A stretch of DNA of 57,261 nt, filler included, from Candidatus Woesearchaeota archaeon (GCA_016188265.1; 4 parts of 4 records of this genome joined end to end with filler, not necessarily neighbours in it); one strand, 5' to 3'; shown: positions 1 through 57,261, counted from the first letter of the whole stretch. Notes: a model not told the origin generated them from the letters alone. Translations and numbers: made by a program.

Positions 1-130
1 AATACTAATATTAATATTTCGCAAAGCATGGATGCTTTCACTTTTCAAATCATAAGTCTTCCAGACATTGTTCAAACAGATCAATAACAACCCCCTCTAA
101 GTTAGTTTTGAATAAAGTTTTATAAATGTA

Positions 131-960
131 ATGAAACAATTACAAGTAGAGGAGAAAAGAAAAGAGAGGTAATTGCTAAAATGATCAACTCAGGACAGAT
201 TCCAATCAGTAAAGCCTGCTATCACCTTGATATCAGCAGACAAGCACATTATAAATGGCAACAGAAAGACAAGAATATAGATATCTCACTTAAGTTTTTA
301 ATTTATGATATTGCACTGGAATTTCCAAAGTATGGTTATAGAAGAATAACTGCTGAATTATATCGCAGAGGTAAAGTAATAAATCATAAGAAAGTTTTGA
401 GAATCATGCACGAGGAGAACCTCTTGTGCAAACCCAAGAAAAAGCTTAGGATTACAACAACAGACTCAAACCATGATTATACTATTTACCCTAATCTAGC
501 TAAGAACATAGTCTTAACATGAATAAACCAATAATGGGTAGCTGACATAACATACATACACTTACTAAACGAGCATGTTTATCTTGCTGTACTAATTGAT
601 GTTTTTAGCAGAAAGTGTATTGGAGGGGAATTAAGCAGGCGAATTGATGCAAAACTTGTATTAAACGCTCTTGATATAGCATTTAAAATAGAACACATCT
701 TGAGATAACTGGTTTAATTCATCATTCAGATCAAGGAGTTCAATATGCTTGTAATGAATATGTAAACCTGCTTAAAGAAATAGGCATTAAAATAAGTATG
801 AGCAGAAAAGGCAATCCTTATGATAATGCCTTTGCTGAAAGCTTTATGAAAACACTCAAAAGTTAGGAGGTATACTTAAAAGAGTATAAAACATTTGATG
901 AAGCATACAACAATATCAAACAATTTATTGATATTGTTTACAACAAAAAAAGATTTCCTC
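131..960 (+). pseudogene. Decayed IS3-family (IS150/IS3-like) transposase: HTH_21 plus rve/DDE integrase core
   Basis: ORF 181-522 has YGYRRITAEL..NHKKVLRIM. Downstream frames read WVADITYI, LIHHSDQGVQY and SRKGNPYDNAFAESFMKTLK. In-frame stops at 520, 532 and 864 and a frameshift near 685-690. No terminal IRs recognised. Confidence 0.9.
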
Positions 961-1316
961 ATGCAATTGGTGATTACAGAAATAATATTAGAAAATCAAC
1001 TCAAGCATATGAAGAATTTAACAGTATAGCAAACTATCATCTATATGATCAAAACCATCGTTTCATCGCAATAGTTGACAGATATCTTTTTTCAAAAACA
1101 AAACTTAAGAAAATGCCTTCAATAAACAAGTTAACTGAAGAAGAACTTATTGCTGCATATAGCATAATGCTTACTGAGTTTGTTGTTATTGCAGGATATT
1201 CAAGTACAAAATTAAGCTTAACAGGATTGCAACCAAAAATTCTTGAAAAGATTAAAGAAAGCAGAATTGCCTCACAAACCGAGATAACTCCTGAACTTAT
1301 AAATGTTTGTGAATAA
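961..1316 (+). pseudogene. Unrelated ORF remnant fused in frame to the 3' end of the IS transposase
   Basis: The frame after YNKKR reads FPHAIGDYRNN... and stays open into ORF 1113-1316, in place of the usual IS3 LHSSxGY tail. Confidence 0.4.
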
Positions 1317-1345
1317 TTTTGATTGATCAAATTTTGATCAAAAAT

Positions 1346-2097
1346 TTAATCAATTATGTTTTTCAGAATTATTTTTCCATACCTGATTCCCATTTTTATC
1401 ATTTTGAATTTTGATTTTCCTGATTTTCTGTTTTTGTAGGTTGTTGGCACTTGTGCTAGTTTAAGCCCTTTTTTGCGTGCTTTTATTGTCATTTCTGGTG
1501 ATATTGTAAAATCATTGCTTTCTAGACTTTTATTGTCATTTCTGGTGATATTGTAAAATCATTGCTTTCTAGATTTAGTTTTTGAAAAGCATTTTTTCTA
1601 AATGCTCTGAACGCGTTAGTGACATCATCTACTGGCATGTTGAGAATTATTTTAGTTAGGTTTGCATAATTTTTGCTTAAAAATGCTTTTATTAAATCAA
1701 GATCTCCGCTGCTTCCGCCAGGCATGTATCTAGATGCAAAAACAACATCATAGCCTTCTTTTATTTTAGCAACAAGTTCAGGGTATGTTTTTAAGTTATC
1801 ACTTCTATCTGCCATTGACCAAATTATAATCTCTCCTCTTGCTTTGTTTGTTCCTTCCCGCAAAGTTATTCCCATTCCTTTTTCTCCATTGTTTCTGTGA
1901 ATAGCTTGTATTATTTTATTTTTTTTAACCCAACTATCTAGAATAATTTTTGTTTTATCAGCGCTGTGATCATTTACAACAATTATTTCTGCATTCCAAT
2001 TTTGTTCTTTTATTAAATCAACAAGTTCTTCTATAAGTAGTGGAAGATTTTCTTGTTCATTATATGCAGGAATTACAATGCTTATTTCTGGTTTCAT
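1346..2097 (-). pseudogene. GT2 glycosyltransferase (dolichol-phosphate mannose synthase-like), truncated by a 47-bp tandem duplication
   Basis: SIVIPAYNE, VNDHSAD and VVFASRY motifs. Removing one repeat copy restores a 234-aa ORF ending ...QVPTTYKNRKSGKSKF...KNIID* at 1346. Confidence 0.85.
1480..1573. repeat. Perfect 2 x 47-bp tandem duplication
   Basis: CTTTTATTGTCATTTCTGGTGATATTGTAAAATCATTGCTTTCTAGA occurs at 1480-1526 and again at 1527-1573. Confidence 0.95.
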
Positions 2098-2138
2098 TAA
2101 TTGCTAAAAAAAAAATTAGTATTAGTATTTAAAATTAT

Positions 2139-3047
2139 TTATAATCTTCGTCCAGAAGGAATTGTAGTTGGCTGTCTTAGGGCAGGTGTTGGCGGTTGTG
2201 TTACTGGTGCAGGTTGTGTTGGAGTAGGAGGTGCAGGTAGTGGAGTTGGCGGTTGTGTTACTGTTGATGAAGAACAGTATTGTGATAGTTGATCTTTGGC
2301 AGCTGTCTTTATTTTGGTAATAACATTGTCTGTTAAAGTTAAGCCTGGTGTTATTCCTATGTAAAAATCTCCTTTGAAGTTCCAGCCTTCGTTTGATGGT
2401 ATTTTAATGCTTAATTTTGTTCCAATAGGTGCGTTTAGTATTTCACCAGGATTGCAATATTTTGAAGCATCTAAACTAACTGTGTATGTAAAAATTCCGT
2501 AAGGTGTTAATAGCTCTTTTTCTACATCAGTACGTAATGCTATAACTCTGGTTACTATGAACTCAATTGTGCTTTCAGGAACATAAACTGGAATTGGTGG
2601 TGTTGGGGTTGGCGGTTCAGGCGCTGGTGTTGGTGGTGTAGGAATTGGTGTAGGTAGTGGTGGAGTTGGTTGAAGTGTGGGTGTTGGGCAATCACTTGGA
2701 CAATTCTGGTTATTTTCATTAAAATGAGGTTCACATACATTGTTTTTATCGCAGACACAATCTTTTTCACAAAAGTTAGGGCTGTTTTTATCATATGATT
2801 CAGGCGGAGAACAAGCATTATCTCCGCATTCTGTTCTACCAATAAATCTTGTTATTACAGGACCTTTTGGAACAATTTTTCCACAGTCTTGAGGACAGTT
2901 TGCTGTTGTTTCAAAAGGAAATTGGCATTTATTATCTCCGCATAAAGAAATTGCTTTTCCAGTATACTCCACAGGACTCCAAATTAAAACTGTTGTGAGT
3001 ATAAATAGTGCAATTGTAATTAAAGTTATTTTCACTGCTTTATTCAT
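2139..3047 (-). CDS. Secreted/surface protein with Cys-rich repeats (CGDNxC...NCPxDC) and Pro/Thr-rich linkers
   Basis: N-terminal hydrophobic helix, three Cys repeats and PTP-rich tracts. Confidence 0.8.
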   Translation of the reverse strand: MNKAVKITLITIALFILTTVLIWSPVEYTGKAISLCGDNKCQFPFETTANCPQDCGKIVPKGPVITRFIGRTECGDNACSPPESYDKNSPNFCEKDCVCDKNNVCEPHFNENNQNCPSDCPTPTLQPTPPLPTPIPTPPTPAPEPPTPTPPIPVYVPESTIEFIVTRVIALRTDVEKELLTPYGIFTYTVSLDASKYCNPGEILNAPIGTKLSIKIPSNEGWNFKGDFYIGITPGLTLTDNVITKIKTAAKDQLSQYCSSSTVTQPPTPLPAPPTPTQPAPVTQPPTPALRQPTTIPSGRRL

Positions 3048-3082
3048 TGTTCATCTTAAGTTTTTTTCTTTTTTATGTTTTA

Positions 3083-5077
3083 TTATAGGGTTTTTATTAA
3101 AAATATTTCTCCAAAAGCATCTTTTGATGCTACAAATTTTTTGCCAGTTAAATCTATTCCATTATAATCCACTAATGCTTTTATTCCAACTAAAGTATCT
3201 TCTTTGGTATTTCCTGCAATAAGAACAATAATATTGTCTTGTGCAGAATAAACCTCAATTCTTGCTTGTCCAGGAGGAAAACCTTTAACGCAGGGAACTG
3301 GATTTGAAAGCAGTTGTGATGTTTGAGTATTAACGCACGGCCCTCCGATTAAAACATAATTTGTTCCAGGAACTACAATATTCACTTCAGTGTCAAATGC
3401 AAAACTTGATTGAACACTTGCTGTTGGTTCTTGTTTTACTTGCAGCAGCACTTCATTTGTTTGAGGATCTTTAACAAAACTTAAAGGACTTTTTTTAAGT
3501 TCTTGAGCTGCAAACAAATCTGAAGGATTTGCTCTTTTGCCAACCACTATTTTATAAGATAAAGGTATTTGTTCAGGAGCAACTGGTGCTTTTGCAGCGC
3601 TTAAAATAACAGAAACAACCTCGTCTCTTGTTATTTTTATATTTACTAAATTTGTTTCAAAGCCAGTTTTGCTTAAAGAAGCAGTATAATTGCCAGCTTC
3701 TTCAATAAAAATTATTTTTCCCTGATCATCTGTGAGTTTTGTTTTTCCAGCTAATATCACACTTGCATTTGAAATGCTTTTATTATTCTCATCTAATGCT
3801 TGAATTGTTACACTATATTTTTCAGAAGGAGGCGCAACAATGCCTGCAACATCAATACATAGATGAGCTAGACTTTCTAATTCTTTTACAATTATTTTAT
3901 CAACAATTGCCTGAATATTATTTCTAAAAAGCTGTATTCTTTTTCTTGTCAATGTAGCAGATTCTCCATTAAAAGTTACTTTGACTTGACCGCGCACATC
4001 GTCTATATTTTTTACGTCCAAGGTGTATTCTTTTTGCTCAACTTTTTCTGTGATAGTTTGGCCATCTTTAAAATTTCCTTTGATCTCAGATCGAGCGCAA
4101 AAATCTAAATCTGCTTGCGTTGGTTTGCAGTCATCTTCGCAATTAATTTCTGTTTCTCCTAATTTTTCTTCACAAACATTATTTTTATTGCAAAAAAATC
4201 CAGCGCCTTCTGACATACAAAGCGCAGTAAGCGCTTTTCCTTGATATAGCCCTGCATCATATACAAAAACTTTAGTTCCATCACGAGCAATGGCTGTTTC
4301 ATGAGGTTTTTTAATAAATTCCTCAGAACCAATAGTAAATCTTACTTTACGTTCTTTTGGAATAATTTCTTGAACAACAACATCAAGTTTACCAATGGTT
4401 TTTTTACTGCCTTGTTCTAAAGCACGAACTGATCTATCACTAACAGTCATACTATTACAAGTGTTTTCAGGAGTTTCACAATCTTTTGCACAATTAGTTA
4501 TATCTTCTCCATCAAAGTACTCACAAAGTCCATTTTGAAAACAAGCGCCATACGGCCTTGGACAATCAGCAGAACAAAAAGCAAGCTCATTAAAATGTTC
4601 ACCTTGCTCACAACGGTTGTTTCCACAAAAAGGAGCTATATTTGCACAGTACAAAACTGCATTTTTTTCTCTTTCATAAGGTATTGGGCCTAGTTCAAGA
4701 ACAAGCAATTCTTTATTATCTTGAAATTTAATAGTTTGCAAGCTTTGCATTATTGTTTTTTGTTCAGTATTCCAAGAAAAAACAGCAGCATCAGTATTTA
4801 AGTCATAACTAACTAAATTTAATTTATGAGCATCAAACTCGTGAGTTTCACCAACAAGCAATACATCGAGAATATCTGCGCTTTCACAAAAAGATTTCTC
4901 ACTTTGGCTTAATGCATCCAAACATTCATATTTTGTTTCACCAAGATCTTTAACACCATCACAATCACAACTTGCAGACTGAAAGCACTCAAATTGAGTA
5001 GAATATGATAATGGCATAATAACTAGAAATAATGCTATGATTACACCTTTTTTTAACATTATACTATCATAGTTCAT
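3083..5077 (-). CDS. S-layer-like surface protein with Cys-rich repeats, a PEGA/carboxypeptidase-regulatory-like domain and a C-terminal S-layer motif
   Basis: Signal peptide; three CxxNxxCE..E...C..DC repeats; I.NASV...TD.QG...G.Y...SK.GF; VLIGGPCVN...IIVLIAG. Confidence 0.75.
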   Translation of the reverse strand: MNYDSIMLKKGVIIALFLVIMPLSYSTQFECFQSASCDCDGVKDLGETKYECLDALSQSEKSFCESADILDVLLVGETHEFDAHKLNLVSYDLNTDAAVFSWNTEQKTIMQSLQTIKFQDNKELLVLELGPIPYEREKNAVLYCANIAPFCGNNRCEQGEHFNELAFCSADCPRPYGACFQNGLCEYFDGEDITNCAKDCETPENTCNSMTVSDRSVRALEQGSKKTIGKLDVVVQEIIPKERKVRFTIGSEEFIKKPHETAIARDGTKVFVYDAGLYQGKALTALCMSEGAGFFCNKNNVCEEKLGETEINCEDDCKPTQADLDFCARSEIKGNFKDGQTITEKVEQKEYTLDVKNIDDVRGQVKVTFNGESATLTRKRIQLFRNNIQAIVDKIIVKELESLAHLCIDVAGIVAPPSEKYSVTIQALDENNKSISNASVILAGKTKLTDDQGKIIFIEEAGNYTASLSKTGFETNLVNIKITRDEVVSVILSAAKAPVAPEQIPLSYKIVVGKRANPSDLFAAQELKKSPLSFVKDPQTNEVLLQVKQEPTASVQSSFAFDTEVNIVVPGTNYVLIGGPCVNTQTSQLLSNPVPCVKGFPPGQARIEVYSAQDNIIVLIAGNTKEDTLVGIKALVDYNGIDLTGKKFVASKDAFGEIFLIKTL

Positions 5078-5138
5078 TCAAATTTAAAAATGTTTCCAAG
5101 CAGCAGTATAGTCAGTTAACAAGACTTAGCTACAAACA

Positions 5139-5146
5139 TTTATAAA
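5139..5146 (+). promoter_or_regulatory. Archaeal TATA box, probable leaderless aIF2-gamma transcript
   Basis: TTTATAAA about 25 nt before the ATG at 5170. The same spacing occurs before several other genes. Confidence 0.55.
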
Positions 5147-5169
5147 CAAAATATTTATTCTTTAATTTT

Positions 5170-6453
5170 ATGCCTCCACGTAAAAAGACTGTTAGCAAAG
5201 CATCTTTAAAAAAAGCTATTTCTAAAACCAGTCTCTTGCCTGAATTAAATCTTGGAATGGTTGGACATGTTGATCATGGCAAAACTACTCTTGTAAACAC
5301 TTTATCTGGCAAATGGACTGATACTCATTCTGAAGAAATAAAGCGTGGTATTACTATTCGTTTAGGTTATGCTGATGTTACTATTAATAAATGCCCTCAC
5401 TGCGCTGAGCCTGAAGATTATACTCTTACAAACGAGTGCCAAAAATGCAAGAAAAAAACTGTTCCAGTAAGAAAAATTTCACTTGTTGATGCTCCAGGGC
5501 ATGAGAGTTTAATGGCAACAATGCTATGCGGTGCAAACATAATGGATGGAGCATTATTGCTTATCTCTGCTAATGAAAAATGTCCGCAACCACAAACTCT
5601 TGAACACCTTATGGCTCTTGAAATAACAGGAATAAAAAATATTATTGTTGTTCAGAACAAAATTGATTTAGTAAATGAAGATGATGCTTTGAAAAATTAT
5701 GAGGATATTAAAAATTTATTAAAAAATACTCCTTTTAAAGACGCTCCAATTATTCCAATATCTGCACTTCATAAAATTAACATTGATTTCTTATTGCAAA
5801 CAATTCAGAATACTTTGAAAACTCCTGAAAGAGATATTTCAAAACCTCCTTTAATGTTTGTAGCTAGAAGCTTTGATATTAACAGACCAGGAACAACTCC
5901 CGATAAGCTTGTTGGCGGTGTTGTTGGCGGTGTTTTAAAACAAGGGATATTAAAAGTTGGTGATGAGATTGAAATACTTCCAGGTTATGAAGTTGAAGAA
6001 AGAAATCAAAAGGCTTGGAAACCGCTTTATACTAAAATAATTAATTTAGTAACAGGTGGAGAAAATGTTCAGGAAGCAAGTCCAGGGGGAAGTTTTGCAA
6101 TTATGACAAGTCTTGATCCTTCGATTGTTAAATCAGACAAGCTTGTTGGAAGTGTTATTGGATATGTAGATAAACTTCCAGTTGTTAATCATTCTCTTAA
6201 ACTTAAAATTAATTTATTAGAACGTGTTGTTGGCGCCAAAGATAAACTTGTTGTAGATCCTCTTAAGCCAAAAGAAGTATTAATGATGAATGTTTACAGC
6301 GCTGCAACAGTTGGAATTGTTCAAGAATTCAATAAAGGAATTTTAACATGCACACTAAAAAGGCCCGTTGTTGCTGGCAAAGGAGCTCGTGTAACAATTG
6401 CTCGAATGATGGGCCAACGTTGGAGATTAATTGGTTATGGTGAATTAGTTTAA
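5170..6453 (+). CDS. eif2g: Translation initiation factor aIF2 gamma subunit
   Basis: GHVDHGKT, RGITIRLGYA, zinc knuckle, DAPGHE, NKID and WRLIGYG. Confidence 0.97.
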   Translation: MPPRKKTVSKASLKKAISKTSLLPELNLGMVGHVDHGKTTLVNTLSGKWTDTHSEEIKRGITIRLGYADVTINKCPHCAEPEDYTLTNECQKCKKKTVPVRKISLVDAPGHESLMATMLCGANIMDGALLLISANEKCPQPQTLEHLMALEITGIKNIIVVQNKIDLVNEDDALKNYEDIKNLLKNTPFKDAPIIPISALHKINIDFLLQTIQNTLKTPERDISKPPLMFVARSFDINRPGTTPDKLVGGVVGGVLKQGILKVGDEIEILPGYEVEERNQKAWKPLYTKIINLVTGGENVQEASPGGSFAIMTSLDPSIVKSDKLVGSVIGYVDKLPVVNHSLKLKINLLERVVGAKDKLVVDPLKPKEVLMMNVYSAATVGIVQEFNKGILTCTLKRPVVAGKGARVTIARMMGQRWRLIGYGELV

Positions 6454-7056
6454 CAATATTTTTTCTAATATTTCATCTTTTTTTTTACCGCGATAAGTTC
6501 TTCCAAATCTGACGAGTACTGGATTAATTTCTCTCCAATATTTTTTTGGAAATAGTTTTTTCAGGTCTGCTTCAATTAATTCTGGTTTAGTATTTTTAGT
6601 CCAGCCAAGTTTTCTTGATAACTGAAATACATGCGTATCTACTCCAATTTCATCTTTACCCATTTCTGAAAGAAAAACATTAACTGTTTTTCTGCCAACT
6701 CCTGGCAATTCTATGAGTTTATCAAAATCTAACGGCGGCTTGCCTGAATATTTTTTTGTCAATAATCTTGCACATGCAATAACATTTTTTGCTTTAGTCT
6801 TGTAAAAATTCACTGGTTTAATTATTTTTTTCACACTAGCCAAATTTGCATTAGCTAAAGCCTTTGCTGTTGGGTATTTTTTAAATAAAGTATTACAAAC
6901 CTTTATTGTAACTTCATCCCTTGTTCTGGCAGAAAGCATTGTTGAAATAAGATTCTTCCAAGGAACGTCCCAGTCTTCAGCTGCTAAACGCAAATTAGAT
7001 GCAAATTTTTTAAGTTCATGCAATGTTTTCAAAGCTTTGCTCTTTTTTGTCATCAA
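6445..7056 (-). CDS. nth: Endonuclease III (HhH-GPD glycosylase) lacking the C-terminal Fe-S motif
   Basis: LSARTRD, HhH motif LPGVGRKT and VDTHV. Confidence 0.9.
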   Translation of the reverse strand: MMTKKSKALKTLHELKKFASNLRLAAEDWDVPWKNLISTMLSARTRDEVTIKVCNTLFKKYPTAKALANANLASVKKIIKPVNFYKTKAKNVIACARLLTKKYSGKPPLDFDKLIELPGVGRKTVNVFLSEMGKDEIGVDTHVFQLSRKLGWTKNTKPELIEADLKKLFPKKYWREINPVLVRFGRTYRGKKKDEILEKILLN

Positions 7057-7113
7057 TGTAAAAATATGAATCGTAACTTTTATATATTTTGCTCCAGAAA
7101 AAAATAGTTCATA

Positions 7114-7539
7114 ATGAAAAATAGTGAAATAGTAAAAAAATTACTGAAAGAAGGATTAACTAAAAATAGTGTTAATAAATTGCAAGATTTTGTAAATCAC
7201 AATTGTCAATACTTATATAATGATCCTGAAATATTGCGTTTTCAACATTACAATCCAGATAATAATAATCCTTTAGTAACTATTGAATGCATGTGTGGCA
7301 GAACAGAAGATCTTCAGTATGATGTATCAACATATTCTACTAATGCTTTTGCTGTTGTAGATGAAATGTGCATAAACTGCAATGCATGTCTTGCATTTCC
7401 AGAATACTTCAAACATATTCCTAACAGAACAGTAGAGTATGAAGGCATAGAAAATCCTGGCAAGAAAAAAAGGTATTTATTAGAAGATATAATAGGTGTT
7501 TCTCCTCTACCTTGTATAATTTTTACACCAAAAAAGTAA
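7114..7539 (+). CDS. Hypothetical protein with Cys clusters (CMC, CxxCxxC)
   Basis: 141-aa ORF with upstream TATA-like sequence; no family recognised. Confidence 0.55.
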   Translation: MKNSEIVKKLLKEGLTKNSVNKLQDFVNHNCQYLYNDPEILRFQHYNPDNNNPLVTIECMCGRTEDLQYDVSTYSTNAFAVVDEMCINCNACLAFPEYFKHIPNRTVEYEGIENPGKKKRYLLEDIIGVSPLPCIIFTPKK

Positions 7540-7559
7540 AATTCAATCACAATCTTGAT

Positions 7560-7781
7560 TTAATATTCTTTAAATTGATCTAATTTTTCTAATTTGTAAT
7601 TGTGTCGCGCTACTACGCCGCCCAATGTAGTAAGTAAGAGTATACTAATTTGTTCAAATAAGGGGCTATGATCAGTTAATTTAAGAATAAGCCAATACAC
7701 TGAAATAATTCCAAGAATCCAAATAATCAAAGTCAAAAATTTCTCTATGACACTTTCTTCAGTTTTTTGATGATTTATCAT
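7560..7781 (-). CDS. Small membrane protein
   Basis: 73 aa with two hydrophobic segments. Confidence 0.5.
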   Translation of the reverse strand: MINHQKTEESVIEKFLTLIIWILGIISVYWLILKLTDHSPLFEQISILLLTTLGGVVARHNYKLEKLDQFKEY

Positions 7782-7969
7782 ATTGAGATTTTAATAAGGT
7801 AGAGTATCAAAAGTATCCAGATAATTAACACTAATAAATTTGTCCAATCAACAAAGTTTTTTTTTACAAATTTGTTAAAGCTATCATAAACTTCTAACAT
7901 GCATTAATTAAATATGCTGCCATTTATAAACTTTTGTTCAGAATTTCCGAAAATTTTCCGACGATAAAA

Positions 7970-8773
7970 TCAGTTTTGCAGCCTTTCCCAATGATACAAG
8001 TATTGTTGTGTATATCCTGCATATGGCGCAAATTTTTTTTGGCCAAATTGCTGAATTAGTTTTGTGCTAGCTTTATGCCCTAAATAATGTTTTTCAATAA
8101 CTCTTTTGATCCAAATATCCACTGGAAATGCTTCTTGTTTACCATAAGCAAAAAGCAATACGCAATCAGCAATTTTTTCTCCAACACCTTTTAATTGCAT
8201 AAGCTCTTTTTTTGCATCTTCATAAGAAAGTTTGCCAAGTTTATTAAGAAAACTATTATTGACTATTTGGTTTGCATTAAAAATATATTCTGCTCTGAAT
8301 CCTGTTGCGCATGCTCTTATTGTTTTCAAATCATTTATTTTGCCCTGTTTTGGAAAATAATAAAATCCTTTTTCTTGGGTTTCTTTTCCAAATTTTTGTG
8401 ACAAGAGATCTATATTTTTTTTAATTTTAGGAATGTTCGAAGCGCTTGAACATATAAATGCAATAAGGCATTCCCAAGGATCTTGCTTCATTAATCGTAA
8501 ACCTGTGTATTTATTTACAGCTTTGCTAATTAGTTTGTCTTTTATAAGGTGGTTTTTAATGCTGTTAAAATCTTCATTTAGTGAAAAAAGTTCTTTGACA
8601 AAATCAACATTAGTGTCAAATAACAATTGTTGATCTTTTTGTTTTATAAAAAAAGATTGAGCTTTTGTTATTATTCTATACCCATCATTGTCTTTAGTGT
8701 ATCTGAAAAACTGTCCAGATTCCAAAGTATGCTGCAAGCTGAAATCATTTAATATGATTGAGTTCATAATCAA
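7970..8773 (-). CDS. ogg: 8-oxoguanine DNA glycosylase (OGG1-type)
   Basis: TLESGQFFR, QDPWECLIAFICS, GVGEKIADC, FPVD.W and YAGY.QQYL. Confidence 0.92.
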   Translation of the reverse strand: MIMNSIILNDFSLQHTLESGQFFRYTKDNDGYRIITKAQSFFIKQKDQQLLFDTNVDFVKELFSLNEDFNSIKNHLIKDKLISKAVNKYTGLRLMKQDPWECLIAFICSSASNIPKIKKNIDLLSQKFGKETQEKGFYYFPKQGKINDLKTIRACATGFRAEYIFNANQIVNNSFLNKLGKLSYEDAKKELMQLKGVGEKIADCVLLFAYGKQEAFPVDIWIKRVIEKHYLGHKASTKLIQQFGQKKFAPYAGYTQQYLYHWERLQN

Positions 8774-8841
8774 TTGAAAACATTAAAGTATTATAAATTT
8801 GTATGACAAAATTTAATAACTAATTAAGTCAATATACTATT

Positions 8842-9951
8842 ATGACCAATCGTATTGATTGTGATTATGAGCGTTTTAAACAAATTGTGCGTGGAAGAAT
8901 AAAAAATAATTTTAAGAGATATATTATAAATACAAGTATTTACAAAGTTAATGGAGAAAAAATAAGCATACCTGTTGATGTAGTAGAAATTCCTCATTTT
9001 ACTTATGGTAAAAATAAAGAAAGTGTGGGCCAAGGCGAAGGTGATATAGGCGAGATAATTTCAAGAAATACGCCTGAAGAAAGCGCTAAATATGATGCAG
9101 AGTTTAGTGTTGAAGAAATTGCTAAAATTCTGGCAGAAGAATTAGATCTTCCTAATTTAGAAGAAAAAATAGGTGATTTATTGGAGGTTGATAACAAAAA
9201 TTATACATCAATCTCAAAAAGCGGGCCAAGTTCACTAAGATATTTTAAAAAAACATTTAAAGAAGCGCTTAAAAGAGCGATGCTTAGCAGAGAGTATGAT
9301 CCAAAAAAACCTTTTGTTTCTCCAATAAAAGCTGATGAGCGTTTCAGGTCAGCTGAATTAAAACCAAAAATTTTATCCAATGCTTTAATTATATACTTAA
9401 AAGATGCATCTGGTTCTATGCATGATGTAATTAATAGCGCAAAAAATACTGCTTTTTGGACTAATATATGGTTAAGCACAGTGCACAAAAAAATAAGCCA
9501 AGTATATATTGATTATACAGGCGTTGCGCATGAAGCAACAAAAGAACAATTTTTCAAAATTGAACATCATGGTTATACAAATATGATGAGTGGTTTGGAA
9601 GAGTGTGTAAAGATTATTGAGCAGAAATACTCCCCTGATTTATGGAATATTTATGTTATGCACTTTCAAGACGGCGACTTTACTAATTGCGGACAAAGGA
9701 ATGATGCTCAAATTCTAGAATATTTATTAAAGAATTTTTTGCCAAAAATTAATGCTTATTTTGTAGAAGAATTTAGAAATTCATTTGTGTATTCTCCTTA
9801 TTACTCAGATATTCTCCGCGAAATAATGGAGCTTGCTCAAGGGAAAAAAATACATTTAGCTGTTGTCCAAAAAGATCCTGAACATGTTATTAATGCATTA
9901 AAAACATTTTTTGGCAACAAAGAAAGATACACTAAATACTTAAAAGCTTAG
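8842..9951 (+). CDS. DUF444 YeaH/YhbH-family protein (vWA-like)
   Basis: GQGEG, A.ILAEELDLPNL, DASGSM and WNIY..HFQDGD. Confidence 0.85.
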   Translation: MTNRIDCDYERFKQIVRGRIKNNFKRYIINTSIYKVNGEKISIPVDVVEIPHFTYGKNKESVGQGEGDIGEIISRNTPEESAKYDAEFSVEEIAKILAEELDLPNLEEKIGDLLEVDNKNYTSISKSGPSSLRYFKKTFKEALKRAMLSREYDPKKPFVSPIKADERFRSAELKPKILSNALIIYLKDASGSMHDVINSAKNTAFWTNIWLSTVHKKISQVYIDYTGVAHEATKEQFFKIEHHGYTNMMSGLEECVKIIEQKYSPDLWNIYVMHFQDGDFTNCGQRNDAQILEYLLKNFLPKINAYFVEEFRNSFVYSPYYSDILREIMELAQGKKIHLAVVQKDPEHVINALKTFFGNKERYTKYLKA

Positions 9952-11544
9952 CATGCCGTGTTTTTTCTTAAATGTTCTATAATGAGTCCATAATAATTTT
10001 TTTGCAAGAGATTCTGCTTTTCCTTTTTCTTTCTCTTTTTTTTCTTCTGATTTTTTTTCTTTAGGCTTTCCTTTAGGAACAATCATAGAACCTAATTCTC
10101 CAATTCCTTTAATAAGAGCAATAAAAGGTTCAAAAACATTTTGTTTTGGCTTTTCTTCAACAAATTCTGATTTTTTTGCCAATAACTGTTCTGCTTTTTC
10201 ACGGCTAATTCTTAATTTAGAAGCTAACTCTGCAATTTCTTTTTCTGTTGGTGAAATACTTTCTTTTGCTTCTTCAAGATACTTCCATAAATCCTCGCCA
10301 ATAGCATCAATTGTAGCTTGAATAGAACTATCTATTTTAGATAAGTCATCAATGTCCTGCCGTTCTTTCATATTTATAAAACTCATAATTTCATCTTTTG
10401 TCCAAGCATATGAACGCCAAGTAATTCTTGTTTCGCCAACATGTATTGGAATTCTTTGCTGTGTTTGCGGTGAAAATTCCATTGAAGGCCGTGTTCTATA
10501 CTCAAATGTTATCAAAAGACAAGCATAATATTCTTTATTACTTTCCGGAATCATGCTTCCCAAAAGTTCAATGTCTACCATACTTCCTTCAAATGCAGAA
10601 ATAAGGTCTGCACTTTCTACTTTGCTGATATCTGCTCTTAATCTCTCAGCATACTTCATATAAGGTTTTAACCAGTTCAAATACATTTTCAAAATATTAT
10701 AATGCTGGCGTAAATATTTTAGCTCAAAATTCTTTCTTTGCCTTAGTTCAGCATAATTTGCATCTTTCCACACAACATACTGGTGAAGTTTTCTTTTAAG
10801 AACTTGTTTAAGTGCAAGAGACACATCAAGTGCATTAATAAGCTTATCAACATCTTCTGCATTTTTTGGGTTTACTTTAAAGAAAAAAGGCGCGAGTGAA
10901 GTAAATTGAAGCTCTCTTGATAATTGGAAAATATTCGGTGTTGCTTGCTGCCCTTGAACTTTTCCATCAACCAAATCAGCCCAAATTCCTTTTAAAGTTA
11001 TTTCTGCAGCTTCAAGGCCTTTTCTTGCATCTTCGTGATATTTTATTCTTTCATCAATCCATCTTAAGTCACGAATTAATTGAAATAAATCATTTCTAAT
11101 AAATTGTCCAACCAGTGCAATAAAATTTTGAACTTTATCCTGAGCAAGCCCAAGTCTTTGGGCTGCAGCACCATAAAAACTACTGTGTTCAGATGCAGAA
11201 AAAATATCTGTAAGCTTTTCTATCCAAGGTATTCCAAGATCTCTCAGCGTGTTTAAGTTCCAAAAATAAATAGGTTCAATGCTTTGATGAAAAGATTCGT
11301 AAATAGTATAATATTTGTTTAATGGTTTAGGATAATTAAGAGCAACAATCTGATCTTTAACAAGCTCCTGCTCATCAAGGTTGGCATCTTTTTTTAATTG
11401 TTTTTCAACTTCAGCTTTTCCTTTTTTTTGCTTTAATTCTTCAATAAACTTTTTTCTTTCATCAGGAGAATCACCTTTATACTTATCTTTTGATTTAGGC
11501 TTAACAAATCCATAAGTTACTAATAATTCAGGCGAAGTTGTCAT
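9940..11544 (-). CDS. Hypothetical helical protein
   Basis: 534-aa ORF with normal composition; no motif assigned. Confidence 0.8.
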   Translation of the reverse strand: MTTSPELLVTYGFVKPKSKDKYKGDSPDERKKFIEELKQKKGKAEVEKQLKKDANLDEQELVKDQIVALNYPKPLNKYYTIYESFHQSIEPIYFWNLNTLRDLGIPWIEKLTDIFSASEHSSFYGAAAQRLGLAQDKVQNFIALVGQFIRNDLFQLIRDLRWIDERIKYHEDARKGLEAAEITLKGIWADLVDGKVQGQQATPNIFQLSRELQFTSLAPFFFKVNPKNAEDVDKLINALDVSLALKQVLKRKLHQYVVWKDANYAELRQRKNFELKYLRQHYNILKMYLNWLKPYMKYAERLRADISKVESADLISAFEGSMVDIELLGSMIPESNKEYYACLLITFEYRTRPSMEFSPQTQQRIPIHVGETRITWRSYAWTKDEIMSFINMKERQDIDDLSKIDSSIQATIDAIGEDLWKYLEEAKESISPTEKEIAELASKLRISREKAEQLLAKKSEFVEEKPKQNVFEPFIALIKGIGELGSMIVPKGKPKEKKSEEKKEKEKGKAESLAKKLLWTHYRTFKKKHGMLSF

Positions 11545-11670
11545 TATACCTGTAATATAATTTCTTATTTAAAAATGTTCTTGCTCAATTAAATCAATTA
11601 AATAATTTTTTTTGTCTCTATTATTGAATAGTAATAAAGTCTTTTAAACTAATAAAATAAATATTCTTAT

Positions 11671-12477
11671 ATGCAATTTAAATTAGAGAATAAAGTGCAT
11701 CCTAATCTTCCGAAATATGCTGATGTAGATTTTCAGTTAGCACAAAAATTTGGTGAAAAAATCCATCAGGAGCTTGGTGAATTTCTAAAAGCAGCAGTTT
11801 TGTTTGGCAGTGCTTCTCGAAGTGAAAAAAAAATCGGAGAAAGAGATATTGATGTGCTTCTTTTAATTAATGATTTAACTATGATGCTTAATGAGGAAGT
11901 TATTGAAGCATATAGGGTTATTGTGCAGAATACTGCATCAAAAATATCAAAAAGATTGCACATAACTACTATGAAACTTACTAATTTTTGGGATTATGTG
12001 AAAAATGCAGATCCTCTGGTTGTAAACATGTTAAGAGATGGCATTCCTTTATATGATGCTGGCATATTTGGTCCTGCACAGCAATTATTATTTCAAGGAA
12101 GATTAGCGCCAACAAAAGAATCAATCTGGGCATATTATGCAAGAGCTCCTAATACTATTGCAAGTGCAGACTGGCATGTATTGCAAGGGGCTTTAGACTT
12201 GTATTGGGCAGTTGTTGATGCGTCTCATGCAGCATTAATGATGCAAGGAGAGCTTTCTCCAAGCCCGCAGCATTTAGCAGAATCTATACAAAAAAAATTA
12301 GTGCCAAAAAAACTTGTTTCTAAAAAAATACCCAACGAAGTTGATTTTTTTGTAAAATTAAGCAAGAAAATAACTCATAGAGAAATACAACGCTTAACAG
12401 GCAAAGAATATGAAGAATACAGAAATAGAGCAGTAGAAGTAGTTAAGGAATTGCAAAAAGCAGTTGCAAGGCGTTAG
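11671..12477 (+). CDS. Nucleotidyltransferase (Pol-beta/MNT) plus HEPN-like domain protein
   Basis: LFGS...DIDV motif; C-terminal Y.AVVDASHAAL...P.P.H. Confidence 0.85.
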   Translation: MQFKLENKVHPNLPKYADVDFQLAQKFGEKIHQELGEFLKAAVLFGSASRSEKKIGERDIDVLLLINDLTMMLNEEVIEAYRVIVQNTASKISKRLHITTMKLTNFWDYVKNADPLVVNMLRDGIPLYDAGIFGPAQQLLFQGRLAPTKESIWAYYARAPNTIASADWHVLQGALDLYWAVVDASHAALMMQGELSPSPQHLAESIQKKLVPKKLVSKKIPNEVDFFVKLSKKITHREIQRLTGKEYEEYRNRAVEVVKELQKAVARR

Positions 12478-12508
12478 ATTTATAATATAAACTAAATTCT
12501 CTGCTTTT

Positions 12509-12871
12509 ATGGCAGAACAACTAGAAACAGTAGATTACTTTATTAATCTAAAATATGATCCAAAAAGATTAAGCAAAGAATATGCTGCAGCTCTTTTCTT
12601 TGGAGCTAATCAACTTCTTAAACAATATCCTGAAATAAGCATAGTTAATGAATTTGCGCATGCAGTTTCTTTGATGGCAAGAAGCAAAAAACAAGATTTT
12701 GAAAAATTGTATGATGTTAAGTTAAATTACGAAACCTTTACTATACTATTAAATAAAGAATTTAAACAAGTAAGCGAGTTGAGAAGTAATGGCACGCCAC
12801 AAATCCCTCAAGGATTGGAAAGCATTGTGCATAGTATAAGTTTAGTTTCAGCAGTATTTTCTATGAAGTAG
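12509..12871 (+). CDS. Hypothetical protein
   Basis: 120-aa ORF preceded by a TATA-like TTTATAA. Confidence 0.6.
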   Translation: MAEQLETVDYFINLKYDPKRLSKEYAAALFFGANQLLKQYPEISIVNEFAHAVSLMARSKKQDFEKLYDVKLNYETFTILLNKEFKQVSELRSNGTPQIPQGLESIVHSISLVSAVFSMK

Positions 12872-12896
12872 TATTAAATCAATTGAAAATATCAAT

Positions 12897-13150
12897 ATGA
12901 CAACTTTGCAAGAAAGAATTAAATCAATGGAACAACTTCAAAACTATGTTGGTGAAGGTGTAACAGTAACTTTTGTTGATCAATTTAATAAACAAGAATC
13001 AATTACCGGTACTTTGGTTGAAGTAAATCCTTATTTTAATATTGAAATATCTAGTTGGGAAAAGTGGGCAGTGAAAAAGTACAAGTCCATTACAGGAATT
13101 CCATTTTTGGGCTTTCCAGATGCAATAATGTCAATAGTTACTGAAACTGG
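12897..13150 (+). CDS. Hypothetical protein, truncated by contig end
   Basis: Open frame runs into the N gap. Confidence 0.55.
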
Positions 13151-13250
13151 NNNNNNNNNNNNNNNNNNNNNNNNNNNNNNNNNNNNNNNNNNNNTTAATT
13201 AATTAANNNNNNNNNNNNNNNNNNNNNNNNNNNNNNNNNNNNNNNNNNNN
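13151..13250. other. Artificial contig linker
   Basis: N44-TTAATTAATTAA-N44, which gives stops in all six frames. Confidence 0.97.
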
Positions 13251-13586
13251 ATGAGCAGTGGAAAATGAACATGGTCCAATATTTATTCTTTGATTAAATT
13301 TCAAGATTGAGAAAATATATTTATAATAACTCAGACTTTTTTCAAAGATAAAATAAAACTTGAAAAACCGCACAACCTAATTGTTATTGATGAAACTGCA
13401 ACAATTCCGTCGATAATAGCTCATCTTACTGAAAATTTTAAAGATAAACTTGTTGGAGATGTTGCTGTGAACATGATTTCAGGAACTGGAAAAGAGCATA
13501 CTGCGCTTTTAATATCATTGTTTAAGATTGGTGTAGGAATTAGATTTATTGAAGCAACAGAACAAGGAATTAATGAAATATGGTAG
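13251..13586 (+). pseudogene. Small archaeal hypothetical protein with two in-frame TGA codons near the contig edge
   Basis: Reads MSSGK*TWSNIYSLIKFQD*ENIFII...VAVNMISGTGKEHTALL..LFKIGVGIRF. TGA at 13266 and 13308. Confidence 0.65.
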
Positions 13587-13601
13587 TTGTTTTTGTAGCA
13601 T

Positions 13602-14210
13602 TTATTCTACTGATGACATGTAAACTCTAAATCCGCTTTTTATCTCAACTGTTTTAACATTTTGAAAAACATTTTTCATTTTCTCTTCAAAACTTTTACC
13701 GCCTTTTTGATGGCGTGCAACAACAAATAATCTGCCGTTCTTTTTTAAATGCTGTTTTGCTTGTTCTATCATTGAAAAACAAACTTTTTTCCCTGCTGTT
13801 TGAGGAGGATTGATTATAATGATGTCAAATTCTTTTTCTTTAACACCTTCATACATATCTCCTTGTATGACTATTATGTCGACGTTATTTTTTTTCGAAT
13901 TTATTTTCGCATACTTTATTGCTCTTTCATTAATGTCTGTTAATGTTATTTTAGAATTTGGAAATATTTTTTTTGCAACAATTCCAACAACACCATAACC
14001 ACATCCTAAGTCTAAAATTTCAGAGTCTTCTTTAACTAAGCTATTTGAAATTGCTAGCAATAGAACTTTTGTTCCTGTATCAATAGATCCTTTTGAAAAA
14101 ACTCCGCTTGGTGATATAAATATGAATTTATTATTACAAAAATTCCATTCAAATTGAACGGGTTTTTCTGGTGAATATTGTTTTCTGCTGAAATAGTGCT
14201 GTTCTTTCAT
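13602..14210 (-). CDS. RsmC-like (MTS) class I SAM methyltransferase
   Basis: GVFSKGSID.GT, LDLGCGYG and NPP. Confidence 0.9.
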   Translation of the reverse strand: MKEQHYFSRKQYSPEKPVQFEWNFCNNKFIFISPSGVFSKGSIDTGTKVLLLAISNSLVKEDSEILDLGCGYGVVGIVAKKIFPNSKITLTDINERAIKYAKINSKKNNVDIIVIQGDMYEGVKEKEFDIIIINPPQTAGKKVCFSMIEQAKQHLKKNGRLFVVARHQKGGKSFEEKMKNVFQNVKTVEIKSGFRVYMSSVE

Positions 14211-14869
14211 TTAATTATTCTATACCAGTGATATAATAATCTATCAATTGATTTTATTAAATCAAAATCTTCTCCTTGTAATATTATGCAAGTATTGTTT
14301 AGAAGTATTTGTGTTGGCCCTTCAGTTTTTAATAAAATTACTGATTTTCCAAACTTTCCACACTCAACAATAGGACGATTAATACAAGCATCAGTTTCAT
14401 TTTGAGTACAAGCAGCAACGAAAGGTTTATTCAATACTTTCATATTTAATGTTAATTCTGCAGCACCTAAAGTTAAATATTTGAAATTAGCATCTTCTGT
14501 TAAAGGATCAAATGCAACATGTATGGGTTTGAGGGCATCAAATGTTTTGTTTAATTCTCCTTTTATTTGTATATCTTCAACTTCTAATGGATTATATCTG
14601 AAAGATAATCTATATATCTGGTTGTCAGGAGCTTGCCATCTTGTATTCCAATGAGTGCTTGTTTTAATAAAATCAAATAAATTATAACTGACTTTTTCAT
14701 AACCTATTTGCGGAGGTTCAAAATAATTTGTTATGAATAATATAACACCAAGTATTGCAATTACAGTTACAGAAAAAACTCCTAAATATTTTAATGAACT
14801 AACATTTTTTTCTTTTAAATCTTTTTTTACTGTTTCTTCTTCAGCTTGCTGATTTATTTTTTCTTCCAC
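14207..14869 (-). CDS. Membrane-anchored hypothetical protein
   Basis: N-terminal TM helix and Cys-containing ectodomain; resembles the adjacent gene (YN.F.F, N.TCI..Q). Confidence 0.75.
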   Translation of the reverse strand: MEEKINQQAEEETVKKDLKEKNVSSLKYLGVFSVTVIAILGVILFITNYFEPPQIGYEKVSYNLFDFIKTSTHWNTRWQAPDNQIYRLSFRYNPLEVEDIQIKGELNKTFDALKPIHVAFDPLTEDANFKYLTLGAAELTLNMKVLNKPFVAACTQNETDACINRPIVECGKFGKSVILLKTEGPTQILLNNTCIILQGEDFDLIKSIDRLLYHWYRIIK

Positions 14870-14871
14870 GC

Positions 14872-15435
14872 CTAAACTACTCCTAATAAATTGTAAATAA
14901 TTTCTTCAATGCCCTGCAGTGCATCATATGAACTTCCAAATTGTGCAACAATACAAGTATCATTCTTAAATATGTTGGTGTTTTCTGCACTTTCTAACAA
15001 AAGAACTGGCATGGTTTCAGTGCTATCTTTACAATTGCTTTCTTGAGCATCAAATCCTGTGCTATTAGCCAATGCATGAATAATGTAAACTTTATCCTGT
15101 TTTTTTAATGCATCTTCAGCATAAAATTGTATTTGTGCCAAAAGCTGTGCATCACTACTTTGTGGATCGTAAGTTATTGTTAATGTTTTAGCTTCTTTTA
15201 ATAGATTTTTAACATCATCTTCTATGTTGATTTGAATCTCATCAGGAAGGTATTGAAAAAAAATTCTTTCATTATTAATTTTTGCCATCCAACCATTTTG
15301 AGTTTGTAAAAAAGTAAATCCATTATATGATCTTTTCTCAGGCCCAAACCCTGAACTTAAAATAAAACCAAAAATACTGAAAACCATAATAAATGCTATA
15401 AATAATGAAACTACAGTTTTTTTATTTAATTCCAT
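14872..15435 (-). CDS. Membrane-anchored hypothetical protein, paralogue of its neighbour
   Basis: FIAFIMVFS TM helix; YNGFTF...W; NDTCIV.Q. Confidence 0.75.
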   Translation of the reverse strand: MELNKKTVVSLFIAFIMVFSIFGFILSSGFGPEKRSYNGFTFLQTQNGWMAKINNERIFFQYLPDEIQINIEDDVKNLLKEAKTLTITYDPQSSDAQLLAQIQFYAEDALKKQDKVYIIHALANSTGFDAQESNCKDSTETMPVLLLESAENTNIFKNDTCIVAQFGSSYDALQGIEEIIYNLLGVV

Positions 15436-16453
15436 GCTGTACTTTTATTTTTAAGGTTTTTAAATTTCTTTCAATTTTATTTGTGTATAATTTGATGTGT
15501 TTTCTAATTTTATCTTTTTGGTCATCGGGCATTTTGTCAATAATTTCATCAACTTCAAATGTTTTTTGTTGGGTAAGTGTTCCTAAAAATGTTCTCCCAG
15601 CCAGAGTGGCTTGTTTTTCAATTTCTTTTGCTTCTTCAGACCCGAATTTTTTTAACACAGGAAATTTAGAAATTGAATTTGCACCTGCTTGTAAAAGAAC
15701 AGATACATGATTAACTTTATTCTGCCAAATACCGCATTGTATATCTATGTGAGGAAAATTAATTCTAGTTTTTGAAATCCACCATGCGTGATATTCTGCA
15801 CTTGGTGATTGTGTGTTTTCAAAATACGTTCTTTTAACTGGGTTGAGTCCGTAAATATGTATTTTCTCAATATGCTCTTCTTCTATAAATTGCTTTAGCT
15901 TATCAAAATCATTTTTTGTTTCACCAACACCGAGAATGAGCGTCATTCCAGTTTTTAATCCAAGATCTCTGGCATTTTGAAACATTCTTCTTATTGGAGC
16001 AATTGGTTTTGTCGGGCATATAAATTCATGGACTTTTTCATTAACAGACTCAACAGAACCAGTAACACCAATTATATAAGGGATTAGAGCTTCAAGTTCA
16101 GATTTACTCATAACTCCTGCATTAATCCATACTCTCTCTCCTGTGATTGTTGTTATGTTTTTTAAGAGTTTTTTTAATTGATCAATAGATAATGCGCGTA
16201 TTCCTCCAGAAACAAATCCAACCTTCCATCCATAAACTGTACAAAGAATTGTTTCTGCAAGAATTGACTCTTGAGAACGAACAGCGTGGTGTTCTTTTGT
16301 TAATCTTGGCTTTGTAGACATATAACAATATTTACAATCATTGGAAGCGCAAGACCAACTATAAAAAAGAGCTCTTTCAAAAAGAGTTGTAGGAGGAAAA
16401 TACTCATTATATACAAACTTTGCATTTTCTAATAATACATTTAAGCCTTCCAT
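15422..16453 (-). CDS. Radical SAM protein (biotin synthase-related archaeal family)
   Basis: CASNDCKYC (Cx4Cx2C), SGG, ES.N, ILGVGE and GAN.ISKFP. Confidence 0.85.
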   Translation of the reverse strand: MEGLNVLLENAKFVYNEYFPPTTLFERALFYSWSCASNDCKYCYMSTKPRLTKEHHAVRSQESILAETILCTVYGWKVGFVSGGIRALSIDQLKKLLKNITTITGERVWINAGVMSKSELEALIPYIIGVTGSVESVNEKVHEFICPTKPIAPIRRMFQNARDLGLKTGMTLILGVGETKNDFDKLKQFIEEEHIEKIHIYGLNPVKRTYFENTQSPSAEYHAWWISKTRINFPHIDIQCGIWQNKVNHVSVLLQAGANSISKFPVLKKFGSEEAKEIEKQATLAGRTFLGTLTQQKTFEVDEIIDKMPDDQKDKIRKHIKLYTNKIERNLKTLKIKVQHGIK

Positions 16454-16514
16454 TTAAGTAAAGAAAAAAGAAAGGGTTTTTATTGGTTTTGTTATAAAAC
16501 TCAGTTAATTTCCT

Positions 16515-17012
16515 TTAATGATAGGTTGTCCAATCCAAAAAATTATCATCAATATCACTATTTTCTTCATTAAAATAATAATCAATATTCTCTTTATAAA
16601 TATTTAAGTACTCACTCCATTCTTCATCAGGAACTCTGCCGCTTAATTTATCAGTGTCTCTGTGGCTGTCTTTTTCTTCATGATGTGATGAAAATTCCAT
16701 AATTTCAGCATTAGTCAACCCAATAAACCTATGCCAAGTACCAGGAACAATCTCAAGACTTTCACCAGGCCACATAACTTTTTCTTCATTATACGCCTGT
16801 ATTAAAACAAGACCTTTATTAACATAAAAAACTTCACTTTTAATTTCATGCATGTGCAAAGAACACTGATAACCTTCATTTAAAGACAGTAGTTTACCGC
16901 AATAACCCTGCTGTTTATTATTAACAATCCAATCTTCATAACCCCAAGCTTTTTTATGATGAGAGCGAGTTTCATTAATTCTTTGTTCTAAATTTTTTTT
17001 TTGTTCAGTCAT
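16515..17012 (-). CDS. Cupin protein (mannose-6-phosphate/sugar isomerase-like)
   Basis: K.WGYE.W, CSLHMH..K.E.FYV and PGTWHRF...EFS. Confidence 0.85.
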   Translation of the reverse strand: MTEQKKNLEQRINETRSHHKKAWGYEDWIVNNKQQGYCGKLLSLNEGYQCSLHMHEIKSEVFYVNKGLVLIQAYNEEKVMWPGESLEIVPGTWHRFIGLTNAEIMEFSSHHEEKDSHRDTDKLSGRVPDEEWSEYLNIYKENIDYYFNEENSDIDDNFLDWTTYH

Positions 17013-17120
17013 GTTAATTAAAAAGTCTTGATTAAGGAAAGTATTTAATTTTTGTGAAAATAAAAATTAGTCTTTGCTTTTTAGAAAACAAAACTATTGT
17101 CCTATTAATTATTTCATTTT

Positions 17121-18581
17121 CTATTTCTTCAACCATTCAATTAATAATCTTACACCAAATCCAGTTCCATTTTTAGGAATATAATGTTTTTCTTTATCAG
17201 ACCAAGCAGTACTTGCAATGTCAAGATGAGCCCATGAATTAGTTGTTACAAAATTATTTAAAAATGCAGCTCCAGTTATTGTTCCAGCATACTTGCCATT
17301 GTTATACCCTAAATTTGTTATGTCAGCAACTTCTCCTTTTATTTCTTCTTTATATTCATCATATAATGGAAGCCTCCAAACCCTTTCATAAGTTTCCTTA
17401 CCCGCATTAAAAAGTTCATTGGAAAGATTGTCATCTTGGCTTAAAAGAGCTGCCGCATGTTCACCGAAGGTTGCACGGCATGTTCCTGTTAATGTTGCAA
17501 GATCAATAATTTTTGTTGGCTTGTAATTTTTTTCAACAAAAGAAAGCGCATCAGCAAGAATTAATCTGCCTTCAGCATCAGTATTTCCAATTTCAACAGT
17601 TTTTCCATTATATGCAGTAACAACATCGCTCGGCCTGTAAGCTCTACTGCCGATCATGTTTTCAACAGCTGGAATAATTGCAACAATATTCTTGTTAAGT
17701 TTTAATTTTGCAGCTGCAAGAATGCTTCCTAAAACAGTTCCAGCACCAGCCATATCACATTTCATAGTTTCAATCATTCCAGTTGGTTTAAGATTTACTC
17801 CGCCACTGTCAAATGTCACTCCTTTTCCAACTAATGCAGTTTTCGCATCATTTTTTTTAGCACCACGATACTCGAGAATTATTAGTCTCGGAGGAAATGA
17901 ACTGCTTTTTCCAACATTCAAAATCAAATTTAATCCACTTTTTTGTAATTGCTTTTCATTTAAAACAGTTATTCTTAATCTTCCTGCTTTTGCTACTTTT
18001 CTCGCTATCAATTCAAGCTGTTCAGGATTCATCAGATTAGGAGGCTCATTCACAAGATCACGAACAAATAAAGTACAATGACAAACAGTGCTTGTATCAC
18101 GCACATCATCTTCAATATCAGCCGGATCAATATGAACAAAAGTAACTTCTTCAAAATGCTTGGCTTTATTTTTTTCTTCTGTTTTATATTTGTCAAAAGA
18201 ATAATTAGTTAGCACTAATCCTTCTGTTACTGCTTTTGCACATGTTTTATCTTTAACAAGAATATGCACTTTTTTTAAACCAACACTATTTATTTTTTTT
18301 GCTGCTGCAGAAAACGCCCTGCGAATATTTTCATTTTTAACTTCTTCATTTTTTCCTAAACCTACTGCAAGGACATATTTAGTAGGCAAACGATTTTTTG
18401 TGTGAAAAAACAAAATTTGAGAAAGCTCTCCTTTAAACTCATTGGATTTTACTTCTTCAGCAATAAGCTTATCAAATTCAGTTTCAGTTGATAAACTTTT
18501 AACTTCTTCTTCACTCAAAGAAAGAACAACAACATCTGTTTGTACATTATCAATTGGGCCTACAGCAAATTCAAGCTTCAT
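17121..18581 (-). CDS. pepA: Leucyl aminopeptidase (M17)
   Basis: VGKGVTFDSGG, MKCDMAG, NTDAEGRLILAD and WAHLDIA. Confidence 0.96.
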   Translation of the reverse strand: MKLEFAVGPIDNVQTDVVVLSLSEEEVKSLSTETEFDKLIAEEVKSNEFKGELSQILFFHTKNRLPTKYVLAVGLGKNEEVKNENIRRAFSAAAKKINSVGLKKVHILVKDKTCAKAVTEGLVLTNYSFDKYKTEEKNKAKHFEEVTFVHIDPADIEDDVRDTSTVCHCTLFVRDLVNEPPNLMNPEQLELIARKVAKAGRLRITVLNEKQLQKSGLNLILNVGKSSSFPPRLIILEYRGAKKNDAKTALVGKGVTFDSGGVNLKPTGMIETMKCDMAGAGTVLGSILAAAKLKLNKNIVAIIPAVENMIGSRAYRPSDVVTAYNGKTVEIGNTDAEGRLILADALSFVEKNYKPTKIIDLATLTGTCRATFGEHAAALLSQDDNLSNELFNAGKETYERVWRLPLYDEYKEEIKGEVADITNLGYNNGKYAGTITGAAFLNNFVTTNSWAHLDIASTAWSDKEKHYIPKNGTGFGVRLLIEWLKK

Positions 18582-18636
18582 AGTGGAAAAGAAGCATAAC
18601 TAATTATTAAATATTATTGCTTTACAGTCTCTAACT

Positions 18637-19491
18637 TCATTGTACAATTGCTTTAACTCTTAATTCTTTCAATGCTTCAAACCTTTTTCTCGAATCAACT
18701 GCACTTCTATGGAAATGCCAGAATATTTTTTCTAGCCAAGAAATCCAATTTTCATCATAAATATCATAATAAATAAGTGTTTTTTCAGACAATTCTTCTT
18801 TACTATTATCTCTGGGATCTTTCACTTCTTTGAGTCTTGCATATTTTCCATCTATAATCACAGCTCGCAAAGGTTGTTCGCAATGTCTTATTGTAATCAA
18901 ATCTCTTCCTATACGTTCATTTATTGATAAGAGTTTTTTTGTAATTTCTTTATTAACAAAATCAATTTTTGTCAATATGTATAAAGGAAGTTTTCTCTCT
19001 GCCAGTTTTTCAATAACAGAGAGGATAGTTTGCTTTCCTACCATTCCTTTGGCCCAGGATAGGTTTCCTGAAAAGACAAACACTGATTTTTCTGCTTCAG
19101 GAAGTGGCTCGCTGAGAGCATACTCTCCTTCTTGTAATGATCTCCCTTGATAAATAAAAGAGTTTCTTTTTTTAGAATCTACAAATTGATAAATATCAAA
19201 TGGTGAGAAATCTGTTTTTTTCAAACCTCGCTGAATTTTTGCAAATAAAAATTCTTGTACTTGTGATGCATGCATGCGCTCAAGAGGATTCCAAAAAACA
19301 ATCTTAAGCGCACCTCTAGTGCCTTCTCGAAACACACGCGAAGAAATAACTCCTTCTTGGCTTATTTTCTCAGCATAAGAATTTGCAGTTCTCCAATTAA
19401 CATTCAGTAATTGTGCAATTTCTTGAATTGTTTTAGGCCTTTGATAAACAAACTCAAGAATCCTCTTTTTAGTTTTCACATCCAAAACCAT
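18637..19491 (-). CDS. wHTH transcription regulator with TrmB-like effector domain
   Basis: N-terminal HTH (TIQEIAQLLNVNWRTA); C-terminal AVIIDGK.A. Confidence 0.7.
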   Translation of the reverse strand: MVLDVKTKKRILEFVYQRPKTIQEIAQLLNVNWRTANSYAEKISQEGVISSRVFREGTRGALKIVFWNPLERMHASQVQEFLFAKIQRGLKKTDFSPFDIYQFVDSKKRNSFIYQGRSLQEGEYALSEPLPEAEKSVFVFSGNLSWAKGMVGKQTILSVIEKLAERKLPLYILTKIDFVNKEITKKLLSINERIGRDLITIRHCEQPLRAVIIDGKYARLKEVKDPRDNSKEELSEKTLIYYDIYDENWISWLEKIFWHFHRSAVDSRKRFEALKELRVKAIVQ

Positions 19492-20038
19492 GCAATCAAC
19501 TCATCTGCACATTAATCTATATAAATCTTTCTTAAATTACAACACTATTACATATTTTTTGTCAACAAATGTAAAATAAAATACAACACTATAGTAAAGT
19601 GTTATCAAAGCAATTATTACCTGAGGACCATCGCTGGAAAAACAACCTCAGTATTATTGAAAAAAACCTGTGAAAGAATCATATTACAAGCTTGTTAAGA
19701 AAAATAAGATGATTTTCTGATTGTTTACCATCTCCATTCAAATCCTATTCCTAAGCCTTTATCGTCTTCTTTTTTGAATCTATTGTATCGTCCTTCTATT
19801 ACAAAATAAAAGTTTTCTACAAGTTTTTTCCCAGTTTGTAAATATGCTTATTAGTAACATTTAGGAGAGAAAATAATCTTTTGGGAGCGATTTTCTTTAG
19901 AAATAAAAAACTCAGAACTAAACAACTTCTTATGCTGGAAAACAGTCAAAACAAAAACAAGTTCAGTTGAACTAAAACCATTTGAGACGAAAATATCACC
20001 CAATCTGCGAGTTTAAGCTGATTTGTCTAAAGCTTCAA

Positions 20039-21526
20039 TTACCCTTTGACATTTCCTATTGGTTTTAGCAGCGCAACCTTTTTGCTGACGCCTGCAAATT
20101 CCATTGTATCAACAACTTCATTTATGTCTTTGTAAGCAACTCCAGCTTCTTCTGCCAGCCCTGGCATTGAAACTGCTTTAACATATATTCCATGCTGTAA
20201 CATTTCTTTTTGCAGTTTATCTCCTCTGATTTGTTTTTTAGCTTGTGTTCTGGACATTGTTCTTCCAGAGCCATGCATTGTACTGCCAAATGTTTTTTCT
20301 TCAGAGCCATCTTGTCCAATAAGTAAATAACTGCCAGTTTCCATACTTCCACCAACAATTACAGGTTGGCCTATTTCTTTAAATAATCCTGTCATTTCTT
20401 CACGCGAAGGACCAAAACATCTAGTAGCTCCTTTTCTATGAACAATTAATTCTTTTTTCTTACCATCAACATTGTGTTTTTCAAGTTTTGCAATATTATG
20501 AGCTACATCATAAATAACATCCATTCCCATATCTTTAGGATCTTGTTTGAATATTTTTCTAAACGCTTCTCTTATTTGATGAACAATAACTTGTCTATTT
20601 GCAAAAGCAAGATTTGCACCACAAGCCATTGCTTTAAAATAATCTTGTCCTTCTTTTGATTCAAAAGGAGCACAAGCAAGTTCACGATCAAGAATTTTAA
20701 TTCCATAATTGCTCATTTTATCAAGGCATAATTTCAGATAATCAGTTCCAATTTGATGCCCAAAACCACGGCTACCACAATGAACCATGATAATAACTTG
20801 ATCTTCTTCATCTATGCCTAGCTTCTTTGCAATTTTTTGATCTGAAATATTTTCTTTTTTTGCAACTTGAATCTCGAGATAATGATTACCGCTACCAAGA
20901 GTACCTAGTTGAGCTATTCCTCTGGATTTTGCTTTATCACTGACTTTACTTGCATCAGCCCATTCAATACATCCTTCTGCTTCAATATTTTTAATATCAT
21001 CTTTCCATCCATATCCTTGATTAACACACCATTTTACTCCTTTAGTAATTACTTCATCAAGTTCTGATCTGGTAAGCTTAACAAAACCTTTACCACCAAC
21101 ACCTGCAGGAACCATATTAAAAAGAAGATCAACAATCTCCTTGAGTTTAGGCTGTAATTCTTTAAGAGTTAAGTTTGTTTTTATTAAACGCATTCCACAA
21201 TTTATATCAAAACCAACACCCCCAGGACTAATCACTCCATCTTCCTTCGGATCAAATGCAGCAACACCACCGATAGGAAAACCATAGCCGCTGTGAGCAT
21301 CAGGCATGCAATAAGCATACTTTTGAATACCTGGCAATGTAGCAACATTAGTAAGCTGATCAATAACAGCATCATCCATTTCTCTAATTAAATTATCAGT
21401 TGCGAAAATTAATCCAGGAACCCGCATTTCTTTCTTAAAACTAGTTGGTACTTCCCATTCAACTTCATTCACTTTTTTTAATTGTTTTAAGTATTGTTCT
21501 TGCATTTTATTCTTGTATTTATACAT
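20039..21526 (-). CDS. rtcB: RNA-splicing ligase RtcB (start may be 21505)
   Basis: MPDAH.GYGFPIGG, GFDINCG, GTLGSGNHYLE, HRKGAT and HGSGR; no intein. Confidence 0.97.
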   Translation of the reverse strand: MYKYKNKMQEQYLKQLKKVNEVEWEVPTSFKKEMRVPGLIFATDNLIREMDDAVIDQLTNVATLPGIQKYAYCMPDAHSGYGFPIGGVAAFDPKEDGVISPGGVGFDINCGMRLIKTNLTLKELQPKLKEIVDLLFNMVPAGVGGKGFVKLTRSELDEVITKGVKWCVNQGYGWKDDIKNIEAEGCIEWADASKVSDKAKSRGIAQLGTLGSGNHYLEIQVAKKENISDQKIAKKLGIDEEDQVIIMVHCGSRGFGHQIGTDYLKLCLDKMSNYGIKILDRELACAPFESKEGQDYFKAMACGANLAFANRQVIVHQIREAFRKIFKQDPKDMGMDVIYDVAHNIAKLEKHNVDGKKKELIVHRKGATRCFGPSREEMTGLFKEIGQPVIVGGSMETGSYLLIGQDGSEEKTFGSTMHGSGRTMSRTQAKKQIRGDKLQKEMLQHGIYVKAVSMPGLAEEAGVAYKDINEVVDTMEFAGVSKKVALLKPIGNVKG

Positions 21527-21947
21527 CTAAAACAATTGTTGCTTTCCAGCCCCGTTTTGTTTTTTCAACATTGTAATTATGATATGTAACCGCCTTAACA
21601 TCTATTCCTAATTTATGCTTTTTTTGGTCTATTTCTTCTCCATTTAATATTGCTATTAAGTGGAATGTGGAATCTTTTTTAATACTTACTTTTGTAGAAC
21701 AAAACACCATATTATCTGCATCCTTATAATAAATAATCTCTTCAAGAAAATCAAACAATAATTTCTCAATTTCTTTGTTTTCTAATTTTATTTCTTTCCT
21801 TTTTTTAGATTTTACGGTCTTTGGATCAACCATTGAATTGATTAAGCCGAAAGCAGCATTTTCAAATAATTCTTTCTCATTTTTACCGTACGCCTCATAA
21901 GCATAATCTGCAAAAGTAATGCCTTCCAAAAACTTAAATTTCTTCAT
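21519..21947 (-). CDS. Archease (RtcB activator)
   Basis: AD..EAYG...ELFENA, VKAVTYH and C-terminal LDV; overlaps rtcB. Confidence 0.93.
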   Translation of the reverse strand: MKKFKFLEGITFADYAYEAYGKNEKELFENAAFGLINSMVDPKTVKSKKRKEIKLENKEIEKLLFDFLEEIIYYKDADNMVFCSTKVSIKKDSTFHLIAILNGEEIDQKKHKLGIDVKAVTYHNYNVEKTKRGWKATIVLDV

Positions 21948-22082
21948 TTTGTTGCACTCACACAAATAACTCTTAAAAGAAATGTGTTATTAAAGATTTG
22001 TATTCGCACGTCAACTACACAAGCAAGTTTCCCACGTTCAATAATCATCTATCTTTATATATCAAAAACACTTTTTTAATTC

Positions 22083-24524
22083 ATGGAAGAATTTTCATTT
22101 TATTTATATGACATAACATATAAAGTTCAAAATAATAAACCGATTATTTATTTATTTGGCAGAACAAGCGATGGCAAACAAATATGCATTAAAGATAGCT
22201 CTTTTTTGCCATACACATATGTTATTCCTAAAAATAAAAAATCAGTAATTCAAGATCTTTTGAATTGGGAGAAAAAAGAAGGTGAAGATTTATTTAAAGT
22301 TGTTAAAATAGAGTCATTTAAAAAAAAACTCTTTGAAAAACCTGTAGAAGTACTTAAAGTAACAACAAATCTGCCTAATGCTATTCCCATTATTCGTAAA
22401 GAATTAAAAACATGGGATGATGTTGAAAATGTTCTTGAACATGATATTTTATTTATTAGGCGTTATTTAATTGACAAACAAATAACACCTTGCACACTTC
22501 TCAGAGTTGAAGCTGAACCAACATTTGAGCAAAGCAAAGTGCCTGTATTTAATGTAGTTAAGATATTTCAAGAAAGTTATGACACTCCAAAACCAAAGGT
22601 TCTTTCTATTGATATTGAAACATATAACCCTTCTGGAAAAAGGTTCCTGCCTAAAGAGCATCCTATTATAATGATTGCATTATATGGTGAAGATTTTAAA
22701 AAAGTATTAACTTGGAAAAGATTTGAAACAAAAGAAGAATATATAGAATTTTTGTCAAATGAAGCAGATGTTCTTCAAAGATTTCAAGAAATTATTGATG
22801 AATACAAACCAGACATCATAACAGGATATTTTAGCGACATGTTTGATTTTCCTTACATTAAAACCCGTGCAAATAAATACAAAATTTGGCTTGAGTTAAG
22901 TCTTGACAAAACAGATTTATACATTAAAGGAACAACCAATAAAGTTGCAGTTATTAATGGAAGGGTACACATAGATATATATCCTTTCATTAAAAGAGTT
23001 ATTGGAAGGTCTTTAGAAACAGACTCTTATAGCCTTAATTCTGTTGCAAAAGAGCTTCTTGGCGAGCATAAATATTCTATTGATATTGAAAAATTAGCTG
23101 GCGCATGGGACTCAAATAATGGAGAATTGCTTAATGAATTTTGTAAATATAATCTTCAAGATGCAAAACTTAATCATGATTTATTTTTGAAATTATCATT
23201 AAACATGTTTGAATTAGTTAAAGTAATTGGGCTTCCATTGGCAGATATTACTCGCATGTCATTTTCTCAGTATGTTGAATGGTACACTATTAAACATGCA
23301 TTTGCAGTTAGCGAGCTTGTTCCAAACAAACCTAGCTATGCTGAACAAACAAAAAGAATGTCTATGCGTATTAAAGGCGCATTTGTTTACGAACCAACAC
23401 CAGGATTGTATGAAAATATTGTTGTTTTTGATTACAAAAGTTTGTATCCTTCAATAATTGCATCGCATAACATATCTCCTGGAACATTACGTTGTTCGTG
23501 CTGTAAGGAAAAATCAAAAGTTCCATTTGAAGAAGCTGAATACTGGTTTTGCAAGAAAAAAAAAGGTTTTCTCTCTTCAATAATTGGTGATATAATAAAA
23601 AGACGTGCAAGCATTAAAGAAATGTTAAAGGAAAATAAAGATGTTCTTCTTTTAGCAAGAAGCGAAGCGCTTAAAGTTTTAGCAAATGCTTTTTATGGGT
23701 ATCTTGGATTTGCGCCTGCAAGATGGTATTGTTTTGAATGTGCTGAATCAACAACAGCTTACGGAAGATATTATATTAAAAAAGTAATTGAACAAGCAAA
23801 GCAAAGTGGTTTTTTTGTTTGTTACTCAGATACTGATTCATGTTTTATTTTACTTAAAGAAAAAACAAAGGAAGAAGCACAAGCATTTAGAGAAAAAGTC
23901 AATGAAAGCCTCCCTGAATTTATGGAGCTAGATTACCAAGGTTTTTATCCTTCAGGATTATTTGTTGGAGCAAAAGCCACAGGTTATGGAGCTAAAAAAA
24001 AATATGCATTAATTGATGAAAAAAATCATTTGCAAATAAAAGGCTTTGAAACAGTGCGGAGAAATTGGAGTTTTATTGCAAAAGAAGTTCAAAGTGATGT
24101 TTTAAAGATTCTTTTGCAAGAAAAAAATAAGCAAAAAGCAATAGATTATGTTCAAAAAATTATTCAAGATTTAAGGTCAAATAAACTCCCGCTAGACAAA
24201 GTTGTTATTCACACTCAACTTCAAAAAGAAGTAGAATCTTATGATAGCGTAGGCCCTCATGTTGCAGCAGCGAAGCGTATTAAAGAACGAAATGAAGAAG
24301 TAACTCCGGGAATGATTATAAAATTTGTTGTTGTCAAAGGATTTGGAAAAATTCGTGATAAAGTCAAACTTGAAGATGAAGCTAAACAAGAAGAGTATGA
24401 TGGTGAATATTATGTTACACACCAAGTTATTCCATCTCTTGAAAGAATATTCTCAGTGCTAAATATAAATATTAAAAAAGCAATAAATGAACAACAACAA
24501 AGCACATTAGGGGGATTTTTTTGA
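22083..24524 (+). CDS. polB: Family B DNA polymerase
   Basis: DIET, FDFPY, YNLQD, DYKSLYPSII, K.LAN.FYGY, YSDTDS and a C-terminal PIP box QSTLGGFF. Confidence 0.97.
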   Translation: MEEFSFYLYDITYKVQNNKPIIYLFGRTSDGKQICIKDSSFLPYTYVIPKNKKSVIQDLLNWEKKEGEDLFKVVKIESFKKKLFEKPVEVLKVTTNLPNAIPIIRKELKTWDDVENVLEHDILFIRRYLIDKQITPCTLLRVEAEPTFEQSKVPVFNVVKIFQESYDTPKPKVLSIDIETYNPSGKRFLPKEHPIIMIALYGEDFKKVLTWKRFETKEEYIEFLSNEADVLQRFQEIIDEYKPDIITGYFSDMFDFPYIKTRANKYKIWLELSLDKTDLYIKGTTNKVAVINGRVHIDIYPFIKRVIGRSLETDSYSLNSVAKELLGEHKYSIDIEKLAGAWDSNNGELLNEFCKYNLQDAKLNHDLFLKLSLNMFELVKVIGLPLADITRMSFSQYVEWYTIKHAFAVSELVPNKPSYAEQTKRMSMRIKGAFVYEPTPGLYENIVVFDYKSLYPSIIASHNISPGTLRCSCCKEKSKVPFEEAEYWFCKKKKGFLSSIIGDIIKRRASIKEMLKENKDVLLLARSEALKVLANAFYGYLGFAPARWYCFECAESTTAYGRYYIKKVIEQAKQSGFFVCYSDTDSCFILLKEKTKEEAQAFREKVNESLPEFMELDYQGFYPSGLFVGAKATGYGAKKKYALIDEKNHLQIKGFETVRRNWSFIAKEVQSDVLKILLQEKNKQKAIDYVQKIIQDLRSNKLPLDKVVIHTQLQKEVESYDSVGPHVAAAKRIKERNEEVTPGMIIKFVVVKGFGKIRDKVKLEDEAKQEEYDGEYYVTHQVIPSLERIFSVLNINIKKAINEQQQSTLGGFF

Positions 24525-24632
24525 AAACACTGGTAGATTTAGTACGTAAACTATATAAATTCTGACTTGCATATTAATACACTTGTTCTTAAATTTTGAG
24601 TAACAACAATTTTAATTAGAAAAGAGCTGAAA

Positions 24633-24782
24633 ATGGAACCATTGAATTTTTTTGCATCAGTTGAGCATTTAGAACTAAAATGTCCTTGTTGTGCATGCAA
24701 AATAGAGTACGGTCTAACAACAGAATTCAGCGATAAACATCAAGCACATATTTGTAAACAATGCAAGACTGTTATCAAATAA
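24633..24782 (+). CDS. 49-aa zinc-finger microprotein (not in the ORF track)
   Basis: MEPLNFFASVEHLELKCPCCACKIEYGLTTEFSDKHQAHICKQCKTVIK, with two CxxC pairs. Confidence 0.7.
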   Translation: MEPLNFFASVEHLELKCPCCACKIEYGLTTEFSDKHQAHICKQCKTVIK

Positions 24783-24813
24783 TTTTTTAAACTTATTCAC
24801 TTTTTTAAAATTT

Positions 24814-25661
24814 ATGCCTCAAATTTATTCTGCAACAAATGAAGCAGTACTAAGAAATATTCCTTCAGAAGCAGTTATCCTTGACGTAGGTTGCGGATCA
24901 GGATACTTAAGTAACCTCTTAAAACATAAAAAAAATATTGTATATGGTGTTGATTTTTCTGAAGAAGCAGTCAAATATGCACTACAAAGAATAGATTATG
25001 CAAAAATCATGGATGTTGAAACAGATGCGCTTCCTTTCAATAAAAAATTTGATGTTATTATTTTTGCAGATATTTTAGAACATCTAAAGCATCCTGAACA
25101 AGTGATTAAAAAATTTCTCGATTACTTAAAACCAGGGGGGAAAATTATTATTTCATTGCCTAACATTGCGAATTGGACTATTAGAATTAAACTTTTTTTT
25201 GGAGTTTTCAACAGGACTGAACCTGGAATTTTAGATAAGACGCATCTTCATTTTTACATGTCAAAAACTGCTATGACGCACGCTGTAGACTTCAGTCTGT
25301 AGATAGGATTAGCAGTTTTTGATCATGATCAAGAACTACTTAATCATTTAGTAGCTGTGTGTAAACACGCTACCTACTTTAGTAGGTAGTTCTTGACACA
25401 TTAAAATCTGCTAAAAAATTACTCACAGATTCTGGATTGCACATATTAAGAATTGATTTAAATCCAAACTTTATTTTAGAACCAACACGTTTTATATTAA
25501 GAAAAAAGCAAAAAAAATTTGCAGAATCCTGTGAAAAAGTTTTAAATTCAAAATTGTATAACATTTATAGAACTTTTATCTTACCTGTTGAAACTTTGAT
25601 GGCAAAAATGCTAAAAACACTTTTTGCATACCAGTTTGTATTTGTTTGCAGAAAACTTTAA
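24814..25661 (+). pseudogene. Class I SAM methyltransferase (glycan-associated type) split by a 140-bp insertion
   Basis: LDVGCGSG, DILEHL..P and GILDKTHLHFY|TLKSAKKLL.DSG. Deleting 25259-25398 restores one 235-aa frame ending ..FAYQFVFVCRKL. Confidence 0.9.
25259..25398. mobile_element. Modular palindromic element, copy 1 (two hairpin modules; no TSD)
   Basis: TGTCAAAAACTGCTA...TAGCAGTTTTTGATCA followed by TGATCAAGAAC...GTTCTTGACA, inserted within codon ACA. Confidence 0.9.
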
Positions 25662-25687
25662 ATATGCTTAAATAATCTCGATAAGTA

Positions 25688-25795
25688 ATGAAACGTAGTT
25701 CTCGACGTTGGAAGAAAAAAAGACAAATGCGTTGGAAATGGCAACGCAAACGGATTAAAAAAGAACGCAGTAAGCGTAAAGCTAAAGCTTCGTAA
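25688..25795 (+). CDS. rpl41e: Ribosomal protein L41e (eL41/eS32), 35 aa (not in the ORF track)
   Basis: MKRSSRRWKKKRQMRWKWQRKRIKKERSKRKAKAS matches the archaeal L41e pattern. Confidence 0.88.
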   Translation: MKRSSRRWKKKRQMRWKWQRKRIKKERSKRKAKAS

Positions 25796-26657
25796 ACCAA
25801 TGATTAATATTTAATCTACCTTCTTCAACAGCATCAGTCATTCCTTTATTTTTAACAATATTTTTACAATAATTCCAAATAACTTGTTCATTATTATTTC
25901 TCAAAAACATCCAAACATCAAATGCTGTTTCTTTTTCAGAACTAACAATAGCAATTACTTGATTAGCTGCAAGGTATTGATCTTTATAAAGCAGTTCATC
26001 AAAATTATCACAATACTTTTTAATATAAAAAAAATAATTTGCTAAATTATGTGAAAAAGAATAATTTTTTCTAATATTCAATTCACTTGCAACATATAAT
26101 GAAAAGCTTTCTGCACTTGCTTCTCTGCATATTCTTGATTTCTTACTTAATATGTATTTCATATAAGAAAGAGAATGATCTGTATGATGCCCGAATTCAT
26201 GAGTTATACTGCTAAAAAGATGTTCCTTGTCTTGTGATACATATATTTTAGGGCTTAAATAAATTCCTCCAGTTCTCTCGCTTAAAAATAATGGATCAAA
26301 ACCGTCTTTAATCAAATCAAAAACACTGGCATTATTACGTTTAAAAATATGAAAGTTCTTATTACTATATTTTTCATTTGAAATAATAGAAAGAAAATCT
26401 AAATAAAGATAAAATAATCTTTCTTCATTATACTTCTCATTAGATAAACTATATTTCTTAATTGTTTTATCGCGATAACAATTCCAATCAACATTTTTTA
26501 ATTTCTCCTCTAAAACTTTTTTCTCTTCAGAATTTAAGTGATTGTGATTTTTTATTGGAATTGTGCACCCTGAAAATCCAAAAGCCAAACCAATTCCTAG
26601 AAAGAAATTTGATAACTTTTTTCTTTTTTTTCTGATTAAAACTTTTTTATCCATCAC
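25782..26657 (-). CDS. Putative lipoprotein with zincin HEXXH motif
   Basis: Basic N-terminus, hydrophobic stretch and FSGC lipobox; THEFGH...EASAE. Confidence 0.7.
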   Translation of the reverse strand: MMDKKVLIRKKRKKLSNFFLGIGLAFGFSGCTIPIKNHNHLNSEEKKVLEEKLKNVDWNCYRDKTIKKYSLSNEKYNEERLFYLYLDFLSIISNEKYSNKNFHIFKRNNASVFDLIKDGFDPLFLSERTGGIYLSPKIYVSQDKEHLFSSITHEFGHHTDHSLSYMKYILSKKSRICREASAESFSLYVASELNIRKNYSFSHNLANYFFYIKKYCDNFDELLYKDQYLAANQVIAIVSSEKETAFDVWMFLRNNNEQVIWNYCKNIVKNKGMTDAVEEGRLNINHWFTKL

Positions 26658-26848
26658 TAAATTAAAATATTCCTGATATAAATATCTTCTCTAACATGGT
26701 AATTATTAATTGGTAATTATTAATCGAAAGCTTTATTAAGAAGCAGTTAATTCTACAAATAATCAACACCCAGCTGGAATTCAACCCAGCAATTTATTCT
26801 ACCTCGGGAAAACTGAGGCAACTATCAATAATGATGATAGTATGAGTG

Positions 26849-26885
26849 CTAGAACTAAGTTCGTGCACGAAAGAAATTTCCTGTG
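26849..26885. repeat. Short double-hairpin repeat (CTAGAA..TTC-GTGCAC-GAAA..TTTC-TGTG family)
   Basis: Same architecture as 56936-56987. Confidence 0.55.
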
Positions 26886-26970
26886 CTATTGTCAATTCTA
26901 AGAAATAATTAAAAAAAAATGATGCGGCCCTAAAATTCTCTTCGCGGCAGAAAATCAAGAGAATAAAAAA

Positions 26971-28235
<1,265 letters not shown>

Positions 28236-28335
28236 NNNNNNNNNNNNNNNNNNNNNNNNNNNNNNNNNNNNNNNNNNNNTTAATTAATTAANNNNNNNNN
28301 NNNNNNNNNNNNNNNNNNNNNNNNNNNNNNNNNNN
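28236..28335. other. Artificial contig linker
   Basis: N-run with TTAATTAATTAA. Confidence 0.97.
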
Positions 28336-29262
28336 TAATAATTGTGCTGGAATAACAAACCAAGCGCCGAATTTCAAAGCCAACAAAAACGCTAAAGGTA
28401 TTAGCGCTGTACCAAATGAAGTAATTACTGCAACAGGTTTATCTCCATAAAGATCACAAATCTTGCCCATGTGTCTCTGAGCCAATAATTTTGTAATAAT
28501 TTGCAAAGCAGTTAACACCCCAAACCAAGCATAAGATATGCCTAAAGTTTTGATCATGAATATTGAAAAAAAAGGCGCTGCAAGCATGTAACCAAAATTA
28601 AATACAGCAACAAAAATGCTGAATTTTATTACTTTCTTATCCATTATAAAGAAATCCTTTAATTTATGGTGCTGGCTATCTTCATATTTTGGTTCTTCAA
28701 CATGTAAATAAAGAATAAATGATGACACTCCAATAATAGCCCCCATTAAAAACATTCCTGAAAATCCTTGAATTGTTGGAAATAACATTAAGAATTGCCC
28801 TCCAATTACTTGTCCTAATGCTCCAAGAACACCCATAAGCATCAAGCGTTTACCAAAGTAACTGCCGCGTGTTTTTTCTGGAACAATATCTCCTAAAAAA
28901 GAAAACCATGCTGGATCTGAAACATAGTCAAGTAAGCAAAGTAAAAAATAAGTGATTATTATTGTTAATAAAACATTTTCTTTTAACAATATTGGCGCAA
29001 CAGCAATAACAACCCATAAAATTCTAATTGCAGTTGAAAACATAATTAATGATTTCCTAGAAAAGTAATCTAATAGTTTTGCTCCTGGAAGCTCTGCCAG
29101 CAAAGCACCTATGTACGGTATTGATCCTATAAGCCCAATTACTAAATTAGAAGCTCCTAAAGAAAGAGCAAATAATGATAAAAAAGTAGAAGTAAGCGCA
29201 TTATACAAAGACCAAATTCCTCCCGTATAAACAAAATACTTTATTTCTTTTTCAAAGCTCAT
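28336..29262 (-). CDS. MFS transporter, 3' truncated by gap
   Basis: Multiple TM helices; G.LLD..SRK; PE..RG.YFG.R; G.ICD.YG.K. Confidence 0.9.
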
Positions 29263-29852
29263 GGCAGTGTGATCAGCATTCCATCAGGGCCTGGATTAAC
29301 AACCTTAGTTATGCTGATAAAATCCTCTTTTTTTGCTGTTTCATGAAAATGACCGCAAATACCTAAAACAATATTCTGATTTTTTTTAATAAATTCAGTA
29401 TAAGAAATATTGCCATTATGATGTCCATGTATATAATCTATTTTTGTATTATAAAATGGAGCATGCGCTATAAATACCAGTTTAGGTTTGTTCCAATCTT
29501 GTTTGCCAACCCATTGTTCAAATTGTTTATCATGTATACTAAATCCCCCGCCACCATAACCAAAAAATGTATAACCATTAAAATGAAAAAATCTTTTGTG
29601 CAAGAAAATAACATTCTTGTAAGGTTCGCAGGCTTTTCTTGCAACCTGCTCGGTTTCATGATTTCCATGAATCAATAAAACACACTCCCCCATATCACTA
29701 ATCTTTTTCATTACAACATTAATATTTTGTTCAAAAATAGTAAAATCCCCTGCGCACACAATCACATCAGGCTTAGAAAGCTCAATTTTTTGAAGCATTT
29801 TCTTATACAAGCCCATATCTGCATGCCAGTCAGCAAAAGCAAAAATTTTCAT
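29259..29852 (-). CDS. Calcineurin-like metallophosphoesterase (Icc-related)
   Basis: DWH, GDF, GNHE, H.P, GHFH and NPG. Confidence 0.92.
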   Translation of the reverse strand: MKIFAFADWHADMGLYKKMLQKIELSKPDVIVCAGDFTIFEQNINVVMKKISDMGECVLLIHGNHETEQVARKACEPYKNVIFLHKRFFHFNGYTFFGYGGGGFSIHDKQFEQWVGKQDWNKPKLVFIAHAPFYNTKIDYIHGHHNGNISYTEFIKKNQNIVLGICGHFHETAKKEDFISITKVVNPGPDGMLITLP

Positions 29853-29940
29853 ACTAGTATTAAATAAGATATTAAATATAAGTATTGCTATTTTAGTAGG
29901 TAGTTTTTTGACAATTCAACCAGTAAAGAGTATTTATAAA

Positions 29941-31131
29941 TCACCCTCCAACAGTACTCCAGTAATCTTCTAAAACATAAAAGTCAAGATTTTCTATTTC
30001 TTTGACATTAATAAACCTGCCTTCACCAAGCTTGACAATTTGTTCTGCAAACTTTTTTCCATTTTGATCTAGTTGAATGCCTAATAAAGAAACAGTAATA
30101 CCATTAGCTCTTGCAAAAGAAATTGCTTTAAGAGTTTCTTTTTCAGGCTCTTCGCCAACAGTTGGTAAAGCATCACTAAGAATTATCAAGTGCTTTGCAC
30201 GATTATCAGCAGGAAATAACTCAATTGCTCTTTCAATCATTGGAACAAATTGAGTCTGCATTGATGCGCGTACTTTTGTAATTGCTTGAAGCAGATAACC
30301 GAAATCTTGTGTAGGCTCAACAACATCTTTAACATCTTTGCCAAAAACAATCAAGCCAACATCATCCTTTTCCTGAACTGCTTGAAATGCAAGAGCAACA
30401 CCAGCTCTTTTACACATCTCAATTTTTTTACCTTTCATACTAGCAGAAGCATCTACAGCATAAATTAAAGTTATGCTGCCTTTTCTTTCTCTTTCAAAAG
30501 TTTTCAAATCACCAATCTGAAGAAAATCTCGTTTTCTCTTAATAGCTGTTTTAATTGTTTGACGAATAGCAATATTTCTATACAAATCACCTTTTCTATA
30601 TGCCCGCACTGCAACAGGTTCGCCATGGTGCGCTTTTTCTTTTTTCCCCTTCATACCTTTAAAGCCTCTCATTAAGTGCTCTAGTTCTTTAACCAATAAA
30701 ACAATTGATGCTAACTGCACCCCTTTTTGAGTAAACACATTATTATCATCCATTAATCCATGACTATGCATTTCTTCTTGTTTTTCACTAATATTTTTCT
30801 TCAACAATTTTTGAAATTCAGGAATACGAATATTTTTTTGCAAATAATTGCCATTAAAACCAGTAATTAACTGCAGTAATTTTTCGCCATATAACTGTTG
30901 TATTGTTGAATAATTCTTAACTAATTGCTCAAATAATAAATCAGGAGTAAAACCACCAATACCTCTATTTGCAGCTTCTTCAACAATCTTCCCATCATCA
31001 ATAGTTTTTTTATCAGCTTCAAGAACAGACTTCATTAATGCAGGATCAATGCTATTAGAGAGTTTTCCTTCAATTTCTTCTGCTTTTGAAAGCTCTTTAA
31101 CCTCTTTTTCAAGGTCAAAGACTACCACCAC
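29941..31131 (-). CDS. vWA-domain protein (ChlD-like)
   Basis: MIDAS motif DASASM, LSDALPT; overlaps the AAA gene. Confidence 0.88.
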   Translation of the reverse strand: MVVVFDLEKEVKELSKAEEIEGKLSNSIDPALMKSVLEADKKTIDDGKIVEEAANRGIGGFTPDLLFEQLVKNYSTIQQLYGEKLLQLITGFNGNYLQKNIRIPEFQKLLKKNISEKQEEMHSHGLMDDNNVFTQKGVQLASIVLLVKELEHLMRGFKGMKGKKEKAHHGEPVAVRAYRKGDLYRNIAIRQTIKTAIKRKRDFLQIGDLKTFERERKGSITLIYAVDASASMKGKKIEMCKRAGVALAFQAVQEKDDVGLIVFGKDVKDVVEPTQDFGYLLQAITKVRASMQTQFVPMIERAIELFPADNRAKHLIILSDALPTVGEEPEKETLKAISFARANGITVSLLGIQLDQNGKKFAEQIVKLGEGRFINVKEIENLDFYVLEDYWSTVGG

Positions 31132-32113
31132 CGAGTTCAGAGTGGTCTTTACTAAATTCAGAAAATTCTTTTTGCAGGAATTCTTCAGGAGTTTGTAAAA
31201 ACTTAACTGATGGTTTTAAGGTTATCCTATGAGCAAGCACTGAAATAACAGCATTTGCAATATCTTCAACACTAACTTTTTTTCTTCCAGCAATCAATGA
31301 ATTAGCTTGTGCACGCTCATATAAACCAATAGTTGCGCGAACACTTGGTTTTTTCACCAAGTCTTTATGCTCTCTCAGCAATCTTATAAATAATATTGTT
31401 ACTAATAATAAGTTAGAAGGAAACTGTACACTTGTTTTTTCACCTTTTTCAAGAACAATCTTTTGTTCAATCTCAATGTTTTCAGGATAACTCATATGAA
31501 TAGTATCAAAACGATCAAGAAAAACATCAGACAATTTTTCAGTTGCAGCAGTTTCTTCAGGATTCATTGTTGCAATTAAAATAAAATTTGCAGGAAGATC
31601 AACAGTATAACTGCCTAAAGTTGCTTTTCCTTCTTCTAACACCTGCAACAAACCATTCTGCACTTTTTCAGGGCAACGATTAACTTCATCAAAAAACAAA
31701 ACACCATTATTAGCCTTAAAAATTTTTCCAGGAGTAAAAGCTTCAATACTTGCAGGACCAAATTTCAAAGCCTTAACAGGATCAATATCCCCTATCAAAT
31801 CCTCAGAAGTTAAATCAGGACTGCCTTGAACACGAACAAACAATTCTTCACCAGAAAATTTTTTAGCACTTGGTTTTTTAGTTCTGCAAGAAGGGCATAC
31901 AGGATTATCTGGAGAGCAATGAAATTCACAGTCATTAAGGGTTTGCGGAGGAAAAAGTTTGGCAACATTTTTAGCAAGAGTAGTTTTTCCAACACCAGGA
32001 GGGCCGACAATCAAAACATGCCGATTCATTAAAAGAGCAGACTTTAATTGCTCTTTAGTTCTTTCCTGCCCAATGATATCATTAAATGCTGCTTTGATGA
32101 ATATTTCCTGCAT
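31115..32113 (-). CDS. MoxR/ChlI-like AAA+ ATPase
   Basis: GPPGVGKT, FFDEVNR, ATMNPEE and DRF. Confidence 0.92.
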   Translation of the reverse strand: MQEIFIKAAFNDIIGQERTKEQLKSALLMNRHVLIVGPPGVGKTTLAKNVAKLFPPQTLNDCEFHCSPDNPVCPSCRTKKPSAKKFSGEELFVRVQGSPDLTSEDLIGDIDPVKALKFGPASIEAFTPGKIFKANNGVLFFDEVNRCPEKVQNGLLQVLEEGKATLGSYTVDLPANFILIATMNPEETAATEKLSDVFLDRFDTIHMSYPENIEIEQKIVLEKGEKTSVQFPSNLLLVTILFIRLLREHKDLVKKPSVRATIGLYERAQANSLIAGRKKVSVEDIANAVISVLAHRITLKPSVKFLQTPEEFLQKEFSEFSKDHSELGGGSL

Positions 32114-32151
32114 AAGCTTGCTGAGAAGATGGTAGATTATAAAAAGGTTGC

Positions 32152-32628
32152 TTAAGAAGAATGGTGTTTCTCAATGTGATTTTGGAAATCTTTTCTTAAA
32201 TCTTTGAATTTGTATTTTATTGATGTTTTTATTTTTAATTTTAACAATCCCCAACTTATTAGAAACAATATTATAAAATGCGCTGGAAAAATAACAGAGT
32301 GGAATAATAAACTATAACCAGTAACAATATACCTGATTTGCAATAAAAAAACTGTGATTGTTGTTGCAACTAATGTTTTATGTAAATAATTTAATTTCTC
32401 AAATATTAATATAGAAATAAAAAAGTAAATTGTTCCAAAAATAATCTTGTTGCTAAAATACCCCGGAGGAACACTTAAGCTCCAGTGAGCTTGATGAACA
32501 AGCCAATCAATAAGCGTAAATAATAAAATAATTACAAATGATGCTAAAAACTCAAAAAAAATCTTCTTCCAACTTAATAACCTGGCTGCTCCCATCTGCG
32601 TTGTTCTGGACTGCCCAAAGATTCCCAA
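32152..32628 (-). CDS. Integral membrane protein (start uncertain)
   Basis: About four hydrophobic helices. Confidence 0.65.
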   Translation of the reverse strand: MGIFGQSRTTQMGAARLLSWKKIFFEFLASFVIILLFTLIDWLVHQAHWSLSVPPGYFSNKIIFGTIYFFISILIFEKLNYLHKTLVATTITVFLLQIRYIVTGYSLLFHSVIFPAHFIILFLISWGLLKLKIKTSIKYKFKDLRKDFQNHIEKHHSS

Positions 32629-33040
32629 TCTTCAAGAAGCGAAGGATCAACTTCTCTAGGATCAAGACATGCACCTGCAGAACAAACAGAAGTTAAAACA
32701 GGACAAGGCTTTCTCATCCAAGAAGCTTGCTTGCCATCAACACAATAATATTCTTTAAGATAACAATATCTTCCTTTACACTTATCCACTTCATGGCCTG
32801 TCCAATCCATACAAGTATCAACTCCTTGCAAATTAAATGCTACTGTAGTTCCACGAACATGAGAATCTTTGCCATCATCAGTTTCATAACATTTATACAA
32901 TAATTTATCTTGAACTGTTGAACCTGTTAAATTTGGCGTTAATACAACTAATAAAGATGCAAGAGCAAGAATAACAACTGCTCCTAAAACACTCCACTCA
33001 TTCAATAATTTCTTCATCTTGATAACCTTTTTTTCCATTT
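32574..33040 (-). CDS. Membrane-anchored Cys-rich protein (C..TD.G.....G...D.C....EYYC module); start uncertain
   Basis: TM helix and TG motif followed by CYETDDGKD..VRG...D.C...LKEYYC...C...C..GAC. Confidence 0.75.
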
Positions 33041-33468
33041 TTAAACGGTAAATAACATTGTAATTGATTAGGAGGACAAGGAGGAAAAACATAAGATCCT
33101 TCTTCACTATCAACAGCACAAGACTGAACTGCTTGTTCTCTGGTTTCAGGGCATCTTATCTGTCCATGTTCTGCCATTCTAACAACATCACAACAAACAC
33201 GAACATAAGGATTAACTGCTGGTTCTTTGTAAGGAATAAACCATTTGTCAGTGCTACGAACATATTGCTGTCCTTGAGGCCCTTGATTAGCACCATATCT
33301 ATAATTATTCTCAACACTTTCTTGCATTTCTTTACTTAAAGGCTGTCTAGTAAAAAATTGTGAGCCAATTTTTGTATAATAACCTGTTTTTGCATCAAGC
33401 CCTACAAATAATATGAATAATAAAGACACTACAAGTATTCCTAAACTTGCAAGATAATATTTTTCCAT
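32998..33468 (-). CDS. Secreted/membrane-anchored Cys-containing protein
   Basis: N-terminal TM helix plus TG motif; six Cys in the C-terminal half. Confidence 0.7.
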   Translation of the reverse strand: MEKYYLASLGILVVSLLFILFVGLDAKTGYYTKIGSQFFTRQPLSKEMQESVENNYRYGANQGPQGQQYVRSTDKWFIPYKEPAVNPYVRVCCDVVRMAEHGQIRCPETREQAVQSCAVDSEEGSYVFPPCPPNQLQCYLPFKNGKKGYQDEEIIE

Positions 33469-33794
33469 TATTTTCTTTTTTTCCTTTTTTTTGCTGCTTT
33501 TTTCTTATGAGCTTCTTTATGCGTTAATGCAAGTTTTGTTTTTTTCATTACCTTTTTTGCAAGCCTAGCAGCTTTTTTCGCTTCTTTACTTACTTCAGAC
33601 TTAAAAAAATCTTCAAACCTTTTACTTTCGCTACGAGCTTCACACAAAACACTGCCTAATAGTTTCTTTGCTTCACCAGCCGACAATAATCCTTCTTTTT
33701 GAAGAGATCTAACAACTGCTTCAGCTTCACGTTTTGTATAACTAACGCTTCTTAAACCTAAAGAGCAAGCTTTCTTCAACCATTCTAATAACAT
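33468..33794 (-). CDS. Phasin-like protein with Lys/Ala-rich tail
   Basis: GL......E..V..L..EG.LS..EAK.L pattern, directly downstream of the ubiB-like gene; GAGGTGA SD. Confidence 0.75.
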   Translation of the reverse strand: MLLEWLKKACSLGLRSVSYTKREAEAVVRSLQKEGLLSAGEAKKLLGSVLCEARSESKRFEDFFKSEVSKEAKKAARLAKKVMKKTKLALTHKEAHKKKAAKKRKKRK

Positions 33795-33874
33795 TAAACT
33801 CTCACCTCGTTTAACAACATTAAATCATGTTTTTACCTATATAAATCTTCCTGTTTCTTTCTTGGATTTGTAAT

Positions 33875-35551
33875 TTATTCTCTTCTATGCCTATCATAAG
33901 GTGTTCTGCCTTCAATAAAAATCGAGATGCCAAGAGATATAAGAAATAATGTTGCAATAGAAAGACAAATAATTGTGAAAAAAGAATAACCTGCATATTT
34001 AGGAGGAAGATCAACAAACAATGCTCCGGCAATAACAAGAGCAGCAATAACAATTGCATAAGACAACCTGTTGCTGCTTAAATTAATATCCATTCCTAAA
34101 TGCCTTATATCTGCATCTTTAAAATCAAAAGTTAACCTGCCAGACTTTATTTTTTCAATAAGCTCAAAAGCTTCTCTAGGAAGTTCTGAAAGCGAATCAG
34201 CAATTTCTCTGGATTTTTTAACAAATTGCTGAACAATTTTTCTTGGACTTTTTTCACGCTTTAAAACTTCCAACATTTTTGGGCGTGCAGCTTCAATAAA
34301 ATTAAATCCAGGAACAAGCTCAACACAAGTTCCCTCAACAGTCATGAATGATTTTCCATATAAAACAATATCAACAGGAACACTCATTTTATTTTTTACA
34401 CAAGTATTAATAATAAAATACATTATCTGAGTAATTCTTGCATTTTTTGCATCATACCATTCATTTAAAATACCTTCAACATCTTGCTGTAATGCAGAAA
34501 GACTGGTTTTTTCAGAAGGAGTTGCAAATGAAACAAGTATTTTCATGATTTCATCAATATCTCTATTAATAACAGCAACAAACAAGTTCAACCCATCAAT
34601 TTTTTGCTTTCTAGTTAAAGTTCCAACAATACCAAAATCAAGCATTGCAATTTTATTACTCTCTAAAACAAGAATATTGCCAGGATGAAGATCTGCATGA
34701 AAAATACCATGATCAAAAACCTGGCTAATAGAAACATCAACAATTGTTTGAGCTATTTTCTTCTTATCAAAATCTTTATACTTTAAAATATCCTTCAACT
34801 TTATACCTTTAATATGCTCCATTGTTAAAACATTATTTGTAGAATACTGCCAATACAATTTTGGAATAACTACTCTTTCATCACCTTCAAACGAGTGATA
34901 AAAACGATCAATATTTCTGCCTTCAAACAACAAATCAAGCTCATTTTTTGTGTAACGCTCAAATTCCTTAACAATCATCAATGGAGAAATATGATCTTTG
35001 TAATATTTTTCAAGCCTATGAGCAATAAAATACATAATATCAATATCACTTTCAAAATCTCTTTTAGCATTAGGCCTTTTAATTTTAACAACAACATGCT
35101 TTTTATTATGAAGCAGAGCCTTGTAGACTTGCGCTATACTTGCAGAACCTAAAGGTTTTGTATCAAATCCAGCAAACAAGTCTTCAACACGCTTTCCAAA
35201 ATCTTCTTCAATAACTTTTCTAATTTGTTCAAATGAAACAGGCGGTAAATTATCTCTCAAAGATCTTAAAGCATCAGTGTACTCATGAGGAACAAGATCA
35301 GGTCTAACACTAAGCAACTGTCCTAATTTAATAAAAGCTCCTCCAAGCTCTTCAAACACAGCACGGATCTTATCAGGAAGATCTTTAGGCAAATCATAAA
35401 CCTTTAAAGGAACCTTTTTAGTAAAAGGCAAATGAGACTTTAAACCAACATCATAAATAATTTTACCTAAACCATGCTTCCACAATACACGAACAATCTG
35501 TGTTGTTCTTTTCAAATCACGAAATTTAGATGCCATAACTCTTTTTAGCAT
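33875..35551 (-). CDS. ubiB: ABC1/UbiB-family atypical kinase
   Basis: IKLGQ.LS.RPD, ASIAQV, VVKIKRP, FHADLHPGN, DFG and two C-terminal TM helices. Confidence 0.93.
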   Translation of the reverse strand: MLKRVMASKFRDLKRTTQIVRVLWKHGLGKIIYDVGLKSHLPFTKKVPLKVYDLPKDLPDKIRAVFEELGGAFIKLGQLLSVRPDLVPHEYTDALRSLRDNLPPVSFEQIRKVIEEDFGKRVEDLFAGFDTKPLGSASIAQVYKALLHNKKHVVVKIKRPNAKRDFESDIDIMYFIAHRLEKYYKDHISPLMIVKEFERYTKNELDLLFEGRNIDRFYHSFEGDERVVIPKLYWQYSTNNVLTMEHIKGIKLKDILKYKDFDKKKIAQTIVDVSISQVFDHGIFHADLHPGNILVLESNKIAMLDFGIVGTLTRKQKIDGLNLFVAVINRDIDEIMKILVSFATPSEKTSLSALQQDVEGILNEWYDAKNARITQIMYFIINTCVKNKMSVPVDIVLYGKSFMTVEGTCVELVPGFNFIEAARPKMLEVLKREKSPRKIVQQFVKKSREIADSLSELPREAFELIEKIKSGRLTFDFKDADIRHLGMDINLSSNRLSYAIVIAALVIAGALFVDLPPKYAGYSFFTIICLSIATLFLISLGISIFIEGRTPYDRHRRE

Positions 35552-35616
35552 ATATTGATTTTTCTAGTTTATTAATTTTTTTATATCTTCATTAAATTGG
35601 CAAGAAATAAATATTT

Positions 35617-35729
35617 TGAAACGTCAGAAATCGCCACTTGCAATCTCCCTGCTTCAGCTCGGAGTAAGAGGGCGATTTCTGAGCGTGATCAAGAACACGT
35701 CCCGGGCTTTGGCCCGGCGGTTCTTGACA
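35617..35729. mobile_element. Modular palindromic element, copy 2
   Basis: TGAAACGTCAGAAATCGCC...GGCGATTTCTGAGCG followed by TGATCAAGAAC..CCGGGC TTTG GCCCGG..GTTCTTGACA. Confidence 0.8.
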
Positions 35730-35785
35730 TAAAAGATTGTGTTTTTGCAAAAGCTTATTAAAACATTACTTTCTTCAATAAATGT

Positions 35786-37948
35786 ATGACAGAACTTATC
35801 ATTACAGAAAAGCCTGCTGCAGCAAAAAAAATAGCTACAGCATTAGCTGATGGAAAACCTATTCAAGAAAAGTATAAAGGGGTTGCTTATTATTCTTTAA
35901 CTCACAACAAAAAAGATATTATTGTTGGTTGTGCTGTAGGCCACTTGTTTGGATTGGAAGAAAAAGAAAAGAAAAAAGGATTTGCATATCCTACTTTTGA
36001 TATTGAATGGAAGCCAACATTTGAAATAAGCAAATTTGCTGCTTTTTCTAAAAAATATTATGAAACTTTAAAACAATTAGCAAAAAAAGCAGATAAATTT
36101 ACTGTTGCTTGTGATTATGATGTTGAAGGAGAAGTTATAGGATTAAACATTATTCGTTTTATCTGCAAACAAAAAGATGCTCGAAGAATGAAGTTTTCAA
36201 CACTTACAACTCCAGATTTGTTAAAAGCATATGAAACAGTATCGCAAGAAATTGATTGGGGACAGGCTGAAGCAGGAGAAACAAGGCACTATCTTGACTT
36301 TTTTTATGGTATTAATATTTCCAGAGCTCTAACTTCTGCAATTAAAAAAGCAGGAATGTTCAAGATACTAAGCACAGGCCGTGTTCAAGGACCTACGCTA
36401 AAAATCATTGTTGATAGAGAAAAAGAAATTAAAGAATTTAAACCAACGCCTTTCTGGCAGTTAGAACTTACCACACAAGCAAATAACACCATCTTAATAG
36501 CACTCCATGAACAAGATAAGTTCTGGGAAGAAAACCGAGTAAAAAATATTTACAATTCAATAAAAGAAGAAAAAAGAACTTTTGTTGAAAAGCTTGAAAA
36601 AACATCCTTTAAACAAAATCCTCCAACACCTTTTGATCTAACAACTTTGCAAACAGAAGCATATAGGTGTTTTGGAATAAAACCAAAAACAACACTGGAT
36701 ATAGCGCAAGACCTTTACACTTCAGGATCTATTTCTTATCCAAGAACAAGCTCTCAACAACTGCCAGAAGCAATAGGATTTGTGAACATTTTACGGCAAT
36801 TAAGCAAAAATAAAAACTATAAAGAGCTTGCACAAGAATTACTTAAAAAAAAAATCTTTATGCCAGCTAATGGAAAAAAAACAGATCCAGCACATCCAGC
36901 GATTTATCCTACTGGAATACAACCAAAATCATTAGAAGAATATAAATCAAAAATTTATGATATTATTGTTAAAAGATTTTTAGCAACTTTTGCAGATTCA
37001 GCTATAAGAGAAACATCTAAAATTATTTTTTCAGTTAAAAAAGAAAAGTTTATTACAAAAGGATCGCGCACCACAACTAAAGGCTGGCACACTTTTTATG
37101 AGCCTTATGTAAAACTAGAAGAAGTAGAACTTCCTCCACTTAAAGAAAAACAAGAACTTGATATTAAAAAAATAAGTTTGTTATCTAAAGAGACACAACC
37201 TCCAAAAAGATATACGCCTTCATCCATTATAAGAGAATTAGAAAAAAGATCTCTTGGAACTAAAGCAACAAGACCTGCTATAATAGAAACACTTGTTCAA
37301 AGAAATTATGTAACGGGAGAGGCACTGCAAGCCACTGATTTAGGCATTCACATAATACAAATTCTAGAAAAATATTCTCCAAAAATTATTGATGAAGAAC
37401 TCACCCGTCATTTTGAATTAGACATGGATTATATTCGCGAAGGCAAACGCCATAGAGAAGAAGTGTTAAAAGAAGCAAAACAAGTTCTTACAGAAATACT
37501 TCACGAATTCAAGCACAAAGAAAAAGAAGTCGGTGAAGGGCTTAAAACAACTTTTTCAGAAACAAAAATAGCACTTACAAGTGTAGGCCAATGTATGATT
37601 TGTAAAAAAGGACAACTTGTTTTAAAAAGAGGAAAATTTGGACAATTTATTGCATGCGATCAATATCCTGAGTGTAAAACAATATTCAAAATTCCATCAG
37701 CACTAATACAGCCTATTGATAAAATATGCGAGCACTGCCAATACCCAAAAATTTTAGTAATAAAAAAAGCAAAAAGACCTCAAGAAATATGCATTAATCC
37801 AGACTGTTCAACCAAAAAAACTGATATAATTGATGAAGGAAAAGAATGCACAAAATGTGGCAAAGGAAAACTAGTTGTTAAAAAAGGAATTTATGGAAGC
37901 TTTCTTGCATGCTCAGAATTTCCAAAATGCAAGTTTATAAAAAAATAA
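35786..37948 (+). CDS. topA: DNA topoisomerase I (type IA)
   Basis: TEKP, D.DVEGE, GRVQ.P, ISYPRT, AHPAIYPT, GTKATR and C-terminal zinc ribbons. Confidence 0.96.
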   Translation: MTELIITEKPAAAKKIATALADGKPIQEKYKGVAYYSLTHNKKDIIVGCAVGHLFGLEEKEKKKGFAYPTFDIEWKPTFEISKFAAFSKKYYETLKQLAKKADKFTVACDYDVEGEVIGLNIIRFICKQKDARRMKFSTLTTPDLLKAYETVSQEIDWGQAEAGETRHYLDFFYGINISRALTSAIKKAGMFKILSTGRVQGPTLKIIVDREKEIKEFKPTPFWQLELTTQANNTILIALHEQDKFWEENRVKNIYNSIKEEKRTFVEKLEKTSFKQNPPTPFDLTTLQTEAYRCFGIKPKTTLDIAQDLYTSGSISYPRTSSQQLPEAIGFVNILRQLSKNKNYKELAQELLKKKIFMPANGKKTDPAHPAIYPTGIQPKSLEEYKSKIYDIIVKRFLATFADSAIRETSKIIFSVKKEKFITKGSRTTTKGWHTFYEPYVKLEEVELPPLKEKQELDIKKISLLSKETQPPKRYTPSSIIRELEKRSLGTKATRPAIIETLVQRNYVTGEALQATDLGIHIIQILEKYSPKIIDEELTRHFELDMDYIREGKRHREEVLKEAKQVLTEILHEFKHKEKEVGEGLKTTFSETKIALTSVGQCMICKKGQLVLKRGKFGQFIACDQYPECKTIFKIPSALIQPIDKICEHCQYPKILVIKKAKRPQEICINPDCSTKKTDIIDEGKECTKCGKGKLVVKKGIYGSFLACSEFPKCKFIKK

Positions 37949-37952
37949 AGTA

Positions 37953-38696
37953 CTAATAAAACTTATTATACAATTCAATATATTTTTTTAACAATTCACC
38001 ATTACTAAGAATTAATCCTTCGTTATCTCTTAAAAGTGTAATCTCATTTCTTTCTATTATTAATTGAAATTCATCATTTATTTTATACGTTCTAGCCACC
38101 AGTTCATCATTCCTGTATTCTTCTTCGATAATGCCTATTTTTCCAGGATTTATCTTTTTTCTTTTAATTGAATCAACATCTTTTCCTTTATTCAAAAAAA
38201 TTATTTTTCCACGATCAATAATTGTTGGTCCTGGAGGTTGATAATATAATCCCATAAAACCACACATAGAACTACCTGAAGAACGATATTCAGCAAATTC
38301 CTCAAAACCATTTTTTTGAATATCCAACACTTCTAAAACCTTGCTAAATTCTTCAGGCCTAATAAGCATATGATTTTGTTTTTCTTTATGAGAAAAAAAT
38401 CTACCAGTCCTTCCTTTACTTAATACTATCCCATGTATAGAACTAGATTTTAAAGGTTCAAATACGTGTTCTCTATGAATTAATCCTTTTTCAAAGAAAA
38501 TATCTGAAGAAATTGGTTTTTGATAAAATTCTGCTTGCAATTCATAGCCTGAAAAAACGTACTTAGCATTATACCGTATTTGATAGACCTGGCCAACTTC
38601 ATTATTATCTTTAAAAAGTAAAAGATGCTTTTTAAGAACTAAATCTTCAAGATTATCTAAAGCAAAAGTTTCATCCACTGGCTTTGTTTTTAGCAT
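37953..38696 (-). CDS. Hypothetical protein
   Basis: 247-aa ORF. Confidence 0.65.
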   Translation of the reverse strand: MLKTKPVDETFALDNLEDLVLKKHLLLFKDNNEVGQVYQIRYNAKYVFSGYELQAEFYQKPISSDIFFEKGLIHREHVFEPLKSSSIHGIVLSKGRTGRFFSHKEKQNHMLIRPEEFSKVLEVLDIQKNGFEEFAEYRSSGSSMCGFMGLYYQPPGPTIIDRGKIIFLNKGKDVDSIKRKKINPGKIGIIEEEYRNDELVARTYKINDEFQLIIERNEITLLRDNEGLILSNGELLKKYIELYNKFY

Positions 38697-38782
38697 TAAA
38701 GAATAAAATCTTATTTTGTTTTATAATACTTTATGATAAAATTATTCTTATGAGAATAAATTAAGTGTTAAAATTAAGTGTT

Positions 38783-38824
38783 AAAAAAAACCCTTGCAAG
38801 CACCCCGAAAGATGCCTGCGAGGG
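38783..38824 (-). terminator. GC hairpin plus T8 tract
   Basis: Minus strand reads CCCTCGCAGGCATCT-TTCG-GGGTGCTTGCAAGGG-TTTTTTTT. Confidence 0.65.
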
Positions 38825-39007
38825 AAAAAGAGGTGATATTGAAATTTATTGTATAGTATATTAAAATTAAATCCCCCTTCTAATGACCTCTTGTAATTAG
38901 TAGAAAACAACTAGTATTTAAATCTTTTGTTTTTGATCCTACTTAGGAGTGGTGAATTGAAGTTTAGTGTCGAAACTTTTAAGAATGATCTTTATTACCT
39001 TTAAATT

Positions 39008-39514
39008 ATGCTTGATAAATCAAGTGATAAATTATGCCAGAAATGCAGAAAACAAGCAAATATAAGTTTTAATTATCAAGGAAACTATTGTAAAAATTGT
39101 TTTATACATATATTTGAGAAACGCGCTAGAAAAGAATTAAAACAATTAAATACAAAACAAATAATACTATTAGATGATGGAAGTATAGAAACAGAAGTAA
39201 TTTTTTCAATACTTAAACAAATCAAAGGATTAAATATAACAAAAGATTCAAAAAAAGGCATCAGGGCAACAAGCGCAGATATTCTTACAGCAACATTTTT
39301 AGAGCAACTATTTACTGGACAATACATAGGAAAACAAGATATACTTTTAAATTCAGTATCTCAAGAAGAAATATTGATGTATGCAGCAATAAAAGGAATA
39401 AAAGGAAAAATCCAACATCACCCTTTATTAGATGCGGTTAAGCAATTAGAACAAAAATATCCTGGAAGCACATTCTCAACAGCAAAAAGCATACATGAAC
39501 TGCAAGAATTGTAA
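39008..39514 (+). CDS. Degenerate TtuA/Ctu-like protein (N-terminal zinc finger, no PP-loop)
   Basis: CxxC...CxxCF...FEKR, EI..YA and LE.KYPG; SGGKDS is absent. Confidence 0.6.
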   Translation: MLDKSSDKLCQKCRKQANISFNYQGNYCKNCFIHIFEKRARKELKQLNTKQIILLDDGSIETEVIFSILKQIKGLNITKDSKKGIRATSADILTATFLEQLFTGQYIGKQDILLNSVSQEEILMYAAIKGIKGKIQHHPLLDAVKQLEQKYPGSTFSTAKSIHELQEL

Positions 39515-39516
39515 TT

Positions 39517-40413
39517 ATGAAAAAAATAATCTTAATAATATTAATCATACTTGCAGCGTGCACTACAAGCAATAATTCAGGCACAATAAAAATTCATTTT
39601 TGCGGATTAGAAGATTGTTCTAGAATATACTTACAAACAATAATGCCGGCTAATGAAATAAACTGTGCTCTTTATAATCTGAACAATCCTGAAATTATTC
39701 AATTGCTTAAACTAAAAAATGCTAAAATATTTACTGAACATGAAACATACAAAAAAATCAATCACGTACTTCCTGTAAAGTATAATTATAAAAAATCTTT
39801 AATGCATAATAAGTTCTGTATATTTGATAAAAAAATAGTAATAACTGGAAGCTACAACCCGACACAGAAAAAATATTATGACAATATTCTGCTTATTAAT
39901 TCGCCAGTTATTGCAAATAATTATTTAAAAGAATTCCAAGAACTTTATTATGATCAAAGTGTTAAACGCACACCACAACCACTAATTTATTTTAATTCAA
40001 CAATAATAGAAAACTATTTTTGTCCTGAAGATAACTGCAAACAACATATCATCAATGTATTAGAAAAAGCAAACAATAGCATATATTTCATGGTTTCATC
40101 ATTTACTGACAAAGAAATAGCGCAAATTCTCAATGAAAAATCAAAAAAAATAATAGTCAAAGGATTAATGGATGATTTGCAAGCTCAAAACAAATGGAGC
40201 GTTTATGATGCAATAAAAAATTTCACAAAGCTAATTTCTTCTCTTCATAATAAAGTCTTAATAATAGATAATAATATGGTAATAACTGGAAGCTACAATC
40301 CTACAAAAAATGCAGATGAAAAAAATGATGAAAACATATTAATTATTCATGACCCTGAGATTGCTAAAACATATCTGAGAGAGTATAATAGAATATATTC
40401 TTTGAATAATTAA
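39517..40413 (+). CDS. Phospholipase D/nuclease family lipoprotein with two HKD motifs
   Basis: LAAC lipobox; HNKFCIFD...TGSYN and HNKVLIID...TGSYN. Confidence 0.9.
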   Translation: MKKIILIILIILAACTTSNNSGTIKIHFCGLEDCSRIYLQTIMPANEINCALYNLNNPEIIQLLKLKNAKIFTEHETYKKINHVLPVKYNYKKSLMHNKFCIFDKKIVITGSYNPTQKKYYDNILLINSPVIANNYLKEFQELYYDQSVKRTPQPLIYFNSTIIENYFCPEDNCKQHIINVLEKANNSIYFMVSSFTDKEIAQILNEKSKKIIVKGLMDDLQAQNKWSVYDAIKNFTKLISSLHNKVLIIDNNMVITGSYNPTKNADEKNDENILIIHDPEIAKTYLREYNRIYSLNN

Positions 40414-40709
40414 TCTGAAGGCCCTACTAATACAACTTTATTAACAAATTCTTTAGTAAATATTGGTTTTTCAATATTATTCAAATAATATTCAAAAAAT
40501 TTTTTATAATTCATTAATTTAACATGATTTATTAAAATAATTGCTTCTTTTTTATTGTTTTCAAGATGCTTTTTAATAGCATTTATGTTTTCATCATCTT
40601 CTGTTTTATTTATTTTAGAATTAGATATAATAAGAGCAGGTCTTTGCTTGCTTCCTGTCAAGTCAGAATAAGGGAAAGGCACAAGCACAATATCTTTCTG
40701 CTCATACAT
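40410..40709 (-). pseudogene. Chimeric ORF: PemK/MazF toxin N-terminus (about 38 aa) fused to an unrelated tail
   Basis: DIVLVPFPYSDLTGSKQRPALIISN; the rest of the MazF fold is missing. Confidence 0.75.
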
Positions 40710-41658
40710 CGTTCCACCTTTCGTCTAATTCATTATCCCAGTCTTTTTTAAGTGTTTTTTCACTATATAGTATATGCCACATTTTTGTCTTTGAAAAAGC
40801 ATGTTTATCTAAAACATGAGTTAGCTCATGTAAAAGAGTTGAAGCAATTTTTTCAGAACCATTGTTTAAAATAAATTGTATATCAAAAAAAATTCTCATA
40901 TCATTTGAATCAGGCTGAAATTCTATAATATCTTTATGCCTTCCAAATGCTTTTTTTAATCTAGACACAAAACCTTTTTCTCCATATTTTTTAATAATGT
41001 AAATTTCTAAATTTTTTTCAAAAACACCGCCAAAAACACTTTCAACAACGTCGCTTCCAAAAACTATTTTTACTGAATTTTCTAATTTCTTGTTTATTTC
41101 AGATATAATTTCATTAATATTCTTTCCAATGTTTTTTGCATAATCTGCAATCTCAAAATAAACCTTTTTTTCAAGAAATATTGCAGTTTTTATTGCAGGT
41201 TCATATACTATTCTTAATCTTATTTTTTTATACGGCGCTACATTGACTTGAATGTAGTATTGCTGAGATAAAACACCTATTTTTTGATCTAGTTCTTTTA
41301 AAATTAAAATTGCATAACTGCTTTTTTTTATAAAAATACCTAATAAGTTATTTATTTTTTTTGTAGCGCAATTTTTGTATTTTTTTGTTTTTAATTCTTG
41401 AGCTGTTTTTATCAATGTATTTAATTCATTAACAACTCTTAAAAGCCCCAACAAAGGCTCTCCTAACCTATTTAATCTAGCATCCCTGATATGATTAATA
41501 AAATGTTCACAAATATAAATAAATTCTAATCTTAAATTTTTTAGCTTAATTTCTTGCTCTACTAAATTTAATTCTTTAATGTATCCAAGCTCTTGCTCTA
41601 AATCATTTGATAATACTAATATTTCTCCAACTAGTTTTTGAAATTCTTGCTCAACCAT
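40702..41658 (-). CDS. Hypothetical HEXXH protein, probably truncated, ending in an antitoxin-like tail
   Basis: LLHELTHV followed by SEKTLKKDWDNELDERWNDV, which overlaps the mazF-like start. Confidence 0.6.
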   Translation of the reverse strand: MVEQEFQKLVGEILVLSNDLEQELGYIKELNLVEQEIKLKNLRLEFIYICEHFINHIRDARLNRLGEPLLGLLRVVNELNTLIKTAQELKTKKYKNCATKKINNLLGIFIKKSSYAILILKELDQKIGVLSQQYYIQVNVAPYKKIRLRIVYEPAIKTAIFLEKKVYFEIADYAKNIGKNINEIISEINKKLENSVKIVFGSDVVESVFGGVFEKNLEIYIIKKYGEKGFVSRLKKAFGRHKDIIEFQPDSNDMRIFFDIQFILNNGSEKIASTLLHELTHVLDKHAFSKTKMWHILYSEKTLKKDWDNELDERWNDV

Positions 41659-41865
41659 TGATAATATTTTAATTAATGACCCTTAATTAGTTTGTGGTTT
41701 ATGGTTGGTGGTTTGTGGCAAAAGACTTTTTTTAATCATTAATAAACTTAAGTCAAATACTTGATAATTGTGTCAAAAATAATTATTTTTCCTATAAATA
41801 TGTCAGAATATTAATATAATTTAAAACTAAAATATTGCAATAAAAAAAGTTGTGCTTGAATATAC

Positions 41866-42426
41866 TTGAATAAAATGGATAATGCTTACACGTATTGCAG
41901 ATTTCCTGCTTTAGAAAACACTTTTGTTGCAGTTTCACATACACCTAACCAGTGTAATGTTTTAATTGCAGGTCAAATAAAAGATCATGAATCTACTAAA
42001 GGTTTAGTTAATGCAGTTCTTGCAGGACTTCAAGAAACAGGACTAAAATTAAAATTTTCTTTTGCAGAAAATAGTGAAAAAACACTTGATTTATTGAGAG
42101 AAAATTTCTGGAAAAATAAACAATACGATATTGTTATATTAACTGAAAAATGCGATAAACCATATGACATTGGAAGTTTAACAAGCATGCTAATTGAGCG
42201 AAGAAGATGCGGTGAAGTTATTCTTATTTCATCAACACCAGATAATTATAGAACAGGCATGTTAAACATGACATTAGTTCAAAACATTCAAAATCTTGAG
42301 ACTTACTTAAAAGAAATAAATAAAACTTCAACTTCTACAGGATTTGGAATTAATGCTTCAAGTAAACCTGAAGAAAAATGTTCATACAACATATTGGAAG
42401 AATTTAATAAATTATTTGGTCAATAA
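41866..42426 (+). CDS. Hypothetical protein
   Basis: 186-aa ORF; start probably 41875. Confidence 0.6.
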   Translation: MNKMDNAYTYCRFPALENTFVAVSHTPNQCNVLIAGQIKDHESTKGLVNAVLAGLQETGLKLKFSFAENSEKTLDLLRENFWKNKQYDIVILTEKCDKPYDIGSLTSMLIERRRCGEVILISSTPDNYRTGMLNMTLVQNIQNLETYLKEINKTSTSTGFGINASSKPEEKCSYNILEEFNKLFGQ

Positions 42427-42629
42427 TTGCATTCTCCTTCACTAAAATCAACACCAACACATTGTGCTAGACAAGCATTAGAATATGTTTTTCCATCACT
42501 GCCGCATACAGGATCATAAACCTGTACACAAATGCAAGTCTGAGTTTGTCCTCCTTGTATTTTGCCTTCTTTATTTTCTGAACAAGCAACAAGAAAAATA
42601 ATAATTAAAAACACAAAAATATATTTCAT
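42420..42629 (-). CDS. Kazal-type protease inhibitor domain lipoprotein
   Basis: LVAC lipobox; CVQVYDPVCGSDGKTYSNACLAQC...GEC. Confidence 0.92.
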   Translation of the reverse strand: MKYIFVFLIIIFLVACSENKEGKIQGGQTQTCICVQVYDPVCGSDGKTYSNACLAQCVGVDFSEGECNY

Positions 42630-42668
42630 TTGTTGCGGATACTCCGTTGCTTGTAACGATTGGGATTT

Positions 42669-43097
42669 TTATTTTATAAGCTTGTTTTTTCTCAGTAACA
42701 TTTTCAATAAAATAAATTCTTCTGAGTTTTTAAATTTCTCTAGTTCAGTGTGGCTAAGTTTTTTTAAAACTTCAATAGTTATTTTTGATACTTGACGTAA
42801 ATCTTCTCTAATAGGATTAATTTCTTCAACAACTACTCTTTCATTTTCTTCTTGTTTAACTGTGCTTTTTCTGCTAAGAAGCCGTGAAAAAAAACCATTA
42901 CTTTGAACTTGTTCTGTTGCTTGTAATTGGTGATCATTAGTTTCTATTGAATCAGAATAAGTTTCAATAGCAGGATTTAAATCAACACTTGATTGTGTTT
43001 TACTTTTCCAACCAGTAAGCAGATTATTAAATACTCCTGCGCGCCTTCTTTCAGAAATATACTCTTCAAGCTCCCTGTCAAATTCCAATCTGCTCAT
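42669..43097 (-). CDS. Hypothetical protein
   Basis: 142-aa ORF with upstream TATA-like element. Confidence 0.7.
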   Translation of the reverse strand: MSRLEFDRELEEYISERRRAGVFNNLLTGWKSKTQSSVDLNPAIETYSDSIETNDHQLQATEQVQSNGFFSRLLSRKSTVKQEENERVVVEEINPIREDLRQVSKITIEVLKKLSHTELEKFKNSEEFILLKMLLRKNKLIK

Positions 43098-43148
43098 ATA
43101 TTAATAAATAAATCTAGTTATATTTAAAAACATTATTGTAATAAAAAC

Positions 43149-43385
43149 TCAAAAATATACTTCTTCTTCAAATGGCCCGAAAAAAATACCTTCAATCACA
43201 GTTTTTCCAAGCACCTCTTTATTAGTAAATAAGGTTCTAATATCTGCACTTGGCAATTTGTTACGAATCAAATCAATAATTGCTTCTTTTTCATTTGCAG
43301 TACACCCGCCTATAATATGTATAAAAACATAGCTTGAATTTTCCATTCCTTTAAGCATTGAGTATATTTTTGGCTTAATTTTTGA
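43149..43385 (-). CDS. C-terminal fragment of a hypothetical protein (weakly FtsZ-C-like), 5' end lost in gap
   Basis: Frame adjoins the contig edge; VFIHIIGG. Confidence 0.4.
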   Translation of the reverse strand, partial: SKIKPKIYSMLKGMENSSYVFIHIIGGCTANEKEAIIDLIRNKLPSADIRTLFTNKEVLGKTVIEGIFFGPFEEEVYF

Positions 43386-43485
43386 NNNNNNNNNNNNNNN
43401 NNNNNNNNNNNNNNNNNNNNNNNNNNNNNTTAATTAATTAANNNNNNNNNNNNNNNNNNNNNNNNNNNNNNNNNNNNNNNNNNNN
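43386..43485. other. Artificial contig linker
   Basis: N-run with TTAATTAATTAA. Confidence 0.97.
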
Positions 43486-43489
43486 ATAA

Positions 43490-44755
43490 TCAGAGTTCTC
43501 CTGCTGTGACTAAATTAATTTTTGTATCTCTTGGTGAGATTTTTGCATCCATCGCCACTACGTATTGAACATGTGATTTTTCAGCAACATCTGTTATTCC
43601 TTTATCTGCTACACCATCAAATACAACTGCAAAAACCCCTCCATTAAGGCTAGTTAATGTTGTTGCAAGTTCTGTGCAAGGGACTTTTCCAAGAATATTT
43701 AATTTTTCATCAAGCAGTACAGCTCCGCGTGTGCCAATTAAGCTTTCTAGCAGTTCTCCAAATTTTACTTTTTCATTTTGTCCTAAACTTTTTCTCTCAA
43801 TAGTTGGTGACAGAACTGATTTTGTTTGTGCCTGCTGCTGTTTGAGATTTTGTTGTCTTGGCAGTTGTTGTGTGTTTACAACTCTTCGCTGCATCATAGG
43901 CTTTCTTATAGCATTGCTTGTATCTACCAACTCTAGTTTAGCTTGTTCTGAAGTTATTTTGCTTCTAATTGCTTTATGAATTTCTTTTTTTGTTAACTCT
44001 TCAACTTCTTTTCCATCAGGTGCTCTTGCGACAAAATCAACTTCAGCAATATTGAACAATTCCTTGATTATCAAATCTCCACCTCTATCACCATCAACAA
44101 AAACTGTTACTTCTTTCTTTTTGCTTAAGTCTATTACTGTTTGAGGACAAGATGTTCCATTCATGGCAATTGCGTTTTTGAAACCATTTTTTAAAAGTGT
44201 AAGAACATCTGCACGCCCTTCTACTACTATGATGTCATCTGATTCATTGATTGCAGGCCCTGCTGGAAGCCTATCAGTTCCATACTCTACTGCTTCCATA
44301 ATTCTAACTGAGTGTGCAACTTCTTCTGCAATTTCCAAGCTGTCTGGCATAACCTTATCTATCATTGTACGAAGTAATTCTTTAGCTCTTTCAATTACAA
44401 AAATTCTTTTACTAACCCGAACATCTTCTATGTTTTGAACCTTTATCTTTGCATTACAAGGGCCTATTCTTTGAATTACTTCAAGTGAAGCAGCAATAAT
44501 GCTTGTTTCAGCTTTATCTAAAGATGAAGGTATTACAATAACTCCCGTACTTTTTCCTGATCTGGTATCAACATTTACTTCAATTCTTCCTATTCTTCCA
44601 CTTCTTTGTAATTCTCTTAATTCAAGCTCAGAGCCTAATAATCCTTCAGTTTGCCCAAAAATAGCTCCTATAACGTCTGGCTTATCAACTACACCATCAA
44701 TTTCAATTGAAGCATGTACAATATATTTTGATGTTACTGGACTAATTTTTCCCAT
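43490..44755 (-). CDS. dnaG: Archaeal DnaG (primase-like, exosome-associated)
   Basis: GAIFGQTEGLLG, TOPRIM VVEGRADV and DGDRGG. Confidence 0.95.
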   Translation of the reverse strand: MGKISPVTSKYIVHASIEIDGVVDKPDVIGAIFGQTEGLLGSELELRELQRSGRIGRIEVNVDTRSGKSTGVIVIPSSLDKAETSIIAASLEVIQRIGPCNAKIKVQNIEDVRVSKRIFVIERAKELLRTMIDKVMPDSLEIAEEVAHSVRIMEAVEYGTDRLPAGPAINESDDIIVVEGRADVLTLLKNGFKNAIAMNGTSCPQTVIDLSKKKEVTVFVDGDRGGDLIIKELFNIAEVDFVARAPDGKEVEELTKKEIHKAIRSKITSEQAKLELVDTSNAIRKPMMQRRVVNTQQLPRQQNLKQQQAQTKSVLSPTIERKSLGQNEKVKFGELLESLIGTRGAVLLDEKLNILGKVPCTELATTLTSLNGGVFAVVFDGVADKGITDVAEKSHVQYVVAMDAKISPRDTKINLVTAGEL

Positions 44756-45027
44756 TTTAAACCCCCATTATGGGCTAACTAGAACAAGCTACACATGGCT
44801 TTTTATCATAAAGTATTTTATTTATACTATATCTGGCCAGTGAATATGTGTTTGTGATAAATGAAATTTGAATTATTAATTGTTCTAGTAAACCCTTATA
44901 TGATTATTAAATGTTGCCCGCCTAACTAACCCCCAAGCTCATTGCTTGGTATGTCACCGTGAGCTCCATTGGGTACTCTCTGTGACGGGCTTGCACTTTA
45001 CGTGCGTATCTTGAAAAAACAGCCAGC

Positions 45028-45035
45028 TTTATAAA
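45028..45035. promoter_or_regulatory. Palindromic TATA box, possibly bidirectional
   Basis: TTTATAAA about 22 nt before the rio1 ATG and a similar distance from the structured region on the minus strand. Confidence 0.5.
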
Positions 45036-45056
45036 TCTTATGGTTTATTAAATATT

Positions 45057-45776
45057 ATGGGTATATTTAGAGAAAAATTCAAAACTCTTAAAAATGTATT
45101 TGATCTTTTTACTGAGCGAAACTTGTTTAAATTAATCTCTCAGGGATACTTTGAAGGTTTAGAAAGCCCTATTTCTATAGGTAAAGAAGCAAATATTTTC
45201 ACAGCTAAAATTAAGGAAGGTGAAAAACGCATTGTTAAGATTTATAGGCTAAGCACTTGTGATTTTATGCAAATGTATTCTTACTTAAGAAGCGATCCTA
45301 GAATTAAAAAAATAAATAGAAATAGAAGGCAAATAATTTTTACATGGGCACAACGTGAATATAGAAACTTATTGAAAGCAAGAGCAGCAGGTGTTAGAGT
45401 TCCAACACCATTTTCTTGTTTATACAACATTTTGGTATTGGAATTTATAGGTGATGATGATCCTGCACCTCAGCTTAAGGATAAAATTCCTGAAAATCCT
45501 TTTCAGTTTTATAATGAACTTGTAGAAGAAATGCAAAAGCTGTACAAAGCAGGACTAGTTCATGCTGACTTGTCTAAATTTAATGTTTTAAATTTTCAAG
45601 AACACCCTGTTTTAATTGATTTTTCTCAGGCTACAAGCCTTGACAACCCCCGAGCAATTGAGTACTTAAAAAGAGATGTTCACAATATTGTAACATTTTT
45701 TAAAAAATTAAACATTTATGAAGATGAAGAAAAATTATTGAAAAGTATACAAACTTTTAAAAAGAAAAGCTTTTAG
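45057..45776 (+). CDS. rio1: RIO1 kinase
   Basis: IS.GKEA, VKIY, VHADLS.FN and IDFSQ. Confidence 0.95.
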   Translation: MGIFREKFKTLKNVFDLFTERNLFKLISQGYFEGLESPISIGKEANIFTAKIKEGEKRIVKIYRLSTCDFMQMYSYLRSDPRIKKINRNRRQIIFTWAQREYRNLLKARAAGVRVPTPFSCLYNILVLEFIGDDDPAPQLKDKIPENPFQFYNELVEEMQKLYKAGLVHADLSKFNVLNFQEHPVLIDFSQATSLDNPRAIEYLKRDVHNIVTFFKKLNIYEDEEKLLKSIQTFKKKSF

Positions 45777-45796
45777 CTAATTTGTGAATTTTAGAA

Positions 45797-46369
45797 ATGC
45801 CAAAATCACCCCCAACAATAATACCTGAAGAATATGCTTATGAACTGCGTATTCCAAAAGAAAGAATTGCAATACTTATTGGAAAAAGCGGTGAGATTAA
45901 AAAACAATTAGAAAAAGATACAGAATCTCGAATAAATGTTGACAGTGAAGAAGGCATTGTGCAAATAAAAGGTGCAAATGCAATACATTTATTTGCATTG
46001 CGCGAAATTATCAGAGCAATAGGCAGAGGTTTTAATCCTGAAATTGCAAAATATTTATTGAAGCAAGATTATGCGCTTGAAGTAATAAATCTCTCCAACT
46101 ATACCTCAACTCAAAAAGAACTTATTCGTTTAAGAGGCAGAATAATTGGAGAAGGAGGAAAAGCTAGAAATACCATAGAAACACTAACAAATGTTTACGT
46201 ATCAGTTTTTGGAAAAACAGTATCAATACTAGGATCGTTTGATAGCATAGCATTAGCGCGTAAAGCAGTTGAGCAGTTATTATCAGGAAGCCCGCACAGT
46301 AAAGTTTATTATTGGCTTGAAAGAAAACAAAAAGAAATTATAAAAAAAGAATGGATTCCAAATGAGTGA
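45797..46369 (+). CDS. KH-domain rRNA-processing protein (Dim2/Pno1/Krr1)
   Basis: LIGK.G, AIGRGF.PE, GRIIG.GGK and G.PH. Confidence 0.93.
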   Translation: MPKSPPTIIPEEYAYELRIPKERIAILIGKSGEIKKQLEKDTESRINVDSEEGIVQIKGANAIHLFALREIIRAIGRGFNPEIAKYLLKQDYALEVINLSNYTSTQKELIRLRGRIIGEGGKARNTIETLTNVYVSVFGKTVSILGSFDSIALARKAVEQLLSGSPHSKVYYWLERKQKEIIKKEWIPNE

Positions 46370-48002
46370 ATTAACAGCAGTAAAACTTGCACAACAGCAA
46401 AGAGAAGTTAGTGTTGCAGAGTTTTTTGAAAGAAATAGGCATCTTCTTGGCTTTGATAATAAGCGCAAAGCTCTTTTAACTGTTGTTAAGGAAGCTTGTG
46501 ACAACAGTTTGGACGCAACTGAAGAAGCAAGAGTTTTACCTGAAATTAATGTTGAAATAATTGATTTAGGAAATGATAAGTTTCGCATTATTGTAGAAGA
46601 TAATGGCCCTGGAATTGTAAAAAAACAAATTCCAAATGTTTTTGGAAAACTATTGTATGGAAGTAAATTTCATTCCATGAAAATGAGTCGCGGACAACAA
46701 GGCATAGGAATTTCAGCATCTTGTTTATATGCACAATTAACAACTGGCAGGCCTTTGCGAGTTATTTCTAAAATTTCACCAAAACATCCTGCAGTTTATA
46801 TGGAAATTGGAATTGATACAAAAAATAATCGCGCTCAAGTTTTTAAAGAAGAAGAAAAAGAATGGAAAAAAGAACATGGAACCAGAATTGAGCTTGATAT
46901 TGAAGGAAGCTACCAGAAAGGAGAGCAAAGTGTTGATGTTTACTTAAAAGAAACTGCAATTGTAAATCCACACGCCACAATACTTTATACCAATCCTAAA
47001 GCAGAACAACTTATATTTCCAAGAGCAACAGATCTATTGCCAGTTCAACCAAAAGAAATCAAGCCCCACCCATACGGTGTTGAACATGGAATTTTGATGA
47101 AAATGCTGCAAACAACAGAATCGCGCACTCTTCAAAGTTTTTTAACAAATGATTTTTCAAGAGTTGGTCCTGGAACTGCTAAAGAAATTTGCCAAAATGC
47201 AAGATTACTTCCAAATTCAAAGCCTTCTGAACTAACACACCCCCAAATTGAACAATTAATGGAAGGAATAAAAAATACAAAAATAATTGCGCCACCAGCA
47301 GACTGCATTTCTCCAATTGGCGCTGAACTTCTTGAAAAAGGATTGAAGAAAGAAGTAAACTCTGAATTCTATGCAACATCAACAAGATCTCCTGAAGTAT
47401 ATAGGGGAATTCCATTTATTATTGAAGCAGGCATAGCTTACGGAGGAGAGCAAGCAGGAGACCAATCAATAAGACTATTAAGATTCGCAAACAGAGTTCC
47501 ACTACTTTACCAGCAAAGCTCTTGCGCAACATTCAAGGCAATTACTGGAATGAATTGGAGACAATACGGACTCTCACAAAGCCAAGGCGCGCTTCCAATA
47601 GGCCCTGTAACAGTTGTAGTCCATCTTGCATCAGTATGGCCTCCATTTACATCAGAAGCTAAAGAAGCAATAGCACACTATCCTGAAATCATAAAAGAAA
47701 TGAGACTTGCATTACAAGATTGCGGCAGAAAATTATCATCATACATTAATAAAAAAAAAAGAGTTGGAGAAGCACAACAAAGAATCAGCATATTTGAAAA
47801 TTACATTCCAGAAGTAGCAGGATTTTTAGAAGCATTAACTGGAGAGAAAAAAGAAAAAACAATAGAAAAAATGAGACAAATGCTTTCAAAAAACAAAGAA
47901 TTAATACAACAGTATAAAGAAGCTCATGAAGTAACAAAACGTGAAGCAGAAGAAAAAGAAGACCAAATTGAACTAAAAGGCGCAATAGAATATGACGAAT
48001 AA
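46362..48002 (+). CDS. top6B: DNA topoisomerase VI subunit B
   Basis: E..DNSLDA, DNGPG, RGQQGIG and RFANRVPLLY. Confidence 0.97.
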   Translation: MSELTAVKLAQQQREVSVAEFFERNRHLLGFDNKRKALLTVVKEACDNSLDATEEARVLPEINVEIIDLGNDKFRIIVEDNGPGIVKKQIPNVFGKLLYGSKFHSMKMSRGQQGIGISASCLYAQLTTGRPLRVISKISPKHPAVYMEIGIDTKNNRAQVFKEEEKEWKKEHGTRIELDIEGSYQKGEQSVDVYLKETAIVNPHATILYTNPKAEQLIFPRATDLLPVQPKEIKPHPYGVEHGILMKMLQTTESRTLQSFLTNDFSRVGPGTAKEICQNARLLPNSKPSELTHPQIEQLMEGIKNTKIIAPPADCISPIGAELLEKGLKKEVNSEFYATSTRSPEVYRGIPFIIEAGIAYGGEQAGDQSIRLLRFANRVPLLYQQSSCATFKAITGMNWRQYGLSQSQGALPIGPVTVVVHLASVWPPFTSEAKEAIAHYPEIIKEMRLALQDCGRKLSSYINKKKRVGEAQQRISIFENYIPEVAGFLEALTGEKKEKTIEKMRQMLSKNKELIQQYKEAHEVTKREAEEKEDQIELKGAIEYDE

Positions 48003-49071
48003 ACAATTAGAAAAACTAAAAGAACTTGGAAATGACATAATTAAAGATATTGACAAAAATAAAAATCCATCAATTGACGTGCCTATTAGAACACTGGCAA
48101 ATGTTCAGTTTAATCAAAAAACAAAAAAGTTAGAGCTAGGGAAAAAGTCAGCAAAAAGATTCTTCTTCAATGTTGGACATGCCAAAAAATTCCTTCAAAC
48201 ACTTGCAGTTGCATCTGTAAGCAAAGAACTGCTAGGACTGGACAAAAATGCGCATTTAAGAGATGTTTTTTACAGTATTAAAAGAACAATCCCAAATACT
48301 GATGTTAATATTGTTGACGAACAAAGCGAATCAGATAAAGCTATTGAAGATCTAGAATTAATCAGTGATTTGTCAAGAGAACAATTGCACATAACTGCCA
48401 ACAAAGCAGGATCAGTAGTTGGAAGTGTGGTAATAGAAGATGATGGCGACATAATTGATTGGTCAAAATTAGGAAGCGGAGGATGGAGTATTCCCTCAAC
48501 AGTTGAAAAAGTGAAATTCAAAAAAGTAAATGCAAAATTTGTTCTCTACATGGAAAAAGCAGGAACTTGGGAGCGTTTAAGAGAAGACCGTTTCTGGGAA
48601 AAACAAAAATGCATAATCGTGAGTTCTCACGGACAAACAACCAGGGGAATAAGAAGACTTTTACAAAGGCTCAATCAAGAACATAACTTGCCAATATATG
48701 TACTTGCAGATTTTGACCCTTGGGGATTTTATATTTATTCAGTATTAAAATTCGGATCTATTAATCTAGCTCATGCTTCAGAAACAATGGCCTTGCCAAA
48801 AGCCAAATTTTTAGGCATTACTGCAGATGACATAGAAAAATACAATCTTAAAAAACATTTTATCAAAATGAAAGAAATTGATTTTACAAGACTAAAACAA
48901 ATCATGAATTATGAATGGTTCAAAAACAACAAAGAATGGCAAAGACAATTTAAACTAATGAATAGCTACAAAGCAAAAGTAGAAATTCAATCATTATCAT
49001 CCAGAGGAATTACATTTATTTCTGAAAAATACTTGCCTGAAAAAATTAAAGAAGCAAAATTCTTAGACTAG
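47992..49071 (+). CDS. top6A: DNA topoisomerase VI subunit A
   Basis: LRDVFY, EK, G....R and DFDPWG. Confidence 0.96.
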   Translation: MTNKQLEKLKELGNDIIKDIDKNKNPSIDVPIRTLANVQFNQKTKKLELGKKSAKRFFFNVGHAKKFLQTLAVASVSKELLGLDKNAHLRDVFYSIKRTIPNTDVNIVDEQSESDKAIEDLELISDLSREQLHITANKAGSVVGSVVIEDDGDIIDWSKLGSGGWSIPSTVEKVKFKKVNAKFVLYMEKAGTWERLREDRFWEKQKCIIVSSHGQTTRGIRRLLQRLNQEHNLPIYVLADFDPWGFYIYSVLKFGSINLAHASETMALPKAKFLGITADDIEKYNLKKHFIKMKEIDFTRLKQIMNYEWFKNNKEWQRQFKLMNSYKAKVEIQSLSSRGITFISEKYLPEKIKEAKFLD

Positions 49072-49108
49072 AAAAAGACAAAATTAAGTTATAGAAATAG
49101 TTTGTCTT

Positions 49109-49239
49109 TGTCAAGAACCTACTTACTAAAGTAGGTAGCGTGTTTACACACAGCTACTAAATAATTAAGTAGTTCTTGATCACACCAAGATTCCAGTACT
49201 AAACCACTAGTGAAACAATAGTGGAATCTTAGTGTTTCA
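49109..49239 (-). mobile_element. Modular palindromic element, copy 3
   Basis: The reverse complement of 49109-49182 matches 25326-25398 with about three differences. Second module: TGAAACACTAAGATTCCA...TGGAATCTTGGTG. Confidence 0.88.
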
Positions 49240-49255
49240 ATATAATTAAGGATAA

Positions 49256-49354
49256 TACTTAACTTTGCCACTTCATCTGACTAAGTAGTAAGTTTAGAAT
49301 TCCATTATTATTTTTTCACAGTTGTATTTACTTTTCACGTGGTAAAGTTAAGTA
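49256..49354. mobile_element. 99-bp MITE with 16-bp TIRs and a 4-bp TSD
   Basis: TACTTAACTTTGCCAC ... GTGGTAAAGTTAAGTA (15/16), flanked by ATAA on both sides. Confidence 0.7.
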
Positions 49355-49427
49355 ATAATATAATTTACTTATGTCCTCAATTAGATATTAAAAAGGTTTT
49401 TAAATAAATCAAACATAATAATATAAC

Positions 49428-50318
49428 ATGCCAATTGATATTACTCAAACGCTTCTTCCATTTTTGAAATCTTTTAGCACAGGATTAATTGTTTTTACAA
49501 TGATTATTCTTGGAATAATAATATATTTTAATGTGAAAAAGAAGTGTGGTTTTTTTACAACATTATACAAATGTTTTAATCTTTCAGAATATGCTTCTTT
49601 AAAAGATTATTCTATTGGCCAAAGCTTAGGATTTTATGCTTTGCTGATTATTTTATTTTTATTAGTTGGTTCAAGTTTGTTTTTTGTTGCTTTAAGTATT
49701 TCTCTCCCATCATTATTAACAACAGAACTGCCTGAAATAAGCATAACAAACGGCGTTGTAAGTCTTGAGCAGGATCCATATATTGTTGAAAATATTTTTT
49801 ATGCATCAACCCTTGACTTTGATTATAAAACAAGAGAAGAACCTTTAGTGCTTACAAAAACACAATTAGTAATTCGTGATAGAAACAATATAGAAGTTCA
49901 GGATTTAGCTGGTATAAGTTTTTTTAATTTAAGTAATATTATGCCAAGATTGCCTAAGCTCTTAATAACTTTTTTTGTTATAGGCTTAATTGCAGTGGGT
50001 TTTATATTATTTGTTTACTATTTAGTTTATTTCTTGCTTTTATCCCTTGTTTTAATGCTTAATAATTTATTTTTTAAAAGAAACTGGTATTATTCTCAAT
50101 ACTTTAATGTTGCATTGTTTAGCAGCATACCTATATTGCTTATAATAAATGTTTTGTTTTTATTTATTCCAAGCACTGCATTTTTGCCTACAATAATTCA
50201 ATTAATACTGCTTAGCTGGCTTACATGGTGGCTTTCAGCTCCAAAACCAACAGTTGAAGTATCTTCAATAAAGTTTAGAAAAAGACAATTTCAGAAACCT
50301 TTTCGCAGAAGAAGTTGA
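49428..50318 (+). CDS. DUF1189-like membrane protein
   Basis: TM helices flanking an extracellular loop P.I.I.NG; Y.....VAL....P. Confidence 0.75.
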   Translation: MPIDITQTLLPFLKSFSTGLIVFTMIILGIIIYFNVKKKCGFFTTLYKCFNLSEYASLKDYSIGQSLGFYALLIILFLLVGSSLFFVALSISLPSLLTTELPEISITNGVVSLEQDPYIVENIFYASTLDFDYKTREEPLVLTKTQLVIRDRNNIEVQDLAGISFFNLSNIMPRLPKLLITFFVIGLIAVGFILFVYYLVYFLLLSLVLMLNNLFFKRNWYYSQYFNVALFSSIPILLIINVLFLFIPSTAFLPTIIQLILLSWLTWWLSAPKPTVEVSSIKFRKRQFQKPFRRRS

Positions 50319-50854
50319 ATTTTTTTACAAATAACTGGCTTTTTATTTTTTGCAACATACCTGTAAGGCAGGATTACGCTTTCATTTTTATCTGTCTGTA
50401 TTTCAGGTTCGTCAATAAAATTAATTTCTTGCAATCTTTTACCATCAACTATCATTTTAGTAACAAGAACTGCAGTGTCAGTGCTCATTTGTTTTGGTCC
50501 TAACTTTCTTTTTTCACAATTTAAGTTTTCAGATAATATTCTGGTTCTTCCTTCAGCCGGAGCATTGCCAAGAATGCCTCCAAAAATAAAGTAATTAAAA
50601 TTTTTAGCTTCATTAGGAGTTAATTCTTTTTTAGCTTTAGGATCTAAAAGGCAGGAGTTTTTCAAATTTAATTGAATTACAGATTTATTTTTTGTAATGC
50701 CTAAATTTTTTATTTTGTCAGAACAATTCTGTGGTGAATTTAGGTTAGTAAACCAAACATTTTTTTTGCCAACAATCTTAGATGTGTGCTCATACTCAGC
50801 CAGACACCAAGCCCATAATTTTGGCTCAAGATGTTCAATAATAAATATTGGCAT
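50291..50854 (-). CDS. SPOUT methyltransferase, Sfm1/DUF431-like
   Basis: IIEHLE, LLDP.A...L, FGGILG, LG..QM.TD.A and LPYRY. Confidence 0.88.
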   Translation of the reverse strand: MPIFIIEHLEPKLWAWCLAEYEHTSKIVGKKNVWFTNLNSPQNCSDKIKNLGITKNKSVIQLNLKNSCLLDPKAKKELTPNEAKNFNYFIFGGILGNAPAEGRTRILSENLNCEKRKLGPKQMSTDTAVLVTKMIVDGKRLQEINFIDEPEIQTDKNESVILPYRYVAKNKKPVICKKIQLLLRKGF

Positions 50855-50855
50855 A

Positions 50856-51053
50856 TTATAACTTTCTAAATTCAGAGACTATTTCAAGTAAATCTACTTG
50901 CCCTAAAAACATAGTACGGCAACAATATCTTTCAATAGAAAGTTCATCCATTACTGTTTTAGGATTTTCTCCTTTCTCAGTACGTTCTTTGTACTTTTCC
51001 CAAAGATGTGCTATTGGTTTTCCACAAGTCCAACACCTGATTGGTATTATCAT
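50856..51053 (-). CDS. rpoN: RNA polymerase subunit N (Rpo10)
   Basis: MIIPIRCWTCGK...RYCCR; true start at 51053. Confidence 0.97.
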   Translation of the reverse strand: MIIPIRCWTCGKPIAHLWEKYKERTEKGENPKTVMDELSIERYCCRTMFLGQVDLLEIVSEFRKL

Positions 51054-51060
51054 TTTTTGA

Positions 51061-51456
51061 TCACCTGTACGATTTCTGCTGTTTTGCACGAGCTTTCCCA
51101 TGCCTGTTTGGTTTATGTGTTTCTTTTTGGCGTACATCTGCAACAAGTAATGTTCTATCATATTTTGAAAATTCTTTTTGCAATTTTTTATTATACTGAA
51201 ATAGTGCTTTTGCAATTGCTAAACGAGCAGCATCTGCTTGACTATTAATCCCGCCACCATTAACTTGAACCATAATATCTACTTTCTGAGCAGATTCTCC
51301 TGCAAGTAAAAAAGGTTCACTTATACGTATCTTATAAACTTCAGGAGTGTATGTATCAAGTAGTTGAGTATTAATTCGGACAACACCATTGCCTTCTTTT
51401 AAAAATGCTTTTGCAATAGCGCTTTTGCGATTTCCTGAAGCTACAATTGTTTTCAT
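51061..51456 (-). CDS. rps9: 30S ribosomal protein S9
   Basis: G.RK.A.A, GGG..SQA.A and QKSYR. Confidence 0.97.
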   Translation of the reverse strand: MKTIVASGNRKSAIAKAFLKEGNGVVRINTQLLDTYTPEVYKIRISEPFLLAGESAQKVDIMVQVNGGGINSQADAARLAIAKALFQYNKKLQKEFSKYDRTLLVADVRQKETHKPNRHGKARAKQQKSYR

Positions 51457-51881
51457 TTATTTCCTCCGAGATACTTGCAGACTTGTTGAACAGATACAAA
51501 TTTAACAAATTTTCTTTTTGTTGAATCAGCCACTGAGGGCAATATTGCTTTTTTACCTTCAAATTCAGAAGGCACACTTCTATAACACATTATTCTCTTA
51601 AAAGCATCCCTGCCACGGCCTTGTTTATGAGGAAGCATTCCACGTATTACTCTTTTCAAAAATCGTTCTGGTAAACTTGGAATAAATGGACCTTTTTGAG
51701 GCCTTCCAATTTCACTTTTTCTTAACCTATATTTTTCTGCAACTACTTTAGGATCTCCTGAAAATAAAGCCTTTTCACTATTTAAAACAACTACTGAATT
51801 GCCAAGTAAGGCCTGCTTTGCTATGTAAGAAGCAAGTCTTCCTACAATTGCATTTGTTGCATCAATTATTAGTTCTGCCAT
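51453..51881 (-). CDS. rpl13: 50S ribosomal protein L13
   Basis: IIDA....GRLAS and RGMLP. Confidence 0.97.
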   Translation of the reverse strand: MAELIIDATNAIVGRLASYIAKQALLGNSVVVLNSEKALFSGDPKVVAEKYRLRKSEIGRPQKGPFIPSLPERFLKRVIRGMLPHKQGRGRDAFKRIMCYRSVPSEFEGKKAILPSVADSTKRKFVKFVSVQQVCKYLGGNK

Positions 51882-52246
51882 TATCCTATTATCCTTATAT
51901 TTTTTCCCTGAGGGTTTTGTTTAAGCAATTCTCCAATTGTTAAACATTTGCCTTTTGCTTGTTCTATAATGTTTCTTGCTGATTGTGAAAATGTTAATGC
52001 TGCAATAACTAAAGGATGATCTAATGAACCGCTTCCTAAAACTTTTCCAGGAACAATAACAGTTTCATTATTTTGAGTATGTCTGTTAAGTTTTGAAATA
52101 TTAACTTCTCTTCTTTGCCTTGAAGGTTTATTTAAATCAAAGGCAATGCGTTTCCAAAAATCTATTTTGTTAACACTTGCTTCCTTTTGCAATACACTTA
52201 TTAAACTCAGTATTTGCTCATTTGTTGATCCTGTTCGTTTAACCAT
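51881..52246 (-). CDS. rpl18e: 50S ribosomal protein L18e
   Basis: VPGKVLGSG and FS..A...I...G. Confidence 0.97.
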   Translation of the reverse strand: MVKRTGSTNEQILSLISVLQKEASVNKIDFWKRIAFDLNKPSRQRREVNISKLNRHTQNNETVIVPGKVLGSGSLDHPLVIAALTFSQSARNIIEQAKGKCLTIGELLKQNPQGKNIRIIG

Positions 52247-52266
52247 TGTATTTATCTACTAATAAA

Positions 52267-52352
52267 TGCAGGGGAAGGGATTTGAACCCTCGCACCCACT
52301 AAGGGACAAGGCCCTCAACCTTGCGCATTTGACCAGACTCTGCCACCCCTGC
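52267..52352 (-). tRNA. tRNA-Leu(GAG)
   Basis: Acceptor stem GCAGGGG/CCCCTGC, anticodon arm CAAGG-TTGAGGG-CCTTG, long variable arm and TTCAAAT T-loop. Confidence 0.95.
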
Positions 52353-52360
52353 AAATTTGT

Positions 52361-53137
52361 TTATAATTTTTCTTCAAGCTCTTTTATCTGTTTTTGGAAT
52401 TGTTCAAGAGCTGAACTTAAAATTTCAGAGGGGTTTAACTGGCCCCAAGGTTCTATGTTAAACATAAAAGTTTTTCCATCATATTCTAATTTAATAACAT
52501 CCTCGCATACTCCTTCTACAGCATCAAATAAATTATTATCAATGATTGCTTGTTTGTCAACTTTTCCATCTTTAACAGCCACGCTTGGAATGCGAGCTTT
52601 GCACTCTTCTAATTTTGAACTTGAATTGTTAACAGTTACTTTTGGGTATTCAAAATACCAGCATAGTCCAGGACTCCATTTTACATGGTTCTTACCTTGG
52701 CCTAGAACAGCTGTTGCTTCAATTTCAAGTTCTTGCCCTTTTGTCAGAACAGTCAATAATGTATCAGGATATACTGGCACTATTTTTGGATCTTTAGATT
52801 TAAGATCTTTTGCATAAACATTTCCAGGACCTTTTGCTTTAAGAGTAAGAATAACTGTACACCTATTGCATCCTGCTCCATTGCATTTACACTCTTGAGG
52901 CAAAGTGTATGCTTTAAGATCTGTTTTAAGAGTTATAAGCCCTAACCTATGAGCAATTTGTTCATCATATAATGCAGTGTTATTTTTACGAAACTCAACA
53001 TCTTCAATAGCCATTGTTGGAACAGATTCTATGCTAAATCTTCTCAAAGTATTAGCTATAAAATGTGTTGCATCTTTTAGTAAAAAGTTAACACGCCCTG
53101 TTTTTTTATCTTTACTCACTAATTGAATTGTTGTCAT
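52361..53137 (-). CDS. rpoD: RNA polymerase subunit D (Rpo3)
   Basis: ANTLRR, VPTMAI, AHRLGL and H.KWSP. Confidence 0.97.
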
Positions 53138-53535
53138 ACTCTTCTACCTCTACGCCCGCCTTTTTTTCTGCAGCCTCCATGCGGTACTGGTGTAACATCT
53201 TCAATAATTCCAATTTTAAATCCAGCACGTGACAGTGCCCTTATTGCTGCTTGTGCTCCAGGCCCTGGAGTTGATGGCCCATTGTGGCCGCCTGGTGCGC
53301 GAACTTTAATATGAAGCCCACTTACCCCTTTATCATGTAATTGTTCTGCAACTCTTTTAGAAGCCATCATTGCTGCAGTAGGTGAGCTTTCATTTCTATC
53401 AACTTTAACAACCATGCCACCACTAGCTCTTGCTAATGTTTCTGTACCTGTAATATCAGTAACATGAATAATTGTGTTATTATAAGATGAAAAAATACGA
53501 CATACAGCCCATATATGGTTTTGCTGATTTTTCAT
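53134..53535 (-). CDS. rps11: 30S ribosomal protein S11
   Basis: [16 protein letters not shown] and DVTP.PH. Confidence 0.97.
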
Positions 53536-54065
53536 GTTTTAGCACCTTTAGTTTTTACACTTCTTTCAGGGTGGTCTGGATTTGATAGTGCTGATCTAGG
53601 ATCAAATTTTATATGCTGTTCTTCATCAATACGCACAAGATATGATGGTGATGATACTGTTTTATCTTTAACTTGAACATGCTGGTGTGTTATTAATTGT
53701 CTTGCTTGTTTTGTAGAACGTACAAGCCCATTTTTAACAACTAATGTTTGTAATCTTCTATTAAGAACGTCTTTCACGCTTAAGCCTAAAACAGTATCAA
53801 GTTCAATTTTTCCTTTCAAAACACCAAGACTTTGAAGCTTATCAAGAAGTTGTTTTTTTTCTTTTTCAGACTGTTCGCTTCTTGCTGCAATAAGATTTTT
53901 TGCTTGTGCAGTAAACTGTTTTAGTATACTTGAAGACTTCCATAGTTCTCTTTTATTCTTAAGTCCAAACTCTCTCAAAATAATTGCTTCATCTTCAATA
54001 CGTTTCTTTTGCCAAGGATGTGATGGCTTACTATATTTTTTCCTAAGTTTTTTAATGTCGCCCAT
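53532..54065 (-). CDS. rps4: 30S ribosomal protein S4
   Basis: P.HPW, GLKNKRE, RRLQT and ARQLI.H. Confidence 0.97.
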
Positions 54066-54544
54066 TATACTCTTCCTGATTTACCAGCTTTTGATTTTAC
54101 AACACCAAGTTTTGCCTTGCCTTTATTTGCACGGAAATTACTTCTAGTGCGCTGACCGCGAACTGGCTGGCCTAGAGTGTGCCTTATTCCTTTGTAAGAT
54201 TTGATTTTCTTCATTTTTTTAATATCATCTTCTCTTGATAACTGCAATGGTATTGTAACAAGATGTTTATCAGCACCAGTTTCAGGATCTCTTCTACGAT
54301 TATAAAGCCATGTTGGAATTTTAGACTTGCTTGGATCTAAAATTGTTTGCTCAATTTTTTTAATTTGATCCTGAGAAAGCAGGCCTAACTTTTGTTTTGG
54401 ATCAATATTATTAACTTGCAAAACTGCATGTGCAAAATTAAAGCCAACACCTTTTATTTTATTCAAAGCACACATAACTCCTTTTTTCCCATTTAAATCT
54501 GTGTTGACAATACGTATTAACTGTTTAATTTCTTGTTCTGCCAT
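54065..54544 (-). CDS. rps13: 30S ribosomal protein S13
   Basis: IKGVG, P.WL.NR and G.RH..G.PVRGQRT. Confidence 0.97.
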   Translation of the reverse strand: MAEQEIKQLIRIVNTDLNGKKGVMCALNKIKGVGFNFAHAVLQVNNIDPKQKLGLLSQDQIKKIEQTILDPSKSKIPTWLYNRRRDPETGADKHLVTIPLQLSREDDIKKMKKIKSYKGIRHTLGQPVRGQRTRSNFRANKGKAKLGVVKSKAGKSGRV

Positions 54545-54689
54545 TTTTATTAAAACAACTTTGAGAAGTTCATTAGAACCCTCAATCGCCCCTCTAAGGA
54601 CTCGGGATTAAAGACGAGAAATCAGAGGGTATTTATAAATGTTACGGGTAAAAACATTTTTATACCTAATAAAAATTCTTCTACTCTAT

Positions 54690-54761
54690 GGCGGCAATAG
54701 TTTAGTGGTAGAATGCAGGACTGTGGATCCTGAGGTGGGGGTTCGATTCCCCTTTGCCGCT
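54690..54761 (+). tRNA. tRNA-His(GTG), G-1 genomically encoded
   Basis: Acceptor stem GCGGCAA/TTGCCGC; CAGGA-CTGTGGA-TCCTG; GGGG-TTCGATT-CCCC. Confidence 0.95.
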
Positions 54762-54776
54762 TTTGTTGAACTGATG

Positions 54777-55292
54777 TTAAAAACTTATTTTTTTGTTGTG
54801 AATTATTATTAACTTGTGAACTAGAAAAGGAAGTACAAAAGCGCTGATATAAAAAATTCCAACAATCAAAGGATTTTGCGGTCCAACACTAGTATACAAG
54901 GCTTCTGCAAATTTATTAGATAACTTGACAATCAGTACAACATTTATCAAAGCAACACTAGGAATAAATAATCCTGCAATAATTATTTGATGTGTTGCTT
55001 TTTCAAAAAGCCAAATTATTGTTTCAAAAAGAGTTCCAAAACATAAGCCAAGAAGCAATAATAAAGTTATAAGGTAAAAACCACTCACTAAAAGCAGTAT
55101 TGGAACCATAATAACTGAGCTAAATAAATTTCCTAAAATAACAACTAGCAATGCAAAAATGTAAGTAATTGCTCCTCCTAGCTTAATACTTTTTGCATGC
55201 TGTTTTTCCCCTCTTTTTAAAACTCGAAACACTTGAGAGATTTCTTCTTCTGTCCAACTTTTTTTTTTAAAATTTTCAGTCTTCATTTTCAC
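54777..55292 (-). CDS. Membrane protein
   Basis: About four TM helices. Confidence 0.75.
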   Translation of the reverse strand: MKMKTENFKKKSWTEEEISQVFRVLKRGEKQHAKSIKLGGAITYIFALLVVILGNLFSSVIMVPILLLVSGFYLITLLLLLGLCFGTLFETIIWLFEKATHQIIIAGLFIPSVALINVVLIVKLSNKFAEALYTSVGPQNPLIVGIFYISAFVLPFLVHKLIIIHNKKISF

Positions 55293-55758
55293 CTTTCAAA
55301 TAAATTTCAACATATTTAATAAATTCTTTTGTTTTTTGAAAATAATCCTGGACAATATCAATAGTTACTTCAACTTTTTTCCCATCAACATACGCAGTCA
55401 TTGTAACATGCCTTCTAAATTCCAAAGCTCTTTCATATTCTGACTTGTCAAGTTTTCTTAAAATAAGATAAAATTCTTCAAATTTAGGAATTACTTCATC
55501 ACTTGCAAAAGCTTCATTTATACTATCAACACGAAGGCGTGGAAGTTCAGGAATGCTCTTAATTTTTCCTTCTTGTTTTATTTTAATTAAAAGTGCTTCA
55601 TTAACACAAGAAATAGCATTGATAAGCCTTTCAATAATAGATTTAATAACATCAACTGTACGTGTATATTTTAAACTGACAAATAATAAATGATCTGCAC
55701 GCCCTAATTCTTTTTTTGCACGATCCAGTGCTTCATCAACAGAAATAACATTTTCCAT
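55276..55758 (-). CDS. Hypothetical protein (ADHL..VSLKYTRT motif)
   Basis: Probable start MENV at 55758, after a TATA-like element. Confidence 0.75.
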   Translation of the reverse strand: MENVISVDEALDRAKKELGRADHLLFVSLKYTRTVDVIKSIIERLINAISCVNEALLIKIKQEGKIKSIPELPRLRVDSINEAFASDEVIPKFEEFYLILRKLDKSEYERALEFRRHVTMTAYVDGKKVEVTIDIVQDYFQKTKEFIKYVEIYLKGENED

Positions 55759-55838
55759 TTTAACAATAAGAGTAATAAACTGAAGTATATAAATTCTTAC
55801 GTGAATCAGCAAAGTCCAGCTTTTTACACTCTGTTAAT

Positions 55839-56171
55839 TCAAGATTGAAGCTCTAAAATAGCACTAGCCAAATCACCTTTATGCTTCTTAATTGCTTCTT
55901 CTGCACTTTTTTTGTCAGCTCTAGTTTGTTCCATTACTGTTTTAACATCTTCTTCTGAAATAGAAACAGTTCTAGAACGTTCTTCTGGAGTTCCAACAAT
56001 CTGATAACTAACTTGGCCCATCATGTCAACTTTGCTAATCTGAGGATTATTAAATACTAATTCTTTATCTTCTAAAACAATAATAACTTGTTGAGCTTGA
56101 AGCTCATCTTGTTTAATTCCTAACTTCTTCATGGCTTTTGCCATTTCCCTAGGATTAAGGCCTGGAATCAT
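55839..56171 (-). CDS. nac: Nascent polypeptide-associated complex protein
   Basis: PR.M..AM.KLGI, SYQI.G and a UBA-like C-terminus GDLA.AI. Confidence 0.95.
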   Translation of the reverse strand: MIPGLNPREMAKAMKKLGIKQDELQAQQVIIVLEDKELVFNNPQISKVDMMGQVSYQIVGTPEERSRTVSISEEDVKTVMEQTRADKKSAEEAIKKHKGDLASAILELQS

Positions 56172-56344
56172 TGTAATCCCAACAAAGAAGGTCCGATTGA
56201 ATGAAGTATTAACATAACAATGATTATGAAAACAGCTAAAACAATAATATGAGTAGGTTGAAATTCAATTCTACTTTTGTATTCTTCAAAAAATCTAGTA
56301 ATCCCTGCGCTAGCAGCAGGCATAGATATTTTTTCTTGCGCCAT
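56168..56344 (-). CDS. secG: Preprotein translocase Sec61beta/SecG (58 aa; not in the ORF track)
   Basis: MAQEKISMPAASAGITRFFEEYKSRIEFQPTHII plus a TM helix; ATGA overlap with nac. Confidence 0.9.
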   Translation of the reverse strand: MAQEKISMPAASAGITRFFEEYKSRIEFQPTHIIVLAVFIIIVMLILHSIGPSLLGLQ

Positions 56345-56592
56345 GATAATAGGTTATAAAGCAATGGTATAAAAATGTTGTGTTAATTAAACTTTGCAGT
56401 TCGCCTTTGGTTCACAGCAAAAGTTTAGGTCTAGATTTATTTAAAAAAGTGTATAAAATCTCGCTTTTTATCGCGAATTAGGCCATTAAGTGAATATTTA
56501 TCCTGCTTAATAGTTGTTAAGCAAAATTCAGGCGGCGAGCTAAACTAATGCCAAATCAAAGATTTGAAGAAATAATAGAAATAGGTTGGCGT

Positions 56593-56847
56593 CTATAATT
56601 GTCTTCTAACTTCTTCTAGAGGTTTTACAAGATTTGCAGACAAATAAGCATCAAGAACACTTGTATCTGAAACAACACTATATGGTTGCACTTCTGAAAG
56701 TAATGGTGCTTGATTTACTTCCGCAGTAATATCTACTGCAACTTTCGCACCAGAATCATAAAGAATATGATGGTCGATATTATCTATATTTCCTAAATCA
56801 TACATTTCTGCTTGTGTTACTTTAATTCTAAATAATTTTCCTTCCAT
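56593..56847 (-). CDS. Hypothetical protein
   Basis: 84-aa ORF with upstream TATA. Confidence 0.55.
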   Translation of the reverse strand: MEGKLFRIKVTQAEMYDLGNIDNIDHHILYDSGAKVAVDITAEVNQAPLLSEVQPYSVVSDTSVLDAYLSANLVKPLEEVRRQL

Positions 56848-56915
56848 GTGATTTAGTATTTTATTAGTTTTTATAAATATTTCTGAAATGCGCGCTAGGA
56901 TTTTTAATCATTATT

Positions 56916-57049
56916 TTAAACACTAAGATTCCACACTAGAAAATCGAAGATTTTCTGTGCACAGAAAATGCGTTGCATTTTCTTGTGAACCACTGGATGC
57001 TGAAACCGAAGTTTCATGCCACTGGTTTATTGACCGGTGGTTCTTGACA
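56916..57049. mobile_element. Modular palindromic element, copy 4, with nested double hairpin
   Basis: Left end AAACACTAAGATTCCAC (17 nt) is identical to copy 3; right end GGTTCTTGACA; nested hairpins at 56936-56987. Confidence 0.78.
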
Positions 57050-57120
57050 GAAAAGAACTCATATTTCAAGCTTAAAAACTATAAAAAACAGATTTTTCTA
57101 TACCAATTCAAGTATGAAAG

Positions 57121-57209
57121 TGGGCCCGGCCAGATTTGAACTGGCGACCTTCTCGAATTTGAGTTATGCACTCGTCAACGAGATGTCATAACCACTAGAC
57201 CACGGACCC
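57121..57209 (-). tRNA. tRNA-Val(GAC) with a 16-nt canonical 37/38 intron (57157-57172)
   Basis: Acceptor stem GGGTCCG/CGGGCCC; anticodon stem TCTCG/CGAGA; BHB with TTGA/TCAA helix and bulges CG^A and AT^T. Confidence 0.92.
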
Positions 57210-57261
57210 AAAAATTTTATTAGGTTCATAGGCTTTAAATTGTTCTGGCATATGCCAAATA

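What the first reader, a model, noticed from the sequence alone, without database searches (positions are those of the whole stretch)
25259..57049. Family of modular palindromic elements with extrahelical bases: candidate undescribed ssDNA-hairpin mobile system
Seen: four 113-140-bp elements (25259-25398, 35617-35729, 49109-49239, 56916-57049) on three separate contigs. All end in GTTCTTGACA. They begin with TGAAAC, TTAAAC or TGTCAA, and three have a central TGATCA junction. Whole hairpin modules are reassorted: copies 1 and 3 share a 73/74-nt module but differ in the partner module; copies 3 and 4 share a 17-nt left end; copy 2 has the same arms around a different GC-rich interior. Most stems have one unpaired base near the foot (TGaTCAAGAAC vs TGTCAAGAAC; CGcTCAGAAAT vs CGTCAGAAAT). 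Established: conserved arms, a variable loop and an extrahelical base are how integron attC sites and IS200/IS605 or REP (HUH/RAYT) ends are recognised as folded ssDNA. Inference: these are non-autonomous, combinatorial REP/BIME-like units mobilised in trans by an enzyme not encoded in this window. I cannot tell whether the family has been described.
Basis: partly seen in the sequence, partly recalled or inferred. Interest (0 to 1): 0.85.

Follow-up and report, generated by a model that had tools for sequence, protein, structure and literature searches.

The report
Fold-back IS200/IS605 mini-transposons of DPANN archaea
The four repeats are copies of a gene-less miniature "peel-and-paste" transposon common in tiny groundwater archaea; it picks its landing site by DNA base-pairing like known IS200/IS605 elements, but its ends carry extra fold-back stems that appear to choose one more base of the target.

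Summary
The four elements are real. The family has at least 35 right ends in this 0.92-Mb genome and occurs in 45 of 301 genomes of the order. It is not a REP/BIME or attC system but a gene-less (PATE-like) IS200/IS605 element. Empty alleles in the same genome show precise insertion 3' of a host tetranucleotide. That target matches a 4-nt guide inside the left end by the IS608 rule in 34 of 53 left ends (shuffled mean 8.2). Copy 4's right end is 34/37 identical to the end of an autonomous tnpA element. What I found nowhere described: an outer stem with one extra base folds over each cleavage site, and the foot of the right stem covaries with the boundary base on both sides (T foot: A; C foot: G in 13 of 16), so the stem seems to help choose the target. 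Left and right modules reassort. No Y1 transposase was found in this assembly, and the enzyme for copies 1-2 is unidentified. The scan noted this family earlier on other contigs and filed it near REP/BIME or MITEs.

The parts
25258..25397 (+). Copy 1: complete mini-element, left module 25258-25325, right module 25326-25397
   Evidence: fold
25254..25257 (+). Host target tetranucleotide of copy 1 (TTAC); matches the guide at 2 of 3 read positions
25279..25282 (+). Left guide of copy 1 (CACG), 5' of the inner hairpin
25366..25369 (+). Right guide of copy 1 (CACG), predicts the terminal TGAC
24814..25661 (+). SAM-dependent methyltransferase gene interrupted by copy 1 (162-aa truncated frame; 235 aa without the element)
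   Evidence: Pfam
35621..35728 (+). Copy 2: complete mini-element (left 35621-35685, right 35686-35728) between an ABC1-kinase gene and a type IA topoisomerase gene
35617..35620 (+). Host target of copy 2 (TGAA), full match to guide CAAT at 35641-35644
49110..49235 (-). Copy 3: left module of the autonomous-clade type (guide GATT, 7-nt linker) joined to the right module of copy 1
49236..49239 (-). Host target of copy 3 (TGAA), kept in the empty allele at G000:C25:41995
49069..49383 (-). A different, AT-rich hairpin repeat (family C, with a second nested repeat) into which copy 3 is inserted
56920..57048 (+). Copy 4: deletion derivative of the 176-nt type; lacks the left inner hairpin and the outer arm of the right module; carries a 54-nt paired-hairpin insert; right end 34/37 identical to an autonomous IS end
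56916..56919 (+). Host target of copy 4 (TTAA)

Best explanation
These are gene-less IS200/IS605-family elements (PATE-like): a left end and a right end fused directly. A Y1 HUH transposase (TnpA) made elsewhere is inferred to peel the top strand out as a single-stranded circle and to paste it 3' of a host tetranucleotide chosen by base-pairing with a 4-nt guide in the left end. Shown from sequence: polarity, precise insertion, guide-target match, kinship of one end type with autonomous tnpA elements. The family's own feature is an outer fold-back stem with one extra base on each end. In the circle the two stems stack into a dumbbell whose central 4-bp helix spans the junction; the foot of the right stem pairs with the base just after the cut, and so selects a fifth target base (covariation shown; mechanism inferred). 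New left/right combinations most likely come from tandem or nested insertion followed by deletion at the shared central palindrome (inferred).
For: Filled/empty pairs inside G000 with no gain or loss of bases: copy 3 against C25:41995 and similar empty family-C copies; copy-2 type nested in the long type, filled at C3, C8:18865, C11 and empty at C8:37198, C17:20895. Left flank has a motif, right flank none, in 104 two-module elements; no duplication of 3-9 bases above chance. Guide matches target at all three read positions in 34 of 53 left ends, shuffled mean 8.2, 0 of 20000 shuffles; 4 of 53 in the register shifted by one; 15 of 25 within G000. CAYG stands 28-30 nt before the end in 51 of the 59 right modules that have it. 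Autonomous elements with a TnpA above the NF033573 cut-off (L337, L331) end in nearly the same right end as copy 4; the long-type left end matches the left end of L290 at 30 of 37. Base after TGAC: A in 35 of 35 right ends in G000 and 79 of 79 T-foot matches in five genomes, but A 12, T 12, G 4 in 28 autonomous ends; with a C foot it is G in 13 of 15 and G on both boundaries in 13 of 16 (two of the 16 are one locus). Circles of copies 1 and 2 fold as dumbbells.
Against: No Y1 transposase in G000. Co-occurrence is weak: candidate clade in 5 of 16 against 40 of 285 genomes, p 0.07; any Y1 19 of 102 against 26 of 199, p 0.23. No tnpA gene was found between a wrapped left and a wrapped right module. 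The ends of copies 1 and 2 and the right end of copy 3 have no close partner among 160 tnpA loci. 72 of 131 right modules lack the CAYG guide and 46 of 99 left modules got no guide call. The outer stem buries the right cleavage motif (first three bases unpaired with probability at most 0.13 in copies 1-3), which a standard TnpA complex would have to open. No cleavage, circle or transposition was observed.
Confidence: 0.85

Rival explanations
1. Derived from IS200/IS605 ends, but now moved by a different, specialised or domesticated single-strand enzyme (a RAYT-like analogue or a host enzyme) that reads the outer bulged stems; the inner hairpins are partly vestigial.
For: Outer stems and the extra base persist when interiors have decayed; modules related to different IS200 clades are swapped; copy-rich genomes such as G000, G004 and G081 have no Y1 hit; the stem foot covaries with a host base.
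Against: The left guide still predicts the target, which is the TnpA mechanism; no recurring gene lies next to the elements; guide-less copies seen twice in one genome were mostly segmental duplicates with shared flanks, not separate insertions; in Haloquadratum, PATEs also show fresh insertions where every tnpA is broken (PMC3119063).
Confidence: 0.25
3. attC-like cassette sites or other folded substrates of a tyrosine recombinase; or MITEs of a DDE transposase with TG...CA ends.
For: The folded circle is a near-dyad duplex with two extra bases on one strand; G000 has two tyrosine-recombinase hits and an IS3-type orfA fragment; TG-foot copies look as if they had terminal inverted repeats.
Against: No cassette genes or arrays; no multi-base duplication; the left foot varies freely if paired (five pair types); the guide-target rule has no place in either mechanism.
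Confidence: 0.04
4. The outer stems are kept by selection for a host role (RNA stability, termination) after insertion and have nothing to do with movement.
For: Many copies lie next to gene ends and keep stems around decayed loops.
Against: One of the two boundary bases is host-derived, yet both follow the stem foot; orientation to neighbouring genes is mixed.
Confidence: 0.12

Closest known systems
PATEs (palindrome-associated transposable elements) of Haloquadratum walsbyi (PMC3119063) and PATE-like elements of Geobacillus stearothermophilus (PMC10055086)
   Same: Gene-less, near-terminal palindromes related to IS200/IS605 ends, no multi-base target duplication, short target kept at the left, terminal-only forms, nesting with other small repeats, activity where the host's tnpA is missing or broken.
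   Different: Outer fold-back stems with a conserved extra base over both cleavage sites; a boundary base set by the right stem's foot; reassortment of left and right modules; no room for an omega-RNA (about 55-180 nt for simple copies); DPANN hosts. I did not read the PATE end tables in the supplements of PMC3119063.
IS608 and ISDra2 (IS200/IS605 Y1 transposons; PMC3201880, PMC5934647)
   Same: Guide 5' of a subterminal hairpin pairs with the cleavage motif; left cut about 19-21 nt from the guide in one type; right motif 8-10 nt behind the hairpin; ISDra2 also reads the +1 base by pairing.
   Different: In ISDra2 the +1 partner lies in the left end at the position equivalent to the third guide base; here copies with the same guide (CACG) have +1 A with a T foot and +1 G with a C foot, so the partner is the right outer stem. 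No tnpA or tnpB.
Autonomous IS200-type elements of the L337/L331/L249 TnpA clade
   Same: Same right end as copy 4 and same left-end type and 7-nt linker as copies 3/4.
   Different: Their cleavage motif lies outside any outer stem in most cases and the next base is free.
REP/BIME with TnpA(REP) (PMC8266576, PMC6006769)
   Same: Paired short hairpins, bulge, intergenic spread, HUH chemistry.
   Different: No fixed tag, polar insertion, no REPtron found.

Membership tests
PATE / non-autonomous IS200/IS605 | Too short to encode a transposase; palindromes near both termini | tested here: met
   108-140 nt, folds
PATE / non-autonomous IS200/IS605 | Precise insertion without multi-base target duplication, 3' of a short target kept on the left | tested here: met
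   a single boundary base is shared by both ends
PATE / non-autonomous IS200/IS605 | Guide 5' of the hairpin complementary to the cleavage/target motif | tested here: met
   34 of 53 left ends, shuffled 8.2; right guide in 59 of 131 modules only
PATE / non-autonomous IS200/IS605 | Ends related to those of an autonomous tnpA element | tested here: met
   met for copy 4's right end and the left type of copies 3/4; only weak likeness for copies 1, 2 and copy 3's right end
PATE / non-autonomous IS200/IS605 | No terminal inverted repeats | tested here: inconclusive
   TG-foot copies have near-inverted ends, C-foot-left copies do not; the likeness comes from the outer stems
PATE / non-autonomous IS200/IS605 | Strand-specific cleavage by TnpA and a single-stranded circle | not testable with these tools
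   only assembled contigs were available
REP/BIME with RAYT | Conserved GTAG-type tetranucleotide 5' of the palindrome | tested here: not met
REP/BIME with RAYT | tnpA(REP) gene flanked by the repeats | tested here: not met
Integron attC | Sites flanking gene cassettes in arrays near an integron integrase | tested here: not met
   dispersed copies, no arrays; the two PF00589 hits were not examined further
MITE of a DDE transposase | Target-site duplication of 2-9 bases | tested here: not met
   empty alleles

The most novel reading that the evidence does not exclude
A DPANN lineage of minimal single-strand transposons has turned IS200/IS605 ends into a self-locking dumbbell with a second DNA guide: the outer bulged stems are themselves read by the enzyme, splint the junction, add a programmable fifth target base and make left and right modules from different IS200 clades interchangeable, served by a still unidentified Y1-type enzyme acting much as RAYT does for REPs.
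Probability: 0.3. Interest if true: 0.78.

Novelty: new variant of a known kind. Interest (0 to 1): 0.55.

Why it matters
It names a repeat family that is widespread in DPANN archaea, breaks their assemblies and lands in or beside genes. [quoted passage not shown] The stems give a direct, small-scale test of how a TnpA handles a buried cleavage site, and a candidate enzyme clade is in hand.

Tried and rejected
Rfam: only rRNA and tRNA in the window. Enzyme in G000: no hit for PF01797, a local Y1 profile (best E 0.09), the clade profile, PF07282, PF01548, PF01541; the whole proteome was not scanned. No recurring neighbour gene among 421 ORFs near matches. Y1 loci of the order were mostly not flanked by these modules; two Y1 hits in element-bearing loci (L007, L063) were not followed up; L312/L313 and L345 hold a family copy just downstream of a clade tnpA, read as insertions. 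The strict junction pattern gave 10 loci, several in bacteria. Left modules not followed by T led to no tnpA. The clade was not found in viral contigs; copy 4 has no match in plasmids. My first register (cut after the A, six-base target) fitted the guide in 4 of 53 and was dropped. Guide-less copies as separately mobile: three of the pairs fetched share both flanks, no support. Orientation to genes and GC skew: no clear bias in 29 copies. Homologs of the methyltransferase were too distant to fix the boundary (offsets of 3 and 6 bases also keep the frame). No RNA holder listed. Contigs of four runs gave no clean empty allele for copies 3 or 4; a 170-base joint near copy 3 could not be interpreted. 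The unpaired-probability row for L331 hit the wrong site and is not used.

Full report
Observation. The four stretches are present as described. The window joins four contigs of a 923,817-base, 98% complete genome with an archaeal 16S gene. BLAST with 12 seeds gave 64 loci, fragments and other hairpin families included; 35 right ends were called by motif. The right-module pattern occurs in 12 of 41 relatives and 45 of 301 genomes of the order, against 1 for the reversed pattern (G155 and G231 in this tally are unpublished genomes). Of the 80 listed loci from the named collection, 64 are archaeal, mostly Woesearchaeota, Nanoarchaeota and Pacearchaeota.

Anatomy. The unit is a left module and a right module. 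Of 170 right modules, 132 had a left stem next to them and 104 a paired two-base foot; the foot is TG/CA 75, CA/TG 13, CG/CG 6, CC/GG 5, CT/AG 5 (a few symmetric copies are counted from both strands). One extra base at the third position is required: 98 of 163 against 0 without it and 0 in shuffles. The left flank carries a motif and the right flank none, so the element is polar.

Insertion is precise. Copy 3 sits in another repeat whose empty allele is at C25:41995, with similar junctions in other family-C copies. A copy-2 type element is nested in the long type at three loci and absent at two. Removing copy 1 restores a 235-aa methyltransferase frame, though offsets of 3 or 6 bases also keep it. 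Direct repeats of 3-9 bases are not above chance.

The IS200/IS605 link. IS200 loci of the order end in hairpins with a 4-nt guide that covaries with the terminal motif, as described for IS608, where guide bases 1 and 2 pair with positions -3 and -4 and -2 is unpaired (PMC3201880, passages; the pairing of base 4 with -1 is recalled and fits). Applied by a fixed rule to 99 left modules, 53 got a guide call; 34 match the host target at all three positions, against 8.2 in shuffles and 0 of 20000 reaching 34; per position 44, 41, 41 against 18.8, 19.8, 34.0; the register shifted by one gives 4. Some calls are visibly wrong and two G000 rows are one nested site, which does not change the result. 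Since the target is host DNA, this cannot be shared descent. Right modules carry CAYG, which predicts TGAC, in 59 of 131. A TnpA clade first seen in G308, G255, G122 and G118 was followed into 80 metagenome loci; L337 and L331 pass the NF033573 cut-off and end like copy 4 (34 of 37); the long-type left end matches L290 at 30 of 37 with the same 7-nt linker. The ends of copies 1 and 2 resemble other IS200 clades only in style; no close partner was found among 160 loci.

What differs. Each end is wrapped in an outer stem that covers the cleavage site: the first three bases of TGAC are paired in copies 1-3 (unpaired at most 0.13), mostly unpaired in L337, L315, L330 and L334, partly paired in L271. 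Folded as circles, copies 1 and 2 give a dumbbell with a 4-bp helix across the junction between two single extra bases. The base after TGAC is A in 35 of 35 G000 ends and no other base was found in five copy-rich genomes holding 79 A-ending matches, whereas autonomous ends show A 12, T 12, G 4 (that count searched for the predicted motif, so it tests the next base, not the rule). Right stems with a C foot have G there in 13 of 15 matches (the pattern excluded C; six other matches had G or A feet), and G at both boundaries in 13 of 16 parsed copies (L421 and L529 are one locus, six come from G194, L538 is from unpublished G155); T-foot copies have A at the left boundary in 84% of 104. The empty alleles hold that base once, so one copy is host-chosen. 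A +1 preference is known: ISDra2 pairs G+1 with a left-end base (PMC5934647, passages). Here copies with one guide differ at +1 according to the right foot, so the partner is the outer stem. Whether the cut is before or after this base cannot be fixed from sequence; the guide register and linker length favour before.

Reassortment. Nine left/right combinations occur among 25 G000 ends with both called, two of them parts of nested composites. The right end recreates a target, tandem and nested copies exist, and deletion at the shared central palindrome would give new pairs; this step is inferred, with repeat-mediated deletion described for PATEs (PMC3119063, passages).

Enzyme. None was found in G000, and co-occurrence is weak. 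The assembly breaks at repeats, and Haloquadratum C23 shows fresh insertions with all tnpA broken (PMC3119063), so absence is not decisive, but it is the main gap.

Literature. Nine searches of the held library listed no paper describing this family or PATEs in DPANN; I saw only listings and abstract starts for most. Read: abstract and introduction of PMC8266576; passages of PMC10055086, PMC6006769, PMC3201880, PMC3119063, PMC5934647. No supplements were read and ISfinder was not available; either could hold related ends.

Verdict. A real, widespread, gene-less IS200/IS605 family: works like IS608, is best filed as a PATE, and has an end design and a +1 rule I did not find described. New variant of a known kind, interest 0.55.

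Noticed in passing
window 49069-49383; G000 C25:41995, C22:64607, C17:16512, C15:24375, C11:21716 and others: A second, AT-rich two-hairpin repeat family (family C, 15 or more copies) that hosts copy 3; the composite with copy 3 inside stands at several outer sites and its contig has about three times the depth.
   Followed up: partly
window 49263-49354; G000 C10:42860, C22:62920, C1:25486: A third hairpin repeat (family D) nested in family C next to copy 3.
   Followed up: no
G000 C11:29430-29593, C19:29380-29538, C20:6316-6474, C22:60007-60169 and others: A fourth modular hairpin repeat (family E, about 85 + 75 nt), one copy followed directly by a family-A element.
   Followed up: no
window 56934-56987; G000 C2:26155, C25:39848; L045, L062, L070, L080: Short paired A/T-arm hairpins (family B, about 54 nt) inserted at the central junction or inside the right module in many genomes.
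   Followed up: partly
L507, L513: Sister elements whose right guide, terminal motif (TTAG) and outer arm have changed together.
   Followed up: no
L270, L278, L324, L341 and others: Autonomous elements of the candidate clade often have an outer stem around guide and hairpin that leaves the cleavage motif free, a possible forerunner of the wrapped ends.
   Followed up: partly
L312, L313: A complete family-A element inserted exactly at the right cleavage site of a clade IS whose tnpA frame is interrupted.
   Followed up: partly
window 57121-57209 (-): Rfam calls a tRNA that ARAGORN does not list, 70 bases from copy 4.
   Followed up: no
window 1480-1573: Exact 47-base tandem duplication.
   Followed up: no
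L001 (G000 C19:17577-20972): A partial tyrosine recombinase frame next to an IS3-type orfA fragment.
   Followed up: no
L180, L184: IS200 tnpA genes beside genes that look like parts of diversity-generating retroelements (by eye).
   Followed up: no
   Followed up: partly
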